Positions 1-64,000 of a stretch of 64,000 nucleotides of DNA are shown here, in pieces (positions within the stretch are counted from its first letter, which is position 1; each line of letters starts with the position of its first letter). This stretch comes from a virus, in the IMG/VR virus record IMGVR_UViG_3300025133_000032, one strand, 5' to 3'. The position numbers and the translations under genes are program-made. Below the pieces are notes generated by a model, which was not told the DNA's origin, ran no database searches, and worked only from the letters and a program-made list of their open reading frames with translations.

Positions 1-1332
1 ATTATCACGCAACTCTTTTATATCAACGCTTTTTACGTTTTTTGAACCCTTCAGGTATGTTCGAAGCTGCTTTCTTTGCTCTTTTGTTAGCGTTAATGCT
101 GAATCTACGTCCTCAGCCGTCGAAAATAGCTGTTGCTCACCACGAATCTCTTTAAATCCTGCTGGTCGTTCTTGCCCCAGCTTCAATCTAACGTCAGCAA
201 TCTTTTTTTGTAATTCTCTTACTGCACGAGCTGCTTCTATATGCTTGCCTCCGTCGGCGAGCCTTACAACACGTAAATCCGAAGCTCCTTTCGTAAATAA
301 TTTCAGTTTAATTTTAACTTCACCACTCTCTGTAAAGCTAAATGATGAATTTACGATGCCATACTTCTGTTTTGATCTCATCGAATTAATTAAATCACCA
401 AAAACATTTTCTCCCGTCACATCAGGATGACTCCACCCATACTCGATTAATAACTCAGTATTACTGTACAGATCAGGCTTAATGAATTCTGCAATCTCAG
501 TCAATCTTGATCTATCATGCAGTGTTATATCAAGATTGGCAGATCTATACGCAAAAAATCCAACCTGGGGTGTCACATCAATAGTAAGTTTCTCTATCGA
601 CATGAATGGCCTGAATTTATCTATAACTGGTGACGCCCTGTCAGTGTCAAAAGAAACGTCTGGGTTTACAAGCATTTGTGGTGCAGTAAATAACTCCATG
701 CCTGACGTCGTTGTCACTTCTTCGCTGCCAGCAGATGCGCCACGTAAGCCTAAAACCAACCGCTTGTCAGTATTCGTAACACTTGCTGCGCCTTCTAGAA
801 ATTTTACCAATGATAATGCTTGGACGTTGTTATTTTTTGATATCGGAGGTCTATTAGACTGCACCTCAATAGATAAAAGTGGCACACATCTACTAATTTC
901 GATAGATGGAATAGAATTTAAGAATAACGACACCGCATTAACGTCACGACCTGCTGGGGTTATCTGGATGTCATTTAGCTGGACTAGTGATAATCTTTCT
1001 GAGTTGTCTGCGCCTACTATATTTGACATCACATTTTGTGAGTCCAATGAATTGCCATCGACGTAAACAGACAGCAACTCTTCTATTCTTTTTTTAGTAG
1101 CAGGAGATTTTGACGAAAAGGATTCAAGCTCCTTTAAAATCTGCGTTGATGTTAAAGAGCCCTCAGCAACAGATATGACAAGAGATGCAATTTTACCTTC
1201 AGGCGTCGTATTAACTGATGAGTCGGGTTTCACGGAGGGTGTAAGTGCATGTAATACAACATCCTCGCGTGTAGAAATATCAAAATACTTCTCTAAACCC
1301 TTTACGGCACGTTGCAATTTCTCATTGGGCAT
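1..1332 (-). CDS. Baseplate hub-like/tail protein, truncated at window start
   Basis: Not in the ORF track. ATG at 1332 overlaps the stop of the upstream gene (TAATG). Reads MPNEKLQRAVKGLEKYFDIS and later HDRSRLTEIAEFIKPDLYSNTELLIEYGWSHPD. Lies downstream of the LysM-like baseplate gene. Confidence 0.55.
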   Translation of the reverse strand, partial: MPNEKLQRAVKGLEKYFDISTREDVVLHALTPSVKPDSSVNTTPEGKIASLVISVAEGSLTSTQILKELESFSSKSPATKKRIEELLSVYVDGNSLDSQNVMSNIVGADNSERLSLVQLNDIQITPAGRDVNAVSLFLNSIPSIEISRCVPLLSIEVQSNRPPISKNNNVQALSLVKFLEGAASVTNTDKRLVLGLRGASAGSEEVTTTSGMELFTAPQMLVNPDVSFDTDRASPVIDKFRPFMSIEKLTIDVTPQVGFFAYRSANLDITLHDRSRLTEIAEFIKPDLYSNTELLIEYGWSHPDVTGENVFGDLINSMRSKQKYGIVNSSFSFTESGEVKIKLKLFTKGASDLRVVRLADGGKHIEAARAVRELQKKIADVRLKLGQERPAGFKEIRGEQQLFSTAEDVDSALTLTKEQRKQLRTYLKGSKNVKSVDIKELRDN

Positions 1333-1628
1333 TACCCTACGATCTCCTTAATCTGCCCTAAGTCTGTTGGGATTACTATTCTTGTCCCGGGTGGGACTTG
1401 TAGGCCCCACCCTATTCCTGATGCTGCAGCTATTATCCACCAGCTCTGTGAATCGCCATAATATATACCTGCTAAAACATCCAATCTTTCATTTCCCTGA
1501 AGTGTTCTGACTGTGGTTTCAAGTTGTCCCGCGTCCACCGCACTTTTAATGATACGGCTTGCGCTTGAAGTCCCTTGTTGCAAACCACCAGCAATAACTG
1601 GTGCTCTAGAATATCTGCGTATTGCCAT
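1332..1628 (-). CDS. LysM/tail-X-like baseplate wedge protein (gp53-like)
   Basis: ERLDVLAGIYYGDSQSWWIIAAAS...VPPGTRIVIP signature; position in the baseplate module. Confidence 0.8.
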   Translation of the reverse strand: MAIRRYSRAPVIAGGLQQGTSSASRIIKSAVDAGQLETTVRTLQGNERLDVLAGIYYGDSQSWWIIAAASGIGWGLQVPPGTRIVIPTDLGQIKEIVG

Positions 1629-4600
1629 TAAAACCCTCTCTTTTTATTAGACTTGTTAACTTCTAAATGTGCCTTGCTATATTCACTATCACTTGCATCG
1701 TCGTCGAATGGATCACCTGCAACGGGTTTCGCAATCTTTCCAACTGGATAAATTGGTGCTCTATTAAACCCAGCATCATCAAGTCCAGGAGTGATATCAT
1801 GAATTGGGTGAAAGGCCATCGTTATCTGTGCCCACTGCGGAGCCCTTCTCCCAAGTGTAGTTTCCCACCTTGGCGTTTTCCAGTCTACACGCATTGATTT
1901 TATCACACCCGCTAGGCCACGTCCTGCGACCGACTCAAATGATCTAACAATAGAGTTATTTTTAGCCGTGAAGAAGTCTTCAACTGCTTGTGATTCGGGT
2001 GTTGGTTGGGCGCTATTTGCGGATTCTGCATCTGCAATTTGCGCATTTAGATAAGGTATATTCGGTTCTAGTGAACTATGATCAATGAGATAAGGTCCAG
2101 ATGATACACCTTCAGCCGGCTGCTCTAATGTAAACTCGTATGTTGTAATTTGCTTATTCGAGTGAGGATGTGAAGTTAGAGTTCTGCCTGTAATATTAAC
2201 ATTAAGTGGATTTGTTGTATCCCGTAGTGCTTGTTCACCAGCAATCTTAAGCTTTAAAACTCCTTTTACAGGTTTTAAGATTGCTTTATCACCTATAAAA
2301 TAGCCAGCTGATTCAGGGTCTTGGACACTCGATGGATTTGCAATCTGTCTTTTAATTGCATCACCAATTTTTTGTAAATTCGCTGCAAACTCTTCCTCTT
2401 GACTTTCCTCGATAACGGATTCTGAGCCATCAAGACTAAAATCTGATGTCCCCAAGCCAAAAAGCCTTGCTAAAGCAAACTTCGAATAATTTGATCTAAA
2501 TAAATCTCCGAGCCTTAAACGAATCATAGGTGATGAGGTCATAACTTGGGAGAAGGGCTGGATAAATGTGTCACTACCAGCTTCTAACTTCTTGCCCTTC
2601 GACCATTGTGGATACAGCAACGTCACAAGCTTATTTATTTTCCACCACATTATGTCAAAATCTTCTTCGTTCGTTGATACAACCCAAAATGATAAATCAA
2701 TAGCTCTTTTGGTGCTTTTATATACCATTATAGGATCCACTCTGCCAGCAAACTGCCCATCATTGTATGCTGCATCATAATTATCACTTACTGATGAGAG
2801 GAATGCATGGAATGATGTTATCTCGTTTGTTCTAAGATCATGGAAGTAGAAAGGAACGTATTCCGCCTCGAGCTTGTCTTCAATCTTTTTTGCATTTTCC
2901 GAACTTATTCTTTTGGTCGCTACTTCAATTTTTGCAGATGATAATGAAGCAAGTGCGGACGTAGCATTTACAGTGGGCGATGACAACAAGCTTGATGCTT
3001 TTATCACACTTGCAGGTAGTAAATAGCTTGATAAAGTTGAGGACGTGCGCCAAGCTAATTGCGTCGCTCCATCTTTAGCGCGACTCTTCATTATATGCGT
3101 CGCAGTATTATCAGTCAATCTATCTATTGTAGAAATTTTCCCAGAATCAGGAAGGTTTGTAGGGTTACCTAATTGCCCAATTGCATCTGGTGTTAGAAAG
3201 CCCTGATTCTCTAACTCTATTATTCCATCACCAAGACCAGCAAGAACATTTAAGAATGCAATAATCTTTGAAGATGATATAACATCCACCATCCCTAGTA
3301 ACGCCTGGACACCTGAAAGTGGTGTTGTTGAACCGGAAACAGCGTCTACTAGTCCAGAAATGATGCGTGATGTAGATCTGATTATCGAGCGTACCAATAC
3401 AGCATAGTAGCCAGGTGATTTTATGACTTTAACAAAACTGGTTCCATCAAACTCAAAGAATACGTCAATACCACGATTTACCGCAGTTAAATAATCATAC
3501 TTCGTGGTTGCAATCCCGAAGCTACTTCTATCTACTAAACCACCTCGTGCATTTGCTCTTGCAGATGAGGCGCCCATTGGACGGATGTCACGCTCTGCGT
3601 TTGGAATTGACTTATCATTAATAGGGTCAGGAGAAAATACTAAATTAATTAATGATAGAAACCCTTCAACTGCGAGCTTAGCAGCGATTACCAACGCAGC
3701 GCCTAATATTATCATGCCCACGGGTGCGAATCCGCCGAATGGTTCTAGGAATGTGTTTAGATTGCCATATGACCCGCCTATAACAGAACCAGCTTCGTCG
3801 AATACAAGATCACTCTCCAATCCAGCTCCGCCTGGAGGTGCTCCTTGCGCCTCAGTTAAATCACTGGCCCATAAAGATTTTTGATCTAGTTTTGTTACTG
3901 CTAACTGTGCTTCCCCCGGGATAATCGCAGCAGTGCTGATGCCTATGTCTGTCGGATCACCATCCCTACCTATAAATTCGCCGGTCGAGCGTAGCATCAA
4001 TGCAAGGCCAATTTTTTTCATTTGTTCATATGAAACATTTCCTGCTCCATTATCGTATGAACCAAGCCTAGCTTGTGATTTGCCGATAGATCTTGTATCT
4101 ATCGATTTAGTAGATGATGAAATTGAACCAGCTTGAACAAATGGCGTTTCGCCCGACGGGTTGAATCTATTTTTCTTTAATACGGCTGAGAGCTTTCTTT
4201 GTATCGAGCCAGCTTCTGATGGCGTTTTCTTGGTGGCAAATCCATCACCATGGTTCACTGCGGTGCCATCCTCATTTATAGATCTGCCCCCTGGGTTTCC
4301 GATGATGTCACGCAACATATCATGCAGACCCTTTTCAGGGTCTGTGATTGCTGCTATATCTTCGCTTGTAAATGTTTGACCGAGAATTCCCAGGCTCGAT
4401 AAAAATTCAAGTGATGCAAAAATGTCATTGTTGCTTGTTGATAGCGGCGCGGGTGTTCCATCTTCGTTTCTTATTGACGTTACATTGGCCTCACCAGAAA
4501 CCGTATATGCATTCCCATCCCTCTGATCAGATGTGATTGAGGAGATGTATTCTGACATCTCCTCAATTGACATCGGCGCCGGAGATTGTGCAGGTACAAT

Positions 4601-4705
4601 TCTTGTATCGGCTTTTTTTAGAGGGATATCATCTCCTCTCTTTGTTGTATTTTGTGGGCCCGTACCAGTTACGATGATAGACCGTTTTTTACCCTTCTCA
4701 GTCAC
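1628..4705 (-). CDS. Baseplate/tail tube initiator-like protein (1025 aa)
   Basis: C-terminal half FHAFLSSVSDNY...GRVDPIMVYKSTKRAIDLSF resembles tube-fold baseplate junction proteins; lies between tape measure and LysM genes. Confidence 0.6.
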   Translation of the reverse strand: MTEKGKKRSIIVTGTGPQNTTKRGDDIPLKKADTRIVPAQSPAPMSIEEMSEYISSITSDQRDGNAYTVSGEANVTSIRNEDGTPAPLSTSNNDIFASLEFLSSLGILGQTFTSEDIAAITDPEKGLHDMLRDIIGNPGGRSINEDGTAVNHGDGFATKKTPSEAGSIQRKLSAVLKKNRFNPSGETPFVQAGSISSSTKSIDTRSIGKSQARLGSYDNGAGNVSYEQMKKIGLALMLRSTGEFIGRDGDPTDIGISTAAIIPGEAQLAVTKLDQKSLWASDLTEAQGAPPGGAGLESDLVFDEAGSVIGGSYGNLNTFLEPFGGFAPVGMIILGAALVIAAKLAVEGFLSLINLVFSPDPINDKSIPNAERDIRPMGASSARANARGGLVDRSSFGIATTKYDYLTAVNRGIDVFFEFDGTSFVKVIKSPGYYAVLVRSIIRSTSRIISGLVDAVSGSTTPLSGVQALLGMVDVISSSKIIAFLNVLAGLGDGIIELENQGFLTPDAIGQLGNPTNLPDSGKISTIDRLTDNTATHIMKSRAKDGATQLAWRTSSTLSSYLLPASVIKASSLLSSPTVNATSALASLSSAKIEVATKRISSENAKKIEDKLEAEYVPFYFHDLRTNEITSFHAFLSSVSDNYDAAYNDGQFAGRVDPIMVYKSTKRAIDLSFWVVSTNEEDFDIMWWKINKLVTLLYPQWSKGKKLEAGSDTFIQPFSQVMTSSPMIRLRLGDLFRSNYSKFALARLFGLGTSDFSLDGSESVIEESQEEEFAANLQKIGDAIKRQIANPSSVQDPESAGYFIGDKAILKPVKGVLKLKIAGEQALRDTTNPLNVNITGRTLTSHPHSNKQITTYEFTLEQPAEGVSSGPYLIDHSSLEPNIPYLNAQIADAESANSAQPTPESQAVEDFFTAKNNSIVRSFESVAGRGLAGVIKSMRVDWKTPRWETTLGRRAPQWAQITMAFHPIHDITPGLDDAGFNRAPIYPVGKIAKPVAGDPFDDDASDSEYSKAHLEVNKSNKKRGF

Positions 4706-4708
4706 AGG

Positions 4709-4918
4709 TTACGAGCCCCCTTTCTTAACTTCAGCAATAAATTCTGGATCGGTCATTTTCGACTCAATCATATCTAGGTTGGAACCGATCTCATCAAAGA
4801 ATGCAGAGATTAGCTTTTCTACTTGGGCCCTGACCTCTGGATCTGCTGACTTCATGATCGCATTATACTTAGCATCTCCAGCTATTTTTTCTAAAAGCTT
4901 GTCTTTATTGGAACTCAT
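4709..4918 (-). CDS. Hypothetical protein (69 aa)
   Basis: Overlaps the tape measure stop and fills the operon gap. Confidence 0.6.
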   Translation of the reverse strand: MSSNKDKLLEKIAGDAKYNAIMKSADPEVRAQVEKLISAFFDEIGSNLDMIESKMTDPEFIAEVKKGGS

Positions 4919-7900
4919 CTTGATATCTCCGTCGTAACAACACCTGACTCAGCAAGAACCTTAACTAATTTATCTGCCTCCATTGTAACATTTAAGTTAA
5001 TGATGAATTTTGAATCTCTGTGCTTAATAGTTAGTTCATCACCCTCGATGCCTAACTTATCACCCAGCTGCTTTAGTTTTGCGTCTATGTCAAGCGTCTT
5101 TATACTCTCGACTGTATCAGAAACTGCGCTTGCTTCTTTTACCAAGTCGTCGATTGCACCTGTAGCCTGTAAAGTGCTTGTTTTTCTTGCTTTGCGTATG
5201 AAGGCATTGTCTAATTGGCTAATTTTATCGAAAGCTGATTTTACACGTGTTACGCCAATCTTTGAGGCTGCTTCCAAGGCGTCAGGAATCCCCCTGACGC
5301 CTACCCCTACTCCGGCCGCCATGTCCTTACCTATCGACATCATCACTTTTGAAGGAGAAGCGATTCCAAGCGCCTTTTTAATCTTGCTTATACCGCCCTT
5401 AAATGGTGCTGACAACGTTGTCCCTATACCTTTGAGACCGCCAACTAAGCCTTTCATAATATTAGAGCCCAAGTCTTTCCAGTATTTAACTGTGAAAAAT
5501 TCGCCGACGTACTCCAATGCATCTTCCGCCATAAGTTTCATCATTTCGAATATTAGCCCGATATATGATGAATAACCGCCCATGCCTTTTATCATGACTC
5601 TAAAATCATTTAGCTTTTCACCAAGAAATCCAAAAACATCACCTATTAGCTCAAATGTGTCGCCCAAAAATTCAAAAATTGGCGCAAGCAATCCACCAAT
5701 TAACGGAATAGACTCAGAAAAGCTTGACATTCGTTTAAACATTCCAGATATAATATGTGATACTACAGAAAGCACTTTAGCTGCTATCTCAAGGAGTCCA
5801 GGGATTAATGTGCCTTGAATAAAATCAAATAACCAAGGGATGCCTTTCATGACTACTGCTCCCAATAATCTTTCGCCTAAGTTATAGAGCATAGGGATAC
5901 CTTCGGTTATCGCAGTATAAAGTGAAGCTAGTAGTGCGGAACCAAACTCCAAGGCTTTTAACTTTATTACACCCATATCACCACTGAATATTGCTTTGGC
6001 GAAATCACCCAATGAAGCAAGCAATTTTATACCTGCATCGAGCTGTTTCTTGATATTCATAAAAACAGCTGGCCCGAAGATAGTCTTGATATATCCTCCA
6101 GCTGCTTGTGCGAACTGCCCAATCCACCTACCTGCAGTTTCCGATGTGCCTTTACCAAGGAGACCGAATGTTAAAGTATCGATCATTCCTGCAGCAGCAG
6201 ATGCCATTGCAGCAGATGTACCTGCCCCGAACTCTTTTGTGAATGTCGGCCCGAACTTTTTCATGCCTGCAGAGACGCCTACACCAAGTGCAGCAAACAT
6301 ACCAATTAGTGCAGGAACCCACAAGAGTGGATTAAATAATACCGAGCTTACTGCTCCGGCGGCAGCAGCGAATGAAGAAGCAGCCGTGCCACCAGCGAAA
6401 GCTGCGATTAATGCTTCACCGAGTGATACTACGAGAAATGAAACACCAGCCTTTATTACGCCAGCGGAAAACATCGTTGCAAAGAAAAGAGCACCGATGG
6501 CTACGGCGCCCTTCATGACAGACGGCTCAATTTTTTTCCAAACGTCATTTAAGATTTTTTCAATCTCTGGTTGGATTATCTTTATCAGTTGACCCATAAC
6601 GAGCCCTATACCTCGTCCGAACTTCTTAAATCCTTCTATGAATTTTTTGCCTTTGCCCTCAGCGTCCAAGATGCCGAAGCTATCTTCTAGATCTGATAAC
6701 AGATTCCCGACAGTTTTTACGTCGCCTGTTATAACTGAGGAGAAGAAACTTTTGAAACTTTTTTCTACTGATTCAATGAACTTCTTAAATTCTGAGCCCT
6801 TCTTTGACACAGAGAAAAAGTCATTAAGAACGTTGACCATGTCTTTTACGCCTGGGAACATATCAACGAATATCTTGCCTACCCGTATGCCTATCATATA
6901 CGTCTTTCGAAGTGCACCATATAAACCAGTTAGCATTGTACGAAAATCTTTCGCACCGAAGACGCCACGTGCAAAACCATCAGCGAACGCTGTAAGAAAC
7001 CCAGTAAACTCCCTGAACGGTTTTATTATTCTTTCTATGCTACTAGCTAACTTTTGAACTGCTTGTGCAGTCGTTATTTGCCTGTTCTGTGCAATCTTAC
7101 CCTGTTTTTCCAGCTGGGCCATCGTTACGCCCATATTCTTTTGTGAAAAAACGGTCCTTGCAGTTTCTGCATTAAGGCCAGTTGTTTGCGAAAGAAGCTT
7201 AAGCTCCTGCCTTGTCAGCTTCTCCGCACTTTGACCCGCGGCGAAAAACCCGCGCCTTAACTCTTCCAGTCGATCAGCAGGATTCTCAGCCCTCATTAAC
7301 CTAATTGCGTCGACGTTTGCGCCGAAGGCTTGCGAAAGTTTTGCAGAGCTTATCGCGGCGGACTCGAATGTGTCAAATTGTTCGACAATACCAAGAAGTG
7401 ATTTAAATTCAATACCAAGCTTTTTCGAATAAACAGATACCTTAGCTAAAGCTCTTGGACCAAGGTTTCCGAAATTTTGAACGTCTTTAGACATAGCCGC
7501 TATATCGCGACCGATGTTCTTAATAGAAAGCCCAAAAGCATTACCAAAAGAAAGTGCGTATTTTGATGCATCTCTTAATTCTTTTTCTAGAGATGAACCC
7601 ATGGCAAGTGCTTTTCTTGCCAAACCGCCCATATCCTCTGCTGTCGCTCCAAGCCCCTTCTGCATCAGCAAAATAGCTGTGCCAACCGGTCCAGAAATCT
7701 CCCTCTTGAACATTTCAAATGAACCATTCATACCCTGGGCTAGCTTATTGACATAGTCAAGACGCTCAGCAAGATTTCCAAAAACTCTATAACCAGTTAA
7801 ACCAGATTTTTCAAGTTCGCCAGTCAAACTTTTTGCAGTAGATACTACAGCTAGGCCCGGCCCAGAAACAAGATCACCAAATGCTTTTCGAACCTCTTCA

Positions 7901-8448
7901 GTAGATGTAGCAATTGCTTGCATGATTCCGCGGAGTTTGTTCGCGGTCATTATTAGACCATCCAAAACACCTAGCGGGATGCTTAAAATTGCCTTACCGA
8001 TATCGAGGAATGCACCAGCAACAGACATTGTTAGTCCAGTTAGTGACTTTAGTAGATTTATCGAAAACATAAACCCAGACGCTAGACCATCTAAGAAAGC
8101 TAACGCTGCAATTTTTGCTTTGGGTATTTCACCGCTAAAGGCTAGAAGCATACTTTTCATACCCTTCATTGAGCCCTTAGACTTTAAGAAGGCTTTTGCG
8201 ACAGCTCCCATTGATGAAGAAACACCAACACCAGTCTCCTCTGCTGTAGCAGCAGCTTCGCTCAATGCTTCATTCATACCCCTGATTGACTCAGTGACAT
8301 CGCCAGTATCTGCGCCCTCAAGAGCCTTAACAAGCCCAGCAGCTAAACCGATCTGCCCTTTGAGCAGCTCAGACTGCGTTTTGAGCATTTTGGTGCGACT
8401 TGTAGCAAGCTTATTAAGCTGTTGCTGTATTTCTATCTGGGAAGCCAT
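4915..8448 (-). CDS. Tail tape measure protein
   Basis: 1177 aa, helical and Ala/Gly/Leu-rich with hydrophobic segments and LGIASPSKVM motif; downstream of the tail chaperone. Confidence 0.85.
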   Translation of the reverse strand: MASQIEIQQQLNKLATSRTKMLKTQSELLKGQIGLAAGLVKALEGADTGDVTESIRGMNEALSEAAATAEETGVGVSSSMGAVAKAFLKSKGSMKGMKSMLLAFSGEIPKAKIAALAFLDGLASGFMFSINLLKSLTGLTMSVAGAFLDIGKAILSIPLGVLDGLIMTANKLRGIMQAIATSTEEVRKAFGDLVSGPGLAVVSTAKSLTGELEKSGLTGYRVFGNLAERLDYVNKLAQGMNGSFEMFKREISGPVGTAILLMQKGLGATAEDMGGLARKALAMGSSLEKELRDASKYALSFGNAFGLSIKNIGRDIAAMSKDVQNFGNLGPRALAKVSVYSKKLGIEFKSLLGIVEQFDTFESAAISSAKLSQAFGANVDAIRLMRAENPADRLEELRRGFFAAGQSAEKLTRQELKLLSQTTGLNAETARTVFSQKNMGVTMAQLEKQGKIAQNRQITTAQAVQKLASSIERIIKPFREFTGFLTAFADGFARGVFGAKDFRTMLTGLYGALRKTYMIGIRVGKIFVDMFPGVKDMVNVLNDFFSVSKKGSEFKKFIESVEKSFKSFFSSVITGDVKTVGNLLSDLEDSFGILDAEGKGKKFIEGFKKFGRGIGLVMGQLIKIIQPEIEKILNDVWKKIEPSVMKGAVAIGALFFATMFSAGVIKAGVSFLVVSLGEALIAAFAGGTAASSFAAAAGAVSSVLFNPLLWVPALIGMFAALGVGVSAGMKKFGPTFTKEFGAGTSAAMASAAAGMIDTLTFGLLGKGTSETAGRWIGQFAQAAGGYIKTIFGPAVFMNIKKQLDAGIKLLASLGDFAKAIFSGDMGVIKLKALEFGSALLASLYTAITEGIPMLYNLGERLLGAVVMKGIPWLFDFIQGTLIPGLLEIAAKVLSVVSHIISGMFKRMSSFSESIPLIGGLLAPIFEFLGDTFELIGDVFGFLGEKLNDFRVMIKGMGGYSSYIGLIFEMMKLMAEDALEYVGEFFTVKYWKDLGSNIMKGLVGGLKGIGTTLSAPFKGGISKIKKALGIASPSKVMMSIGKDMAAGVGVGVRGIPDALEAASKIGVTRVKSAFDKISQLDNAFIRKARKTSTLQATGAIDDLVKEASAVSDTVESIKTLDIDAKLKQLGDKLGIEGDELTIKHRDSKFIINLNVTMEADKLVKVLAESGVVTTEISR

Positions 8449-8514
8449 ATCAAACCCTCGTGTTAATAAGTATTATGTTAGACGAAACGTGTACTTATTA
8501 ATAAATGTTCAATA

Positions 8515-8796
8515 CTAGAGAGGGAAAGGAACGCCGAGCTTTTTTTCGAAGTCACTTGATGTGGCATTTTTTGCTTGTAGCTTGTTCATAATCGTCTCTG
8601 CGGTTGCACCGGGACGATTCAATTCTTCTTGAAACTTCTTTGTTGCAATTAAAGCTGCCTTGACGACCTCGACCTGTTCAGACGTTCCGTGTATCTTTAA
8701 ATTAGATATTTTGCCAAGTGCTGAGGCTGCGACACCCGCAAGAAATAGTTTTCCTACAGTACTAATGCCAAAATCGTCGAATATACTTTCATTCAT
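8515..8796 (-). CDS. Hypothetical protein (93 aa), tail module
   Basis: AGGAG Shine-Dalgarno upstream; co-oriented between chaperone and tape measure. Confidence 0.7.
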   Translation of the reverse strand: MNESIFDDFGISTVGKLFLAGVAASALGKISNLKIHGTSEQVEVVKAALIATKKFQEELNRPGATAETIMNKLQAKNATSSDFEKKLGVPFPL

Positions 8797-8814
8797 AAAA
8801 ACTCCTATGTTTAA

Positions 8815-9057
8815 CTATTGAAGAAACCTTTGCATGTTATCAGATATTTGCTGATTTTCTCTTGGAGTATGATTTCTAGGAACATTAGGCGATGCATCAT
8901 TTTCATCACCCTTTTGCAACTCCCTGTTTGTTCTGTTGATGAACCAGCGCCTGTATGTAACTGGGATATTCCAAGCAGCCTCGAATGAAAAATTCGAGTG
9001 CCACATCAACAGAAAAATGGGTTCTAGAAAAATTTCATGATCACTCGGCGTTAGGCC
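8815..9057 (-). CDS. C-terminal extension of tail assembly chaperone, reached by a probable frameshift
   Basis: Frame is open from 9057 (GLTPSDHEIFLEPIFLLMWHSNFSFEAAWNIPVTYRRWFINR) and overlaps the end of the upstream gene at a T7 run. Confidence 0.7.
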   Translation of the reverse strand, partial: GLTPSDHEIFLEPIFLLMWHSNFSFEAAWNIPVTYRRWFINRTNRELQKGDENDASPNVPRNHTPRENQQISDNMQRFLQ

Positions 9058-9883
9058 AAAAAAAGTTGGCCCCTAAGGGCATCGTTACCTCCCACTCATT
9101 GTCACATTTAGAGCATGTCATACCATGTTCCATATCGATACCAGGTTCATTATTCTGTATATATTTTAGAAGATACTGTGAATCAGCGGCCGGCATTGTA
9201 GGGATTGCTCTTGCCAACTCTGCGCGATCGGTGACGCCATTAATCGACACAATTGATGCCAGCAGACCAGATGTAATCAATTCGCTACTAGCATCACCAA
9301 GAGACTTCTTTCTCTTTGTAGAAACCAGCGTCATTTCTTCTTCATCATGACCAGTTAAAAATCTAAATCTAACTAGATACTTTGACATCGGTAATCTTGT
9401 TTCGAACACATTTGTATTTGGCTCGACTGAATCTATATTCAATTTCTTTAATTCAAGCTTATTTAATTCAAACGTCCTCTCTTCTTTATGAGTACAATTC
9501 GGGCATTCAACCTTTGCTGGATATGAAGCGCCATACCCTGAAATTCGTAGGGCGATCATAAGTGTGTTTCTATCGCCGACGAGCATTTCTCTTACGTCGA
9601 TCGCTTTGTTTACTAAACTTGAATTTAGTAGATGAGACATTAATGTCCCTTTTTTCGCAAGGGCTGCATTAGTTAAGATGTTTTCTTGTGCTGCCGTCAT
9701 TGCGTTGATATCAATTGCTACACTATCACATAATGCACTGCCTTGTGGGTAAACAGCACCCTGTGATGGAACAGGAACACTAATGGAGGGAACATTAAAT
9801 GTTAAACCACCAGGCGGAGCACTAGACATTTCATCTACTGCAGCTTTCTTATCAAAAATTTCATTTTTTCTAGTTTTTCCCAT
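9041..9883 (-). CDS. Baseplate hub/tail assembly chaperone (T4 gp26-like)
   Basis: VPVPSQGAVY, MTAAQENILT, GDRNTLMIALRISGYG, two CxxC pairs and C-terminal FFWP. Confidence 0.8.
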   Translation of the reverse strand: MGKTRKNEIFDKKAAVDEMSSAPPGGLTFNVPSISVPVPSQGAVYPQGSALCDSVAIDINAMTAAQENILTNAALAKKGTLMSHLLNSSLVNKAIDVREMLVGDRNTLMIALRISGYGASYPAKVECPNCTHKEERTFELNKLELKKLNIDSVEPNTNVFETRLPMSKYLVRFRFLTGHDEEEMTLVSTKRKKSLGDASSELITSGLLASIVSINGVTDRAELARAIPTMPAADSQYLLKYIQNNEPGIDMEHGMTCSKCDNEWEVTMPLGANFFWPNAE

Positions 9884-10067
9884 ATTACCCCACTATTTTA
9901 TATCATAGCATTCAAAAGTAAATACTACCTAGTGTAAAGTTATGGAAAGATTATTTGTTACATTAGCACTCAAAGCATGCATACGAGATGCCAGAATGCT
10001 CTCTAATCGCTGTTAATGATGTATGTAATAAACACATCATATGAAAATTCAATGTATAAGATGTACA

Positions 10068-10439
10068 TTAGATTATTGTGACGTCACGAATGCTGACTAG
10101 TATCTCGACTTCATCAGCAGGCTCGGCTTCTGCATCTATTCTTGTTACAATAACATTCGCTTTATTTGACTCGTCAAAGTAAATGATGCCTGTATCCCCA
10201 TCAGCAACAACCGCATTTGAACCAGAGCCTATAAGCTGCGCTGTTACTCTATACTGGCCATAGGGTAGTCTCTTATTAATGTCATATTCAACTTCATATT
10301 TTCTACCAGATCCGCCACGGCTCCCAATTCTACGTGCGGGTGCGTCACCGACTGTAAATACTAAAGCTAAACCATACCCACGGGTAATAATTTTGCCATC
10401 GGGCCCAAAACCTCTTGTGATTATCTGTGCGTTTGCCAT
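10068..10439 (-). CDS. Hypothetical protein (123 aa), possibly virion-associated
   Basis: N-terminal IITRG(F/Y)G duplicated; late-type motif variant upstream. Confidence 0.6.
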   Translation of the reverse strand: MANAQIITRGFGPDGKIITRGYGLALVFTVGDAPARRIGSRGGSGRKYEVEYDINKRLPYGQYRVTAQLIGSGSNAVVADGDTGIIYFDESNKANVIVTRIDAEAEPADEVEILVSIRDVTII

Positions 10440-10490
10440 CTAGTCCTGTGTTTATTATAAATAATAAATAAGCTTTATATAATTATGAAT

Positions 10491-11120
10491 ATGAAACCGC
10501 TTAATGAATTTATTAGTTACGTGTTAAGTGAGCGCAAGAGAACCTTTACATTTAATGCCTTCAGACATTTGACTGATCTTGGTGAGATGCTGCGTTATCT
10601 TGATGCCACCTTACGAATGCAGCAAGCAGGTGTAGGGTCATCCAGGAGAGCATACAGAATTAATAGCAGAAAGGTTATAAAAATAGCTATGAACTCTCAG
10701 GGAATCGCGCAAAACAAAGCAGAGATAGAAACATACACAGACCCAGAAGCGAAACCACTCATGGCAAAAATCTTTGATTATCATGATAAATTTTTGTGGC
10801 TGGAAGTTGAGCACTTGCAAAAAGTTGACAATAAAACATTTAAGATGGATACTGGCATTTACTTTTATGATTTTTGTGACTGCATTTCTGGCGTGCTTTT
10901 AGATAATGAGCCAATTGAGAGTGTTATCGGTGACATAGATGATAAAAGAGCCATTAAGCTGATAAAAGATACTATTGGGTTTGCCAGATCAACCGGTACT
11001 GTTGTTAATGATCTATTGGCCGGAGAGCAATGGGGTAAGACTGCAGACGGGCGCTACGTAGTTCTGGATTATGGGTTTAATAAAGAAGTAGCGCATTTAT
11101 ACGGCTTCACGCAGTTCTAG
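10491..11120 (+). CDS. Protein-kinase-like protein with N-terminal leader
   Basis: GVGSSR Gly loop, VIKIA lysine, QNKAE, DLLAGEQWG catalytic-loop variant and VLDYG. Start placed at 10491, behind ATAATTAT. Confidence 0.7.
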   Translation: MKPLNEFISYVLSERKRTFTFNAFRHLTDLGEMLRYLDATLRMQQAGVGSSRRAYRINSRKVIKIAMNSQGIAQNKAEIETYTDPEAKPLMAKIFDYHDKFLWLEVEHLQKVDNKTFKMDTGIYFYDFCDCISGVLLDNEPIESVIGDIDDKRAIKLIKDTIGFARSTGTVVNDLLAGEQWGKTADGRYVVLDYGFNKEVAHLYGFTQF

Positions 11121-12527
11121 CTATTTAGCAACCCAAACTTGAGGGCCACCGACACATTTGCCTCTGTTTATAATGGTGCCCTGACAAACGCACACAGCTT
11201 CCAATGGCTCACCTTTTAAGGGAGCATTATTTACAATTCGTGAGCCAACCAAAGATGATGCACATGATTTTCCAACTCTAATTTTGCCCCAACATTTTTC
11301 TATTGTAGCATTGGGCTTACTTTCGTAAATACACCCTTGCATCCCAACCCAAGCTCGATTAGGTGTCAACTTTGTTCCATGGCTCGTTTGTGATCTATGT
11401 GTTGTCATAGACAGATCAGAACCTGACAATTGACCAACACGCCAGCCGAAGACTCCAAACTCTGGTTTCCATCCCATATCAACAAGCTGCCTGCCACTAC
11501 TGAATGCGAATGGGGTATCTCTATGTAATCCGAGCAGACCCGTTCCATCTGCATATCGTATACTACCTTTAAGATGATGACCACGAAGTTGTACGACGGA
11601 ATCATCACCTGCATTTTGTATATTACCTCCGATGACAGTAATATTACCACCAAGAAATGAACCGACTGCTGATCCTTCTTGGTATGGGTTAATGATAGCA
11701 GATGGTGCATTGTTATTGCCAACGCTGATTATATACGACGGAAACTCTTTTTTTGTCTTTGTATTCCACACATATGCAACTTGTGGAGAGATAATCGTAT
11801 TGCCCAAAAAGCTCTGTTCTTTCCATCCCCAGCAATCTGTTACAGCTTTTTCGCAAACGTTACTGATATCGACATGTTCAAAGTGACCAGCATTTGCATC
11901 AGCACCACGGACATACAATCCCCATGATGCCATATTACGAATTTGTACTGAGGAGAGATAGACACCATTGGCATTGCCTTGTGGGTATGTTGCCTCAATT
12001 CTGAGGCCCATACTATACCATCTTATCTCGACATCGCGTAACGCGATTCTTGCAGACGCAGTAATGCCTGTTGCACCTTGTGATTTAGAAGTTCCCCATA
12101 CCGACAGCTTTTCTAGTGTTGCATCGCCCTTAAACCCTCTAGGCATTGGGCTTGCACACGCAGGATCGGTTTCTTTTCCACCAGCACATACACGAGTCGT
12201 GATACCTCTATCTATCTCAAGAATACTGCAGCTTGTGCCGCACCCAATGATGTAATGCCCTCTATAAAGAATAAGTTCTTGTAATCTGTATACGTTATTT
12301 CCAAGCTTTATTTCGCCGACCCTGTATAGATCTCTACGAGATGATGAGGGTTCTATAGAGCGGAATGCACGATCAAAAACATCATCCCAATATTCACCAG
12401 AGTTTGGGCATTGCTTTACTACAGAGCCATCATCTTTTTTAATAGAATTACAAAAATTTTCTACTTCAACAGCAAAAGCTGGAGCAGAAAATAACATCAT
12501 TATAAGCAGGAACAAGACATTCTTCAT
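11121..12527 (-). CDS. Secreted Cys-rich pectate-lyase-like beta-helix protein
   Basis: Sec signal peptide MKNVLFLLIMMLFSAPAFA; beta-helix-like periodicity; many Cys residues. Confidence 0.6.
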   Translation of the reverse strand: MKNVLFLLIMMLFSAPAFAVEVENFCNSIKKDDGSVVKQCPNSGEYWDDVFDRAFRSIEPSSSRRDLYRVGEIKLGNNVYRLQELILYRGHYIIGCGTSCSILEIDRGITTRVCAGGKETDPACASPMPRGFKGDATLEKLSVWGTSKSQGATGITASARIALRDVEIRWYSMGLRIEATYPQGNANGVYLSSVQIRNMASWGLYVRGADANAGHFEHVDISNVCEKAVTDCWGWKEQSFLGNTIISPQVAYVWNTKTKKEFPSYIISVGNNNAPSAIINPYQEGSAVGSFLGGNITVIGGNIQNAGDDSVVQLRGHHLKGSIRYADGTGLLGLHRDTPFAFSSGRQLVDMGWKPEFGVFGWRVGQLSGSDLSMTTHRSQTSHGTKLTPNRAWVGMQGCIYESKPNATIEKCWGKIRVGKSCASSLVGSRIVNNAPLKGEPLEAVCVCQGTIINRGKCVGGPQVWVAK

Positions 12528-12552
12528 GCAAATAAATATGAAGAATGTCTTG
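12513..12552 (-). promoter_or_regulatory. 15-bp perfect inverted repeat covering the start codon of the beta-helix gene
   Basis: caagacattcttcat-N10-atgaagaatgtcttg; the ATG at 12527 lies in the stem and ATATTTAT overlaps the loop. Confidence 0.7.
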
Positions 12553-12567
12553 CTTTATTAAGAATTA

Positions 12568-13980
12568 TTATTTCAATCTAGCACGTTGACGAACGTCAGC
12601 GAGTGTTTGATCACTCATTAATTTTCCATCTCTAAAAACGACATTTAACATGTCAACAGCATCCGGAATCTGTAAATCATCAGTTACCGTCATATACTCT
12701 GATCCATTCGTTGGTGTAACGAATGATGGGTGTGACAATAATCTAAGGCGACCCTTTTTACTATTTTTCGAGGGCATTGTCGCCGGCCTTTTAAAAACAT
12801 CACGCTGCTGCCCATTTACGACGGCACTTGAGCACTTAAATGCAAATTGACATGTGTCTCTATTACAATCTTGTAACAAGCCGCCGCCAGAACCAAAGAC
12901 AACATTATCGAGACTATACCCTGCTTCTAGTACGGCATCAATAATTTCACTTAAGGTGCGACGATTGATGCCATCGCCCTGAATCACTCTTACTTGTGGT
13001 GGTAACATACGGTAACCTTTGTCATTGTAAGCACCCCCAAATTCAGTGTCTAAAATCCTTAGGAGGGCAGGTACGACCTTTCTGGGATCACCTGAATCTG
13101 GTCGAATGACCACCGTACCATCTCTTGCCAAGACAGCTTCCTTTAATTCTCTACCCCAAAGCCTTTTTGTCGCTTCGTATATATCCCAAGAATCAGACAC
13201 AACAGCTACTGGCCCAGTAGGAAATTGTTCTAACATATTTTTATATGCTTCTAACTCACTGGCCTCGCCCCAGCTCGTAATAGTTGAGTGCTCGGCGGCG
13301 GGAATACTAACCCCTGCCATATTATGGCCGTAGTACTCTCGTAAGAACTGGATTGCCGGAAGAGTATCTGATCCACTGAAGTTCACTAGATGTGCTGCGC
13401 CACCCATAGCTGCAGATTCCATAGATGTTGAACCTCTGCAACCAAAATCATGCAACTTATACTGTAGGCCAAGCAGATCGTCAGCAGAACGCTTAAGCCC
13501 ACTCTTAATAGCTTTCTTCATTTCCCTTGAAATGGTCGCGACCGTTGATGTATACCAGCATTGAACTAACAATGTCTCAACGTAATTGGTCAACCACCAA
13601 CACTGTGGATCTGTATTCTCCACAGTCATCATTACATTTCTTGGCTTGATTGGCATTCCCTCAGGAACTGCCTTAATTTCAATTGGCAGCCGGCCATCAT
13701 GCTTTTCTAGGATATATTCCCAGCCCTTTCTATAGAACATGTCTGAGTTGCCAAAATGATCAGCAAAGTATATTGAAGCTTCATTGATCTTTTCTTGTGT
13801 TACAACTTGACCAGCAAGATATCTCTTGATTAAATACTGTAAGCCGAAGAATACAACTTCTTCAAACTCGCCGCCCCTAGATTCAAAATAAGAATATATA
13901 TTTGATGTATTAGGAGGATATTGTTTAGCGTGTGATGCTTTGTATGAATCAGAAAGTAGGATAATATTGTCGTTGATCAT
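12568..13980 (-). CDS. nadV: Nicotinamide phosphoribosyltransferase (NAMPT)
   Basis: SDSYKASH, YFESRGG, LHDFGCRG, SIPAAEHS, VVIRPDSGDP, VIQGDG and GSGGGLLQ motifs. Confidence 0.95.
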   Translation of the reverse strand: MINDNIILLSDSYKASHAKQYPPNTSNIYSYFESRGGEFEEVVFFGLQYLIKRYLAGQVVTQEKINEASIYFADHFGNSDMFYRKGWEYILEKHDGRLPIEIKAVPEGMPIKPRNVMMTVENTDPQCWWLTNYVETLLVQCWYTSTVATISREMKKAIKSGLKRSADDLLGLQYKLHDFGCRGSTSMESAAMGGAAHLVNFSGSDTLPAIQFLREYYGHNMAGVSIPAAEHSTITSWGEASELEAYKNMLEQFPTGPVAVVSDSWDIYEATKRLWGRELKEAVLARDGTVVIRPDSGDPRKVVPALLRILDTEFGGAYNDKGYRMLPPQVRVIQGDGINRRTLSEIIDAVLEAGYSLDNVVFGSGGGLLQDCNRDTCQFAFKCSSAVVNGQQRDVFKRPATMPSKNSKKGRLRLLSHPSFVTPTNGSEYMTVTDDLQIPDAVDMLNVVFRDGKLMSDQTLADVRQRARLK

Positions 13981-14876
13981 GGTAGGTATTCCTTTTTTAG
14001 AAAGTTGATAAGAGGTCTATGGCCCGGCATTATGCCTTCATGCGCTTTACGTAATTCGAACCATTTAACTTCACACAGATCATCACCAGCAACAGCTTCT
14101 GTATCATCTATTCTAACAGCAAAGAGTGATGTTAGTAACCCTATTTCGCCGGCTTGCTTCATCCTCCAATCACCAACGGGCGTACTCATAAGGTATTTAA
14201 AATCATCTTTAATAATATCAATTCCAGTTTCTTCTCTCAATTCTTTAGAAGCTTCACATTCAAGTGTTCTACCTTTATCAACCATTCCACCTGGCAAACG
14301 CCATTTTACTTCATTATTTTTTCTACCCAGGAGAACCATCATACCACTTGATCGAACTGTCAAGACTGCTATATCTACGCACATTTTGACATAAGGCCAT
14401 GAATTTTGCGTTGAGTAAATTATTCCAGCTCTAAAGTCTGGAGAATTTCTTACAACTTTGCCTAAGTCCTCGCGTTGTTCTGTACCACTATGGTACCTTA
14501 TCGCTGATTCTACCTTTACTGTAGTAAACCTCCCTTTGTAGTGAGATTGAAATGAATCTCTTCCACCATATAGCATGGCTTTTGATATATTGGGAATGAC
14601 AGCAGTAACAGCTGAATCTAGTTGATCGCTCCATACCTCATCTGACTGTTTGTCGTGTAAAGGTAAGAGAATAGCATCTGGATACTCAGATTGAATTGCT
14701 CTTGCCCTTGTTTGGTAATCTAAAGGATCATGCTTTGTCCCTTGGATTGGTGATACACCAATAAAAATTACTACTTTTCTATGATTTTCAAATGCCTTGT
14801 TTATAAGGAATCTGTGTCCCTCATGTAAGGACTCTACTTGGAAGCGCCCAACTATGACGCCAACATCTACACTCAT
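13977..14876 (-). CDS. nadM: Bifunctional NMN adenylyltransferase / Nudix hydrolase (NadM-Nudix, NatV-like)
   Basis: GRFQ..LHEGH (HxGH) and SGTEQR motifs; Nudix box GGMVDKGRTLECEASKELREETG; overlaps the NAMPT start. Confidence 0.9.
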   Translation of the reverse strand: MSVDVGVIVGRFQVESLHEGHRFLINKAFENHRKVVIFIGVSPIQGTKHDPLDYQTRARAIQSEYPDAILLPLHDKQSDEVWSDQLDSAVTAVIPNISKAMLYGGRDSFQSHYKGRFTTVKVESAIRYHSGTEQREDLGKVVRNSPDFRAGIIYSTQNSWPYVKMCVDIAVLTVRSSGMMVLLGRKNNEVKWRLPGGMVDKGRTLECEASKELREETGIDIIKDDFKYLMSTPVGDWRMKQAGEIGLLTSLFAVRIDDTEAVAGDDLCEVKWFELRKAHEGIMPGHRPLINFLKKEYLP

Positions 14877-14988
14877 TTTACTTCTCCAACCTACTTAATT
14901 GGGTCTACATCGTGTAGGCCAATTTTTTGAGGTTAATTAAATTATTTTGTTAAATTATAATAACACTATCATTATAATTTGTTCAACG

Positions 14989-15648
14989 TTATTTTTCACA
15001 AGGAAAAAATAGTTCTTCTGCTTTTGATAGATGCGCTGGTATTAGCAACTTGAATGCACCCAATGCATCAGAATCCGTCGCTACGATATTGTCCCAAGTA
15101 TAAGAGCTATCATCATATCCATAAGTGAATGTTACAGGCATTACTCCAGGATCCGAAAACTTCGCAGTCGGAGCTTTCTTATTGACCTTAACTAACTTCG
15201 TTAAAAACTCTTTGTCAAATGCTTCCCTTATAGTGTTATAAATAATATGTGTCCCAGGAAATGTCTGCCTACTAGAAATGCTAGTAAGTGATGACATTGA
15301 CATAGGGATTTCTTTATCTTTTAGATGATCAGTACCTGCCATAACGTTCATCCGCATTTTAGCATTGTCACCCAAAAGTAAACCTTCAGTTGGTGAAATC
15401 TTCGCTGTATTTGCTGTATTTAGTTCAGTATATAGCTTGGACCCACAAACAACAGAATCGACGAACTTCAATGAGACTACTGTAATTTTATTTTTAATAT
15501 CAGATGATAGATTACAGATTGCAGTCTCGATGTCATTAATCAATTCAGTGTTAATAACTTCATGACAAGAAGCAAGTTTAAATTTAAATTTCTTTGTGTT
15601 CTGTGTACCTACTATTTTCCAGATGTGTGTTTTATTTACTTTGTTCAT
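14989..15648 (-). CDS. Hypothetical protein (219 aa)
   Basis: Long ORF co-oriented with its neighbours; no recognisable motif. Confidence 0.6.
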   Translation of the reverse strand: MNKVNKTHIWKIVGTQNTKKFKFKLASCHEVINTELINDIETAICNLSSDIKNKITVVSLKFVDSVVCGSKLYTELNTANTAKISPTEGLLLGDNAKMRMNVMAGTDHLKDKEIPMSMSSLTSISSRQTFPGTHIIYNTIREAFDKEFLTKLVKVNKKAPTAKFSDPGVMPVTFTYGYDDSSYTWDNIVATDSDALGAFKLLIPAHLSKAEELFFPCEK

Positions 15649-15800
15649 TTTACATTCTAAATAATATATTTTTTTGTAAAAATGAATAAAAACGTAATAT
15701 ATTAATAATACATTAATGCCATATAAATTAGAGTTTATAATAACACGGGATTCTAATCTTCAAATCTTTATGCGCGATGATTGTAAGATTATAACTGAGA

Positions 15801-16205
15801 TTGACTATGTTACTGGCAAAATCGATAGTATTATGTACGAAAAATATTGACTCAGCCGATAACTTTGGTTACTACAAGCTGCATCGTGAAGATGGACCTG
15901 CCATCGTAGCTTTTTATAATAATGGCAATGTATGGTACGAAAAGTATTTTGAAAATGGTCATTTGCACCGAGTTGATGGCCCAGCTGAAGTCAGTTATTA
16001 TGATACTGGCGTCAAAGCGACAGAACTCTACTGCCAGAAAGGCCACATGCATCGAGAAGATGGTCCCTCAAAGACATATTTTACCGATGGCAATTCTGAA
16101 ACCATTCTGTGTTACGCTATTGACGGGACAGACTATACAGTTAGTGCTTATAGACTCTATCTTCTTATGAGAGAAGATTTTAACTCTTTAAAAGAGACTT
16201 ATTAA
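15801..16205 (+). CDS. HRxDGPA-repeat (MORN-variant/YwqK-like) protein
   Basis: LHREDGPA, LHRVDGPA and MHREDGPS repeats. Confidence 0.75.
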   Translation: MTMLLAKSIVLCTKNIDSADNFGYYKLHREDGPAIVAFYNNGNVWYEKYFENGHLHRVDGPAEVSYYDTGVKATELYCQKGHMHREDGPSKTYFTDGNSETILCYAIDGTDYTVSAYRLYLLMREDFNSLKETY

Positions 16206-16420
16206 TGAAAATTGAATGTGCAGACATAAAATTAGGTGATATAATTGAGGTGCCAATCTATGGGAATGGTGGCTTGAAGGACACTAGGTGTTACGTTCTA
16301 AGTATTGAGCCACAAATAAGCGGTTTACTTCGACTGCTATTACTCACAATGAGTGACAATAAGGTATACGGAAGGCTAGGGCATGCGACAACACCCATAA
16401 CGCTCATTTGTCGTCTTTGA
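16205..16420 (+). CDS. Small hypothetical protein, SH3/KOW-like
   Basis: Coupled to the upstream gene (TAATG); IKLGDIIEV start. Confidence 0.55.
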   Translation: MKIECADIKLGDIIEVPIYGNGGLKDTRCYVLSIEPQISGLLRLLLLTMSDNKVYGRLGHATTPITLICRL

Positions 16421-16455
16421 AATTAGAACTAGTCATCTTATGCCGATGAATTTAA

Positions 16456-18090
16456 TTATGTATACTCGACAACAAGGTTTGGGCACCCATAAATTTTGAC
16501 AACACCATTAGCAGCAGCAACATCTTTTTCACTTATTCCATTTGTTGCTCTGAACTTGAATCTGTCATATCTATTAGTAAAGTCTGTCCACCAAAATCGT
16601 GGTTTTGTTTTTGCTACTATTTTATAACCTGCAGCTTTATACCCTTTCCCATTTCCGTATCTCAAATCAATATACGAGATTAACCCTACTTTTCCGTCAT
16701 TAGTAGATATTTTAAATGCACATTTTGTAAGTCTTGATAAACCTCCAACGACTGTGCAATCTTTCTTAACAGCAAACCGAGCGACTTCATAAAATTTATC
16801 ATATTTTTTGTGAAAAGCACTTCGCAAAGAAATCGCAGCCATTAATTTATCTTTATGAAATAAACCAAATGCATATTTTGCCCTTACATCTCCATCAATA
16901 TGATTATTATCAAAAAAAGCTCTGCGCTCTTTTAATTTAATTTGCTTAATATTACATTCTCTAGCCCCAATTTTAGTTGCAGACAATCCAAGTTTATACT
17001 TTAGCATACTTTCAACTATATGTCTTTTGTTCTTCCATTCATCTTCAAAAATGTGTATAAGCTGCACACCCGCAGTATTACATATGTCTGTTTTTTTCAT
17101 TGCATAATCATAATTTAAAAATCTTTCTGAGTGCCAAAATAAACCGTCGTATTCTATAGCAAGTTTTTTACCAATTAAAATGTCAACTTCTTTTGGTTTA
17201 ATTAAAGTTCTATCAGATAACGTGACATTATTTTCAAAAGATTTTATGAATTCATATAAATCAAGCTGGCCCTTCGATTCTTTTGGATTGCAATTATGAC
17301 AAACTGGTGTTGTCTCTATCGTACCTAGTGTCTTAAAGCTTGAAACATTGCAGTTTAAACATTTAAACTCAAGTTTCGTAGTGTATTTACCTCTATATAC
17401 TTCTGGTGAAGTTATTAGCTCAAATCCATGCAGTCTAGATGTACGTTGAACTAATTCTGATATCTTCATTCGGCGGCCAGCTTCTCTATGAACATACCGA
17501 TCAGAGATTTTTTTACTCATTGCTAAAACTTTCGGATCAGAAGATTTTACAAGCCCTTTATTCCACGAAGTAAGAACACCCTCCGCGTATAATCTCTTCT
17601 TTGTCTCAGATATCTTTTTTGCTGATGCTTTAGCCTTGACTGGATCTTTAATTCTCCAGTCTAGTATCTCGCCCGCCTCGGCTTTTTTTGTGTATGTTTC
17701 ACTCGTCTTCTTTGCTGACTTAAACACCCTTTCATCAGTATTCTTAGTTAAACCGTCATTCCAAACTTTATATTTTCCGTCTTTATAACCTTGCGCTCTT
17801 TTGGCTATCATTTTTGCTTGTACAGTTTTATCAGCAAAACAAGAATCAATTCTTGCATTGTGTCCACGCACGTACTTTGAAAGATAACCCTTTTTCCACC
17901 CTGCCCACTTAATCGGCTCTGAGCATTCTGAAGAACATTGACAAGTTGGAACTATCCCATCTAAATACAGATCGACATATTTTGATTCGTAATCAGAAAT
18001 TTCATGATCTGTATTTAGGTGGACAAGAAACCTTTTCTCTTGTTTATATTGTTTTGAGCAAATATAACAAACTATAGCTTTTTGTACCAT
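16456..18090 (-). CDS. Hef-like free-standing endonuclease (Zn finger, PD-(D/E)xK/Vsr-like domain, GNAT-like C-terminus)
   Basis: C2H2 N-terminus, WNKG repeats, EVDILIGKKLAIEYDGLFWH, IHIFEDEW, then YEVARFA...VGGLSRL...SYIDLRYG. Confidence 0.75.
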   Translation of the reverse strand: MVQKAIVCYICSKQYKQEKRFLVHLNTDHEISDYESKYVDLYLDGIVPTCQCSSECSEPIKWAGWKKGYLSKYVRGHNARIDSCFADKTVQAKMIAKRAQGYKDGKYKVWNDGLTKNTDERVFKSAKKTSETYTKKAEAGEILDWRIKDPVKAKASAKKISETKKRLYAEGVLTSWNKGLVKSSDPKVLAMSKKISDRYVHREAGRRMKISELVQRTSRLHGFELITSPEVYRGKYTTKLEFKCLNCNVSSFKTLGTIETTPVCHNCNPKESKGQLDLYEFIKSFENNVTLSDRTLIKPKEVDILIGKKLAIEYDGLFWHSERFLNYDYAMKKTDICNTAGVQLIHIFEDEWKNKRHIVESMLKYKLGLSATKIGARECNIKQIKLKERRAFFDNNHIDGDVRAKYAFGLFHKDKLMAAISLRSAFHKKYDKFYEVARFAVKKDCTVVGGLSRLTKCAFKISTNDGKVGLISYIDLRYGNGKGYKAAGYKIVAKTKPRFWWTDFTNRYDRFKFRATNGISEKDVAAANGVVKIYGCPNLVVEYT

Positions 18091-18095
18091 AATAT

Positions 18096-18124
18096 ATGGT
18101 ACATTTTTTTTATAAATTGTTCAA
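18096..18124 (-). promoter_or_regulatory. Sigma70-type promoter, leaderless, for the Hef-like gene
   Basis: TTGAAC-N17-TACCAT, 5 nt before the ATG. Confidence 0.55.
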
Positions 18125-18158
18125 CCCAATGCAAGCTATTATATAGATTTATAAGAAA

Positions 18159-18647
18159 TTAAAATTGGAGTACGGCGTTATCATATCTTACGACGAATGT
18201 TACCCAGCATGCTTCGTTATTTTCCATAGCTAGCTCATTATAATTAACATCTTTAGGCCAACAACCTTTGAGATCCCATAATTCCACAACCGTACCGACT
18301 GGATCTAATAATTTCAATTGCATATCTCTTTTGTAGAAATCTGCATATCCAGAACGACCAGAAACTGATTCGAAGTTCAGCCTTAGCCATTCTTCAATTT
18401 GCTGTGCACCAGATGGAGCAATAGCATCATATAATTCGCAGCTTATAGGTTGGAACTCATGCTTACCAGCAAGGTAGCGTTTGGAATTAATCCAGTCGAT
18501 TGTAATTTCTTCAAAAACACGTTGTGGGCGTGCTGTGGACTTCATAAGAAAAGCGTCAACGCCCTCGATTTGCAAGATCCATCGGAATTTTCTTTTTGGT
18601 TCGTAACGGTTTGGTAACATGTCTACGACGTCGAGTGTTTCAGCCAT
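18159..18647 (-). CDS. Tail tube protein (T4 gp19-like)
   Basis: YEPKRKFRWIL, YLAGK, LLDPVGTVVELWDLKGCWP and RYDNA motifs; downstream of the sheaths. Confidence 0.9.
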   Translation of the reverse strand: MAETLDVVDMLPNRYEPKRKFRWILQIEGVDAFLMKSTARPQRVFEEITIDWINSKRYLAGKHEFQPISCELYDAIAPSGAQQIEEWLRLNFESVSGRSGYADFYKRDMQLKLLDPVGTVVELWDLKGCWPKDVNYNELAMENNEACWVTFVVRYDNAVLQF

Positions 18648-18768
18648 TGTCTCTCCTTTTGATGATGTCTAACATCATTTCTTGTTATAAATATATCATT
18701 ACTTATTTTTCGACCAGAAATTGTTATTTTACTTTATTATAAAGCTCTTATTAAAGATATTTATTTCT

Positions 18769-19023
18769 ATGACGTCACTTCGTGTTTGCTTATTGGAAAC
18801 TCCAGAAATCTCTATCAAACATCTCATGCATCTGGACACTGGAGTGTTTATACATTATGCTATTTCATTCCCCAAAACAGAAGGCTTTTATGTCTACAAA
18901 ATCTCACCTTATATTTCTAAAAAAATAGAGACAGCGTATAGAAGACATAAATCAATCGGCAAAAAAGCTGTAGCAATTAAGAAAAATGCTCAGGGTGAAC
19001 CTTTTAAAGTTAAATCACTTTAA
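18769..19023 (+). CDS. Hypothetical protein (84 aa)
   Basis: ATG at 18769 lies 4 nt after ATATTTAT. The track's TTG start at 18721 is less likely. Confidence 0.5.
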   Translation: MTSLRVCLLETPEISIKHLMHLDTGVFIHYAISFPKTEGFYVYKISPYISKKIETAYRRHKSIGKKAVAIKKNAQGEPFKVKSL

Positions 19024-19131
19024 ATCTACAATAGTAGCTTCCGTTAGAAGCTGCGAAATAAAGTTCCGAAGAGTACCCGCAGCAAGCTGGTTTGAAATGG
19101 CGGCGCGGACATCTTTGACCCTAACAAGCAT
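19015..19131 (-). pseudogene. 38-aa N-terminal remnant of the WCTA/repeat paralog family
   Basis: MLVRVKDVRAAISNQLAAGTLRNFISQLLTEATIVDLK* aligns with the N-termini at 30492, 58887 and 61013. Confidence 0.75.
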
Positions 19132-19145
19132 TTTATTTCAAAATC

Positions 19146-19547
19146 TTAAGCGTTGACGCCAGATAATCTTTCTCTTGGCTTTTGTGGTACTTTTTTACCC
19201 TGCACGATTGGAATAACTTTTCCCTCACTTTCTTGTTTTTGTAATACAGCTAATAGTTTTCTAGATGACCATTCCAGATCGCTGTGTCTTTTTCCCCTAC
19301 CTTTAAGCACGACTGTATTTACATCATACTGGCGTATAAACTTTCTCCAATCATCCCGCTTCCATTTCTTTGAATCATCAACAAGCCCGATTCCATGGAC
19401 GGGATCAATAATACGCTGGACACCAGTTTCATCAAAAACTACATGGACTGTATCATGTGATTTAGGAGCTGGGGCATCTTGCGTCATGGCACGCATGTCC
19501 ATAGCTTCGCTTATTAAAGACCTTAATTGGCTAAATTTAATTTTCAT
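19146..19547 (-). CDS. Putative internal head protein (leader MKIKFSQLRSLISE)
   Basis: Shared N-terminal leader motif. Confidence 0.55.
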   Translation of the reverse strand: MKIKFSQLRSLISEAMDMRAMTQDAPAPKSHDTVHVVFDETGVQRIIDPVHGIGLVDDSKKWKRDDWRKFIRQYDVNTVVLKGRGKRHSDLEWSSRKLLAVLQKQESEGKVIPIVQGKKVPQKPRERLSGVNA

Positions 19548-20455
19548 TTGTTATCACCCAGGCGGTTATTTTTGATTATCTCTTGTGCCATCTCGAGGTG
19601 TCTTTGGACCTCAACTCTGCGAGCCATTGGGACAAGCCCTACAAGCTTTTTTACACGTTCTAACTCAGTTTCGATAGATCTCATTTTCCGTATAGCATTA
19701 CCATCAGGTTTCTTTGGTGTTAGATAGTCTTCATTCATCTCACGAATTAATGTTTTAAGTTCACCATAAGTAATTTTTGCCACAGACTCACTTTTAAGTG
19801 ACGGTACAGCGGATAATATTTTCGCGACATCACTCATCATATTTTTATCTAATGCAACCATGAGCACTTTTTTCAATGTTTTCTTATATCTAGGATCTGA
19901 TTTCGCTTTTGCAATTAAAGGCGGAATAATCTTTCGCAACTCTGCATGAGGTAAGTCGCCCCATGTCGGTTCTTTCATACTTCTTGCTTTATCTGACAAA
20001 GCAACATCACCACGAGCTGAGGGTCGCCCGGTCATCTGCACGTCATTCGCAACAGCATGAACTGAAGCGCCAGGGTTATCTGGACCGCTGGCAGTTCTAT
20101 ACCTTTGTGCTCCAGTTTGGATCTCTTTCCCACGTTGCGCAGGAGACATCCAGACTAACTCTTTCTGTTGAGCATGATGCAAGTTACCGTACTCCCACCA
20201 GTCAAGAGGCTTTGGTTTGCGAAGTTGCCCAAAAACAAGTTTCTCAGGGACGTTTGTCCAGATTTTTGTAGGCCTATTTGAATCATAAACAAACAGCAGG
20301 AACATCCCATGTGTTTGAAATGTTCCATGATTAACATCATCGCCCAGTCGCCCGTAAGCAATTGCCTTCAGCCGTTTAACTTCCTCATGCGGAATATTAC
20401 TTGTCGTTCCAGCTTCATTTATTATGTGTTTAATTTCACCGATGGTCAATTTCAT
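19544..20455 (-). CDS. Putative internal head protein (leader MKLTIGEIKHIINE, internal copy KITYGELKTLIREMNE)
   Basis: Leader motif present twice. Confidence 0.55.
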   Translation of the reverse strand: MKLTIGEIKHIINEAGTTSNIPHEEVKRLKAIAYGRLGDDVNHGTFQTHGMFLLFVYDSNRPTKIWTNVPEKLVFGQLRKPKPLDWWEYGNLHHAQQKELVWMSPAQRGKEIQTGAQRYRTASGPDNPGASVHAVANDVQMTGRPSARGDVALSDKARSMKEPTWGDLPHAELRKIIPPLIAKAKSDPRYKKTLKKVLMVALDKNMMSDVAKILSAVPSLKSESVAKITYGELKTLIREMNEDYLTPKKPDGNAIRKMRSIETELERVKKLVGLVPMARRVEVQRHLEMAQEIIKNNRLGDNK

Positions 20456-20544
20456 CTTATATTGCTCTCTATGTCCCTAGGCTCTTCATACAAGCTCTAT
20501 TGTATACTGGCTATTGGTACATATGGCCCACACAGCGAGTAAAC

Positions 20545-20585
20545 CAGAAGTGATCTTATAAACCCAACTTATAAGATCACTTCTG
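20545..20585 (-). terminator. 17-bp perfect hairpin downstream of the sheath gene
   Basis: cagaagtgatcttataa-acccaac-ttataagatcacttctg; only a short U tract, so terminator or processing stem. Confidence 0.55.
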
Positions 20586-20590
20586 TGTGT

Positions 20591-23500
20591 TTATGCATCT
20601 GAGCCGGCATTTGACACGACGAAGTCAACGCTAATGACTTCAGCAACTCTTGTGGGTTCGACGAATATCTTACCCCTGATAGTGTTATTTTCAATATCAG
20701 CCTGAGTTGTTGTTGTAGTATCAATTATAACTTTGAAACGTGCTACACCTTGTTGCTCTTGAATTCTCTGTAAGACAGGGTTAACAAGACTAGAGAACCG
20801 GTTTAGTGTTGATTCTCTATTAGGCTCAAAAATAATTTGATTTGAAATTGAACGTACTTGACGTCTGATTTCAATCATAAGTCTTCTGACATTTACTCTA
20901 TCAACTGCAGATTGTGCAGCATGCAAAGTTTTTTGCCCAAATACAACAACCCCATCACTCCCAGGGAATGAAACAAGCGGGTTGATACTAGCGTCTTGTA
21001 GTGTATCCATATTAGAACGATTCAATAATAACGAAGCATTATCCGTAGTTTGAAGTGCTCCTCTAACGAATCCTGCTGGAGCATTCCATGGGAATCCTAC
21101 AGAGTCATTCAAAGAGAATGCTCCCAATACTGCAACAGACGGCGGTACTTGCGTTGGCAAATTCGTGAATGGGTTATTAATAACCACATCTGGGAAATAT
21201 GCTGCAGCAAAGCTGCTATCCAAACCTCGGCCGTTAAACTGCGTCGCAGTATTTGTGACATGAACGTTTTGCACAGATGCTGTAACAACGGCATTGATTT
21301 CATCACGCTCTTCTACATCCATGATATACAGAGCATCGAATCTATCATTTTCGACTGTATCAACACCAGCATCGGATACGACTGAATGTCTAATTCCGGG
21401 AATCGCAAGAAGCTTGATATCGACGTCAGTCGTATCACCCATTATCTGCAGTCCCTTTCTATACGACTTCACAGTTGAACCGTTATTTAGATGTCTTGCT
21501 GAATCATCCATTTCTTGCTTCACAGCAATATTGGTTAGCTCATTAGACTCTTTATCGAATATATTCGTTCCATCATAACCACCCTGGACAAAGAAGTTGA
21601 ACTTAGCGATCGTTCTAACAGTTAAATCTCCGAAGTCTGTAGCAACGCTTAACGCTCTCGTCTTGTTCGCAGCATTGGCGCTGATTTGACCATTTCTTAC
21701 ATACGACATGCTTGCAAGTTCTTTTGCATCAACTATACCGTTCGATGCTGTTCTAACCTGGATTCTGTCTAGTGAGAAAATGTTATTATTATATAAATCA
21801 CTATCTAAAACAGTTCCATTAGAGTTAGCAACACCTGCGTTTTCCCCGACCTGGACATTTCTCAATGATGTCTGGAAATTTGGGAAATACTTAGTCAAAC
21901 TTCTGATTGTCTTATTCTCAACTTTCGATGAGTTAGGCTCCGTAAGTGATGTTTTTTGTGTAAACTGGACTCCCCAATAAAGTGACTTATTGACAATGAC
22001 CTTTGGATCAATTCCTTGTGCAATATTATCTCTAAATGGGATTGGTAATTCGACGACCCTCTTTAAGCCTTCGTTGCCATAGTCAGTCAAGCCTGCAGAA
22101 GCAGCAGTAGAACCACTAATTGCCGTTAGAGGATCAGAGCCTGAGGTTATTAAGTGTGCAGGCCCTCTAAAGCCAATGGGTAATGATGTAGGGCTTATCT
22201 CTTCGTCGTCAACCCTTTGATCAATCGCAACCCTAATTAGATTTGAAACATTAGGATATTTGCCTTCAACAACAAGCTTTTGGCCAGATGAATTTTTGTC
22301 AAAATCATAATATGCATTCAAATCGCCAATCCGGCGCCCGATATAGTTTTGTGATGTAGGATCAAGGTTAAGCCCGGAAAAGCTTTCCAAGATTACACGG
22401 TTCTCATCAGTATCACCGAACCTTCTTACAAGAAGGTCAAACGTACCGAATTGGTCATCATTAACGTTTGACTTTGCAATATTCTGAATTGATATCTTAT
22501 ATTTCTCGTTAGACTCGCGGCCATCCGACAGCATAAAGACTCTAAACAGATTTATTGGGTTTCCACCAAACTTTTGTGAAATTACTGTAGGCGATGAAGG
22601 AGTCGAATACCTATCTTCAAAGTTTTCGTAATTTGGTGCTGTAGTTGCGCCAGTATTTCTAGGTGCAGAGCCTGTAAGCAAAAATGCTACTGGCTCTTTT
22701 GATGCAGCCGAAGCAGCATAGTTACCAGCAGCGATGACTCCAGTACCCGTTACTGCAGCATATGATGGATGAATATCATAGTGTGAGTAAAGATAATGGC
22801 CAGCAACCTCAATCTTCGTAGGGTCTTGGTTTAATACATTACCGAGGTAATTAGGTGCAGTCTGATCAAACGATGCTGTTATAACATTCGGATATGATGC
22901 ATCATTTCCCTTATGACCATTAAGCAATAATACAAAGTTTTGATTTCCGCCTAATAAATCAACAGAGCCCGTCATAGCCCCATTTGGTCCTGCAGACGTT
23001 GCGACCTGCGCGACAGCAGGGGCTCCAGATGGAGACACTGAGGATGAAAGCATTGGTACAACACCAGATGCTGCCATCACTATACCCCTAACAATCGGGA
23101 CTGCGACAGCAACAGTTGCAGTTCTGTGTGCAATACCTGCATCAGAGAAAATGGATGAACCATTTGACTCAGACATGTATGTTCCCAAAATGTGCATTCT
23201 GCCTTTTGGACCAGTGCTATTTGCGTATGCGTTATCACCGAGGTTACCATTAGCTCCCGGAATCTGTTGCCCGACAACAAACCCAGCACCTTCTACGCTA
23301 CCAAGATTATTTCCAGTTGTAAGCCTCTTTTCTCCGCGACCTGCGCCAAGAACTCTTAAGAAGGTTACAGCCCGAGCATTACGTAACCATTCAGCTACAG
23401 CAATCGGCCCGAACTTTGTTCCATCAGAACCGCCGAATTTAACAACGAAATCCGGAAGTGATCCAACAGTAACTGGAACGAACGCAGGACCACGCTCTGC

Positions 23501-23608
23501 GGCACCAATAACACCGGCAGGAACGCCTACAGGCGTTACATTTTGCGGACCGGTTAAATCTATTTCTCTGACGCTTACGCCAGGTGATCTTCCACTAAGT
23601 TCGACCAT
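20591..23608 (-). CDS. Tail sheath protein (T4 gp18-like), copy B
   Basis: SPGVSVREIDL, GPAFVP, PWNAPAGFVRG, FGQKTL...DRVNVRRLMI and RGKIFVEPTR motifs. Confidence 0.93.
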   Translation of the reverse strand: MVELSGRSPGVSVREIDLTGPQNVTPVGVPAGVIGAAERGPAFVPVTVGSLPDFVVKFGGSDGTKFGPIAVAEWLRNARAVTFLRVLGAGRGEKRLTTGNNLGSVEGAGFVVGQQIPGANGNLGDNAYANSTGPKGRMHILGTYMSESNGSSIFSDAGIAHRTATVAVAVPIVRGIVMAASGVVPMLSSSVSPSGAPAVAQVATSAGPNGAMTGSVDLLGGNQNFVLLLNGHKGNDASYPNVITASFDQTAPNYLGNVLNQDPTKIEVAGHYLYSHYDIHPSYAAVTGTGVIAAGNYAASAASKEPVAFLLTGSAPRNTGATTAPNYENFEDRYSTPSSPTVISQKFGGNPINLFRVFMLSDGRESNEKYKISIQNIAKSNVNDDQFGTFDLLVRRFGDTDENRVILESFSGLNLDPTSQNYIGRRIGDLNAYYDFDKNSSGQKLVVEGKYPNVSNLIRVAIDQRVDDEEISPTSLPIGFRGPAHLITSGSDPLTAISGSTAASAGLTDYGNEGLKRVVELPIPFRDNIAQGIDPKVIVNKSLYWGVQFTQKTSLTEPNSSKVENKTIRSLTKYFPNFQTSLRNVQVGENAGVANSNGTVLDSDLYNNNIFSLDRIQVRTASNGIVDAKELASMSYVRNGQISANAANKTRALSVATDFGDLTVRTIAKFNFFVQGGYDGTNIFDKESNELTNIAVKQEMDDSARHLNNGSTVKSYRKGLQIMGDTTDVDIKLLAIPGIRHSVVSDAGVDTVENDRFDALYIMDVEERDEINAVVTASVQNVHVTNTATQFNGRGLDSSFAAAYFPDVVINNPFTNLPTQVPPSVAVLGAFSLNDSVGFPWNAPAGFVRGALQTTDNASLLLNRSNMDTLQDASINPLVSFPGSDGVVVFGQKTLHAAQSAVDRVNVRRLMIEIRRQVRSISNQIIFEPNRESTLNRFSSLVNPVLQRIQEQQGVARFKVIIDTTTTTQADIENNTIRGKIFVEPTRVAEVISVDFVVSNAGSDA

Positions 23609-23645
23609 CGTTTATCTCATCTCCTAAGGTTAACCCTTAAGCCCC

Positions 23646-26600
23646 TTACTCTGCGAAACTTACGCCCGCGTTCGTTATAATAAAATCAATCGCAACAAAC
23701 TCTACAGTTCTGGTTGGTACCAGTTCAATACGCCCATTAAGTTTATTATTCTCAATGTCATCCTGCGTATTGTTAGTTTCGTTCATAACAACTTTGAATT
23801 TCTCTATTCCTGCCTGCATTTGTACAAGAGCTAGCCTAGGTGTAATTTGATTTACCCAGCGTGCCCTTGTTTGAGGCGTGTTCTGTTCAAATACGAATCC
23901 TGCTCTCGAAATATCAGAAACTATTCTCTTTACTTCAAGTAACATTCTTCTAACATTCACTCTATCAAGTGCCGACTTTGCTTGCTGCATTGTCTTTTGC
24001 CCAAATATTACGAATGTGGGCGAAGTTCCCTGTCTAGGGAAGTTTGCGATAGGATTAATATTTGACTCTTGTAATCTATCTCGATCACCTTTATTCAATC
24101 GTACATCAGTATTCGAAACAAAATCAAGAGCACCACGATTGAATCCAGCTGGAGCAAACCATGGGAATCCGACCTTATCATTATACGCCAACGCCCCAAG
24201 CGCAGCTACTGAAGGCGGTACTTTTACCTTTTTGCTTGTCACACTATCTGTAATTACGACATCTGGGAAATACGCAGAAACATAGTTATTATCAAGTGCA
24301 CGAGTATCAAGTTGTTCTGATGTTTTCTCTACATCAGGTTTAGTACTATCAGTATCAAATAATCTTGTAGTGTTCTCGTCGTATCCAACAAGGTCTTGTA
24401 AATAAATGGCGAGACCATACTCTTTGATTCTAGTTGCAGCATGATCTGTGATAAAGGAATCCCTTATTCCTGGAATCGCAAGGATATTTGTGTTAACAGT
24501 TAGTTCATCTGTCATAATCCTTGATGCTGCACGATATGAGAATACTGTATTGTTTTCTTGACCAGCCCCCGCGATATTAGTCGTTAAACCAGGTGACGTG
24601 TAAGCAGAATTTGCGCCTCCACCTGTATCACTAGATGATGCTTTATCATTTAATCTTGATGCATCAACATCTAATATATTAACGCCATCATAGCCGCCAG
24701 CCATAAAGTTAGTAAACTTTGTGAAACTAGAGAACTTATTAAACTCTGCTGATGACGTTAGGTTTACCAATGTACCAAGCGTAACCCTGTTAACGGCTAG
24801 GCTATCAACCACTCTGTAATCATTAGGGTTTGGACTTCCGTTTCTAATGTATGCAGTTTCACGCATATGCTCTGCTGCAGACGCTGTAACAGCAGCAACA
24901 GATGTGTTACTAAGTGCGACCTTCGCTAGCGAAAATTTGTTATTGCAAAAAGTATCTGCGCTTGATCCAGTAACCAATGCATCGAGCTTCGAAATTCCCA
25001 AGAACTTCGAGTATGACTTGACTAATGGGTTAATTACTGAAGATACATTTGGGTTTAGGATAGCATCTGTGATTGAACCTGTAGCAGGTACTTTCGTAAA
25101 CTTAACTCCCCAATATAATCTAGAGTCGACGATTTCTGCAGCACCTGGTTGTCCAACAAAACTTGATGCCGTAGTCGTTATTCCCTTTGTTACCTTAAAT
25201 GTATGAGGAACTGGGGGAACAATAGATGATGTACCAAATAACGCCCCGATTCCAACGCCGGTCAATCTACGTGATACGCTTGTATCAGCAGCTGTATCAA
25301 CCAGCATATCATTAGTATTTAATAAAGACTGTCCCCTAAACCCAAATGGAAGTGCTGTTGCAGGAATATATCTTTTTTCTATGTCTGGATTAATTACAAT
25401 TCTAACCAACGCAGACTTATTAGGGAATCTTCCTGTCACTCTTACGCGACGTTCATCTTCTCTATCAGTGTCGAAAACAAACTCTGCCTTCATATCACCG
25501 ATAACGGCAGCGACATAATTCTCGCTGCTTGGGTCCAATGAACATACTGGATATTGTTCTAAAATTTCTGGCTTAAGGTCAGTGTCATTAAATGATCTTA
25601 CCTGTACTGCGAATGTTCCATATTCATTTGCTGGATCAACAGATTTTCTAACATTTGCAATTGAAATCTTGTACTTATCATTTGCAAATTTTCCATCAGA
25701 AATTGACTCAAAGCTAAATAAGTCATATTCTTTCGTTCCATATGGTTGCGAAATAAAATCAGTCGTTGAGGGTGTTTGGAACCTTGTATCAAACCTACCG
25801 TATACATCTCTGAATGTTTCTGATGTATCACCTGACGTCGATGATGTGTTTGTTGTTCCTGATAGAACCATAACAGAGCCAGTCGTAGCAGACACTGGTG
25901 CTAATTCGTCTTCAACACCGAAGTCAGCGTATAACAAATGCTCTTCAGTATTGAACTTTGTAGGGTCGGTATTTAATATCTTCCCAATATAGTTGTCGCT
26001 TGTAGGATTAAATGATGCAGTAAGTACCCTAATAGCTGTTAAGCCATCAGATGTTGCATAATTTGGTGTCGAAGACGAAATAACAAGCTTAAACATCCCG
26101 TCCATTTCGCCAGCTGCAGCCAATGTAGCAACATCATCATGATCAGATATACTGGGTACAACTTCCTGAGCGCCATCAAGGACCATCATTCTTGTTCCAG
26201 ATGCGACCATAATCATAGCACGGATAAGGTTGACGTCAGTTAACCCGAATGAGTCATTATCAGTAAATACTGGATAACCAAACGCCTCATTCGCTCGTGG
26301 CGTATGTCGAGCAGCTAAGAACATCGTCCCGCCATTATCTCTAGCCCATACATCTTTACCTGCCGATGCTGCTAGCGAAAAGCCAGCATTTTTTACTGTG
26401 CCCTGTGTTCTAGTTACTTCGATATCAGTGACAGTATCATTTGCACCTGCTCCCAATACTCTCGTGTATGTAACCGCAGACCTGTGCTTTAAAAACTCAT
26501 TTACTGCGTAGGGCCCAAACCTCTTTGAGTTCATTTGCCCAAACTTCGATTTAAAGTCTGGAATTGAACCCACTGTAACTGGGACAAATGCTGGACCCTT

Positions 26601-26720
26601 TTCTGCTGTACCAATGATACCTGCAGGAGTCCCTAGTGGCGCCTGTTGGCGCTGTGTTAAATCGATTTCTCTTTCAAAAAACCCCGGTGATCTAAAAGTC
26701 TGCTCTGGCATATTATACAA
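23646..26720 (-). CDS. Tail sheath protein (T4 gp18-like), copy A
   Basis: SPGFFEREIDL, PWFAPAGFNRG and FGQKTMQ...LDRVNVRRMLL motifs. Confidence 0.93.
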   Translation of the reverse strand: MYNMPEQTFRSPGFFEREIDLTQRQQAPLGTPAGIIGTAEKGPAFVPVTVGSIPDFKSKFGQMNSKRFGPYAVNEFLKHRSAVTYTRVLGAGANDTVTDIEVTRTQGTVKNAGFSLAASAGKDVWARDNGGTMFLAARHTPRANEAFGYPVFTDNDSFGLTDVNLIRAMIMVASGTRMMVLDGAQEVVPSISDHDDVATLAAAGEMDGMFKLVISSSTPNYATSDGLTAIRVLTASFNPTSDNYIGKILNTDPTKFNTEEHLLYADFGVEDELAPVSATTGSVMVLSGTTNTSSTSGDTSETFRDVYGRFDTRFQTPSTTDFISQPYGTKEYDLFSFESISDGKFANDKYKISIANVRKSVDPANEYGTFAVQVRSFNDTDLKPEILEQYPVCSLDPSSENYVAAVIGDMKAEFVFDTDREDERRVRVTGRFPNKSALVRIVINPDIEKRYIPATALPFGFRGQSLLNTNDMLVDTAADTSVSRRLTGVGIGALFGTSSIVPPVPHTFKVTKGITTTASSFVGQPGAAEIVDSRLYWGVKFTKVPATGSITDAILNPNVSSVINPLVKSYSKFLGISKLDALVTGSSADTFCNNKFSLAKVALSNTSVAAVTASAAEHMRETAYIRNGSPNPNDYRVVDSLAVNRVTLGTLVNLTSSAEFNKFSSFTKFTNFMAGGYDGVNILDVDASRLNDKASSSDTGGGANSAYTSPGLTTNIAGAGQENNTVFSYRAASRIMTDELTVNTNILAIPGIRDSFITDHAATRIKEYGLAIYLQDLVGYDENTTRLFDTDSTKPDVEKTSEQLDTRALDNNYVSAYFPDVVITDSVTSKKVKVPPSVAALGALAYNDKVGFPWFAPAGFNRGALDFVSNTDVRLNKGDRDRLQESNINPIANFPRQGTSPTFVIFGQKTMQQAKSALDRVNVRRMLLEVKRIVSDISRAGFVFEQNTPQTRARWVNQITPRLALVQMQAGIEKFKVVMNETNNTQDDIENNKLNGRIELVPTRTVEFVAIDFIITNAGVSFAE

Positions 26721-26785
26721 GCTCCTGTCTATTGGCTACCATGCTATCAATTAATTATGATTGTCATGACATAAAATTTCTTTTA

Positions 26786-28021
26786 CTAGAAATTAATATC
26801 GTCAATCTTTGTTATTAGTCTCTTACTTATCACGGTTTCTCCCTTTCTTTGGTTCCGTGAAAGTACTTTTAAGTGTCTTGTAGTATCTTTCCCTGAGAAT
26901 GGATCCTTCACAATGTCTAACACTTTTAAAGTGTCAATACGCTCTGATTCTACTCGATTGCCTCTTTTATCAAGCTTATCAACATCACTCAGTATAAATT
27001 TGTCAACGTTACCAGTACCCACGGGTGATTCTGCCTGGATAGAAGCAGGGACTGTACCTTCATGTAATCCAAATGATAGCTGCGGCGCAGATAAAAATCG
27101 CCTAAATGGGATTCCTGAGCCTTTTCTTTCGATTGCATGAAAATATGCCGGAACTTTCATTGTAAATTTATACTTCACAAATCTTTCGTCACCAGTATAT
27201 TCTGTGAAATTGTCTTCTGACGAAAAATCATCATCGACATACCCGACGAACCAGTACCCTTTATCTGTGTCTAATCTAAACTGGTTTCCCTGCGCATCAT
27301 ATGATGTCATAAATCTTTCTATTAAAGAATTCATGTGCTGGACGTACTGTGTCCAAAATGTTATTTCATACAATGCAGTATAGAAATGCGGGAAAGGCAT
27401 AGTAATGATTTCAACAATGTTTTTAGAAATATCAGGTGCTAACATTTCGCCAGTAATTGTATTGAATGTTTTTTGCTGGTGCCGCCTGCTGGCAACAGTA
27501 CCTTGGTTAGAGCCTTGGGGCGCACCATCAGAAATACGATTATTTACTGTCGCTACGTTATCTTGATTTTCTAATTGTAGCTTATTCAAAAGATTTTGAA
27601 ATTTTGGATCTTTCTTAGATAGTCTTTTTTTAATGACTATCTCGCCTGTATCTTGGCCCATACCCCTCCCGGGGATAGTACCATGCTCTGATTGTTCTAT
27701 AGATGTTCTTCTTATAGAAACAAGTGGCAGAATAAATGCACCACTATTATCTTTCGGTGGCTTTCCCCGTTTTATAATAGCGAATCTTTCACCACCAGCA
27801 AAGATAGTGTCTACAGGAACCGTTTGTTGCCCAGCGGACACCTCAAGCTTCAGCTTCTTATTAAATAATGTGAACATAGCTCGATCGACATCTGCTAAGT
27901 CAGCACCCGGGATATGAAAATCTGTAGGGATATTAGTACCCTTAACACCATCAGGTAGTTTCCCTTCATCATCAATTCTATCATGGATCGAGAATGTACG
28001 AGCTGTTTTATCGTCTGTCAT
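26786..28021 (-). CDS. Tail terminator/sheath stabiliser (gp15-like)
   Basis: ILPLVSIRRTSIE and YEITFWTQYVQHMNSLIE; between neck and sheath genes. Confidence 0.65.
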   Translation of the reverse strand: MTDDKTARTFSIHDRIDDEGKLPDGVKGTNIPTDFHIPGADLADVDRAMFTLFNKKLKLEVSAGQQTVPVDTIFAGGERFAIIKRGKPPKDNSGAFILPLVSIRRTSIEQSEHGTIPGRGMGQDTGEIVIKKRLSKKDPKFQNLLNKLQLENQDNVATVNNRISDGAPQGSNQGTVASRRHQQKTFNTITGEMLAPDISKNIVEIITMPFPHFYTALYEITFWTQYVQHMNSLIERFMTSYDAQGNQFRLDTDKGYWFVGYVDDDFSSEDNFTEYTGDERFVKYKFTMKVPAYFHAIERKGSGIPFRRFLSAPQLSFGLHEGTVPASIQAESPVGTGNVDKFILSDVDKLDKRGNRVESERIDTLKVLDIVKDPFSGKDTTRHLKVLSRNQRKGETVISKRLITKIDDINF

Positions 28022-28033
28022 CTGTATACCTCA

Positions 28034-28708
28034 TTAGCTCTCATCATCATAAAATCCAGAACTTGTTTTACGCCCCTGTGAACCCTTTGGTGAAACCTCT
28101 TTTGGCCTAGAGATAGGACGTTCAAGCACACCTTTCTTTTGAAGGTCTCTAACATCGCCTGTTTCGCCTATCCTTATGTCTGTAGGGAAACCTCTCTGTT
28201 GTACAAACGTTTCTTGTACTGCATCAGGATCGGAGTATGCCTCGCTTGTAGGACCGAACAGCTTAGAAACAAACTGTGTCTTTCTTGCTTGCTTGCCGAA
28301 TATATGCCAACCGACTGTGTGTTCAATTTCGCCATATACATTATTAGTCGTAACATACTTTGTTATTTCAAAAAATACATCACCAAAACTGAAGAAATCG
28401 CCCTCGGATAGCTCGATCTGTTTATCTAGAAGATCACGTCCATGAACCCAAACTTCAATGTCAAACATAGTCTCAGATCCAAACTCACTTGTTTTGACGA
28501 CTTCAGATTGATATTCAACCATCGCATCAAGAGCTATTGGTGTATCAAATATTTTTTCTGGAGACTCCATGTATATATCATGGACTTTCGTCTTAAGTTC
28601 ATTAATAGAGAAATAATAAATCTTTTGGCCAATGACATCTTTAATTATTTCTTTAGTAATATCACTAATGAAATCAACTTCTCTTGGAGTTATAAACAAG
28701 CGTGCCAT
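28034..28708 (-). CDS. Neck/head closure protein (gp14-like)
   Basis: DVIGQKIYYF, VHDIYME and EGDFFSFGDVFFEIT; position in the neck module. Confidence 0.7.
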   Translation of the reverse strand: MARLFITPREVDFISDITKEIIKDVIGQKIYYFSINELKTKVHDIYMESPEKIFDTPIALDAMVEYQSEVVKTSEFGSETMFDIEVWVHGRDLLDKQIELSEGDFFSFGDVFFEITKYVTTNNVYGEIEHTVGWHIFGKQARKTQFVSKLFGPTSEAYSDPDAVQETFVQQRGFPTDIRIGETGDVRDLQKKGVLERPISRPKEVSPKGSQGRKTSSGFYDDES

Positions 28709-28753
28709 CGTTAGTAATAGATATGACAGCCAACAGCAGATTATAGTTTATGG

Positions 28754-30492
28754 TTATAGCAAATTTTCGCTTGTGACCATAAAATTCTTTTCTAAATTAT
28801 ATTTTGCCCATCCTCTAATCATTGCATGCTTATCATTTGCAAGAGCTGCCACAATCTCTTTGGGTGTGTGTCTATTAAATGCCACAGAAATTCTTACGTT
28901 AACTGATCTATCTTTTGCAAGAGCAGCAAAATATCCAGGCTCCAGGGATTTACTTTTAGCTATCTCTGACCTTACTGCTGCTGCCCTGTCCTTCATTAGA
29001 ACTTTTAAAGTTTTAAGAGAGATGCTATTATTCGATGCCAAAGCAATTCTTACTTCTTTAGATTTGTCATTTACAAGAAGGTCTAAAATATGAGGTGCTA
29101 TACTCGGGCTACCCGCGACACTCTGTCTTACTTTTGTACTTTCGTCATTCATCAAAAGCTTCAAAGTTTCCTTCGGGGTATTAGGGTTACTTGGTAAGTA
29201 GCTCCTTACAACTTCACTTTCATCATCTACAAGAAGTTTTAAAGCTCCAGGTGGTGTATTGTCATTATTGCTTATTGCGCCCCTTACGCGCCAATCTTCA
29301 TCTTTTGCAAGGTTCATTAGGATTTTGGGTGATATCTTCTTACTACGAGCTACCATTCCCCTTATTTCTGCGTCTGTATCATTCATTAGGTTGCCTAAGG
29401 TCTCTGGTGAGGTATAGCGATTAAGTGCTACTGCAAATCTTACCTCTCTATCTTCATCTTTTGCAAGGCGCTCTAAAACTTCTGTATGTTTATTTTGCTT
29501 TATGGCTGCGGCCCTGCGGTCACTAGGATCAGCACTCTTTGACATTTTTATTGCTTGCACACTCGAGTATTCATTAATATATTCTTGAACATCATTAGAT
29601 AAGTGAAGAGCATGTCGGTGGCCAATCGCATTAAGTAAAGCGAAATATGCTGGTGGTCTAAGGCCATTAGTGAGCTTTTTAAACCTAGGAACCGACGAAA
29701 CAGCTCTTTTGACGTCTGCTAGCGCTGGATGTTCCCCTATTTTTCTTGAGTGACTTTCAATTGCAGTAAGAATACTTTTTTCCTCTACTTTAAAGACTTT
29801 CTTAAAATTAAATGTTCCGTTGTTCATATTAACAGTAATGCCGCCATATCCTGGGCCTTGAACTTTCCCCTGTATTGTTCCAATTGACCACTTTCTTTTC
29901 TTGTTGTTCTTGTCGAAAACATAATAAAGAATTATGTTACCTGCAAGAACATAACTATAGAATAAATTTTCGCCTTTAGTTATTGCAGTGCACCATGTTG
30001 TGCCGCGCCCAAGCGCGCACGAAGCATCCAAACTTCTTGGCATCAGAACAACAAAATTTTCTGATTCATAAACTTTGTCAGCATCGCCAGATGCTACTTC
30101 AAAGTTTATCTTAGAATCATCCGGAAGCTCTTCAAGCTTCCGGTGCAAGTCACCAGCTGTTTTGTAACCGTTGATGTCAGCATCTCTTCCTTTTAATTTT
30201 TGGCGACTCTTTGCAGAATCAAAAGAAATGACCAAGGGAGTAATGTCTCTTAAAGGTTCTTGATTTGAACGTGAAACACGTTCAAGCCATTGAAGGTATT
30301 GTTTTAGCTTAGCTTGAGGTAGAACTTGAAGTTTTTCGAAAACTTCATCCCATTCTTCTGGAGAGCGATTTGACTTTGCTTTAATGTCATCAATGCAGCT
30401 TCAGTTAGAAGCTGCGAAACGAAACTTCGAAGATTATTTTCTGCAAGCTGATTTGAGATAACTTTTCGAAGTTCTTTGACTTTGATTAGCAT
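28754..30492 (-). pseudogene. WCTA (PcfJ-like) domain plus 26-aa LRV/HEAT-like repeat protein, copy 1, split by a 1-nt deletion near 30394
   Basis: Track ORFs 30304..30492 and 28754..30235 join if one base is restored (GCT GC- ATT GAT versus GGT GCG ATT GAT in the paralog). Confidence 0.8.
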
Positions 30493-30622
30493 ATAGTATT
30501 AAATATGTAGCCAAAATCATTTTGCACCAGATATCAATCAAGTTCTATAAATGTAGGATTTCCTGTGCCGACTGATTGAAATTGAATGCTTGACATTATT
30601 TGTCCTTCTTGAGTTTAACTGA

Positions 30623-31801
30623 TTATCCCATCCATATACTGCAACCATTAGGCATAGGAACAAGGCGTAATTGTCTCAAAAGGTTTTCTCCCTTTTCTGC
30701 TTCTCTTTCAATGATCTTATCATACGTAAGTTTTTCCATTGTTTCTTGAAGCTGCGTGCGCATTCTTTCTTGATCTTCGCGACCTTGGTCAAGTAATGAA
30801 TCACCATCAAGTGTAAGTTCTTGTCCAGGGATTGGAACAACTTGATATTTTCTTCTTACTCGTCCAAGAACTTCCTTACACAACGCAAGTGTGTATTGCC
30901 GAATCCACTGGTGAGCCCAGCCACTATTAATATTCTGGTATTGGATTCTACCAAATGGCATCTGTGATATATTCGAAACTGTGCCACTTATCGTTGCATC
31001 AGGTACATCAGGATTCAACGGGTCTGGTGTATTAAATACCCTAACCCACAACTTTTGTGTGCCACGACCGGTCAACTGGGGAGCAGGAAAGATCCTTAGA
31101 TTGGTGCCTATGACCTGATAACTATAATTTGATCTACGAACCCTTTGGGAGACGTCCATCTGGCCTGCACGTAAAATATCTTCGAAAACTGGAAGCACAT
31201 AAAAAATAGTCTCTGGTGTAAATGACTCAAACCCAAACTCATTGTTCAAATAGTTTACTGCTGATGTCGAGTCAAAGAACCTGAATGCAGCTGATGGGCT
31301 AAAGTGGAATATCTCGCCTATTCTCATCCTGGAGCCAGACGCGAAACCTGTCGCTAGGGGGACCTTGGTGTCATCATTCAGCAATTTTGTGTATAGATTA
31401 TAATCCTGCACACCAGGTTCTAATGCGATAGACCCAGATTCAGAATTGTATGCGCCACCGAGACCCGCATACATAGCGTAAGGCTCAGCTTGCCTCATTA
31501 AGAATTCGAGATTGTTTCTAGGATACTGTTGCTCTGATCCCGCTAGCGAGCCAGTCGTTAAACCAAGAAAGCTAGAAATCTGTGATATCGTCTGATATTG
31601 GTTTACCCAATATCCAAAATCTAGTAGCGACTGTTCAAAGCAAGCCCAAATTTGCTTCTTCGTGAGTTCAACACTAAGAATATCATCACCAAGAACACGC
31701 TTCGTAAATGTAACAATAGAGTCAGCTTCAGAAATAAAAGAAGCATCATTGTCAAAAAACCCAAAAGGTGTAGGGTTTAATGTTGTTGCAAATGTAGCCA
31801 C
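30623..31801 (-). CDS. Neck protein/head-tail adaptor (gp13-like)
   Basis: LGDDILSVELT and WIRQYTLALCKEVLGRVRRKY..VPIPG..LTLDG motifs. Confidence 0.8.
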   Translation of the reverse strand: MATFATTLNPTPFGFFDNDASFISEADSIVTFTKRVLGDDILSVELTKKQIWACFEQSLLDFGYWVNQYQTISQISSFLGLTTGSLAGSEQQYPRNNLEFLMRQAEPYAMYAGLGGAYNSESGSIALEPGVQDYNLYTKLLNDDTKVPLATGFASGSRMRIGEIFHFSPSAAFRFFDSTSAVNYLNNEFGFESFTPETIFYVLPVFEDILRAGQMDVSQRVRRSNYSYQVIGTNLRIFPAPQLTGRGTQKLWVRVFNTPDPLNPDVPDATISGTVSNISQMPFGRIQYQNINSGWAHQWIRQYTLALCKEVLGRVRRKYQVVPIPGQELTLDGDSLLDQGREDQERMRTQLQETMEKLTYDKIIEREAEKGENLLRQLRLVPMPNGCSIWMG

Positions 31802-32325
31802 TATTTACCTGCCTTCGCTTTATTTCTTCTATCATATAGTTCTCGTAGCGTTAACTCTTTCGCTGGAGCCGACGCAGGCTTAGAAACGATGGCTGCCTCT
31901 TGAACTCTTCTTGGTTTAATACTTTTTTCTGATTTCCCTATACCAATAAGCGATGCAGAGACTGCAGCTGGTTCGATAACCTTCGTTTGCGAAGTGACAG
32001 AAACAGACTCGGCGACAACCGTCGTTGCAAGTTCAAAGTTAGCAACGAAATTCATAGGAACGAATAATTTATTGTCAACAATCGCCTCAAGGTGGACATT
32101 GTTACGCCCAGGATTAACAAACTCCTGTAGAGCTGGAATATCTACTCTTACGTCGCCATCATCCGTCGGCGCACCATGGAACATAAGCTCTAAGCCATTC
32201 TTTCCCTCGCAGACAAGTCTCCAAACAGATTTCGCGTCGCTTGAACCCTGTACTTTAACACAAAATGTTAATTTATTCTTCTCATCTAGTTTTAGAGAGA
32301 TAGCCTCAGTCTCATTCATATTCAC
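31801..32325 (-). CDS. Hypothetical virion-module protein (174 aa)
   Basis: Coupled to the neck gene; ATACTTAT upstream. Confidence 0.65.
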   Translation of the reverse strand: MNMNETEAISLKLDEKNKLTFCVKVQGSSDAKSVWRLVCEGKNGLELMFHGAPTDDGDVRVDIPALQEFVNPGRNNVHLEAIVDNKLFVPMNFVANFELATTVVAESVSVTSQTKVIEPAAVSASLIGIGKSEKSIKPRRVQEAAIVSKPASAPAKELTLRELYDRRNKAKAGK

Positions 32326-32343
32326 TTACTCCTGTTATAAGTA

Positions 32344-32925
32344 TTAGATTCTATACTTAATTATAACAGGAACTGCGCCTCTATTCGTTAACTTTTTTAA
32401 AAGTAGCTGATTCATGTTATTGTATGTATATCTATCATACAGTTTGTCTATTGTTTGTGTATTATTCATTGTTGTCATACAGGATACGTCAATTAAGATT
32501 TCAATAACTTCACAAAATTTTTGCGATAACTCTGAATATACTGGATGCCCACCGACGCCAGAAGCTTCAGCGTAGCCTAACTTGCCCATATCAGCGTAAT
32601 AACCGAATAGAGAATTTGTTATTACGCTGTCATTTAAAAACCCAGATACAAACAACGAGACATCACCGAGCCTTTTAAAAGCATGAGTGCGTTCTTCTCG
32701 TTGTTTGTATAACGCATTTTCGTACAGCACTACAAGAGGAGTTGTGCCATTATAATTAGTACCAAATTCATGCAGCATAACAGGATCTGCAAATGTGGTT
32801 AATAAATTTGTTAAATACTGTTTAGATAAATCACTTAATAAGAAGCCAGTTTTGTCTAAACAATCATTTAAAAGGTTCTGGAAATATAAGAAAATTGTAT
32901 TTTCGACTAAGTCTTTTTTGTTCAC
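32344..32925 (-). CDS. Conserved bacterial-type hypothetical protein (LGDVSLFVSGF family)
   Basis: YLTNLL, FKRLGDVSLFVSGFLNDS, YYADMGKLGY and YSELSQKF recall a cellular all-helical family. Confidence 0.65.
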   Translation of the reverse strand: MNKKDLVENTIFLYFQNLLNDCLDKTGFLLSDLSKQYLTNLLTTFADPVMLHEFGTNYNGTTPLVVLYENALYKQREERTHAFKRLGDVSLFVSGFLNDSVITNSLFGYYADMGKLGYAEASGVGGHPVYSELSQKFCEVIEILIDVSCMTTMNNTQTIDKLYDRYTYNNMNQLLLKKLTNRGAVPVIIKYRI

Positions 32926-32938
32926 TTATAAGTATATA

Positions 32939-33172
32939 TCATGATGCGAGTGTAATAAAATCTTCTCTCCATTGTGAAATGGTTTCATTGACCAAAACAT
33001 TCCAGTATCTATGTTCTGTATCGACAGCTTCATATGCCGTATCATCGATGTCAATTATAATCCCTAAACCAGACAACGACAGTGTTGTTAATGTAGTTAA
33101 CGAAATTTTGCAGTTATTTTCTGGTTGTGACCAGATATGAAAAACGGAATCACCAGGCGTAAATTTATTCAT
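32939..33172 (-). CDS. Small hypothetical protein
   Basis: MNKFTPGDSV start; TGTATAAT just upstream. Confidence 0.55.
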   Translation of the reverse strand: MNKFTPGDSVFHIWSQPENNCKISLTTLTTLSLSGLGIIIDIDDTAYEAVDTEHRYWNVLVNETISQWREDFITLAS

Positions 33173-33203
33173 ATTTAATTATACAATGAAGTGAATAGAA
33201 AAA

Positions 33204-33623
33204 CTATAATAAATCAGCTATATTATTCTTATAGAAAAGTTCTTTCACTTCATCATAAAGTTTCATAGAGTCATTTTCTCTCTCTATTTTTCTTACAGTG
33301 GCAGCGGCGCACTCGTCTGTCCACTCAGCAAGCTTTAAATTATATACCTGAAGTTTGTCTTTATATTCAGCTAGTTGCTTTTCATATTTTGCATTTGGTG
33401 TGATTATTACGTATGAGACGTATGCGACATTATTATTAACCTGCACAGTGATGTTGCTTGCAGGTACATCAGTAGGTATGAGATTTATTAGATCGGCAAG
33501 GGTGGTAGATCCACTAGATGATGACCAAATGCACTCTGTCTTTTTTGTCGTTTCGTTGGGTCTACGAGGTTTTGACGGCTTCTTTGAGACAAGCTCTGTA
33601 ACTATGTTTCTAACTTTCTGCAT
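33204..33623 (-). CDS. Hypothetical protein (139 aa)
   Basis: Co-oriented ORF; ATAGTTAT upstream. Confidence 0.55.
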   Translation of the reverse strand: MQKVRNIVTELVSKKPSKPRRPNETTKKTECIWSSSSGSTTLADLINLIPTDVPASNITVQVNNNVAYVSYVIITPNAKYEKQLAEYKDKLQVYNLKLAEWTDECAAATVRKIERENDSMKLYDEVKELFYKNNIADLL

Positions 33624-33644
33624 GTGATATCCAATAATAACTAT

Positions 33645-34262
33645 TTATGAATCTGGATTAAAGCCACCATGGACTATTAAGCCATGTACGTCTTGCTTTA
33701 AAATGATAGCTATACGTGCGTGCTCTATACACCAGTCTTTGATGGCTGTGAATCTTCTCTGTGCTTCGCGATCAGCAAAATCATCTATTATGTAAATTAT
33801 TTTCTTTTTAAGGTGAAGCAAACTTGGCTTGTATAAATGAATCTTTCCAGAAGAATCTTCCCAGGGTATTTTCGCGCCTGAATCGACGTATACTGGATCA
33901 TTCGCTTTGACGCACGCGTTAAAAAGCTCGACATCAGCGTACGTTGCAAGATATTCTTCTTGTCCATTAAATGGATTAGCGAACCAGCCTGGTGAATTAA
34001 TAACAACATCTGCAGGTGTCACAGACATTGAGTTTTGCAAGCCGGAATTATCATGCCCTTTAATATATTTTGCAAACCCGCCCTTTCTCCATGGAAGCCT
34101 TTCTGAGCACCCGCAAATGCAGACTGGCCAGATGTTATTATGTTCATATTTAACGATATATTCTGGCCAGTCTGTTTCATGTGCAGTTCTAACATGTCGC
34201 GCAAGAACATTATTTGAGTTCGCAACGGCTTTATCACAAATTTTACAAATAAGCGTTTTCAT
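33645..34262 (-). CDS. Zn-finger protein with degenerate TnsA-like endonuclease domain
   Basis: CKIC..H...H and CICGC motifs; KIPWEDSSGKIHLYKPSLL where active members have PD...ExK. Confidence 0.55.
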   Translation of the reverse strand: MKTLICKICDKAVANSNNVLARHVRTAHETDWPEYIVKYEHNNIWPVCICGCSERLPWRKGGFAKYIKGHDNSGLQNSMSVTPADVVINSPGWFANPFNGQEEYLATYADVELFNACVKANDPVYVDSGAKIPWEDSSGKIHLYKPSLLHLKKKIIYIIDDFADREAQRRFTAIKDWCIEHARIAIILKQDVHGLIVHGGFNPDS

Positions 34263-34432
34263 CTATATTACTTTAAATATACACGCTTTTTGTAAAATTT
34301 GTTCAATAATTATTCTAATCCTTCAATTAGTGCCTATATTACATCCAGAACATACTTAAAGTAGAGCCTGTTGCCCTTTAGATACATGATATACTGATTA
34401 TTATAGAACCTATATTAAAAATATCATGGCAT

Positions 34433-34666
34433 CTAGATGTAAGCAGGAGTATTGAGTAAGCGAAGGAATCTTAAACAACTTTTGCCTATAATAAAGATGT
34501 CACCCTTGTAAAGGAAAGTGGCGCTTAAGGCGGTGGCGCTGGTATTTAAGCAGATAGCAACTTGCTTTGGCTTCATAACAGTAATGTGATATATACCACT
34601 CTTGATATTACTGTCTGTCATGAAGGGCCGCACTATTTCATACATACACCCAGGTTCAAACTTCAT
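34433..34666 (-). CDS. Small hypothetical protein
   Basis: MKFEPGCMYEI start; overlaps the upstream gene. Confidence 0.5.
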   Translation of the reverse strand: MKFEPGCMYEIVRPFMTDSNIKSGIYHITVMKPKQVAICLNTSATALSATFLYKGDIFIIGKSCLRFLRLLNTPAYI

Positions 34667-34997
34667 CTCGTTTTCTTTCTACAGAGAGGCGCCAAGTATC
34701 ATTCTTTGACAATGTAGCCTCCAAGAAGCTATGTGGAACATCAAAGAATGGAGGACTATCAATCTCTGGTATTCTTAAATATCCCCAACTCTTTTGTGTC
34801 TTAAGATAAGTGCCTTCACCAATGACATAGCAGAATAACATTGGGCCTAAATTGTTTATGCATACAACCCATACATGTGATTTTTTATCATCATATTCAA
34901 CGCAGTTTTCTGTTACTTTCTCAACAACGGCTTGTCTGCCTTCACCAGGCATTGCTATCCAGCCATTAAGCTTCTTGTTATCGTCGTCTGTTGTCAT
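34656..34997 (-). CDS. Hypothetical protein, DUF6927-like
   Basis: WGY...E...P.FFDVP...L......WR pattern; family assignment from memory. Confidence 0.5.
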   Translation of the reverse strand: MTTDDDNKKLNGWIAMPGEGRQAVVEKVTENCVEYDDKKSHVWVVCINNLGPMLFCYVIGEGTYLKTQKSWGYLRIPEIDSPPFFDVPHSFLEATLSKNDTWRLSVERKRDEV

Positions 34998-34998
34998 A

Positions 34999-35583
34999 TT
35001 ACTTGATTACCTTATCAACCAAGCCGTATGCTACAGAATCTTTCGCGGAAAGATAAGTATCTCGTTCTGTATCCTTGGTTATTTTCTTCTTTTTTTGGCC
35101 AGTATGCTTTGCTAAGATCTTGGTTAGTTTCTTCTTGACAAATCGCATCTCAGTTGTGGCAATTTCCACGTCTGTGACTTGGCCATAGCAGCCCCCGGTA
35201 GGTTGATGAATCATTACCCTTGCGCTGGGAAGAATTGTTCTGTGCCCTTTGCTACCAGCAGCCAAAAGTACTGCAGCCATAGATGCAGCTTGGCCCATAC
35301 AAACTGTTGCTACCTTGCACTTTAAGGACTGCATTGTGTCATAAATCGCAAGGCCAGCCGAAACACTACCACCCGGGCAGTTTATATAGAGGTTGATTTT
35401 TGCATCGCTATCCGCTTGATCTAAAAATAACAACTGTGCAATCAGCACATTTGCAGTTTCATCATCAATAGCTGATGTTAAAAACAGTACTCTTTCTTTC
35501 ATCATGCGAGAATAAATGTCATAAACACGCTCGCCTTCATCAGTTTGTTCAATAATAATCGGTGTTGATACCATATAAATCAT
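34999..35583 (-). CDS. clpP: ATP-dependent Clp protease proteolytic subunit
   Basis: YDIYSR, YINCPGGSV, GQAASMA (Ser), VMIHQP (His) and ERDTYLSA (Asp). Confidence 0.95.
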   Translation of the reverse strand: MIYMVSTPIIIEQTDEGERVYDIYSRMMKERVLFLTSAIDDETANVLIAQLLFLDQADSDAKINLYINCPGGSVSAGLAIYDTMQSLKCKVATVCMGQAASMAAVLLAAGSKGHRTILPSARVMIHQPTGGCYGQVTDVEIATTEMRFVKKKLTKILAKHTGQKKKKITKDTERDTYLSAKDSVAYGLVDKVIK

Positions 35584-35609
35584 TATATAACATTGTGTTT
35601 TAATTTACA

Positions 35610-35909
35610 CTAGATTCCTTTGCAAAGGAATTTGACGTTAGCCAATAGTGTAGTATGAAAAGAGGCAACTGTAGCATAAACTTTACCTTTTAAGAGAAGA
35701 TACAGATTATATTCATCACTTCCATTACTGTGTATATACCCTATAATGATGAAGTAATCAGACGCGAGGAAGTACGGGCAGGTCCACCCGGTCACCTGCC
35801 GACTATCAGACAAGGCAGCTAAACGGCAGTATGTTACTAGATTAACCAGCGAACCTAATGGATATAAGCGTTTTAAATGCTCTAAGCTATTAATATAGTC
35901 GGTGGACAT
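35610..35909 (-). CDS. Small paralog array member
   Basis: LEHLKRLYPLGSLV. Confidence 0.65.
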   Translation of the reverse strand: MSTDYINSLEHLKRLYPLGSLVNLVTYCRLAALSDSRQVTGWTCPYFLASDYFIIIGYIHSNGSDEYNLYLLLKGKVYATVASFHTTLLANVKFLCKGI

Positions 35910-35942
35910 TACACTATTACCTCAAATGGGGTAGACATTATT

Positions 35943-36296
35943 TTACGTTAGATTTTTATTCATACTTGCGATCACACGAAAAGCTCTCAGGGGTGTTGAA
36001 TGAAAAAAGAAGTCAGTAGCATAGCATGTGTTGTTCAAAAAAAGGTATAGATTATAACTAACGTGAAAGTCAGTGCCGGTGTACGTGTGGCCTACAATTA
36101 CAAAATTGGTGCCAGGCTCAGCGGTAAAGTGTTCTAAAGTGCTTGTTGCATACCCGATCCAGGAGCCCACTACATTAGAATACACGGGTAAATCATCACC
36201 TGCCGCTATGACTTCGATTGCTTCGTTTGAAGTCGCGATCGCACCGAGCGGAAACAATCGTTTAAAGTGTTCTAGGCTTGTTATCGTATTGGGCAT
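35943..36296 (-). CDS. Small paralog array member
   Basis: LEHFKRLFPLGAIA. Confidence 0.65.
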   Translation of the reverse strand: MPNTITSLEHFKRLFPLGAIATSNEAIEVIAAGDDLPVYSNVVGSWIGYATSTLEHFTAEPGTNFVIVGHTYTGTDFHVSYNLYLFLNNTCYATDFFFHSTPLRAFRVIASMNKNLT

Positions 36297-36562
36297 CGCG
36301 CTATAACCTTGAATGGGACAAGAATGCTGTTTGAAATGTTTATCTTTACTATCATCCTATTAAAATAAAATCTAAATAATCGTGTATGAGATAGCTCACG
36401 CATCCCTAAAGAAACAAGCGGAGATGTATAAGGAACGTCTATAATTTCAGTCCAATCTTGCCAAAAATGAAAAGTAATGTCCGTAGAACTAACTACGAGA
36501 TCTCCTGGCTGGATGTAGTATTCACTGGGGGTCTCGTAGTAATAAGACTCGATATCAGACAT
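36281..36562 (-). CDS. Small paralog array member (divergent)
   Basis: YIQPGDLV...FRFYF...FKVIA. Confidence 0.55.
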   Translation of the reverse strand: MSDIESYYYETPSEYYIQPGDLVVSSTDITFHFWQDWTEIIDVPYTSPLVSLGMRELSHTRLFRFYFNRMIVKINISNSILVPFKVIARCPIR

Positions 36563-36821
36563 GACGAAAAAGATCCTCGAGTGTTCTATAATAAAATGCA
36601 GCAGTAGTGTAATGTTCGCGCCTGTAGTAAAGATGAAGTCGGTAATAGTATGCGTGTGATTTCACAAACCCTAAAACGATGCCTGCAGTGTTTTCATCAA
36701 ACCATGGCTTGTCATTTGGCCGGGAGAGCACTCGATATAACCACAATCTCCTACATGAAACTGGAGATATCAGCGAGCCAATGGGGAATTCTTTTTCCAG
36801 TTCTTGAATGTACTTATCCAT
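36555..36821 (-). CDS. Small paralog array member
   Basis: IQELEKEFPIGSLISPVSCRRLWL. Confidence 0.7.
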   Translation of the reverse strand: MDKYIQELEKEFPIGSLISPVSCRRLWLYRVLSRPNDKPWFDENTAGIVLGFVKSHAYYYRLHLYYRREHYTTAAFYYRTLEDLFRHV

Positions 36822-37101
36822 TGTGGTAACCTGCTATAACTATAAAAAGCTCTTTGAACATTTCATTCCCATAGGCTGCAGTTATATAGCATGCACCTTT
36901 ATAGTAAATAACCATCCCATGATATGCTGCAGAATATTGCTCGAACCCTAAAACAACAGCAATTGTATCTTCAACAAAATCTAGTGCAGGTGCAGTGTAT
37001 GAACCTGCTGAGCCCGGTAACCACAGTCTTCTGCACGAAACTGGAGATATCAGCGAGCCAATAGGAAATTCTTTTTCCAGTGGTTGAATGCAATTATCCA
37101 T
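36739..37101. repeat. 83-bp imperfect direct repeat (36739-36821 and 37019-37101)
   Basis: Shared gaaactggagatatcagcgagccaat and attctttttccagt at the 5' ends of two adjacent paralogs. Confidence 0.85.
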
Positions 37102-37110
37102 TATAGACAC
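36814..37110 (-). CDS. Small paralog array member
   Basis: IQPLEKEFPIGSLISPVSCRRLWL; true start may be 37101. Confidence 0.7.
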   Translation of the reverse strand: MSIMDNCIQPLEKEFPIGSLISPVSCRRLWLPGSAGSYTAPALDFVEDTIAVVLGFEQYSAAYHGMVIYYKGACYITAAYGNEMFKELFIVIAGYHNG

Positions 37111-37403
37111 CCGACCAATATAAAACTGTCTGTCAACTTTTCCAATGTGACACCATCCGTAGTGACTATGCCATCCGCAGAATATAGCGTTAGTGCTATA
37201 ATGCCTCGGTGCTTATATGGTTTTACGCAATTTAAGACTATAAAACATCCAGGTCTAGAGAAAGGTCGAAGGTAAGTAAGAGCGTCTTTCTTCACTTCAT
37301 AACGCATACATGTATGTGCGTTATATAAACTAGTAGCTGTTCGTTTAAGAGATATTAAAGCCCCAGCAGGAAACCCTTTTTTAGCTTGGGCTATCATAGA
37401 CAT
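37101..37403 (-). CDS. Small paralog array member
   Basis: KKGFPAGALI...PGCFIVL...GIVTT...FILVGCL. Confidence 0.65.
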   Translation of the reverse strand: MSMIAQAKKGFPAGALISLKRTATSLYNAHTCMRYEVKKDALTYLRPFSRPGCFIVLNCVKPYKHRGIIALTLYSADGIVTTDGVTLEKLTDSFILVGCL

Positions 37404-37750
37404 TTGACCAGCATAAAGTTTTCTAATAATCTATAGAGTGGATCACCTGTAGTTGTTAATATACCACTCGTTGACCATAATATCAACGCAACTTGCTTAT
37501 CTCGCTTTACTTTCCAACCTAAAACCACAAAGCATCCTGGACCTCCGAGAGATTGGGAGAACATATATTCATTTAATATAGATGTATAGTGAATGTCTAC
37601 ACGCGGGCCTAAATCACCTCGCTTAATAATCCAATTCCCTCTAAAGAAAACTAAAGATCCACGGGGAAACTCTTTTTCTACATCAACCAGCAAATAATAT
37701 TTTTCGTGAACGAATAAACTTTCAGGAGATAATTTGTTTTTCCGTTCCAC
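37394..37750 (-). CDS. Small paralog array member
   Basis: VEKEFPRGSLV...PGCFVVL...GILTT...FMLVKCL. Confidence 0.65.
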   Translation of the reverse strand: MERKNKLSPESLFVHEKYYLLVDVEKEFPRGSLVFFRGNWIIKRGDLGPRVDIHYTSILNEYMFSQSLGGPGCFVVLGWKVKRDKQVALILWSTSGILTTTGDPLYRLLENFMLVKCL

Positions 37751-37768
37751 TTAATATATTATATTACT

Positions 37769-39211
37769 TTATTCACAGATTTGCATCATATATTTTTTGC
37801 TGCCGCAGCCATAAATTTTGTTTACGCCCGCTACGCCAGCCACTGCTTGCTCAGTCATCCCGTCTTTTGCACGAAATTTAAATCTAGAATAACGTTTACT
37901 ACCATCATTATAGTCGTAGCTCAATCCTGTCCACCCTATATCTTCAAATCCAGCTTTTTTGTATCCTAAACCCTGGCCATATCGTAAATCTGCATAAGTG
38001 ACAATAGACTTATAACCTTTGCTTCGGCATATAAGACGACCTCGTTTTAAAAGCTTTTGCAATCCGCCTACTACACATGTATCAAGTAATGAAGCGAATC
38101 GAGCAACCTCAGCTGAGCCCTTGTATTTTGACGTGTGAAACGGCTTCCTGAAGGATATAGCAGATACTAACTCGTCTTTTTCATAGAGGCCTAAATTGAC
38201 TATCCCAGCCCTTGTATAACCAGCGACATGCGTTGAATCAAAGAATCGTCTAGCTTCTTGTGTAGAAATCTCTCTGACACTGCACTTTCTAGCGTATACT
38301 CTGCGCTTGGTGGTGCCCAACCTGTATGCTATCATTGACTTGACGATCGCCTGTTTATCTCTCCATTCATCCTCAAATATATGAATAAGATTAATATTTA
38401 AAGCTTCACACGCAACAGTCTTAGCGTAATGTCTATCTTTTCTTGTGTCTTTTTCGCTATATGAATGATAATAGAAGCTATCATATTCAATAGCAACTTT
38501 GCGAGATGGTATGTAGATATCAAGCTCTTTAGGCCCAATCGCTTCTCTGTCATTGTAAATTAAGTCTGTAATGCCTAATGTCTTTATGAAATCTGCTATC
38601 TCAAGTTGAGCGACAGACCCACCTGGATGACATGTCTTGCAGATAGGATTACGCTCAAAGTTAAGAAGTGTGTGTTCTATAACATCATCGCATGTTTGAC
38701 ACTTGAATAAAAGCTTCTGGCCTTGTCTGTACTTATAATCATTATAACTGGATAGGCATATGAACCTATCTGGCTTTGAGTTTACGCGATTTGAAAATTC
38801 TTCTAATGAAAGTCTATGTTTATCCGCATTAGACTTTTTGGCAGCATCAGTGTGTTTTTTTCCGTAGAAAGGATTCAGTTTACCAGGGAACGTCGATTTT
38901 TCAATTCTTGAATCAGTGTTGATTGTCTTGCCTTTATTCCATGCTTGAGCTTTCCCTCCCTTTGTGCCTCCTCGAGACTCAGCAATTGAACTATGTTTCT
39001 TGCAATAATCTTTAAAGTCATATGTGCAGTATCTAGTTGGTTCACCACACTCCAAGCATTCGGGTAGTTTACCAGCACGGAGGTATTTGACAGTGTATTC
39101 ATGAGCTTTTAACTTGTGCTTAGATAATACATGTTTAGAAAAGTGCCAGGGCCGAGTTTCAATGTGGCCGCAAATAGCGCATATCGTAGGGTATATTTTT
39201 TTGTTTGTCAT
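37769..39211 (-). CDS. Hef-like free-standing endonuclease, second copy
   Basis: C2H2 N-terminus, NPFYGKKHT (NUMOD3-like), ELDIYIPSRKVAIEYD, IHIFEDEW, EVARFAS...VGGLQKLL and TYADLRYG. Confidence 0.75.
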   Translation of the reverse strand: MTNKKIYPTICAICGHIETRPWHFSKHVLSKHKLKAHEYTVKYLRAGKLPECLECGEPTRYCTYDFKDYCKKHSSIAESRGGTKGGKAQAWNKGKTINTDSRIEKSTFPGKLNPFYGKKHTDAAKKSNADKHRLSLEEFSNRVNSKPDRFICLSSYNDYKYRQGQKLLFKCQTCDDVIEHTLLNFERNPICKTCHPGGSVAQLEIADFIKTLGITDLIYNDREAIGPKELDIYIPSRKVAIEYDSFYYHSYSEKDTRKDRHYAKTVACEALNINLIHIFEDEWRDKQAIVKSMIAYRLGTTKRRVYARKCSVREISTQEARRFFDSTHVAGYTRAGIVNLGLYEKDELVSAISFRKPFHTSKYKGSAEVARFASLLDTCVVGGLQKLLKRGRLICRSKGYKSIVTYADLRYGQGLGYKKAGFEDIGWTGLSYDYNDGSKRYSRFKFRAKDGMTEQAVAGVAGVNKIYGCGSKKYMMQICE

Positions 39212-39216
39212 GCATC

Positions 39217-39245
39217 ATTATACCTTTACGTGGCGTTGTTGTAAA
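39217..39245 (-). promoter_or_regulatory. Near-consensus sigma70 promoter, leaderless
   Basis: TTTACA-N17-TATAAT, 5 nt before the ATG. Confidence 0.7.
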
Positions 39246-39275
39246 CTTGCGTTGTAACAACTCAGCTCATTTTTT

Positions 39276-39307
39276 AAAGAAAAAAAGGGAGCCGCAAGGG
39301 CTCCCTT
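39276..39307 (-). terminator. Rho-independent terminator after the major capsid gene
   Basis: aagggagcc-cttgc-ggctccctt followed by a U-rich tract on the minus strand. Confidence 0.85.
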
Positions 39308-39342
39308 CTTAAGTTTAAGATTTCTCTAAGGTACCAATATTA

Positions 39343-41271
39343 TTAGATAATATTCATATCTCGGACGGTTACTGTACCGTAGAAATCGCTTCTGACCATA
39401 CGCTTACCGTATCTCGTCATCACGCCCTTCCTGGGTGTGAAATCTTCAGGAGCGAATATTGTAGGAGTCACAATCAATGGGACATAAGGTGCGTAAACGT
39501 ACCCAGTTTCAAGATAATTCTTGCCCTTAAACCCTACCAAAACCTTGTTCTGCGGGAAGTAAGGATCCTTATAGACTGTGAATCTATTACTGATTGAACC
39601 TACAGGTTCTGCGCCCATCGTAAATGGATTCGCGACTTGACCCTGTGCATCAAGACTTAGAAGTGGCTTCCAAGCAATCGATGCTTCAAGGATAGTTGCA
39701 ACATCAGGCCCGACAACAATGAAGTTAGCAGAGCCACGAAGCGTCTTACGATGAATAGTATTCGCTACATCAATGATTGTTTCGACAAGAGTCTCGTACC
39801 ATTCACGTACTGTACCAGTAAATGTTGGGCCGGGAGCAAGTGTGCTAGCCAATAATTGTTCAGCACCAGTATTCTTGTTAACAAATCTACCAGGTGCTCT
39901 TGACCAATAAAGGTTAGCACCATTAGCTTCACGAAGAAGGTCAGAAAGAATCTCACGATCAATCTCAAGAGCGATTTGCTCAGAAAGAATCTGAGTAAGC
40001 TCGACTTCTGCGTCCATGCTGTGATAAGCGTTAAGATCCTGAGCAAGCTCTGGAGACCAACGTGCTCTTAACTTACGAGTGACTGCCGTTACAGAGATTG
40101 ACTCAATCTTGATATCAATTTCTGGAATGATAGGTGAAGCATCAGATGTACTGAAGTCCGACTCGAAGGAAGGAATTGTCAACGTTGAACCATCAGAACC
40201 ATCGACATCAAGACTTGCGCCCTGTGCAAATGAAGCAGTAAGTCCAAGTACTGGAGTTGCAGGAGCCAAAGGACCTACAAGTGTACCAGAAACGACTGTT
40301 AACAACGCAGCGTTAGCGTCAGTTCTACCAACCAAAGCGTTTGCAGTAAATACGCCATTAGCATATGTACCTAACTGGTTAGTACGGCGGAGGTTAAGAA
40401 CATTCTGTCCCTGGCCTTGAAGTGCTTGTGGCATTACTGCCAAACCAGTTTGAGCCAACCCTGCTGAGAAGACTGCAAATGATTCAACCTGAGTTAAATC
40501 GATTGTGCTAGGTAGTGCGGAAAGGTCAAAAACCAAGAATGAAAAACGTCCAGTGTTATCAAAAGCACCATTCGCAGAATCTTCTTCGATTCTTTGTCCA
40601 AGCTCAGGATCGAACATCATAAGCTGTCCGTCTGTACCCGTTGCATGAAGGAAAGCACCTGCAGAAAGTGTAGTACCACCCTGATAAGCACCAGAAGCAA
40701 GAAGAACTAGCTCATTGCCTGATGTAGTATCATGGACCTTCGTGTAACTCTGCCCAACAAGGTCGTATTGTCCGCCAGTTGCTAGTGAACCGGAACGAAC
40801 ACCCTTACCAGTAGGGGCATTGTAAATTGATCTTCCTGCTGAATACGTTTGTGCATTCGCGGAACCTGCTGCGCCAGTTGCTCTAGCACTGTCGCCACCT
40901 ACGTTAGTACCGTAAGTATAATCAAGATAGAAAAGCAGGCCAGAAGGAAGGCTCATTGGTTGAATTGAGACAAGCTCATTAGCAATTAAGCCACCAAAAA
41001 CACGACGAACAATTGGGAATGCGATATTGCTAAAGCCCCTAATATCGCCTGATGATGCTAGTGCACCTGCGCCAGTTGAAAGTGAGTTAACCTCACGAAG
41101 GACTTCGGCTGCTTGGTTTTCAAGCATCCGCGCCATATTCTCTTTACCAGCTCCGCCGAGGCCACGAAGAAGACCAGTACGGTTCCACTTCTCACAAAGC
41201 TTGGTTGCTACTGCACCCATATCGCGTTGCTGAATTCCTTCGGTGAGTTGATCTAAACTAAATTTACCCAT
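39343..41271 (-). CDS. Major capsid protein (T4 gp23-like)
   Basis: MARMLENQ, PIVRRVF..LIANELVSIQPMSLPSGLLF, RKLRARWSPELAQDL, YAPYVPL and FTPRKGVMTRYG motifs. Confidence 0.95.
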   Translation of the reverse strand: MGKFSLDQLTEGIQQRDMGAVATKLCEKWNRTGLLRGLGGAGKENMARMLENQAAEVLREVNSLSTGAGALASSGDIRGFSNIAFPIVRRVFGGLIANELVSIQPMSLPSGLLFYLDYTYGTNVGGDSARATGAAGSANAQTYSAGRSIYNAPTGKGVRSGSLATGGQYDLVGQSYTKVHDTTSGNELVLLASGAYQGGTTLSAGAFLHATGTDGQLMMFDPELGQRIEEDSANGAFDNTGRFSFLVFDLSALPSTIDLTQVESFAVFSAGLAQTGLAVMPQALQGQGQNVLNLRRTNQLGTYANGVFTANALVGRTDANAALLTVVSGTLVGPLAPATPVLGLTASFAQGASLDVDGSDGSTLTIPSFESDFSTSDASPIIPEIDIKIESISVTAVTRKLRARWSPELAQDLNAYHSMDAEVELTQILSEQIALEIDREILSDLLREANGANLYWSRAPGRFVNKNTGAEQLLASTLAPGPTFTGTVREWYETLVETIIDVANTIHRKTLRGSANFIVVGPDVATILEASIAWKPLLSLDAQGQVANPFTMGAEPVGSISNRFTVYKDPYFPQNKVLVGFKGKNYLETGYVYAPYVPLIVTPTIFAPEDFTPRKGVMTRYGKRMVRSDFYGTVTVRDMNII

Positions 41272-41299
41272 GTTATATCCTTAACTCTTAAAGTTATTA

Positions 41300-43300
41300 T
41301 TAATCCTGAAGCAAATCTGTTCCTGCAATACGAGACCACTTTTCAAGTAGCTGATCGTTTTTGCGAGTAGCAGTTGCTGATGTCATTACCTTAGATGTTC
41401 CTGAGGCTTTTGACCGTTGTGCTGATTCTTTAAGTGTAGCTGCATTCTTTTTGAGTGCACCAACAATTTTACCATACAGCTTATTTACTTCCGCACCAGT
41501 TCTTCCCTTGTCAAGAGTCTCAACAATCTTCAACTTCTGGGCCTTTTTAAGACCAGGAACTTGTAGAACCTTATTCAACGCGATGAGCTTTGTGTTAAAC
41601 AGATTAGATTCTGCCAACTTTGCTTGGAGCTTTTTATTTTTAGCTTCCAAAAGCCCGTTTTTCTTATTTCGTTGCGCATTTTTTCGCGCTACGTTACGGC
41701 GTCTCGACTCGACAATGTCTTCGTCGTCGCCTTCATCGATTTCGTCCAATTCGTCAAGCTCATCAAGCTCATCGCAATCTTCGGCTTCATTAACGTTTAG
41801 GTCAGATTCACTTGAGTCTTCAAATGATTCTCCTTCAACATCGCCATCCCCAAAATCGCTTAAATCTGATCCTGGGCCGTGGCCGCCGTGTTGTATTGGA
41901 TACTTTTCTTCTCTCAATTTCTTCATTTTCTTTAGTTCTCTTAGAAGTGCGTTTTCGTCAATCTCGACGATATCATCATCATCGTACATTTCCTCAACGG
42001 GCTCTTCCAAATCAACCTCAGCTGGTTCCGCGTCATATTCGCCAGGAACCTCATCGTCCATTACGGAAACGTTAACGTCTTCACCATCAACTTCATCATC
42101 GCCAGGAATATCAAGGTTTAGAAGATAATCACCTTCTTCAACGTCATCATCAGGTCCCATAGCAGGAGCTTCATCATCAGCGACATCTAAATCTAGATCA
42201 TCATCGCCCATGTCATCCATGCCTTCAAGATCATCCATTTCGTCGTCTTCTGCAGGAACAACAGAAACTTGAATAGCATCTGCGTCAATTTCACCAAGTT
42301 CATCTGGTAGGCTGAGGCTAAGTCTAACTTCCGCCTCATTGAGTAGCTTGCCCTTTCTGTTAGCCATTTGTCTTATCTCCGTATAAAGTTTTGAGAGGTT
42401 ACTCTCAGCACATTGAATTTCTGAACTATCAATGCTGTCATCAGTTCCCAGGGTTTCATATAACCCTTGGACCGTTTTGTGTAAATCAGCTGCTTCTTTT
42501 AAAAACTTAAAACATGAAACAACATACTTAGTTACGCTCGATTCATTTAACTGCTGGTTACGAGTGTTTTTACTTAATTTGCCAGCCCTCAAATTCAAGC
42601 TCTTAGTAGCTTCAACAATAGTAGCTAAATGTCCTGCGCCACTGTAACTTTCCATTACAGTACGAAAAACGGCTTCGAGCTTATTTTCAATGAGGTTTAC
42701 CCTACTTTCGTTAGCATGTTCTTTAACTTGCTGCAAGTCAGAAAAAAGGCTTTCGCATTCAACTTTAATTTGTCTAGCAACTTCCTGGTTGCTGACCGTT
42801 GATTCGTTTATAGTCGCTAGTTTCTTAAGGGCTTCGTTTATTTTTAAGGTTCTTAACTCAATATAGTCTAAGCCCTTATTTTTCTTTGTGCTTATCAAAC
42901 TACGCAAAACGTTCGCGGACTCTGTTGATAAGTCATATTGGGTACCTGATGCCAGGTCGTCCATGTCAACAGTAACTTTACCATCTTCATCTGGTAGAGT
43001 TATGCCGGCGGCGTCGGGTGCTAATTGCGTGTTTAAATCGCCGGCCGGTAAATCAATCATTGGATCATCACTAGGTACTACATCAAGTGCCGGGATAGGG
43101 TCACTTTCACCAGGGTCAGTGACAAGGTCTAAAAGAATGTCATCCTCATCAGCCTCAGTCATTTCTCCCAGAAGTGCATGATCCAACATTTCTTTGATAC
43201 GTGGTGTAACCGCTTCGATAATTTTATTCTTTGCATTCGCCTCAGCAATTTCAAGAAGTTTCTCTTTATCTGCTACGGCTTCATTAAAAAGATCAGACAT
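41300..43300 (-). CDS. Prohead core/scaffolding protein
   Basis: Very acidic, immediately upstream of the capsid gene; ANAKNKIIEAVTPRIKEML, ESNLFNTKL and many [IL]xE sites. Confidence 0.75.
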   Translation of the reverse strand: MSDLFNEAVADKEKLLEIAEANAKNKIIEAVTPRIKEMLDHALLGEMTEADEDDILLDLVTDPGESDPIPALDVVPSDDPMIDLPAGDLNTQLAPDAAGITLPDEDGKVTVDMDDLASGTQYDLSTESANVLRSLISTKKNKGLDYIELRTLKINEALKKLATINESTVSNQEVARQIKVECESLFSDLQQVKEHANESRVNLIENKLEAVFRTVMESYSGAGHLATIVEATKSLNLRAGKLSKNTRNQQLNESSVTKYVVSCFKFLKEAADLHKTVQGLYETLGTDDSIDSSEIQCAESNLSKLYTEIRQMANRKGKLLNEAEVRLSLSLPDELGEIDADAIQVSVVPAEDDEMDDLEGMDDMGDDDLDLDVADDEAPAMGPDDDVEEGDYLLNLDIPGDDEVDGEDVNVSVMDDEVPGEYDAEPAEVDLEEPVEEMYDDDDIVEIDENALLRELKKMKKLREEKYPIQHGGHGPGSDLSDFGDGDVEGESFEDSSESDLNVNEAEDCDELDELDELDEIDEGDDEDIVESRRRNVARKNAQRNKKNGLLEAKNKKLQAKLAESNLFNTKLIALNKVLQVPGLKKAQKLKIVETLDKGRTGAEVNKLYGKIVGALKKNAATLKESAQRSKASGTSKVMTSATATRKNDQLLEKWSRIAGTDLLQD

Positions 43301-43378
43301 ATACTTTATCCCTCATGGATGCGTTATTGATAAGTACGCTGTTCATAGCAAAAAACATTATAATTTAACACTTTATAC

Positions 43379-44008
43379 TTAAAAAACTTCATTAAAAATA
43401 ACTTTTATGTACTTGTTAAGAAGAGCATGCCCTTCTTTTACAGTAAAATTTTGTGAATGAATCCTGTTTTTGATGATGTCAGCATGGTCTTCAGCATCAG
43501 ATTCAGTATCTGCGATATCTCTTAAAGTATATGCAGGTGTTTCTGGATCAGATAGCTTTGGGCTCGGAGCCGAAAACCATCCTGCTTTAGAACCTATCCC
43601 TTTCTTAGGCCCAGTTTTAATCACACCAGCGCCATTAGCTATATTACTGGGAGATGCCTTATTTATAGAAGCTCCCAACTCAGTCACAAGATGCTCCAAA
43701 ACATCACTAGCCTCGATAGAAGCCATGATGTTTTGTGAACTAGCAAATGAATTAGGGTGATAAACTTTTTGACCAACATGATCAGCTGGTTGGTAACGCC
43801 CCTTTCCTCTCACTGCTTCTTTTGAGTCTTCATCGTCTAAATTAGATGACTTTGCCTCAATCTCAGTATCAGTTAAAGTGGTGTACGGATAAGAGTCGCT
43901 TGATCCAATGTCACCGCCTGCGCCTCTAGGGCCATGACGGGCTGTTCCATAACCACCTGCTACGTTGGCATCACCGCCAACAAGCGTGTTCGCTCCGCGA
44001 TGAGGCAT
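43379..44008 (-). CDS. Hypothetical head-module protein
   Basis: Gly-rich; co-oriented between protease and scaffold. Confidence 0.6.
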   Translation of the reverse strand: MPHRGANTLVGGDANVAGGYGTARHGPRGAGGDIGSSDSYPYTTLTDTEIEAKSSNLDDEDSKEAVRGKGRYQPADHVGQKVYHPNSFASSQNIMASIEASDVLEHLVTELGASINKASPSNIANGAGVIKTGPKKGIGSKAGWFSAPSPKLSDPETPAYTLRDIADTESDAEDHADIIKNRIHSQNFTVKEGHALLNKYIKVIFNEVF

Positions 44009-44011
44009 TTA

Positions 44012-44479
44012 TTAGCAGGTAGCGCCAGAATCGCCAGGTGATAGATTTCCGGGGGTTACTCCGCCACCTTCATCCTGAGTTGCAATTTGTACAGAGCTCT
44101 CATGAGGTGACTTTGAAGATCCAGCACCAGAAGCTCCACTACGCGGGTGATTAGCAGGGGGAGCAGGTATGTCACTTGGATTCATGCTTCCTGGACCCGG
44201 GCTTCCCGGAGCAGGAGTATGCGCAGATCCAGGTAAACCACCAGCTCCCACATTAACAGACGAAAGATCAGGTGCATCGCCATAGTCAAGATCAACATCT
44301 GGTAGATCAGGGTTACCAGTAGGTGTACCATTAGTGAGTGTTTTCATAATAAAAGCAACTTCATTATTATCATAGCCACTAATAGCTGGTGAAGCAGGAA
44401 ACATCGCTTCTAATGTCGCAACATCAGAGCTACCTTTTTGGCCTACTCTTATTCTTTTTTCGATTTCAATTTTAGCCAT
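44012..44479 (-). CDS. Hypothetical Pro/Gly-rich head-module protein
   Basis: AGGAAG Shine-Dalgarno; PGSPGPG low-complexity region. Confidence 0.6.
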   Translation of the reverse strand: MAKIEIEKRIRVGQKGSSDVATLEAMFPASPAISGYDNNEVAFIMKTLTNGTPTGNPDLPDVDLDYGDAPDLSSVNVGAGGLPGSAHTPAPGSPGPGSMNPSDIPAPPANHPRSGASGAGSSKSPHESSVQIATQDEGGGVTPGNLSPGDSGATC

Positions 44480-44545
44480 TATCTATCTTCCTATCTTTCG
44501 ACTGTCCAATGCCGCCTACTCTATTTACTAGTGATGGTCCATGCT

Positions 44546-44839
44546 CTATTGGCTCTTTTTTAAAGAGCGTGCTTCGTTAATTCTTTTACGGCGAACCTTC
44601 ATTGATTCACGGAGCGTTTTAAGCATGCGAACCAACTTTGCTTCTTTAACCTTTTGTGCCTTCAACTGGTCAAGATCTTTTTCAAGAACCTTCTTAGTTC
44701 CATGCTCATCGGCGTCGACTTCTTTAGTCTTCTTAGCTATCTTTGATACATCTTCGATTGCAGCTTCGCGTAAGCTCTTGCTCTCTTGTTGAATTAGTCT
44801 CTTCAGCACATTTACTGATAATTTATGAACTTTTGGCAT
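44546..44839 (-). CDS. Putative prohead core/internal protein
   Basis: KLSVNVLKRLIQQE leader; ATATTTAT upstream. Confidence 0.6.
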   Translation of the reverse strand: MPKVHKLSVNVLKRLIQQESKSLREAAIEDVSKIAKKTKEVDADEHGTKKVLEKDLDQLKAQKVKEAKLVRMLKTLRESMKVRRKRINEARSLKKSQ

Positions 44840-44892
44840 TTTACTCTCCGTGGTTATGTTATAAATATAACGTTATAAAGATCTTTACTCAA

Positions 44893-45504
44893 TTATTTGA
44901 ATGCTAAGTTTGCCCAGTTACCAGCAGACTGTGGGAAAAGATCACTGGGGGTATGTTTCTCTGCGAATGCAGCAGCAGCATCAGCCGGTGGTGAGTATCC
45001 TTGACCAGGCATCTGTGGACCAGTGCTGGGAACTGATTTTCCATGGCCCTTTGAGTTTTGTTCGGCAAGCGTCGTGGCCGCTGTATGCGCAAAGATATCC
45101 TGCATAACATCAGGTGATATTCCTGCAAGCTCTTGGGGCGCCTGTCGTTGATTACTATGTGATACATCATTGGCAATATTGCCTAATATATTCTGCGTCG
45201 GAGATGGCTTGTCAAGAACGCCATCAAATTCCTGGCGGCGCTCATTTTGTCGTGACATCATAAGACGCTGTGAAGGATTAATATAATCCCTAGATGCTGG
45301 TTCCTCTCCAAGACCAGCTAGTACGGAGAACTTACTAGTGTCAGTAATTGATGCATAAGATTCTGCCCCCTGTATTTGGGCGGGCTTGGGCTTCGAGGTT
45401 GGTGTTAAAGCTTCCAGCATTGAACCGGGATTAACTTGCTCCTTGATTATTTCACGCAAACATTCTTTGACTAACTCTTTCAGCTGGCTTCTTTTTAATC
45501 TCAT
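44893..45504 (-). CDS. Putative prohead core/internal protein
   Basis: MRLKRSQLKELVKECLREIIKE leader; adjacent to the protease. Confidence 0.6.
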   Translation of the reverse strand: MRLKRSQLKELVKECLREIIKEQVNPGSMLEALTPTSKPKPAQIQGAESYASITDTSKFSVLAGLGEEPASRDYINPSQRLMMSRQNERRQEFDGVLDKPSPTQNILGNIANDVSHSNQRQAPQELAGISPDVMQDIFAHTAATTLAEQNSKGHGKSVPSTGPQMPGQGYSPPADAAAAFAEKHTPSDLFPQSAGNWANLAFK

Positions 45505-45507
45505 ATT

Positions 45508-46149
45508 TTACTCGTCGAAGGTTAGGATGCTCTCTGCAGCACTTAAAATTCTGCCACTTTTTTCTGGCGATTCCTGAAGTGGTTTGTTTCCTATTACATT
45601 TCCATGGCGATCATAAATGACCTTACCTTCACTCATCATAAATGCACCAGGTGTCGAAGGTTCTGCAACCATATCCCAACAAATCAACTGGAAATCATCA
45701 TTTACTAATTGGTGGTCTCCCTTATCAGATGTCGAGCCAACGCCTCTTGATGAAATTCCGACCTTGATTCCAGATGTAATTAGTCCTTCAAGAATTTTAC
45801 CCATAGGCGTCGAAGTAAGTACTTCGATTTCACCCATAACGACGTCACCTTCTAGAACAGCGCTAGTAACTACATGTGATACCTTTTGTAGCTCTACTAC
45901 AGATGTCGATGGATGGTCTAATTCACCTAGTGCCCGTCTTTCATTAATAAATTTCTGGTAATTTCGTACTTCACGCTCCAATATAGCATGTGGGTAGATT
46001 CTACCATTCTGGTTTAATGTTTCAGCTTTTTGCAGAACACCTTTCAAAATTATCTTGCCGCCATTTCTATCACGCGATTCACGGATAGAATCTGCAGTAT
46101 ATGAAAATGGAGCCCATTCTTGAAGTAATTTGACTGGCACTTTACTCAC
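45508..46149 (-). CDS. Prohead maturation protease (T4 gp21-like)
   Basis: NQNGRIYP, ALGELDHP, VSH, GISSRGVGS and WDMVAEPSTPGA motifs. Confidence 0.93.
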   Translation of the reverse strand: MSKVPVKLLQEWAPFSYTADSIRESRDRNGGKIILKGVLQKAETLNQNGRIYPHAILEREVRNYQKFINERRALGELDHPSTSVVELQKVSHVVTSAVLEGDVVMGEIEVLTSTPMGKILEGLITSGIKVGISSRGVGSTSDKGDHQLVNDDFQLICWDMVAEPSTPGAFMMSEGKVIYDRHGNVIGNKPLQESPEKSGRILSAAESILTFDE

Positions 46150-46984
46150 CTATAATCTCATATTTAAGCTTTGAAACCCTTAAATATCTAGTTAAAATTT
46201 TGTCGTCGATTACACTCACCGGTGTTTCTATTAACAGTTTGACTTCGTTAAGCTTATTTAAAACATCTGGATTGTTTTGCTCTACTAAACATGACTGGAT
46301 AGCATTAAGAGATGTCATTCTAATTTTTTCTACTTGCTCTTCTACAGTAGCTTTGTCATTCGATTTCTCAGAGTAGACATATGAATTAATTAGTGCGATT
46401 TGCTCATTATTAAGAACATTCTCATACTTCGTTTCAAATTTCCTTAACATCAAACCTACAGTAAATGGATCGGCGTCTTTCGTCTTTTGTTCGGCAAGTA
46501 TATTTTTTTCTTTTGGCTGTAATAAGAAGTCAGTCATACTCGACTCATATATCGCCGTTCTAGCAATATCATATGTCATGTCAGATCTCCAATCGTTGAT
46601 CAAGGTCTGTACCGTCGCATACGTTTTATACTCTTTTATCTGCTTGTTATAAAAGTTAGGACTCTTGAATGTGTGGTTAATACTTCTAATTAACAAAGAC
46701 TTTTCTTTATCAAGAGCTTCCCTATTATAGGATCTAGCAGCATTCTTAGCTTCGGAAATTATCCTACCTGCGATATCTCGATCTTCGACGTATGTATTAA
46801 TTAAAGCATTAAATAATCGAAATTCCCTGTATAGCTCAGTACCTTTCTTGAAATGCTTTTTTATAAGTTTTGTCGTCTTCTTAGCTTGTGCAATATCATT
46901 CTCGACAAGGCACTCAGTAACATGCTTGACTAAAAACTCATACATCAAGCCTGTGTTTCTCTTTTTGTTGTGTGACCTACTCAT
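46142..46984 (-). CDS. Conserved head-module protein between portal and protease
   Basis: HNKKRNTGLMYEFL N-terminus; helical; overlaps the protease start. Confidence 0.65.
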   Translation of the reverse strand: MSRSHNKKRNTGLMYEFLVKHVTECLVENDIAQAKKTTKLIKKHFKKGTELYREFRLFNALINTYVEDRDIAGRIISEAKNAARSYNREALDKEKSLLIRSINHTFKSPNFYNKQIKEYKTYATVQTLINDWRSDMTYDIARTAIYESSMTDFLLQPKEKNILAEQKTKDADPFTVGLMLRKFETKYENVLNNEQIALINSYVYSEKSNDKATVEEQVEKIRMTSLNAIQSCLVEQNNPDVLNKLNEVKLLIETPVSVIDDKILTRYLRVSKLKYEIIGE

Positions 46985-46996
46985 TTTGTCCTCATA

Positions 46997-49900
46997 TTAT
47001 GAATCAGACTCGTTTTCGAAATCACTTAAGTCAATTTCGAAAATCGGATCGTTAATTACAATGTCATCTACATTAAGATACTCTGTTAACATTTCCCGTG
47101 GCATTTTCATTTCTTTCTTAATACTATCTATATGCTTGCCAAGTGAAGTTAAAATAACTCTCATTTCATATGACATATTTGATGTCTTATTTTCTGCAAG
47201 AAGCAAAGAGTCATCGTTTAAAATTGCATCAGAGAGTGAACCACTAAATGGACTACCACGAAAAAACTTTAAATCGTTAGGATCACCATCAGGCTTTACT
47301 ATAGAACTAAAATCTGGCATGTGCGTTTTTGTGGGACCGTGTGTTCTGCGACGCTTCCTATTATAACCATATCTCGATAGTTGATCAGATTGCTTCACAG
47401 ACTTTTTGCGCTTCCTAGGTTTATCATCATCTTCACTTCCATCATCCATTAGCGCTTGGTGAAGTGAGATATCCTCATCGTCGTTTGGATCATCATCAGA
47501 AACGATTAATCTCTTTCCGTGATCTTCGCCTGCGAATAAGTCTTCTTCTCCAGCGCCAGAATCTCCGCTATCGTCGTCAATGTCAAGGTCTTCGCCACCG
47601 CCCCCGTCATCACCCGCTAGACCATCTGGAAGATCGCCGTCGCCGTCTTCACCTTCATATCCGCCACCGAGCCCGCCGCCGCCAAGAGCGCCGCCACCCC
47701 CTCCGCCCATGGGTGAATTATCCTCAAGTTCTTCTGACTCAAGTTTTAAGTCAAGCACTCTATCTTTGAATCTGCCCTTCTCAATCAGCTCAATCTCGTC
47801 ATCTGATAAGCTTAATACTTCTTTTTGGATATATGATCTGTCAAGAAGGCCTTCTGGAATTGAACCTGCAATTTCGAATTTAGTTCTAAATAACTCTAAT
47901 TTTTGTTGCTGGGCGACCGTAGAGGGGTTCGATAGCATTAGCGAAAAATCTGATAGATCTTCGCCCTCATATCCATGTGTATATAGATGGATTTGAGCTA
48001 TCTTCTCCAATTCTGAAATTAGGACGCGTTGAATCTTACTAATTGTTCTACTAAACCTGATGTCTTCCTGTGCAAGTGTTGCCTTACTGGATAAACTCTC
48101 GTCATACCCCAAATATGCTTTGGGAACTTTTAGAGCAGAAAACAGCTTTCTTTGAATGTACTCTACATCAGCGATGTCAGATACGTGTTGTCCACCAGCC
48201 AAAGTATCAATCTTCGTTCCAGTTTCGCCACCACGAACAGGGATGAAGTAATCTTCGTCCACAGACAATGGGTTATACCTAAGATCAACCCTACCCGATG
48301 ATTTATCGACGACTTGAGACCTTTTTAGCTTAGTTTGGGCGGCTTCCATGTAGTTAGGAATATCCTCAGTAGGTACCGTTCCGACATCAATGTAAAAAAC
48401 ACGCCTTTCTGGTGATCTGACAACCCTATAAACAAGCATTGCATCTTCAATAAGGATTAATTGCCGCCAAATCCTTCTTGCACTTTCTAAGACGGACGAC
48501 CCATATGGCAAGAAGGCATCATTACCGACCATTCTGAAATGTGATACCTGCCAGGCGTCAAGTATTTGGTTACCTTGTGTAACCCACCTAAATCTTACAG
48601 CAAGGGGCTCTTCTGGATCATACCCTTCCTCACGCTCGACTTCATTTACAGGCATGGGAAACACATTGACTACACCAAGCTCAGGGTGTACATCATTGAA
48701 TAAGAACATATCACCATATTTGCAAAGATTTCTAGTCCAGGCTGTCAGGTTATGGTCAACATTAATAATATCAAGAAATAACTCATCAAGAAGCTGCTTT
48801 ATTTTAGGGTTCTCAGAAAAAATGTGGAGTGATGAATCCTTCTCATTTACGGCAGTCGTTTCCTCAGAAAAGATGTCAAGTGCACTACAAATCTCAGGTG
48901 TATTATGCGAAATGACCGTATCAGTGGCGAAATTCTTATACCCGTCAACAGTCAAGTCATACAGGGGAATTTCTCCATAATACTCTACAGAAACAACTTT
49001 ATGATTTGCGTAATTTTCTCTAAAATCAGTAAAGTTTTTGTAACCGTTGTTTTTTAGCCTGTTTTTAACTTTAGCAGCCGTTGTATCTAGTTTTTCACAA
49101 AGAAGTGACAACTGCATGCCATCTTCGTATGTGTCACAAACAGACTGGAATGTTAACGATGAATCGTAGCGTGGGTTTTTACTTCCCTTATTATCCCATG
49201 AGTTATTTTTCCACCCAGGTGAGTAGGCTGCAGCAAACGTTTCGAAATTCTTAAAACCATTTTTTCGCAATCTTCGCTTGATTACGTTCGGGTCAGTATC
49301 AAGCTTGCTGCATAAAGAATAAAGATTAAACTCAGAATTTTCGCATATTTCTAAAATTTTTCCGAAAGTGATGTCTCGTCTTTCAGCAGGATTATTCTCC
49401 TTCATAAATTTAGAATGATTAGCTTTAAATTTGTTTATCCACTCTTGATTATCAGGTGACCACTTGTGCCCATTTAAAATCTTACGATGGTAGCGATTAT
49501 GTTCGTCTGCCGTCATTATCTGTAGATTTTCTGGGTTATTATCAAATTTCGTGAAATTCTTATGATGAACAACTTCGCCCTCTTTAAGTTGTCTGTTTGA
49601 TGCCCACTCTGCTACTACTTTATGTTCACGCTGCCAACCATTCGCGATAGTATATATAAATCTATAATCGGTACCAGAATCTGTGCCTTTCCCTTCGCCA
49701 TACCATGATTTACGATAAAATGGCATCATCGAATCGCCGGCACTTAAACCGTCAATTCTACAAAACGTACCGTCACGTTTCATTAATCTATGATTTGCTG
49801 TCCCTATTATTTCCTTGCCACTATTAAATGTAACTTTCCAAGCATGATCAAATCTTGTCTGTCTAGCATGTTTTCCGAGAGCCGGTACGATACTTTTTTT

Positions 49901-51397
49901 CTCATGATCGTAAGCATAGACATAAAAAGTATCATCAGCGCTATACTCTTCAGATAATTGTTTTATCGTTTTATACCCATCTAGTGTAGCTATCTGTGTA
50001 TCGCCCGCCAAACAATATTCCATTTCAGCGAAATCTGCGTACCGTGAGTTATGGCAAACTATTGAATTTGTTGCAAAATTCTCATGCCCGTCGACAGTCA
50101 TATCGTAAACCGGAATTTTTTTCCAAGGAGTAACAGAGACAACTTTATGATTTCTAAAATTATCTTTCTTAAATTGCTTCCATTTTAAATCTTTTTTATC
50201 AAGAAATCGTGTAAGTGTTGCGCCGCTAATATTTAGTTGATCTGATATTTTTAAGACTGTTGGTTTATCGATTCTCTTTCCAGTTTCAACTATTAAATCA
50301 ATTGTTAATTTAGCAGTTTCACTTTTTCTTGATCGGCCTTTCCAGTATTCTGCAAAATTTCTTGAAGATTTTATTCTACCCTCAGCCCATGCGTGCTTTA
50401 TTGTTTTTGAATGTTTATTTTTATTTTCTTCTACTTTATACCAATCGCTACGTGTTTTCGCACCCTTTGCAACACTCTCAGGATTATGCGATGGATTATT
50501 ATTTAACCAATGATTTCGGCGCATTTCACGAATTTTTGGTTGGCGATTAACATTAGCGACACCGGCTCGTCGAGAGCCATCATCTTCATCCCAAGCTTGC
50601 TGGATCCCTGCAATCATTTTTTCGCGATGGTCGATCCATTGTTGCTTTGTATCTTGGGCATGTAACTTTAGGTGCTCTTTAGCATCCATAATTAACAAGT
50701 TGTCTGGAGTGTTATTCTCAGAATCATAATCAATATGATGAATATGTTCCTCGCCTTTCTTTACTTTTCTTTTTGTGCTCCACTCTGCAATTAATTTATG
50801 CTCAGATATCCACCCATTCCAACCAGATGGATCCATTGTATAAATGTTTTTATAACCGGTGAATTGTTTACCATCTTTTGATGTTCCATTAAACTGCTTA
50901 CGATAGAAAGGCATCATTGAGTCACCAGCTTTTAAACTGCCAGCGTCTTGATACTCCCCGCTACGTGTCATACAAGGATGATCAGGCGTACATATAAGCT
51001 CTGTGTCATCGTCAAATTTAATTTTTACAGTGTCTTTTATACCTGACTGTCTTGGATGATGCGCGTAAGCTGGAACTATCTGTTTTTTCTCATGATCATA
51101 TGAATAAACAATAAACTTTTCATCTTTAGGATATCGCTTAGCTAATTCTGCAATCGACACAAATCCCTCTTTTCCAGGAACTGGTATAAGTGTATGTCCC
51201 GCTAGACACTGTCGATCATATTGCCCATATGCATTTAATGCATTACTATATACTTGGCTGTATGATTTTTTAAATGCGGTTACCGCACTCGTTGCAGTTG
51301 GTTGTCTAAAAGAACGAACTTTTTTCTTTAATACCGGGCCGCCACGAAAAAGTTGCGTTAGCCTTTTGAATAAATCATCTCGTCGATTTTCTGCCAT
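46997..51397 (-). CDS. Portal protein (T4 gp20-like) containing two inteins
   Basis: RNLCKYGD, IEDAMLVYRVVRSPERRVFYIDVG, EDYFIPVRG and TLAGG motifs; about 708 aa after splicing. Confidence 0.93.
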   Translation of the reverse strand: MAENRRDDLFKRLTQLFRGGPVLKKKVRSFRQPTATSAVTAFKKSYSQVYSNALNAYGQYDRQCLAGHTLIPVPGKEGFVSIAELAKRYPKDEKFIVYSYDHEKKQIVPAYAHHPRQSGIKDTVKIKFDDDTELICTPDHPCMTRSGEYQDAGSLKAGDSMMPFYRKQFNGTSKDGKQFTGYKNIYTMDPSGWNGWISEHKLIAEWSTKRKVKKGEEHIHHIDYDSENNTPDNLLIMDAKEHLKLHAQDTKQQWIDHREKMIAGIQQAWDEDDGSRRAGVANVNRQPKIREMRRNHWLNNNPSHNPESVAKGAKTRSDWYKVEENKNKHSKTIKHAWAEGRIKSSRNFAEYWKGRSRKSETAKLTIDLIVETGKRIDKPTVLKISDQLNISGATLTRFLDKKDLKWKQFKKDNFRNHKVVSVTPWKKIPVYDMTVDGHENFATNSIVCHNSRYADFAEMEYCLAGDTQIATLDGYKTIKQLSEEYSADDTFYVYAYDHEKKSIVPALGKHARQTRFDHAWKVTFNSGKEIIGTANHRLMKRDGTFCRIDGLSAGDSMMPFYRKSWYGEGKGTDSGTDYRFIYTIANGWQREHKVVAEWASNRQLKEGEVVHHKNFTKFDNNPENLQIMTADEHNRYHRKILNGHKWSPDNQEWINKFKANHSKFMKENNPAERRDITFGKILEICENSEFNLYSLCSKLDTDPNVIKRRLRKNGFKNFETFAAAYSPGWKNNSWDNKGSKNPRYDSSLTFQSVCDTYEDGMQLSLLCEKLDTTAAKVKNRLKNNGYKNFTDFRENYANHKVVSVEYYGEIPLYDLTVDGYKNFATDTVISHNTPEICSALDIFSEETTAVNEKDSSLHIFSENPKIKQLLDELFLDIINVDHNLTAWTRNLCKYGDMFLFNDVHPELGVVNVFPMPVNEVEREEGYDPEEPLAVRFRWVTQGNQILDAWQVSHFRMVGNDAFLPYGSSVLESARRIWRQLILIEDAMLVYRVVRSPERRVFYIDVGTVPTEDIPNYMEAAQTKLKRSQVVDKSSGRVDLRYNPLSVDEDYFIPVRGGETGTKIDTLAGGQHVSDIADVEYIQRKLFSALKVPKAYLGYDESLSSKATLAQEDIRFSRTISKIQRVLISELEKIAQIHLYTHGYEGEDLSDFSLMLSNPSTVAQQQKLELFRTKFEIAGSIPEGLLDRSYIQKEVLSLSDDEIELIEKGRFKDRVLDLKLESEELEDNSPMGGGGGGALGGGGLGGGYEGEDGDGDLPDGLAGDDGGGGEDLDIDDDSGDSGAGEEDLFAGEDHGKRLIVSDDDPNDDEDISLHQALMDDGSEDDDKPRKRKKSVKQSDQLSRYGYNRKRRRTHGPTKTHMPDFSSIVKPDGDPNDLKFFRGSPFSGSLSDAILNDDSLLLAENKTSNMSYEMRVILTSLGKHIDSIKKEMKMPREMLTEYLNVDDIVINDPIFEIDLSDFENESDS
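48902..50014 (-). mobile_element. Intein 2 in portal (371 aa, HNH endonuclease)
   Basis: Starts CLAGDT; block B GTANHR; VVHHKNFTKFDNNPENL; ends LYDLTVDGYKNFATDTVISHN/T. Confidence 0.9.
50048..51208 (-). mobile_element. Intein 1 in portal (387 aa, HNH endonuclease)
   Basis: Starts CLAGHT; block B CTPDHP; HIHHIDYDSENNTPDNL; ends VYDMTVDGHENFATNSIVCHN/S. Confidence 0.9.
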
Positions 51398-51447
51398 TAC
51401 ATCTTACCTTACACAAAAACTTGAAAATGTGAACACTCGAAGCTTAT

Positions 51448-53076
51448 TCAAAACAGCCAATCCATATTAGCAGCGGGGTTTGTGTTCTTTTTCCGCTTTT
51501 TGTTCGCTTCGATACCAGTCCCACCAGCGTATGGTACCATCCCTGTCCAGGAAGGTAGTACTTCATTACCATTATTGCTTAAATTTTCGAAATCATTGTG
51601 TGACATACCAAACCCGCCCAACATAGCAGAATTTAGTTTCGTTGCAAAGTGGCTATGTGTTCCAGACACATCAAATAAATATAGTCCAATAGCTAAAGCC
51701 ATCACTAAGTCGTCATTGCAACTTTTTTGTGCCTGGGGTTTGCGACCCTTCATAATGAATGTTTTGAACTCATCATATAATCGCGAAGAATACGTTTTGA
51801 ACACCCTATTGCGGATAACTTCTTCCAACTTTGTTAAAACATTCTCTCGTGACCCTTTTTGCATGTCAAACCCAGCATTCGAAACTGAATTTGGTTGCAC
51901 ATAGTCACCTACAGGTGCGTGTTTTTTGTTTTCGTAGTATATATTCGTGTACCCAATATAATCTATTAGATGGATTAGAACATGGTTACCGTATGTGTTC
52001 TTCTCTGGTGCAATCAGCGCGTTATTATATTTTATTGCATACTCAGCAAGCAGATTTGCGAACTTATCTGGTCTTATTTTGCCGCGATATTCTGCAACTT
52101 GCTCTGCCAATGTTGTATTGATAACATGAAAAGTAGAATAGTCATTACTATCACCACGTCCGACGTCTGCGGAGATAATATACTTGACGTCATCGTCGAT
52201 TATCGGCTCTTTCCAGACCCAAACATTTCTTTCTGGCCCTTCACGCCTAATAGGGTCAATGATATTTTGGCTTACCCATTCTATATCACTAGCCTCTAAG
52301 TATGTATCACCAGAAGCACCAAAGTCGCACAAAAGTTCTTGAGCGACGCCTTTTTTTGACAGTTTTGTACATTCGTTCTCAAACCATGCTTGATCACGTT
52401 CTGGGTGTACGTCCCAAGGCAGCAAAATTGGGAAGAATTCGCTTGTTCCGTCTTGTGCATCCTTCCATAACGTGTGAAACTGGTTACCAACACCCTTTGG
52501 GGTCGAAATAATTATAGCCCGACCACCCGTTGATAATGTAGAGTTCAAACCCGTCCATAATTCATCAAAATTGTTGATATGGGCTGCTTCGTCAATGATC
52601 AACAAAGATAGAGCTTCTGATCGACCAGCATCGGGAGCAGTCGGGATAGCTTCAACTCTTGAATTCGAGGGCGCACCAAAAATAAGTGATTGCTTATTAT
52701 CTTCAACGATCTTAGGTAAAACAAGCCACTTAGGGAGGCTATTAACGACATGTTTTACTTTACGGATCAATCCCATTGCCGTCTTTAACTTCGTAGCCAT
52801 CACCAATACTTCTTTATTTCTGTGAAATATTAGTAACCAAGCAGCATATGCAGTGGCGAGAGTCGTTAGACCAAGCTGGCGTGATTTATTTACGATCACA
52901 TACCTATTAGAAACGAATGCTTTAAGACAGTCATCCTGAAATGGAAATGTCTTGAATATGACTGGTCCTTTTACTGGGTGAGGAATTTTTGCGTAAGTAT
53001 TAAGGAAATAATGCGGATCTCTTGCGCACCGACGGATTTCATCAGTTTGCATCTTTTTACTTACTGATAATGACAT
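51448..53076 (-). CDS. terL: Terminase large subunit (T4 gp17-like)
   Basis: KSRQLGLTT (Walker A), LIIDEAAH (Walker B), ISTPKG, ISADVGRG and NDDLVMALA. Confidence 0.95.
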   Translation of the reverse strand: MSLSVSKKMQTDEIRRCARDPHYFLNTYAKIPHPVKGPVIFKTFPFQDDCLKAFVSNRYVIVNKSRQLGLTTLATAYAAWLLIFHRNKEVLVMATKLKTAMGLIRKVKHVVNSLPKWLVLPKIVEDNKQSLIFGAPSNSRVEAIPTAPDAGRSEALSLLIIDEAAHINNFDELWTGLNSTLSTGGRAIIISTPKGVGNQFHTLWKDAQDGTSEFFPILLPWDVHPERDQAWFENECTKLSKKGVAQELLCDFGASGDTYLEASDIEWVSQNIIDPIRREGPERNVWVWKEPIIDDDVKYIISADVGRGDSNDYSTFHVINTTLAEQVAEYRGKIRPDKFANLLAEYAIKYNNALIAPEKNTYGNHVLIHLIDYIGYTNIYYENKKHAPVGDYVQPNSVSNAGFDMQKGSRENVLTKLEEVIRNRVFKTYSSRLYDEFKTFIMKGRKPQAQKSCNDDLVMALAIGLYLFDVSGTHSHFATKLNSAMLGGFGMSHNDFENLSNNGNEVLPSWTGMVPYAGGTGIEANKKRKKNTNPAANMDWLF

Positions 53077-53082
53077 ATTGAC

Positions 53083-53538
53083 CTACGAGATTCCGTATAC
53101 TGCCGTAACTCTGTAGTATGCTCGCTTGTGTGCTAGTGGAGTAACCTGTGTATAAGGACTAAGTGAGCTTCCTGTTTGCAGCATTTCAATAGAGTCTGTA
53201 ATTGCGGAATCTTTGACTTTAAGTATCTTCTTTTGACATGCACGATACTCTTTCTTAATTGACTTCACCTTATCGTCCATCAGCTTTTTTGCTTGAGCCA
53301 TGAACTTTGTTCTTTGGACGTGAGATTCTTCTGCAGTCCTAAATGTTATTACGGTGACGTACTTTACAATGAGCTTTAAGTCTTTTCCCTCTTCATATTG
53401 TACTGCTCCCTGCAAATTACATTTTATAGAGTGCTGGGGTGACGTTCTGAGTGGGTAACCCGTTCCGTCTGCCGATGAAGCTCCCCAGTCAGTATTAATG
53501 ATTTGTCCGATAGTGTTTATCTCTTCAGTTGATAGCAT
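53083..53538 (-). CDS. Hypothetical protein upstream of terminase
   Basis: GAGG Shine-Dalgarno and ATAATTAA upstream; heads the packaging operon. Confidence 0.65.
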   Translation of the reverse strand: MLSTEEINTIGQIINTDWGASSADGTGYPLRTSPQHSIKCNLQGAVQYEEGKDLKLIVKYVTVITFRTAEESHVQRTKFMAQAKKLMDDKVKSIKKEYRACQKKILKVKDSAITDSIEMLQTGSSLSPYTQVTPLAHKRAYYRVTAVYGIS

Positions 53539-53588
53539 CTTATAACCTCACGCAAATATCTAACATTAATTATGGTCCATGGACTTAA

Positions 53589-53930
53589 TTAGACACTTAA
53601 CTTTATTACCTTCTTTCTAATTTGTCTTTTTTTATTTTCGGCGTGGACCTGTTGCTGTGATGGTCGCCAACCCTCTTGCCAATCTTTTTGGTGTGTATCA
53701 TACCATTTTAATGAGCACAAAAAACAGCATTCATTACTGTCATAGCTTATGACGTCGTCACCCATAAGCATAGCATGACCACAAACACCACAGAATAGCG
53801 GCATTGGAGCAGTAGAGTTTTTAGATTTAATTATACTAAATCCAAGCTGATGATGAAATATCAGCCTAGAATCATCGAGTGATTCCCAGTTATTACACAT
53901 ATAAGTATAATAACTGGAAACACCCAACAA
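53589..53930 (-). CDS. Small Cys-rich (Zn-binding) hypothetical protein
   Basis: CGVC...CCFLC...WQEGWRP; start may be the downstream ATG (MCNNW). Confidence 0.6.
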   Translation of the reverse strand: MLGVSSYYTYMCNNWESLDDSRLIFHHQLGFSIIKSKNSTAPMPLFCGVCGHAMLMGDDVISYDSNECCFLCSLKWYDTHQKDWQEGWRPSQQQVHAENKKRQIRKKVIKLSV

Positions 53931-53935
53931 ATAAA

Positions 53936-56515
53936 CTAATCGCAGATAACTAGTGAGTCCTTTGTATTTTCTGGTCGCGTAATCTCGATTAAGTTGTCAG
54001 TAATATCTTTCACGCCGTCGATATGCGAAATAACTAAAATGTTCTTATACCAGCGCTTCAAAGAAGCTAGCATTCTGTTACATGCTTCGATGCTAGATTC
54101 ATCCAAAGTACCGAACCCTTCATCTATTATTAGGAAATCTGGTCGGGGCAGCGATGACGCATTTTGTAAAGCGACCCTAATAGCTAGTGATGAAATCATC
54201 TTTTCCATTCCGGAACCTAACTCTATTAATCGCTTTGAGTCGCCATAATCTATATAGATGTTTGTCCTATCGTCACCCTCATCTTTCTCGAATCGTAATG
54301 TAAAGTTCACAATCCCTTGTAGCGTTTTTTGAATCTCTGAATTTATCACTGGTAACTGAGATTCTATTATCTGTGTGGGTATCCCTTTTTTTGACGTCGC
54401 TAGCGTAAACATTTCGAACAGCTTCCACTTTGTTCGAATACCTTTATACTCGTCACGCTCTTTTGTAAGCCTTTCTATTTCATTTTTTAAACTTCCCTGC
54501 TCTGATGCTACTAATATCCTGTTTTTGTCTATTTGGTTTACTTTCGTTTGCAGGGTGCCTATTTCTGTTTTGATGTTATCCGTCTTGTCATCAGTAGTAT
54601 CAACAACCCTGAGCGTATAGTCAGATAGTGTGTACTCCGCATTAGCAATATTTTTTTGCATATCTGCAATATCACGTTCAGTGCTGTCCAATGATGCTTT
54701 AGATTTTGCAATCTCTGTATCAAGCTTTATCTTTTTCTTGACAAGCATGCCATGCTCTTTTATCTTACTCTCCACTGATTCCAGCTCTAGGGACGTTAAA
54801 GCCTTCTCTGACTCTTCTACGTCCTTCATTAAAGCAGCAACTTTCGATTCCTGTGTAATGACCAATGCTTTATCTCTATGTGAGTCCTTAATATACTTAC
54901 ACCCAGGAAATTTATCATCACATGGAACATCTGCTAGTTTTAAAACAGACTTTCTTTGCAGTTTGAGTCTATCGTAAGCTTTTTCGTGTTCATGTTTTAA
55001 AGCCAATGTCGCACGCTTCAGATTATGTATACTCTGTGCTTTTTCATTTAGCTCGTTAATTGAAATTTCACTAAGCAACATCTCTGTATTAGACAACAGC
55101 TCTTTGTTACTCTTCATGCTAGCGTAGACTTGCTCCTTTACACTCATGTCAGACTTCAAGTTGTTTAAAAGTTGCGCTAACTTCTTTTTTTGGCGTTCAA
55201 CATCACCCGGCGTGATTTGTGTAGCATGTTTTGATGTTGCAAGTTTGACCTTTAGAACATCTAGCTCTTCTCTGTAAGCACTTAGACTCTTCTCTGCCGT
55301 ACTTAATATACCACCATACTGGAGTATTTTGTCTTTATGCTGTGCAATCGTGCTATCCCAATCAACATCAGGAGCATTTTTTACCTGAGCCTTGATCAAG
55401 CTTGAATCTTCTTTCACATATGCATTGATCTTATCAAATATAACAACATCTAAGAGTCTAGAGATTATTTGGTCACGTGTTGTAGTACCAGCATCGATGA
55501 ACTTATTCATACCATCTTGTGATGCTAATGCAGTCATCATAAAATCTTCTGGTGAACCGATAAGCTTCCTTATCTCTTTCTCCGTATCTTTTCTTTGCTC
55601 TCCGTTAAGTTCTTTCTTCACAGTTCCGTCATCATTTAAAAGATCAAAGTTTAAGCTTGTTATTGCATGTTTGTGCCCAGCTTTTGTTTCATTTCTTACC
55701 GACTGTCTAGAAACACGATAATCTTTGCCATTCACTGTGATTACAACAGTAGAGACGCAATGATTATACCTGATGTTTATCATGTGAAGGTTTTTTATTG
55801 ACCCTCTGTCTGATTGGTTAAACAACGCAAAGAGTAGCGTTCCTAATAATGATGATTTGCCTATTCTATTTGCTCCAAAAATGCCTGTTATGCCACGTAA
55901 GTTCTTAAAATTTACTCTATTTCCTGAGCCGTACCCGAATGTGTTATCGAATGTCATTTCTTTTAATGACCATCTAATACCACGAGCAGTCTGATCATCA
56001 ACCACAGCACGGGCAGTGTACTTTTTTATCATATCTCGTACCTCAACCCACTCTTTATCAGAGAACTCATCCTCCTTGAAAAATTCACGAAACAGCTTAA
56101 GCATAATGTCAGGATCACGAAGGTCTGTTTTTTGCAGAGATATATTCTGTGTATCAATGACGTTCGAGTCGACGATATGTTCATCTTTGAAAACGACCTC
56201 AGATGCACCTCTTACAGCCTTTATCTCATTCGTAAGCTGCTTAACTTCAGTCTGTGTGATCAGTGCATTTGATCTGACGCGGATTCGGGCCCCTTTTGGT
56301 ACATTATTTATCGCACTGACGGTATCTTTAATAGTCCCTTTCCAATCGATCGTCCAAAACTCTCTATCATGTTCAATTTTCTTGAATGTAACATCAAAAT
56401 CTTTTTTTGCTCTAATTTCCCATAGCAAATAGCCTTTCCCAGGCTCTTCGCCGTAAGATTGCATAATTGTTGATCCGCTATATCCGATATAGGGCTTTTT
56501 AATCTTTATTTTCAT
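53936..56515 (-). CDS. sbcC: SbcC/Rad50 (gp46-like) ATPase fused to the C-terminal part of SbcD
   Basis: GANRIGKSS, coiled coils with CDDKFPGC hook, GSGMEK and IIDEGFGTLD. N-terminus GYSGSTIMQSYGE..KG is the end of an Mre11 domain. Confidence 0.9.
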   Translation of the reverse strand: MKIKIKKPYIGYSGSTIMQSYGEEPGKGYLLWEIRAKKDFDVTFKKIEHDREFWTIDWKGTIKDTVSAINNVPKGARIRVRSNALITQTEVKQLTNEIKAVRGASEVVFKDEHIVDSNVIDTQNISLQKTDLRDPDIMLKLFREFFKEDEFSDKEWVEVRDMIKKYTARAVVDDQTARGIRWSLKEMTFDNTFGYGSGNRVNFKNLRGITGIFGANRIGKSSLLGTLLFALFNQSDRGSIKNLHMINIRYNHCVSTVVITVNGKDYRVSRQSVRNETKAGHKHAITSLNFDLLNDDGTVKKELNGEQRKDTEKEIRKLIGSPEDFMMTALASQDGMNKFIDAGTTTRDQIISRLLDVVIFDKINAYVKEDSSLIKAQVKNAPDVDWDSTIAQHKDKILQYGGILSTAEKSLSAYREELDVLKVKLATSKHATQITPGDVERQKKKLAQLLNNLKSDMSVKEQVYASMKSNKELLSNTEMLLSEISINELNEKAQSIHNLKRATLALKHEHEKAYDRLKLQRKSVLKLADVPCDDKFPGCKYIKDSHRDKALVITQESKVAALMKDVEESEKALTSLELESVESKIKEHGMLVKKKIKLDTEIAKSKASLDSTERDIADMQKNIANAEYTLSDYTLRVVDTTDDKTDNIKTEIGTLQTKVNQIDKNRILVASEQGSLKNEIERLTKERDEYKGIRTKWKLFEMFTLATSKKGIPTQIIESQLPVINSEIQKTLQGIVNFTLRFEKDEGDDRTNIYIDYGDSKRLIELGSGMEKMISSLAIRVALQNASSLPRPDFLIIDEGFGTLDESSIEACNRMLASLKRWYKNILVISHIDGVKDITDNLIEITRPENTKDSLVICD

Positions 56516-56522
56516 CTAATCT

Positions 56523-57170
56523 CTACGAAATGACTTCAGCATTAGGGTACTTGTGAAGATCTTCTTCGTCTATTTCAATCTCATATTCTCTGTAATCAAG
56601 AAATTGCTGACGGTGGATATCACCAAGCATAACATAATCATAATCTTTAAAAAAATCGACAGCTAATTCTGATTCAAGTTCCCAACCTGCATCAGTAACG
56701 CTACCTGTAACAGAACCATGAAATAACGCAATGTTTATTTCACCCTCTACAGGCTTTACTCTACTCCATCCTTCTTCATCAAAAACTGAAAATACGCACC
56801 AATTATAACCTGGGGCAAAATTATATGTTCCAGACTCTTTATACAGGAATATCCTGTCGTCATCTATTGCATTAATGATGGGTGATATTGCATCTTGCCT
56901 ATAAGAGTTTACCAGATTCCCATCATGATTCCCTAGAATTACGTGGACATCACAGATCTTGACCATCTCTTTGAACCACCAAGTAAGCTGATCAATCAGT
57001 TCTGGTGATATTCCTTGCGTTTTGTTATGAACGATATCGCCTGCTATCATGATGATATCAGGCTTTGTTACTTTTAGTTCTTCGAATAATTTTTCAAAAA
57101 CTCTTCTATACTCTTCGTGGCGTTGAAGGCCCCGCCAATGCACGTCACCAATGTGTACTATGCGACACAT
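56523..57170 (-). CDS. sbcD: SbcD/Mre11 (gp47-like) nuclease, N-terminal part
   Basis: HIGDVH, AGDIVH, LGNHD, LFHG and LGDIH metallophosphoesterase motifs. Confidence 0.88.
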   Translation of the reverse strand: MCRIVHIGDVHWRGLQRHEEYRRVFEKLFEELKVTKPDIIMIAGDIVHNKTQGISPELIDQLTWWFKEMVKICDVHVILGNHDGNLVNSYRQDAISPIINAIDDDRIFLYKESGTYNFAPGYNWCVFSVFDEEGWSRVKPVEGEINIALFHGSVTGSVTDAGWELESELAVDFFKDYDYVMLGDIHRQQFLDYREYEIEIDEEDLHKYPNAEVIS

Positions 57171-57267
57171 AGCTTATCCCCATGTATATCAAGAGCAAAT
57201 TCTTGTTTAATCATATATGATTATACATGTATATGGTAAATAGTGTTAATCAGGTAACAGACTCCAG

Positions 57268-58887
57268 TCAGGCACGTGAGGCGGCCCACTTGACATCTAT
57301 GTCTTCATCTTTCAAAAGTGCGAACAGAACATCATCTGGTGTGTTTTTATTGAGTCCTACACATGTCTTAACTGAACTATTGGGATCTTTCGCAAGTACC
57401 CTTAATATATCAGGTGATATATTGGGGTTATTCGCTAAACCCCACCTAACTCCTGCGGCTTTATCTTTTATAAGAGCTTTTAAGACATCACCCGGCGTGC
57501 GGTGGTTCATCGCCACCGCACGCCGGACATTTGCACCTGGGTCTTTTGAAAGTTCTCTTAAAGTCTCAGGGGGCATATTATTGGACGCAGCATTTTGCCT
57601 TGTCTGGTGATCGTTATCTTTTGCAAGCTCTTCCAGGGAGTCGGGAGGTGTATTTGGGTTTGATGCTATACCACGTTTAGTCTGTTTATCTTTACTTTTC
57701 ACAAGTTCTCTCAAAGTATCAACTGGTATATTTGGGTTAAGTAATGTATTGTACCGTGTAGTTTCATCAGGATCTTTCGCAAGCTCTTTTAAGGAATCAA
57801 CTGGTGTATTTGGGTTTGATGCTGCGCAATGCCTAACCGTTGCATCTTTATCTTTTGCAAGTTCTCTCAAAGTATCAACGTGTACGCTTGTATTATAAGC
57901 TACATCTTGTCGAATGCGGACATCTTTGCTTTTTGACATTTTTGAATAGTGGTGGTTATTTAAAACAATAATATAATCTTGAACGTCTTTTGTTGGCTTT
58001 AAGCCAGCAATATTCTTGAATTGATTTGTAGTTGCGACGAATGCGGGTGGTCTTAAGCCCTGAGCGAATTTTTTAAATCTTGGAACTGACGTTACTGCTT
58101 TCTTGATATCTCTTATTGCTGGGTGGACGTCATCGATTGCACGGCTCATTTCGATAGCCGCATGTATCTTGGGCCATTCATCACCAAAAGCTTCCTGGAA
58201 ATCAAACTGTTGATTATTTTGGTTAACAGTCATTTCATTCGGGTGTGATGGTTGTACCTCACCGCCGATTGTTCCGATTGACCACTTCTTATTTTCGTCA
58301 TGTTTATCAAGAACATAATAAAGTGATGTTGTACCTTCTAAAATATAGCTATAAAATAGATTCTCGCCCTTTGTTCTTGCAGTGCACCATGTTGTGCCCT
58401 TTCCGATTGCACAAGAAGCCTGGATGCTTCTTGGCATCAGAACAATAAAGTTGTCTGACTCATAAACTTTGTCAGCATCGCCAGATGCTGCCTTGAAGTC
58501 TATCTTAGAGTCATCAGGAAGCTCTTCAAGCTTCCTGTGTAAATCACCGGCCGTTCTATAACTATTAATGTCTGCGTCTTTTCCCTTTAGCTTCTGTCTG
58601 CTTTTGGCGCCATCAAAAGAAATAATGAGGGGCGAAATGTCTCTTAAAGGTTCTTGATTTGAACGTGAAACACGTTCAAGCCACATAAGATATTGTCTTA
58701 GTTTGGCTTGAGGTAGAGCTTGAAGTTTTTCTAAAACTTCATCCCACTCTTCTGGAGACCTGTTAGATTTTGCTTTGACATCATCAATCGCACCTTCTGA
58801 GAGTAATTGTCTGGCTAGGTCTTTTATGCGGGCCTCTACCAGCTGATTTGAAATTATTTCCCGGAGTTCTCTAATCGTGATGAGCAT
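57268..58887 (-). CDS. WCTA (PcfJ-like) domain plus 26-aa LRV/HEAT-like repeat protein, copy 2
   Basis: Leader, ASCAIGKGTTWCTA, about nine NPNTP..L.ELAKD....VR repeats. Confidence 0.8.
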   Translation of the reverse strand: MLITIRELREIISNQLVEARIKDLARQLLSEGAIDDVKAKSNRSPEEWDEVLEKLQALPQAKLRQYLMWLERVSRSNQEPLRDISPLIISFDGAKSRQKLKGKDADINSYRTAGDLHRKLEELPDDSKIDFKAASGDADKVYESDNFIVLMPRSIQASCAIGKGTTWCTARTKGENLFYSYILEGTTSLYYVLDKHDENKKWSIGTIGGEVQPSHPNEMTVNQNNQQFDFQEAFGDEWPKIHAAIEMSRAIDDVHPAIRDIKKAVTSVPRFKKFAQGLRPPAFVATTNQFKNIAGLKPTKDVQDYIIVLNNHHYSKMSKSKDVRIRQDVAYNTSVHVDTLRELAKDKDATVRHCAASNPNTPVDSLKELAKDPDETTRYNTLLNPNIPVDTLRELVKSKDKQTKRGIASNPNTPPDSLEELAKDNDHQTRQNAASNNMPPETLRELSKDPGANVRRAVAMNHRTPGDVLKALIKDKAAGVRWGLANNPNISPDILRVLAKDPNSSVKTCVGLNKNTPDDVLFALLKDEDIDVKWAASRA

Positions 58888-58916
58888 ATACGATAACTAT
58901 TGCACACACACACGAA

Positions 58917-59492
58917 TTATGCAGGATCACCCAGCCCTAGATTGCAAGCCTCAGCAATAACGTAAGCATCAACTTTATCCAAACAATATGGCTGAACTTT
59001 CTTATTCCTATTCAGCTCCCAAACTTCATGCTTAAAAACTGAGTTGGAAAGATATTCAAACGTCTGCTCTTTTTGATTCTTACCTCCAGCTTTCTTCTTT
59101 GATAGTAATGGAATACCAATTGCTTTACGTGCCGCTGTTGCGTCTATATAGATTGGGTCAATTAAAAACAGTTCACGTGCAAAATATGATACCATGATGT
59201 TAAATTTTGCAAGCAAAGCAATCGTGTTCGCAGATGACATACCACGTCTGAATTTCTTTACTGGATCTTCTATCGCTAGTTTCGTTATTGAGAAGTTGTA
59301 TAAATCAATGTCATACTTTAGAGCTTTTAATGATTCTTTCGTGATGTCAACTTTACCCCAGAAACCAGATTTAACTTTTCTAAGGTCGATATAACCCATT
59401 TTAGCCGGATACGATAGAAGCAGATTCGATTCTTCTAATATAGACCATCCGATTACGCTTGTGCTAACATCTAACGCCAGTATATAGCTCAT
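58917..59492 (-). CDS. RuvC-like Holliday junction resolvase
   Basis: ILALDVSTSVIGW, AIED and DKVDAYVIA acidic motifs. Confidence 0.8.
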   Translation of the reverse strand: MSYILALDVSTSVIGWSILEESNLLLSYPAKMGYIDLRKVKSGFWGKVDITKESLKALKYDIDLYNFSITKLAIEDPVKKFRRGMSSANTIALLAKFNIMVSYFARELFLIDPIYIDATAARKAIGIPLLSKKKAGGKNQKEQTFEYLSNSVFKHEVWELNRNKKVQPYCLDKVDAYVIAEACNLGLGDPA

Positions 59493-59549
59493 GCATAATA
59501 ATACACATAGGTTTGCTGGATGGTAAATTACCTGTGTATGTCTTTGCTG

Positions 59550-61013
59550 CTAATAATTATTGTCTGCAGCAAATTTCACAGAATCATTTTTATCTTTTCT
59601 AAGCATAACAACAATTTCATCTGGTGTCGAGAGATTTTCGGCGACGTTGCGCCTGACACCTGCGTTACTACTCTTTGCTAAAATTTCGTAAATGTCAAAT
59701 CCGAGGGCCGGTCGGCGTGATAGTGCGGAGGTAACAAATGGAATATCATTTGTCGCAAGTATCTTAAAAACTTCATGCGAAGCATTTTTATTATTTAAGA
59801 CAGCATACTGGATCGATTGGTTGGGACGTTTGGCAAGCATGGTGATTGTTTTCGGATCTGTAACAGTCATTGCAGCTTGAGCTAGAAGATCTTTATCATC
59901 GCCGTCTATAAATGTCATTAATACTTGCTCGGGTGTCGAAGGGTTACGAGCAACGCCGCGACGCACAAACCAGTTATCATCAGAAGCCAATGTAGCAAGA
60001 AGCTCTGGAGGTGTGCGAGAACTATGAGATGCTTCTTCTCGCACACCCTCATTTTCGCTTGTTGTCATCTTTGTTAAAGCCGGTATTATAATTTCGTTGG
60101 TATAATCACTAACTTCACCAGATAATTTATTACCTGCTGATTCTAATGAACTCAATAAAGCTAAAATTGCTGGGACTCGCATGCCTTTAACGAGCTTTTT
60201 AAATCTTGAGACTGACGTTACTGCTTTCTTGATATCTTTTATTGCTGGGTGCTCTTTTACTTTTTTTGAATGCAGTGTAATAGCATTTATAATGTCTTCT
60301 TCTTCTTCTTCGAACTCAAAACTAAAATCAAAATCATCGTTATCTTCGTCAACTGTTACAGAACCATACTCAGGCTCTTGTACTTCGCCATTGACTGCCC
60401 CAATTGACCACTTTCTTTTTTTATCATGCTTGTCAAGAACATAATAAAGAATGACGCCATCATTTATTATGTAATTGTAAAATAAGTTCTCACCTTTGGT
60501 CCTTGCTGTGCACCATGCCGTGCCGCGCCCAAGCGCGCACGAAGCATCAAGGCTTCGGGGCATCAAAACAACAAAATTGTCTGATTCATAAACTTTGTCA
60601 GCATCGCCAGATGCTGCCTTGAAATCTATCTTAGAATCATCAGGAAGCTCTTCAAGCTTCCGATGAAGATCCCCAGGGGTCTTATAGGCGTTAATATCTG
60701 TGTCTTTTCCCTTTAACTTCTGCCTGCTTTTAGCTTTGTCGAAAGAAATGATTAAAGGTGAAATATCTCTTAGGGGCTCTTGATTTGAACGTGAAACACG
60801 TTCAAGCCACGTGAGGTATTGTTTTAGTTTAGCTTGGGGGAGGATTTGAAGTTTCTCGAAAACTTCATCCCATTCTTCAGAATGTCTATCAGATCTTGCT
60901 TTAATGTCATCAATGGTGCCTTCTGTAAGAAGGCAATTTATTAGCTCTTTCAAGCTAGTTTCTACCAGCTGATTTGAAATTGCTTCCCGAAGTTCTCTAA
61001 TCGTGATGAGCAT
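59550..61013 (-). CDS. WCTA (PcfJ-like) domain plus LRV/HEAT-like repeat protein, copy 3
   Basis: Leader, ASCALGRGTAWCTA, C-terminal VRRGVARNPSTP-type repeats. Confidence 0.8.
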   Translation of the reverse strand: MLITIRELREAISNQLVETSLKELINCLLTEGTIDDIKARSDRHSEEWDEVFEKLQILPQAKLKQYLTWLERVSRSNQEPLRDISPLIISFDKAKSRQKLKGKDTDINAYKTPGDLHRKLEELPDDSKIDFKAASGDADKVYESDNFVVLMPRSLDASCALGRGTAWCTARTKGENLFYNYIINDGVILYYVLDKHDKKRKWSIGAVNGEVQEPEYGSVTVDEDNDDFDFSFEFEEEEEDIINAITLHSKKVKEHPAIKDIKKAVTSVSRFKKLVKGMRVPAILALLSSLESAGNKLSGEVSDYTNEIIIPALTKMTTSENEGVREEASHSSRTPPELLATLASDDNWFVRRGVARNPSTPEQVLMTFIDGDDKDLLAQAAMTVTDPKTITMLAKRPNQSIQYAVLNNKNASHEVFKILATNDIPFVTSALSRRPALGFDIYEILAKSSNAGVRRNVAENLSTPDEIVVMLRKDKNDSVKFAADNNY

Positions 61014-61125
61014 GTAGTATTATATATTGACGTTACATCGTAAATCATTGAATTTTATGCCTTAGTACCCAATACATATGAGGTTAAAGTTAACTAGATG
61101 ATGATACATGAACACTGGTGAAACA

Positions 61126-61699
61126 TCAGGATATATACCCCAGCCCGCCTAAAAATTTATTAACCTCACCCTGTGACATTTCTCCAAGATCGCCAAATTC
61201 TTCTGGGATTGTATGAGCTTTGTTACCATATTTTGCTAGCTTTGCTCCAGCTTTGCCCTTATCCAATATAGCAATCAATGGTCGGTTCAAGGCCATAAAA
61301 AATGATTTTAAGTAGTGGGGATCGTTAGATAACACAGCGATACAAGGGAACCCAGCATTTAAGATTTTGATCGCATCAAAAATACCTTCAGTTATGAATA
61401 TTGTAGCAGTAGACAGCTCAAGATACTCAAGACCCCAAACAAGAAGCTTTTTCTTGCCTTTTCTACGGAGTGGATCACCTTCCAAACCGGCATACGTAAA
61501 GTATTTTAGTTCACTCTTGCAAGTTACGCCTTCTATGTGTAATGATTTTGCTCGTGCTGGATTATATTGTTGGTAACCTGCAAGTTGTCCTGACATGTTC
61601 CAGATCGGAAACGTCGCTATACCCTCTATCTCATTCAAATACACATTAATAGATGTTGTGTCAACCCCCCCTGCTGAGGAGGTGATCTCTTATGCTCAC
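61126..61699 (-). CDS. Small TOPRIM/primase-like protein, 5' end interrupted at a G7 tract
   Basis: IFITEGIFDA and DLGEM motifs. GTG at 61699 with a GAGGA Shine-Dalgarno is one base out of frame with track ORF 61126..61644. Confidence 0.7.
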
Positions 61700-61752
61700 A
61701 ATTTCTTCCTCACGTTGATATGACATATCATCATTGTATCACGAGTTATAAC

Positions 61753-62184
61753 TTATTGCAACAATTCTGGTGCATGATATTTTTTGGTGTAAGTATTTTT
61801 TAGAGCTTCAAAGTCATTCTTTAATAAAAGATATAAGCGATATTCAGTACAAGAATATTCTATGTCATGTAAATAATAATAAGCATCCATGATGTAGCAA
61901 TCCTTGCTCAAGACAACTTCAGCAGGACCATCTTCTCTATGGAGATTGCCGCTTCTTCTATATATTAGAAATTGTAAAGATCCATCATCGTGGTACTTGA
62001 TATATGATGGCCCATGCATACGATGTAATACACCATCCATGAAATACAATAAAGCCTCTACATTTCCCGTTAAGGAAAAGCACTCAGTGACAGATGCTGC
62101 TCCAATGGCCCAGTTCCTGCGATACTTATCAGTGCTATCGCTAACCACATTTTTATGCGATTTAATCTCACAATAATAAACCAT
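61753..62184 (-). CDS. HRxDGPA-repeat protein, paralog of 15801..16205
   Basis: LHRMHGPS and LHREDGPA repeats; shared tail YRLYLL...DF..LK.TY. Confidence 0.75.
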   Translation of the reverse strand: MVYYCEIKSHKNVVSDSTDKYRRNWAIGAASVTECFSLTGNVEALLYFMDGVLHRMHGPSYIKYHDDGSLQFLIYRRSGNLHREDGPAEVVLSKDCYIMDAYYYLHDIEYSCTEYRLYLLLKNDFEALKNTYTKKYHAPELLQ

Positions 62185-62216
62185 ATTATTATAACGCGGG
62201 CTATAACTTATTACAA

Positions 62217-64000
62217 CTAAAAATCGACCTTCGTTCTAAATAACAATTTATCACTATCTCGTTTTATTATAGGCTGAGCGAAGCGCGTCTTCATGATGAC
62301 ATTTAAGTTATCATCATGAAAATTAAGACCAGTGATGTATACAAATTTTGCATCAGTTTCATGAGCTAAATTAGATGCTGAAACTGGTATATATGATGGA
62401 TTTGATGATGAATTAAATTCGCCTGCCCTTGCTGGAACGTGAATTCTCATCATGTGAATGTTTTGCTCACCAGCTAAACTGATTTCGTATTTATCTTTCC
62501 CAAAAAATGGAATATTCGGCGTCTTGACAACAGCTAAGCCCTCATTGTAGAAAATATTTCCGATGTTATTCCATGTTGCATGTTTTGTCTTTGAATCTGC
62601 CCTATACAACCCGCCATTAGAATTATCGCGTATCGTTATAGAAACTTTCCCATTTGTGCCAGTTATATTTGAATCAGTCGCTATGAATGTTCCAGGGTCA
62701 ATCTTATTGCCATATAAGATATTACTGATGTCAAAGAATACAACTTCATTCGATGAATTATCTCGTGTTCTTTGGTATACAGTATGAACAGCTCCAGGTG
62801 CAATGCCTACAGCCTCTGGGTTCGCGCCGGCCATCGTTTCAAAAAATGAACCTGAGTCAAAAATTAAACCATCGAATAACGTTGATGTTGGGATCATATT
62901 ATTTAGTGTTATTAAACTATAATCCAAGTTCCCAAGATCATTTACATATTTATCATGAGCGCAACCTGATTGTGGGCATACATCACTTGCTCCTGATGCA
63001 AGCAAGCTAAAATCAGGAATGAATAAGCCATTGTCGTTAGGTAGCACAGTGACATTTCTTTTCCTCAACGAGCCTGTAGCGTATGTAAACTGGTTTGCGC
63101 TTAATGCCTGTGTGGGACCAGTTATCTGTGTACCAGAGAGGTTAAGAAGGCGTGGAAAGTTGCTTGTGATTAAGTCTTTTGTAAAATTTTCTAGATTTAG
63201 CAGATGACCTGCAAGCCCAAAAGAGTACGCAGTATTAAAGGGTGTATCCGTCGTACCAGAAATCGCTATAAAGGGAGTTTGTAGTATACCTCCCCTTACC
63301 GCACCAGCTACGCTTGTCCCTTGTGGGCTTCTCGTTGGTGAGCCTTTTGTAAAAAATGGGGGAACATAAAAAATGATACTCCCAGTTTCAGTTGAACCAG
63401 TATGGGCAGAATATTGCAGTTGTTCGCTAGTTCTGTATGTGTTATGTATCTTTAGCTCATGAACTTCGGCGTTTAGTGGGTGCGAAAATGTATATGCCTG
63501 TGGACCATCAGTTGCCGCGTTTCCGTTATCGATTAGCTGGACCAGCCCTTCGCGCTTTCGTATATTTTGATTAAAGAATAATGCTTGATTGCTGTTTCCA
63601 GAGTTGTTTCCTTCATAAAAATTGCCAACGCACAAAACGTCTGGATTACCAGCAGAAAATGGTGCTGGAGCAATAGTAGCAGAAGGAAATACAAATGTAC
63701 CTTTCTCTAAGCCATCTATAACAAATGAACCTGTTCTGCTATTTGTATTTTCTGCCCATCTAATACCAACATGATGCCAATGATTTCTTTTAAGCGAATG
63801 CTCATCAGATAAATATGTCTGATCAGGAAGTGCTGAGAGATCTATTGATGAGGGAGATGTATCTGCGCCACCTGATACTTGTAGCAGTATTCTATAGCTT
63901 GATACACGGTTTGTTGAGTCGCGTCCAGAGCCTGATACTATTGATACTGCATAACTAGAAGACAGGTGAAATAATGTGCCTGCTGGGTATTCATCAAACT
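62217..64000 (-). CDS. Large tail/baseplate structural protein, 5' end outside the window
   Basis: Frame continues past 63635 (LKRNHWHHVGIRW, LamG-like). C-terminus VYITGLNFHDDNLNVIMKTRFAQPIIK resembles tail-collar motifs; TGS-rich. Confidence 0.65.
   Translation of the reverse strand, partial: FDEYPAGTLFHLSSSYAVSIVSGSGRDSTNRVSSYRILLQVSGGADTSPSSIDLSALPDQTYLSDEHSLKRNHWHHVGIRWAENTNSRTGSFVIDGLEKGTFVFPSATIAPAPFSAGNPDVLCVGNFYEGNNSGNSNQALFFNQNIRKREGLVQLIDNGNAATDGPQAYTFSHPLNAEVHELKIHNTYRTSEQLQYSAHTGSTETGSIIFYVPPFFTKGSPTRSPQGTSVAGAVRGGILQTPFIAISGTTDTPFNTAYSFGLAGHLLNLENFTKDLITSNFPRLLNLSGTQITGPTQALSANQFTYATGSLRKRNVTVLPNDNGLFIPDFSLLASGASDVCPQSGCAHDKYVNDLGNLDYSLITLNNMIPTSTLFDGLIFDSGSFFETMAGANPEAVGIAPGAVHTVYQRTRDNSSNEVVFFDISNILYGNKIDPGTFIATDSNITGTNGKVSITIRDNSNGGLYRADSKTKHATWNNIGNIFYNEGLAVVKTPNIPFFGKDKYEISLAGEQNIHMMRIHVPARAGEFNSSSNPSYIPVSASNLAHETDAKFVYITGLNFHDDNLNVIMKTRFAQPIIKRDSDKLLFRTKVDF

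Follow-up and report, generated by a model that had tools for sequence, protein, structure and literature searches.

A shared N-terminal leader as a candidate capsid-targeting propeptide in a group of T4-like jumbo phages

We found that unrelated proteins encoded in a 64,000-nucleotide stretch of viral DNA (IMG/VR record IMGVR_UViG_3300025133_000032; the window, meaning the whole stretch that was analysed) share an N-terminal tag that ends in the motif of the phage's own head protease; they are therefore probably loaded into the capsid in the manner of T4. We put at about 65% the probability that this leader is an expanded, clade-specific counterpart of the capsid-targeting sequence (CTS) of T4. 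The T4 CTS is carried by IPI, IPII, IPIII and Alt and is removed by the gp21 protease (PMC9026906; PMC3012670). Cleavage by this protease follows L/I-x-E, and in T4 a tag of 10 residues suffices for packaging (PMC9026906).

The tag comprises 14–16 residues from Met1 with the consensus M-[KR]-[IL]-[TS]-x-x-x-L-[RK]-x-[LI]-[IV]-[KR]-E-[EA]-[LIV]. Window ORFs starting at 19547, 20455, 45504, 58887, 61013, 30492 and 19131 begin with it, and the ORF starting at 44839 has it after four residues. A leave-one-out analysis covered 18,951 positions in 63 proteins of the window; in it, each of the N-termini at 19547, 20455, 45504 and 58887 was the top match outside the training set and the 58887 paralogues. 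A profile built from 71 relatives, with the window sequences left out, recovered eight window sites: 45504 (34.8 bits), 19547 (30.7 bits), 20455 (25.0 bits), 58887 (19.3 bits), an internal copy in the 20455 protein at residue 226 (17.7 bits), 30492 (17.4 bits), 44839 at offset 4 (16.6 bits) and 61013 (14.9 bits). Every remaining position scored below 10 bits. These results confirmed the shared leader described in a preliminary description of this DNA, including a looser match noted there at 44839. The tag is widespread among relatives. The accompanying count of about ten unrelated proteins was too high. BLASTP comparison showed that the tagged bodies at 19547, 20455, 45504, 44839 and in the 58887/61013 family are mutually unrelated, giving five families, and four of the ORFs listed earlier belong to a single family of LRV-repeat proteins.

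That one family supplies four of the ORFs, and that [IL]-x-E alone is a common string, could be read as chance or simple paralogy. To this reading we assign next to no probability. Besides the leave-one-out ranks, motif positions 2–14 (Met excluded) were found at 33 of 2,523 first Met residues in 42 related loci, compared with 96 of 497,324 non-Met positions and 25 of 506,209 positions in reversed sequences, a 68-fold enrichment of the first Met over internal positions. Moreover, 86 leader proteins from the protease-defined relatives fell into 53 unrelated body families with a median length of 137 aa, and a strict leader DNA pattern (about 36 bits, a rough estimate) occurs in at least 120 IMG/VR stretches. 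Chance and paralogy were rejected on these four grounds.

Two of the previously listed ORFs do not carry the leader. The first, protein H (10491–11120, plus strand), had been presented as a leader-tagged kinase. It scored −0.5 bits on the window profile, ranked 114 in the leave-one-out analysis and was absent from the top matches of the relatives profile. It belongs to no Pfam family, has no PDB relative at an E-value below 0.1 and yielded no relatives in a pattern scan of IMG/VR; an ESM Atlas lead pointed to a cluster at a score of 0.95 in which 17% of members carry Phage_T7_kinase. A leader-tagged kinase at 10491 was ruled out by the leader profiles and the absent kinase family match. The second, at 18769, scored −10.5 bits and lies within a doubtful plus-strand ORF, on the strand opposite to the leader genes, and was discarded as a non-gene.

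We compared the end of the leader with the capsid maturation machinery of the phage. The window encodes a prohead protease of the T4 gp21 type (Peptidase_S77; 45508–46149, minus strand; Pfam PF03420, E-value 1.2e-25), the proposed leader-removing enzyme. Its catalytic His (ELDHP) and Ser (GISSRG) motifs align with those of T4 gp21 (PDB 5JBL, E-value 4e-15), and its N-terminus, KLLQE|W, resembles QLLIE|T of T4 gp21. The major capsid protein of the gp23 family (39343–41271, minus strand; Pfam Gp23, E-value 2.9e-75) has a predicted maturation site, V57-L58-R59-E60|V61, that aligns column for column with F-L-T-E|A of T4 gp23, and the site is [LIV]-[KRS]-E in 24 relatives, Mel-JY01 and immuto. The end of the leader matches the capsid-site motif h-[LIV]-[KR]-E (V-L-[KR]-E, aligned to T4 L-T-E|A), and from this alignment the capsid protein would be cleaved at V-L-[KR]-E. 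The gene immediately upstream of that for the capsid protein occupies the place of T4 gp22 and encodes a 666-aa protein (41300–43300, minus strand) that is very acidic, contains many [LI]-x-E and has no Pfam family; judged by sequence and gene order only, it is the probable main scaffold.

The best leader score in the window belongs to protein D (203 aa; 44893–45504, minus strand), whose gene adjoins the protease gene on its downstream side. The leader MRLKRSQLKELVKE is followed by CLREIIKE and then by a low-complexity body. Nineteen homologues lie just downstream of the protease and conserve MKxxRxxLKALxKECLVEILxEGLG, with further motifs FDPRLDTP, ILADTAxTTLP and WAxLAF; the protease-adjacent gene is tagged in essentially all relatives (19), and the gene after it is tagged too. 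A tblastn search of 50,697 phage records gave no match to protein D. We consider protein D a candidate prohead-core or scaffold-like protein and, possibly, a docking partner or template for the leaders of the cargo. Protein I (97 aa, basic; 44546–44839, minus strand) has the leader-like sequence KLSVNVLKRLIQQE from residue 6, and its homologues (L002, L009, L036 and L040) start at MKLTxxxL[RK]xxVxEE and have EVDADE in common. A bS21 gene antisense to 44546–44839 was also considered and rejected; no Pfam family was recognised in this plus-strand ORF, nor did the S21 of Mel-JY01 match anything in the window.

Two further tagged genes adjoin each other. Protein B (303 aa, net charge +16; 19544–20455, minus strand), whose gene is located between the sheath and tube genes, begins with the leader MKLTIGEIKHIINE and has a second, internal copy, KITYGELKTLIRE, at residues 227–239 (approximately 19739–19777). 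No homologue other than itself was found among 5.8 billion proteins, no Pfam or PHROG family was assigned, tblastn of the 50,697 phage records gave no match, and in the ESM Atlas all scores were below 0.8 with a poor model. The slot of protein B is occupied in relative G001 by other leader genes. Protein A (133 aa, net charge +7; 19146–19547, minus strand) begins with MKIKFSQLRSLISE, and its start overlaps the stop of protein B by 4 nt. Both proteins are strongly basic, as T4 internal proteins are.

The remaining tagged ORFs of the window (58887, 61013, 30492 together with 30235, and 19131) form one paralogous LRV family. Protein E (539 aa; 57268–58887, minus strand; Pfam LRV, E-value 5.7e-31) and protein F (487 aa; 59550–61013, minus strand; Pfam LRV, E-value 9.6e-12) are LRV/HEAT-repeat paralogues with 49% identity. 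The leader is doubled in both, that of protein E reading MLITIRELREIISN followed by QLVEARIKDLARQ and LLSEG. In comparison with the homologues in G004, the window copies contain an insert of about 12 residues that repeats the leader unit, in agreement with the doubling reported earlier. In these copies N replaces E at position 14, and residues 16–18 supply L-V-E instead. AlphaFold2 modelled residues 2–40 of protein F as one low-confidence helix (block pLDDT 38, 50 and 58), followed by a helical domain at 45–122 and a repeat solenoid at 300–487 with pLDDT above 90; the middle domain of the LRV model had pLDDT 26–50. A third copy (28754–30492, minus strand) is broken into a leader ORF (30304–30492) and a body ORF (28754–30235; Pfam LRV, E-value 2.5e-22). 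One nucleotide is missing at about 30394/30395, directly behind LLTEA, and this splits the copy over two frames: tblastn with E and F placed residues 1–38 in one frame and 33–533 in another, and DNA alignment revealed a single-base gap. Tandem 26-residue LRV repeats (Pfam PF01816) are present in all three body copies. Finally, a 38-aa stub at 19015–19131 (minus strand) aligns to residues 1–38 of the 58887 and 61013 proteins (E-value 1e-6 to 1e-8) and has no body.

Such a leader-only stub, and a copy broken exactly at the leader/body junction, would be expected if a shared 5′ end were kept mainly at the level of the gene, as a translation-initiation-friendly start (ATG AAA ATT...) and a stretch of recombination homology, with no common fate for the proteins. 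The occupation of one genomic slot by unrelated bodies in different phages, and the near-identical or identical leaders on some neighbouring array genes, point the same way. We nevertheless give this explanation very little probability. The codons for the same leader residues differ among unrelated window genes (TTA, CTG or CTC for L8; AGG or CGG for R9), and selection therefore acts on the peptide. Conservation in the relatives profile is highest at L8, R/K9, I12 and E14, not at the first codons. Recombination may spread the tag, but it leaves the copy of the protease site at its end unexplained.

The spread of the tag was examined among relatives. Complete relatives have 29–42 tagged genes each, often in tandem arrays, and arrays of 20–27 small tagged genes lie far from the head module, near the genome ends. 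When whole records were searched, nearly all leader matches began at the first position of the model. Of the 86 proteins of the protease-defined relatives, 84 have I, V or L at position 12, 56 have K or R at position 13 and 73 have E at position 14; a wider set of 302 further proteins shows I at position 12 in 288 cases and E at position 14 in 283. Over both sets, I, V or L at position 12 reaches 98% and E at position 14 reaches 85–94%. Records found by the leader DNA pattern alone encode S77 in four of four that are at least 90% complete and in 16 of 29 overall. Five S77-less records that were checked have no gp23-type capsid gene and are therefore fragments lacking the head module. Since all carriers are T4-like phages, the co-occurrence with S77 is confounded by phylogeny. 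As negative controls, the leader profile was also run on T4 and XacN1, where nothing matched, and on Mel-JY01, with a single weak hit; in the cultured relatives Mel-JY01, immuto and XacN1 the leader is absent or almost so. No paper on the leader string was found in the literature. Few tagged bodies have recognisable domains, and some of these act on peptidoglycan (YkuD, LysM, GH19 and PG_binding). That these enzymes carry a tag that is not hydrophobic is in keeping with delivery from the virion.

Several of these observations would also suit a helix that is never removed, acting as a docking or oligomerisation tag or addressed elsewhere (a phage hub protein, a chaperone or a host target) in an early takeover family. 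Sixteen conserved positions exceed what a protease site needs, and acidic bodies make up 83% of the wider set. The far-off placement of the 20–27-gene arrays near the ends of complete relatives also fits early host-takeover genes. Furthermore, a TATAAT-like box precedes E, F, B and the broken LRV copy, but likewise ClpP and other non-structural genes, and was therefore not used as a sign of late expression. We regard this alternative as unlikely. The best-conserved leader is on a gene fused to the protease operon, with another on the gene after it, and the conserved E14 with I/V at P3 and K/R at P2 is exactly the arrangement of the capsid site. In T4, one short peptide can hold both targeting and cleavage determinants.

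ClpP itself is encoded in the window (34999–35583; Pfam E-value 3.3e-77) and in five of five relatives tested, and N-terminal degrons are known for Clp proteases. The leader could then be an N-terminal degradation tag for phage ClpP and a host unfoldase, giving its carriers a timed short life. This seems to us quite improbable: a conserved head-module protein would be an unexpected degron carrier, mimicry of the capsid maturation site would be needless, and no phage adaptor or unfoldase was detected in the window. The co-occurrence of ClpP is uninformative, because ClpP turned up wherever it was looked for and these genomes encode S77 as well.

A T4-style loading tag, as first suggested for this DNA, agrees with the presence of S77, the location at Met1, the [IV]-x-E end, the match to the capsid site and the many bodies; likeness to the T4 tag itself and the kinase at 10491 did not hold. 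T4 IPII and IPIII both begin MKTYQEFIAE|A, and the two systems have in common a Met1 tag with an M-K start and an [LI]-x-E end followed by A or E, unrelated bodies, an S77 protease, and a head gene order of portal, small core genes, protease, core proteins, scaffold and capsid. The internal proteins of T-even phages are likewise described as diverse, with the tag alone conserved. However, no similarity to MKTYQEFIAE was detectable, the profile having no match in the T4 genome, and only the overall architecture is shared. The T4 tag has 10 residues and about four genes carry it, whereas here 14–16 residues are conserved and complete relatives have many times that number of carriers; the tag is sometimes doubled or internal here and is known from sequence alone; and T4 internal proteins are basic, whereas many bodies here are acidic. 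The jumbo phages phiKZ, 201phi2-1 and SPN3US also have many head-internal proteins, paralogous cargo families and gp21-like proteases that cut after Glu at a three-residue motif (PMC10052503; PMC9026906). Their proteases prefer S/A/G at P3, in contrast to I/V/L here, and the propeptides of their head and ejection proteins are mostly long (111–254 residues) without a shared portable tag, whereas the present one is short and uniform. In encapsulins, too, a short portable peptide brings diverse cargo enzymes into an HK97-fold shell. Encapsulin cargo-loading peptides are usually C-terminal and uncleaved and bind the shell protein directly, whereas the present tag is N-terminal with proposed cleavage.

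For the favoured reading, a capsid-targeting propeptide, we infer core binding, cleavage, head retention and ejection of the tagged proteins by analogy. The amphipathic basic leader helix would dock the tagged protein within the prohead core during assembly, probably beside protein D, which has the same helix, or the acidic 666-aa scaffold. The S77 protease would cut the leader after E14; where further [LIV]-x-E are present, extra cuts would follow residues 18 and 22, or residues 18 and 31 if the leader is the doubled LRV one. The mature body would be retained in the head and exit with the DNA at the next infection, where the cargo may act as effectors. It is conceivable, though we hold it at rather less than even odds, that the leader is the address label of modular cassettes, that about a tenth of the genes (29–42 per genome) are head-packaged and injected in a clade of 280–370-kb phages, and that recombination at the leader/body junction exchanges the bodies, with a cargo that includes RNA-repair, NUDIX, (p)ppGpp-type HD, anti-restriction-like and peptidoglycan-active enzymes. 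If that were true, sequence alone would suffice to read off the complete arsenal that an uncultured phage injects.

If the tag works as proposed, it would provide a sequence key to the head-carried, DNA-delivered proteins of uncultured jumbo phages, first-strike proteins that are otherwise invisible in metagenomes. The scale would be dozens of tagged proteins here, as it appears, against a handful in T4, with very fast turnover, as illustrated by protein B, for which no relative was found among 5.8 billion sequences. As the T4 tag has already, the tag could become a new loading peptide for foreign proteins in large capsids.

The leader, an N-terminal tag ending in [IV]-x-E (for example MKITKRQLRRIIKEE), was scored with a leave-one-out matrix at every position of 63 window proteins (18,951 positions). 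As the preliminary description had proposed, proteins A, B, D and E carry it at their starts (19547, 20455, 45504 and 58887), each being the top match outside the training set and the 58887 paralogues. The match at 44839, previously regarded as looser, was validated by homologues of protein I, which starts there: they begin at once with MKLTxxxLRxxVxEE, and the window copy is offset by four residues. Two other proposed starts were dropped, 10491 ranking 114 in the same scoring and 18769 scoring -10.5, with its Met inside a doubtful plus-strand ORF. A second copy of the leader motif was found inside protein B, at residue 226. Furthermore, unrelated window genes use different codons for identical leader residues, indicating that conservation acts at the peptide level. 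For the 10491-11120 product (plus strand), earlier called a kinase, the closest clusters in the ESM Atlas consist of hypothetical proteins from viruses; Phage_T7_kinase occurs in 17% of the members of one cluster (score 0.95), which is a lead only, and the product contains the motifs G-x-x-S-S-R and VIKIA.

The tagged bodies had been described as unrelated, which BLASTP confirmed for most leaders but not for 58887, 61013, 28754-30235, 30492 and 19131, which are one family. LRV/HEAT repeats characterise this family, of which 30492 and 19131 are stubs, and in an AlphaFold2 model of F (61013) the doubled leader formed one low-confidence helix, residues 2-40, apart from the folded parts. In the third LRV copy the reading frame is interrupted by the deletion of one base at about 30394/30395, directly after the leader and exactly at the leader/body junction, and the 19131 stub (19015-19131) is a leader without a body. 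To judge from the sequence, the deletion and the stub look like the remains of exchange or decay at this junction; the deletion may also be an assembly error.

Nearly all window genes lie on the minus strand, and their predicted products identify a head module of T4-like kind. It contains the large terminase (51448-53076), the portal (Portal_T4, two inteins; 46997-51397, minus strand), a 280-aa protein (46142-46984), the Peptidase_S77 prohead protease (45508-46149), D (44893-45504), I (44546-44839), two small head-module proteins (44012-44479 and 43379-44008), a strongly acidic 666-aa protein (41300-43300) and the gp23-type capsid protein (39343-41271). The portal ORF is extended to 1466 aa by a pair of intein splicing domains together with an HNH_3 endonuclease domain. 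The 209-aa product of 43379-44008 (minus strand) has a leader-like stretch of the pattern hydrophobic/[I]-x-N-E not at the N-terminus but at the C-terminus, where it finishes with LLNKYIKVIFNEVF. Genes for tail sheath, tail tube and baseplate occupy 9-27 kb of the window. Tandem tail-sheath-like paralogues of about 1000 aa each were observed there (20591-23608 and 23646-26720, minus strand), and the complete relative G001 has this pair as well, with 54% and 38% identity to the first window copy. About seven small tandem ORFs at 35610-37750 (minus strand; 88-118 aa), seemingly paralogous, share an N-terminal motif (for example LEKEFPIGSLISPVSCRRLW) without the leader, and a C2H2-like finger (C-x2-C ... 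H-x3-5-H) occurs within the first 30 residues of the otherwise different proteins of 16456-18090, 33645-34262 and 37769-39211 (minus strand). The terminase is 42% identical to that of Microcystis phage Mel-JY01 and 40% to that of Flavobacterium phage immuto; by this measure the closest cultured phages are distant.

In T4, gp21 cleaves after L/I-x-E, the first 10 residues of IPIII are enough for packaging, and within the tag, positions 4 and 7 are important for targeting, positions 8 and 10 for processing (PMC9026906). We found MKTYQEFIAE↓A encoded twice in the T4 genome. The window protease retains the catalytic His and Ser, and its N-terminal KLLQE↓W parallels QLLIE↓T of T4 gp21. The predicted capsid maturation site was the one substrate site that could be placed by homology: in a multiple alignment, V-L-R-E↓V of the window capsid protein (E60) shares a column with the T4 gp23 maturation site F-L-T-E↓A, and every relative examined has [LIV]-[KRS]-E in this column. 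The leader end thus has the same P4-P1 pattern as the capsid site (hydrophobic, I/V/L, K/R, E).

Among 71 relatives the leader consensus is M-(K/R)-(I/L)-(T/S)-x-x-x-L-(R/K)-x-(L/I)-(I/V)-(K/R)-E-(E/A)-(L/I/V), with L at 93%, R/K after it at 97% and E at 84%. Scanning IMG/VR with the window protease gave 42 loci, in which motif positions 2-14 matched at the first Met of six-frame ORFs in 1.3% of cases, at 0.019% of non-Met positions and at 0.005% in reversed sequence. The gene directly downstream of the protease was leader-tagged in 19 relatives; these D-type proteins share the N-terminus MKxxRxxLKALxKECLVEILxEGLG, and the low-complexity body behind it contains three short motifs that are conserved. 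When whole records were searched with a leader profile built from 22 sequences, an E-value limit of 10 gave 17 matches in G001 (369 kb), 12 in G002 (340 kb), 14 in the fragment G004 (184 kb; several LRV paralogues), one weak match in Mel-JY01 (190 kb) and none in T4 (169 kb); a limit of 1 gave 21 in LR756508.1 (484 kb), one in immuto (160 kb) and none in XacN1 (385 kb). In LR756508.1, 20 of the 21 fell within 140-245 kb, a stretch also holding terminase and capsid genes. In G001 two leader-tagged genes follow the sheath pair, as B and A do in the window, with different bodies, and judging by gene order the stretch between tail sheath and tail tube (19146-20455; G001:243415-244564) has the look of a conserved slot in which the cargo can be exchanged.

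We also searched IMG/VR with a DNA pattern, degenerate but strict, that encodes MKI....LRR.I[KR]E (about 36 bits by our own estimate). It occurred in at least 120 stretches, where a few kb of one strand often held several copies, and 80 of these loci yielded 331 leader ORFs, up to 20 per locus. Several pattern-found records are among the window's closest relatives (capsid proteins 63-67% identical). In the related contigs L011 (16910-18421, with a NUDIX hydrolase among the members), L109, L147 and L129, between 4 and 20 small leader-tagged genes follow one another in tandem. Three nearly complete relatives have 29, 42 and 29 leader genes, mainly in long arrays far from head genes and near genome ends, plus one adjoining the protease. 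S77 was encoded by 16 of 29 leader-found records and by all four of those at least 90% complete; five checked records without it also had no gp23-type capsid gene, marking them as fragments without a head module. This co-occurrence is confounded by common ancestry, which argues caution.

Most tagged bodies are orphans, and B had no relative among 5.8 billion proteins. Recognizable domains were LRV/HEAT repeats plus a single NUDIX hydrolase and a single Lar-like protein; the wider set added a CCA/poly(A) polymerase head domain, the RNA-repair modules HAD_SAK_1, AAA_33 and CPD, and HD_4, PAP2, YkuD, LysM, GH19 and PG_binding_1. A non-hydrophobic tag on peptidoglycan-active enzymes would be consistent with virion delivery. 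Like T4 internal proteins, A (+7) and B (+16) are basic.

Several observations argue for caution in reading the leader as a capsid-targeting tag: the relatives' arrays are distant from head genes and near genome ends, 83% of bodies in the wider set are acidic, and the promoter-like box that precedes E, F and B is not confined to structural genes. This TATAAT-like box lies only 4-10 nt before many starts without a Shine-Dalgarno sequence (for example 61013, 30492, 20455, 35583, 34262, 33172 and 32925), suggesting that, across several functional classes, many genes have mRNAs that are leaderless or nearly so. Alternatively, the leader could act as a degron. ClpP is encoded at 34999-35583 (minus strand; Pfam E 3.3e-77) and was found in five of five relatives searched; being present in every one, it speaks neither for nor against this role.

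Capsid targeting explains together the position at Met1, the protease-motif end, the presence on the protease-adjacent candidate core protein and the portability between unrelated bodies, and on these grounds we consider it the probable function of the leader, at roughly 0.65. No paper containing the leader string was found in a literature search. T-even internal proteins are established as diverse, with only the targeting sequence conserved (PMC3012670, PMC9026906); the leader described here differs from that sequence in its distinct, longer consensus and in its spread across a large group of uncultured jumbo phages, with dozens of genes per genome.

Follow-up and report, generated by a model that had tools for sequence, protein, structure and literature searches.

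The internal proteins IPI, IPII and IPIII of bacteriophage T4, as well as Alt, carry a capsid-targeting sequence, are processed by gp21, which has L/I-x-E as its cleavage site, and are injected together with the DNA. In phiKZ-like phages, paralogous and protease-processed families of inner-body proteins occur. Capsid-delivered proteins are the first weapons of a phage to reach the host, and to our knowledge few families of this kind are known beyond T4 IPI, Alt and P1 Dar. The DNA analysed here (the window) is a stretch of 64,000 nucleotides from IMG/VR record IMGVR_UViG_3300025133_000032, and originates from an uncultured marine T4-like giant phage, the genome of which contains a gp23 capsid protein and a T4-type portal. 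Selfish elements are abundant in this genome: the portal contains two HNH inteins, and homing endonucleases are represented by two paralogues. The window encodes a family of paralogous proteins that consist of an N-terminal leader, a conserved head domain and a variable repeat tail, an architecture that had already been recognized in the first-pass annotation. Because these genes join a T4-style head-packaging leader to a conserved domain and a variable tail, the proteins are most likely carried in the capsid. The proposal that they are made late, packaged in the phage head and delivered with the DNA, like the T4 internal proteins and Alt, is given about an even chance of being correct.

Three long copies and a 38-aa stub are located on the minus strand of the window; the four elements are real and homologous to one another, as had been annotated. 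Copy c57k (57268..58887) is intact, with an open reading frame of 539 aa, and comprises a leader (aa 1-31; 58795..58887), a helical bundle (aa ~45-122), a putative PcfJ-like α/β core (aa ~125-270; 58078..58515), a linker and eight regular LRV repeats of 26 aa (aa 325-532; 57292..57915); its head is modelled by AF2 with a pLDDT of 91. Copy c59k (59550..61013; 487 aa) is likewise an intact ORF and has a degenerate LRV tail. Copy c28k (28754..30492) belongs to the family, but is not the single ORF for which it had been taken: one nucleotide is deleted at about codon 33 of a 62-aa leader ORF (30304-30492), and the remainder of the protein lies in the -1 frame, which is open from 30397 and has a TTG at 30235 as its first usable start. 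On a near-identical 308-kb ENA contig, this 493-aa ORF is called as well. The dN of the c28k head resembles that of the intact copies, and by its sequence c28k is probably a recent pseudogene. A programmed frameshift was rejected, a slippery heptamer being absent. The stub (19015..19131), between the sheath and tube genes, is a leader-only relic of a copy: it matches the family leader HMM with an E-value of 1.4e-11, its own leader being included in that HMM, and its DNA is 78% identical to that of c28k over 63 nt. With the same HMM no non-family window sequence scores better than E 0.5, and family similarity was not found downstream of the stub. The flanking genes are as first annotated, and include a tail tube gene (PHROG E 8e-30), a resolvase gene (E 5e-6) and, adjoining c28k, a gene with one weak head-tail adaptor match. 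One paralogue adjoins a gene of the Gad2 family (a precomputed Pfam match; a local Pfam search gave none).

Genome-wide, as counted over the window and the ENA contig, the family comprises six long copies and the stub, instead of four copies; the three extra copies are on the contig, and one of these has no ATG. The contig, whose sample may be identical to or overlap with that of the window, is 99.986% identical to the window, so that a population comparison is uninformative; its c59k orthologue differs in one residue. A c57k-like variant (P0010), with its first 13 residues resembling those of other paralogues, was left out, since its contig of only 1.3 kb may be an assembly chimera. A scan of IMG/VR with the head alignment gave no confirmed relative, a blastn search with a paralogue pair against cultured phages gave no match, and neither did an Rfam scan of the window.

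The similarity between copies, earlier noted for the N-terminal ~200 aa, begins at the ATG and extends over ~270 aa, with 68-72% protein and 73-80% DNA identity. Head dN/dS values of 0.08-0.17 show that the head is under purifying selection; for the tails, with a dN of 0.4-1.2, the suggested ratio cannot be obtained because dS is saturated. Diversifying selection on the tails is not supported, no relative being close enough for a suitable comparison. An expanding family is not supported either, since head dS between copies amounts to 1.1-2.5; the copies are ancient. The idea of birth-and-death turnover is supported, as three of the seven copies have decayed (the frameshifted c28k, the ATG-less copy and the stub).

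The tails are composed of LRV repeats (PF01816; cut-off 21.6 bits), which the long copies of the window match with E-values of 5.7e-31 (c57k), 9.6e-12 and 2.5e-22. The 26-aa period and the differing repeat numbers proposed at first pass are both borne out: the autocorrelation reaches 0.37 at lag 26 and does not exceed 0.12 elsewhere, and a repeat HMM finds 2 to at least 8 units per copy across the paralogues, with 8 in c57k, at least 8 in c28k and at least 4 recognisable units in c59k. Charge and pI of heads and tails follow no consistent trend. A literature search for leucine rich repeat variants in phage returned no paper.

The ~270-aa head has no Pfam match, and searches of the family against Pfam and PHROGs return only LRV/HEAT and two PHROGs of unknown function. 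Its core contains the motif MPRSxxASCxxGxGTxWCTAxTKxxNxF, in which G162, W167 and C168 (c57k numbering) are invariant. The PcfJ likeness claimed for this region is distant. The PF14284 HMM, which scores pCF10 PcfJ with an E-value of 1e-43 as a control, matches neither the long copies of the window (all three) nor the PA5oct homologue at E≤1, has no match at E≤0.001 among 68 homologues, and finds nothing when PA5oct and SCTP-2 are scanned in six frames. A Foldseek search of BFVD places a crowd of phage PcfJ-like proteins at ranks 25-48 (E 2e-3 to 0.1), with probabilities of 0.75-0.99 for at least 14 of these. In language-model features, the top named clusters (score 0.86-0.88) carry PF14284 in 26-33% of their members. 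An hhalign comparison of head and PcfJ gives an E-value of 0.029 and a probability of 1.7% over 50 columns, in which the Cys residues of the two coincide; the PcfJ profile was shallow (Neff 2.4), because the search seeded with pCF10 PcfJ found almost only near-identical Enterococcus sequences. These comparisons hint that the α/β core may have a distant PcfJ-like fold. Scores against the GNAT acetyltransferase fold are in the range that chance similarity of topology would give; the head lacks the second half of that fold, and an acetyl-CoA motif is not apparent by eye. A catalytic role of the cysteines, as suggested originally, is not supported, no known active-site geometry or family being matched. 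The pCF10 PcfJ gene adjoins a gene of the AcrIIA9 family. A literature search on PcfJ function yielded nothing useful, the term mostly matching C. elegans pCFJ plasmids.

At E≤1e-3 the head is matched by 3,267 cluster representatives. Those examined further are viral, with heads joined to repeats of the LRV, ankyrin, pentapeptide, WG or DUF4116 type, and multi-unit fusions of 1,000-3,300 aa exist that contain 2-5 head copies. Homologues are also present in CcrBL9 and in Marseillevirus-labelled metagenome bins, which counts against capsid delivery.

The new point of the present analysis is the leader. Among the 109 N-terminal copies in the top 150 representatives and the paralogues, the leader has a median length of 17 aa and ends in [LIVF]-x-E in 103; the P1 position (aligned to E31 of c57k) is Glu in 103/109, P3 is L, I, F or V in 103/109 and hydrophobic in 105/109, and P1' is G, D, A or S in 95/109. 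This pattern corresponds to the gp21 site of T4. In c57k the leader reads MLITIRELRE...LLSE/G (the slash marks its end), contains three L-x-E motifs and is a candidate capsid-targeting propeptide; the motifs in the window copies are LRE, LVE and LL[ST]E. T4 IPII and IPIII start with MKTYQEFIAE/A (T4 record), and some members, on one contig, with MRAREFIVE. On contig L007, four tandem family genes start with MRAREFI[TV]..., and non-family neighbours with MKSYEFIIE and MRAWEFISE; the latter gene encodes an ART-PolyVal ADP-ribosyltransferase (PF18760, E 1e-22), a class predicted to be capsid-delivered (PMC5512222). In Salicola phage SCTP-2 the leader MK[VI][KRT]H...[FY]E is found on family genes 34, 37 and 40, gene 37 being read from a Met inside its annotated ORF, as well as on the non-family genes 33 and 36. 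As each of these phages shares its own leader between family and non-family genes, the leader tracks the phage and not the protein family. In the window, two non-family genes of 133 and 303 aa adjoining the stub (19146..20455, minus strand) have 14-aa leaders, MKIKFSQLRSLISE/A and MKLTIGEIKHIINE/A; a post-hoc regular expression for these leaders matches gene starts only, and neither protein has a Pfam or PHROG match. The likeness of the window family leader to non-family proteins is not significant (E 2, family-only leader HMM), and [LI]xE[AGS] occurs at the N-termini of 13 of 57 genes against ~10% expected, a modest excess in which 4 of the 13 are family copies.

A gp21-type prohead protease (Peptidase_S77; PF03420, E 1.2e-25) is encoded in the window at 45508..46149 on the minus strand, and Peptidase_S77 is also present in PA5oct and SCTP-2. 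Promoter-like motifs precede two of the copies by 13-14 nt, i.e., ATAGTTA for c57k (58894..58900, minus strand; 13 nt before the ATG) and ATATTTA for c28k (30500-30506, minus strand). Of the 40 occurrences of ATA[N]TTA, 19 are found no more than 60 nt ahead of a gene start, compared to 2.2 expected, including those before the protease, sheath and tube genes; the motif is found neither before c59k (no exact match) nor before the stub. In PA5oct, the family member gp205 is annotated as 'structural protein, ESI-MS/MS', in a virion list of 93 products that includes some enzymes unrelated to the virion (PMC7318152). It is assigned to the family with an HMM E-value of 2e-33 and has the leader MKLFEVFTLYE/D. 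Its mass-spectrometric label is soft, because the list holds such enzymes as well as gene 0207, which bears the same label and the N-terminus of which, by eye, we take to resemble T4 gp32.

The leaders, the protease, the ART-PolyVal leader and the PA5oct label lend circumstantial support to the injected effectors suggested at first pass; packaging, cleavage, injection, the target and any enzymatic activity of the head are inferred. The promoter-like motif common to structural genes and two of the copies would fit late expression. An effector-like design would agree with the constrained head and the higher dN of the tails, the various repeats joined to the head, the PcfJ-like domain of some DGR targets and the adjoining Gad2- and AcrIIA9-family genes. 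The amphipathic N-terminal leader, ending in L-x-E before a conserved Gly, would address the protein to the scaffolding core, where the window-encoded gp21-type protease would remove it. The mature protein, a helical bundle followed by a PcfJ-like, Cys-bearing α/β domain and an LRV solenoid, would act early in infection, and the solenoid of each paralogue may bind a different host partner.

A rather unlikely alternative, though the best of the others, is that the proteins are cytoplasmic and unpackaged, with the head as an enzyme or binding module, the solenoid as an adaptor that contacts host or phage partners in the infected cell and the L-x-E helix as a part of the fold. In the AF2 model of c57k, residues 5-40 form one continuous helix from the leader into the first head helix (pLDDT 75-81), and internal domain copies in long multi-unit proteins retain L-x-E in 30 of 38 cases, so that the motif could indeed belong to the fold. 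Several copies, moreover, are situated among replication and recombination genes (SbcCD, resolvase, primase and DnaE pieces), and CcrBL9, which carries a homologue, has no S77 match. Against a cytoplasmic role speak the phage-specific leaders common to non-homologous neighbours including ART-PolyVal, the near match to the T4 internal protein leader, the virion label of the PA5oct homologue and the structural-gene promoter motif before two copies. It is more doubtful still that the proteins are true structural or decoration components of the neck, head surface or inner body, with LRV solenoids as building elements. The PA5oct annotation, the position of c28k and the stub within the neck/sheath/tube block and the precedent of the phiKZ-like inner-body families would agree with such a role, but a fixed structural role fits poorly, because copies decay with no loss of the others, copy and repeat numbers vary freely, and repeat types are exchanged wholesale among homologues. 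A selfish, mobile gene family that spreads in the manner of free-standing homing endonucleases is very improbable. In its favour, the copies are scattered over the junctions of conserved T4-like core genes, in a genome rich in inteins and homing-endonuclease paralogues, and c57k and c59k have patches of 88-96% DNA identity that point to gene conversion. However, Pfam and PHROGs reveal neither a nuclease nor a recombinase domain, DNA similarity ends at the ORF borders without common flanks or target-site repeats, and a dS above 1 between copies speaks against recent spread.

Capsid delivery may, as a tentative extension, apply well beyond this genome. The head would then define a very large, unannotated and apparently phage-specific effector family that combines a PcfJ-related Cys module with interchangeable target-binding solenoids and a T4-type leader; the leader would co-evolve with the protease and scaffold of each phage and address the effector to the prohead, and some members would be polyproteins of 2-5 units, cut by the prohead protease at the L-x-E before each unit. 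If capsid delivery holds, leader and S77 protease together would allow the head cargo of uncultured T4-like and jumbo phages to be predicted directly from sequence, a role could be assigned to thousands of 'hypothetical' repeat proteins, and the uncharacterised PcfJ domain would be placed in a functional setting on mobile elements. The paralogues, with one conserved head and different solenoids, form a natural panel for the identification of host targets.

Compared with known systems, the tails resemble the LRV protein of Azotobacter vinelandii and HEAT-like solenoids in their strong profile match and in a period equal to the 26-residue profile length. The phage array, however, is a variable C-terminal module without an Fe-S domain, which in homologues is swapped for other repeat types. 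The head and the PcfJ-like domain (PF14284) appear to have a common order of motifs (strand, Pro, helix, Gly, aromatic/His-Cys, strand ending in Lys/Arg), and both are found in phages and mobile elements; the head has WCTA where PcfJ has HCVG, contains one more conserved Cys, and is extended at the N-terminal side by a four-helix bundle and a leader. PcfJ-like domains also occur in some DGR targets, upstream of the variable region (PMC5758913). Polyvalent proteins and polymorphic effectors (Iyer et al. 2017, PMC5512222) are similarly modular and predicted to be delivered with DNA, and the ART-PolyVal neighbour and the multi-unit fusions are further points of likeness, but the variable part of the phage family is predicted to be a binding solenoid and not a set of enzymes; that paper does not mention this head domain, PcfJ or LRV. 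With the T4 internal proteins and Alt, the family shares a short leader ending in hydrophobic-x-Glu, a gp21-type protease in the genome, a T4-like setting and, in a related contig, an ADP-ribosyltransferase with the same leader. The mature parts are unrelated in sequence and fold, the window leader is longer (31 aa), and the family proteins, whose packaging and cleavage are proposed, are much larger, at 450-540 aa, and have a modular build that includes a repeat solenoid.

Six long copies plus one stub make up the leader-head-tail family, with three of the seven decayed. The first-pass annotation had described four copies; its observation was confirmed in substance, with the count corrected and the copy at 28754-30492 found to be split. 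The resolvase is flanked by two intact copies of 539 aa and 487 aa (57268-58887 and 59550-61013). At 28754-30492 a single-base deletion near codon 33 leaves a 62-aa leader ORF with the remainder in the -1 frame, and no slippery site is present at the frameshift. A 308,593-bp ENA contig, part of which is 99.986% identical to the window and which perhaps stems from an overlapping or identical sample, has this truncated ORF called as well. Three additional copies lie on this contig, one of which lacks an ATG while its leader is still legible upstream in frame. The 38-aa stub (19015-19131) scores E 1.4e-11 with a leader HMM that includes its own leader, shares 78% DNA identity with the split copy across 63 nt, and is by its sequence a true relic of a family copy. 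A gap of ~370 nt (18648-19014) without a recognisable gene separates the stub from the tube gene; neither family similarity nor an Rfam match was found in it.

The head has no match in Pfam and matches only two function-unknown families in PHROGs. With E<=1e-3 as the limit, an exhaustive HMMER search with the head retrieved 3,267 cluster representatives, 469 of them at E<=1e-10. The modules found partnered with the head are LRV/HEAT, ankyrin, pentapeptide, WG and DUF4116 repeats. In some proteins the head is present as 2-5 units, in at least one case within a true single ORF. The structure-atlas neighbours of the head are 91-100% viral. Among 68 homologues Gly162, Trp167 and Cys168 (numbering of the 539-aa copy) are invariant, and Cys159, Lys201, Asn176, Tyr181 and Asp106 are at least 90% conserved. 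The AF2 models are confident, with pLDDT 91 over the whole head and 90 over the core; in them the head has a long N-terminal helix, then a bundle of helices and an alpha/beta core.

The earlier label 'PcfJ-like' holds as a distant likeness, but not as membership, since the Pfam PcfJ model matched none of the family sequences scanned. In a search of predicted viral structures, family members rank first, followed by at least 14 phage 'PcfJ-like' proteins (E 2e-3 to 0.1). Profile-profile alignment with a shallow PcfJ profile (E 0.029) superposes a Pro...Gly...[W/H]-Cys motif, and the nearest named clusters in a language-model feature comparison bear PF14284. We read the head as a distant relative of the PcfJ superfamily. 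The literature searched gave no function for PcfJ. A survey reports PcfJ-like domains in some DGR target genes, where they are located upstream of the variable region (PMC5758913). On pCF10 (15874-17984 of the record) the PcfJ gene directly adjoins one whose annotation is an AcrIIA9-family Cas9 inhibitor, a hint that PcfJ itself resides in an anti-defence neighbourhood. Of the ENA-contig copies, P0008 and P0007 flank a split DnaE-type polymerase gene, each no more than a few kb away from it. The polymerase is divided among at least three ORFs (PHP+alpha, finger, HHH_6; 12670-14853 of end piece L005, 537-1499 and 6557-7612 of end piece L001), with many small ORFs in between. Adjoining P0008, the gene at L005 11422-12465 has a precomputed match to PF26128 (Gad2, an anti-Gabija family); the match is unconfirmed, as a scan with the local Pfam copy did not reproduce it.

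The tails match the Pfam LRV repeat (best E 6e-31) with a period of 26 aa, and the six copies contain 8, at least 8, at least 4, at least 4, about 4 and 2 recognisable units. Head dS between copies is 1.1-2.5, with dN about 0.2 and dN/dS 0.08-0.17 (Nei-Gojobori). This marks the copies as old and the head as being under constraint, and the proposal that the family is expanding is not borne out. Tail dN is 0.4-1.2, with dS saturated. Between the neighbouring copies at 57268-58887 and 59550-61013, DNA identity reaches 88-96% in patches, which suggests short gene-conversion tracts. The combination of a conserved PcfJ-like head and a variable solenoid suggests host-directed effectors.

The window derives from an uncultured marine T4-like giant phage, and every one of its genes is on the minus strand. 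Encoded there are a capsid protein of the gp23 type (PF07068, E 3e-75), a prohead protease of the gp21 type (PF03420, E 1.2e-25), a tube protein, the large terminase and two adjacent tail-sheath paralogues of ~1,000 aa each (20591-23608 and 23646-26720, minus strand). The portal gene (46997-51397, minus strand; 1,466 aa) carries two HNH-type insertions N-terminal to its T4-type portal domain and has Intein_splicing twice in precomputed Pfam matches; the insertions look like two inteins within one gene. Two homing-endonuclease-like paralogues (16456-18090 and 37769-39211, minus strand; PHROG 3339/559, weak Mom-like match) are located one after the tube gene and the other after the capsid gene. 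At 35610-37403 (minus strand), consecutive small genes have N-terminal motifs that resemble one another (LEHFKRLFPLG, ELEKEFPIGSLISP) and look like a further tandem paralogue family. The primase match is restricted to the Toprim half (172 aa), and the 143-aa ORF that precedes it may supply the N-terminal part of a split primase (61126-61644 and 61753-62184, minus strand).

Two family copies are preceded, at 13-14 nt, by a promoter-like motif that the sheath, tube and protease genes have as well. Of 40 ATA[N]TTA occurrences on the minus strand of the window, 19, including 58894-58900 and 30500-30506, lie no more than 60 nt upstream of a gene start (2.2 expected), a strong enrichment. Several genes, family copies included, have ATA[N]TTA 10-14 nt before the start codon and lack a Shine-Dalgarno sequence; this suggests mRNA leaders that are very short or missing.

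The best reading, to which we give about an even chance, is that the family proteins are packaged in the head, trimmed by the protease and delivered with the DNA. Some observations limit what the leader can tell: in the AF2 model its helix is continuous with the fold, internal head units likewise retain L-x-E, N-terminal enrichment of the motif is modest, and leader likeness across families inside the window is not significant by an objective HMM. S77 (gp21-type) proteases are found in the phages PA5oct and SCTP-2; in CcrBL9 a homologue is present and an S77 match was not found. PA5oct gp205, a family member starting MKLFEVFTLYE|D, is annotated as virion-associated by ESI-MS/MS, in a list that also contains non-virion enzymes. 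SCTP-2 has a leader of its own, common to family and non-family genes. On a related contig, MRAREFI[TV]... opens four tandem family genes, and two non-family neighbours start with MKSYEFIIE and MRAWEFISE, the latter an ART-PolyVal ADP-ribosyltransferase, a class for which capsid delivery has been predicted (PMC5512222). In the window, two non-family genes adjoining the stub have 14-aa leaders ending in I-x-E|A, and residues 8-10 are L-R-E in the intact copies and LRK and VRA in two decayed ones. Across 109 N-terminal copies the leader has a median length of 17 aa; Glu directly precedes the conserved domain in 103, Leu, Ile, Phe or Val stands two residues before that position in 103, and the residue after it is mostly Gly. 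This leader end matches the T4 gp21 cleavage pattern. The candidate route would run from packaging in the head through leader trimming to delivery with the DNA. Most family leaders end in hydrophobic-x-Glu, as do the starts of T4 IPII and IPIII, MKTYQEFIAE|A.
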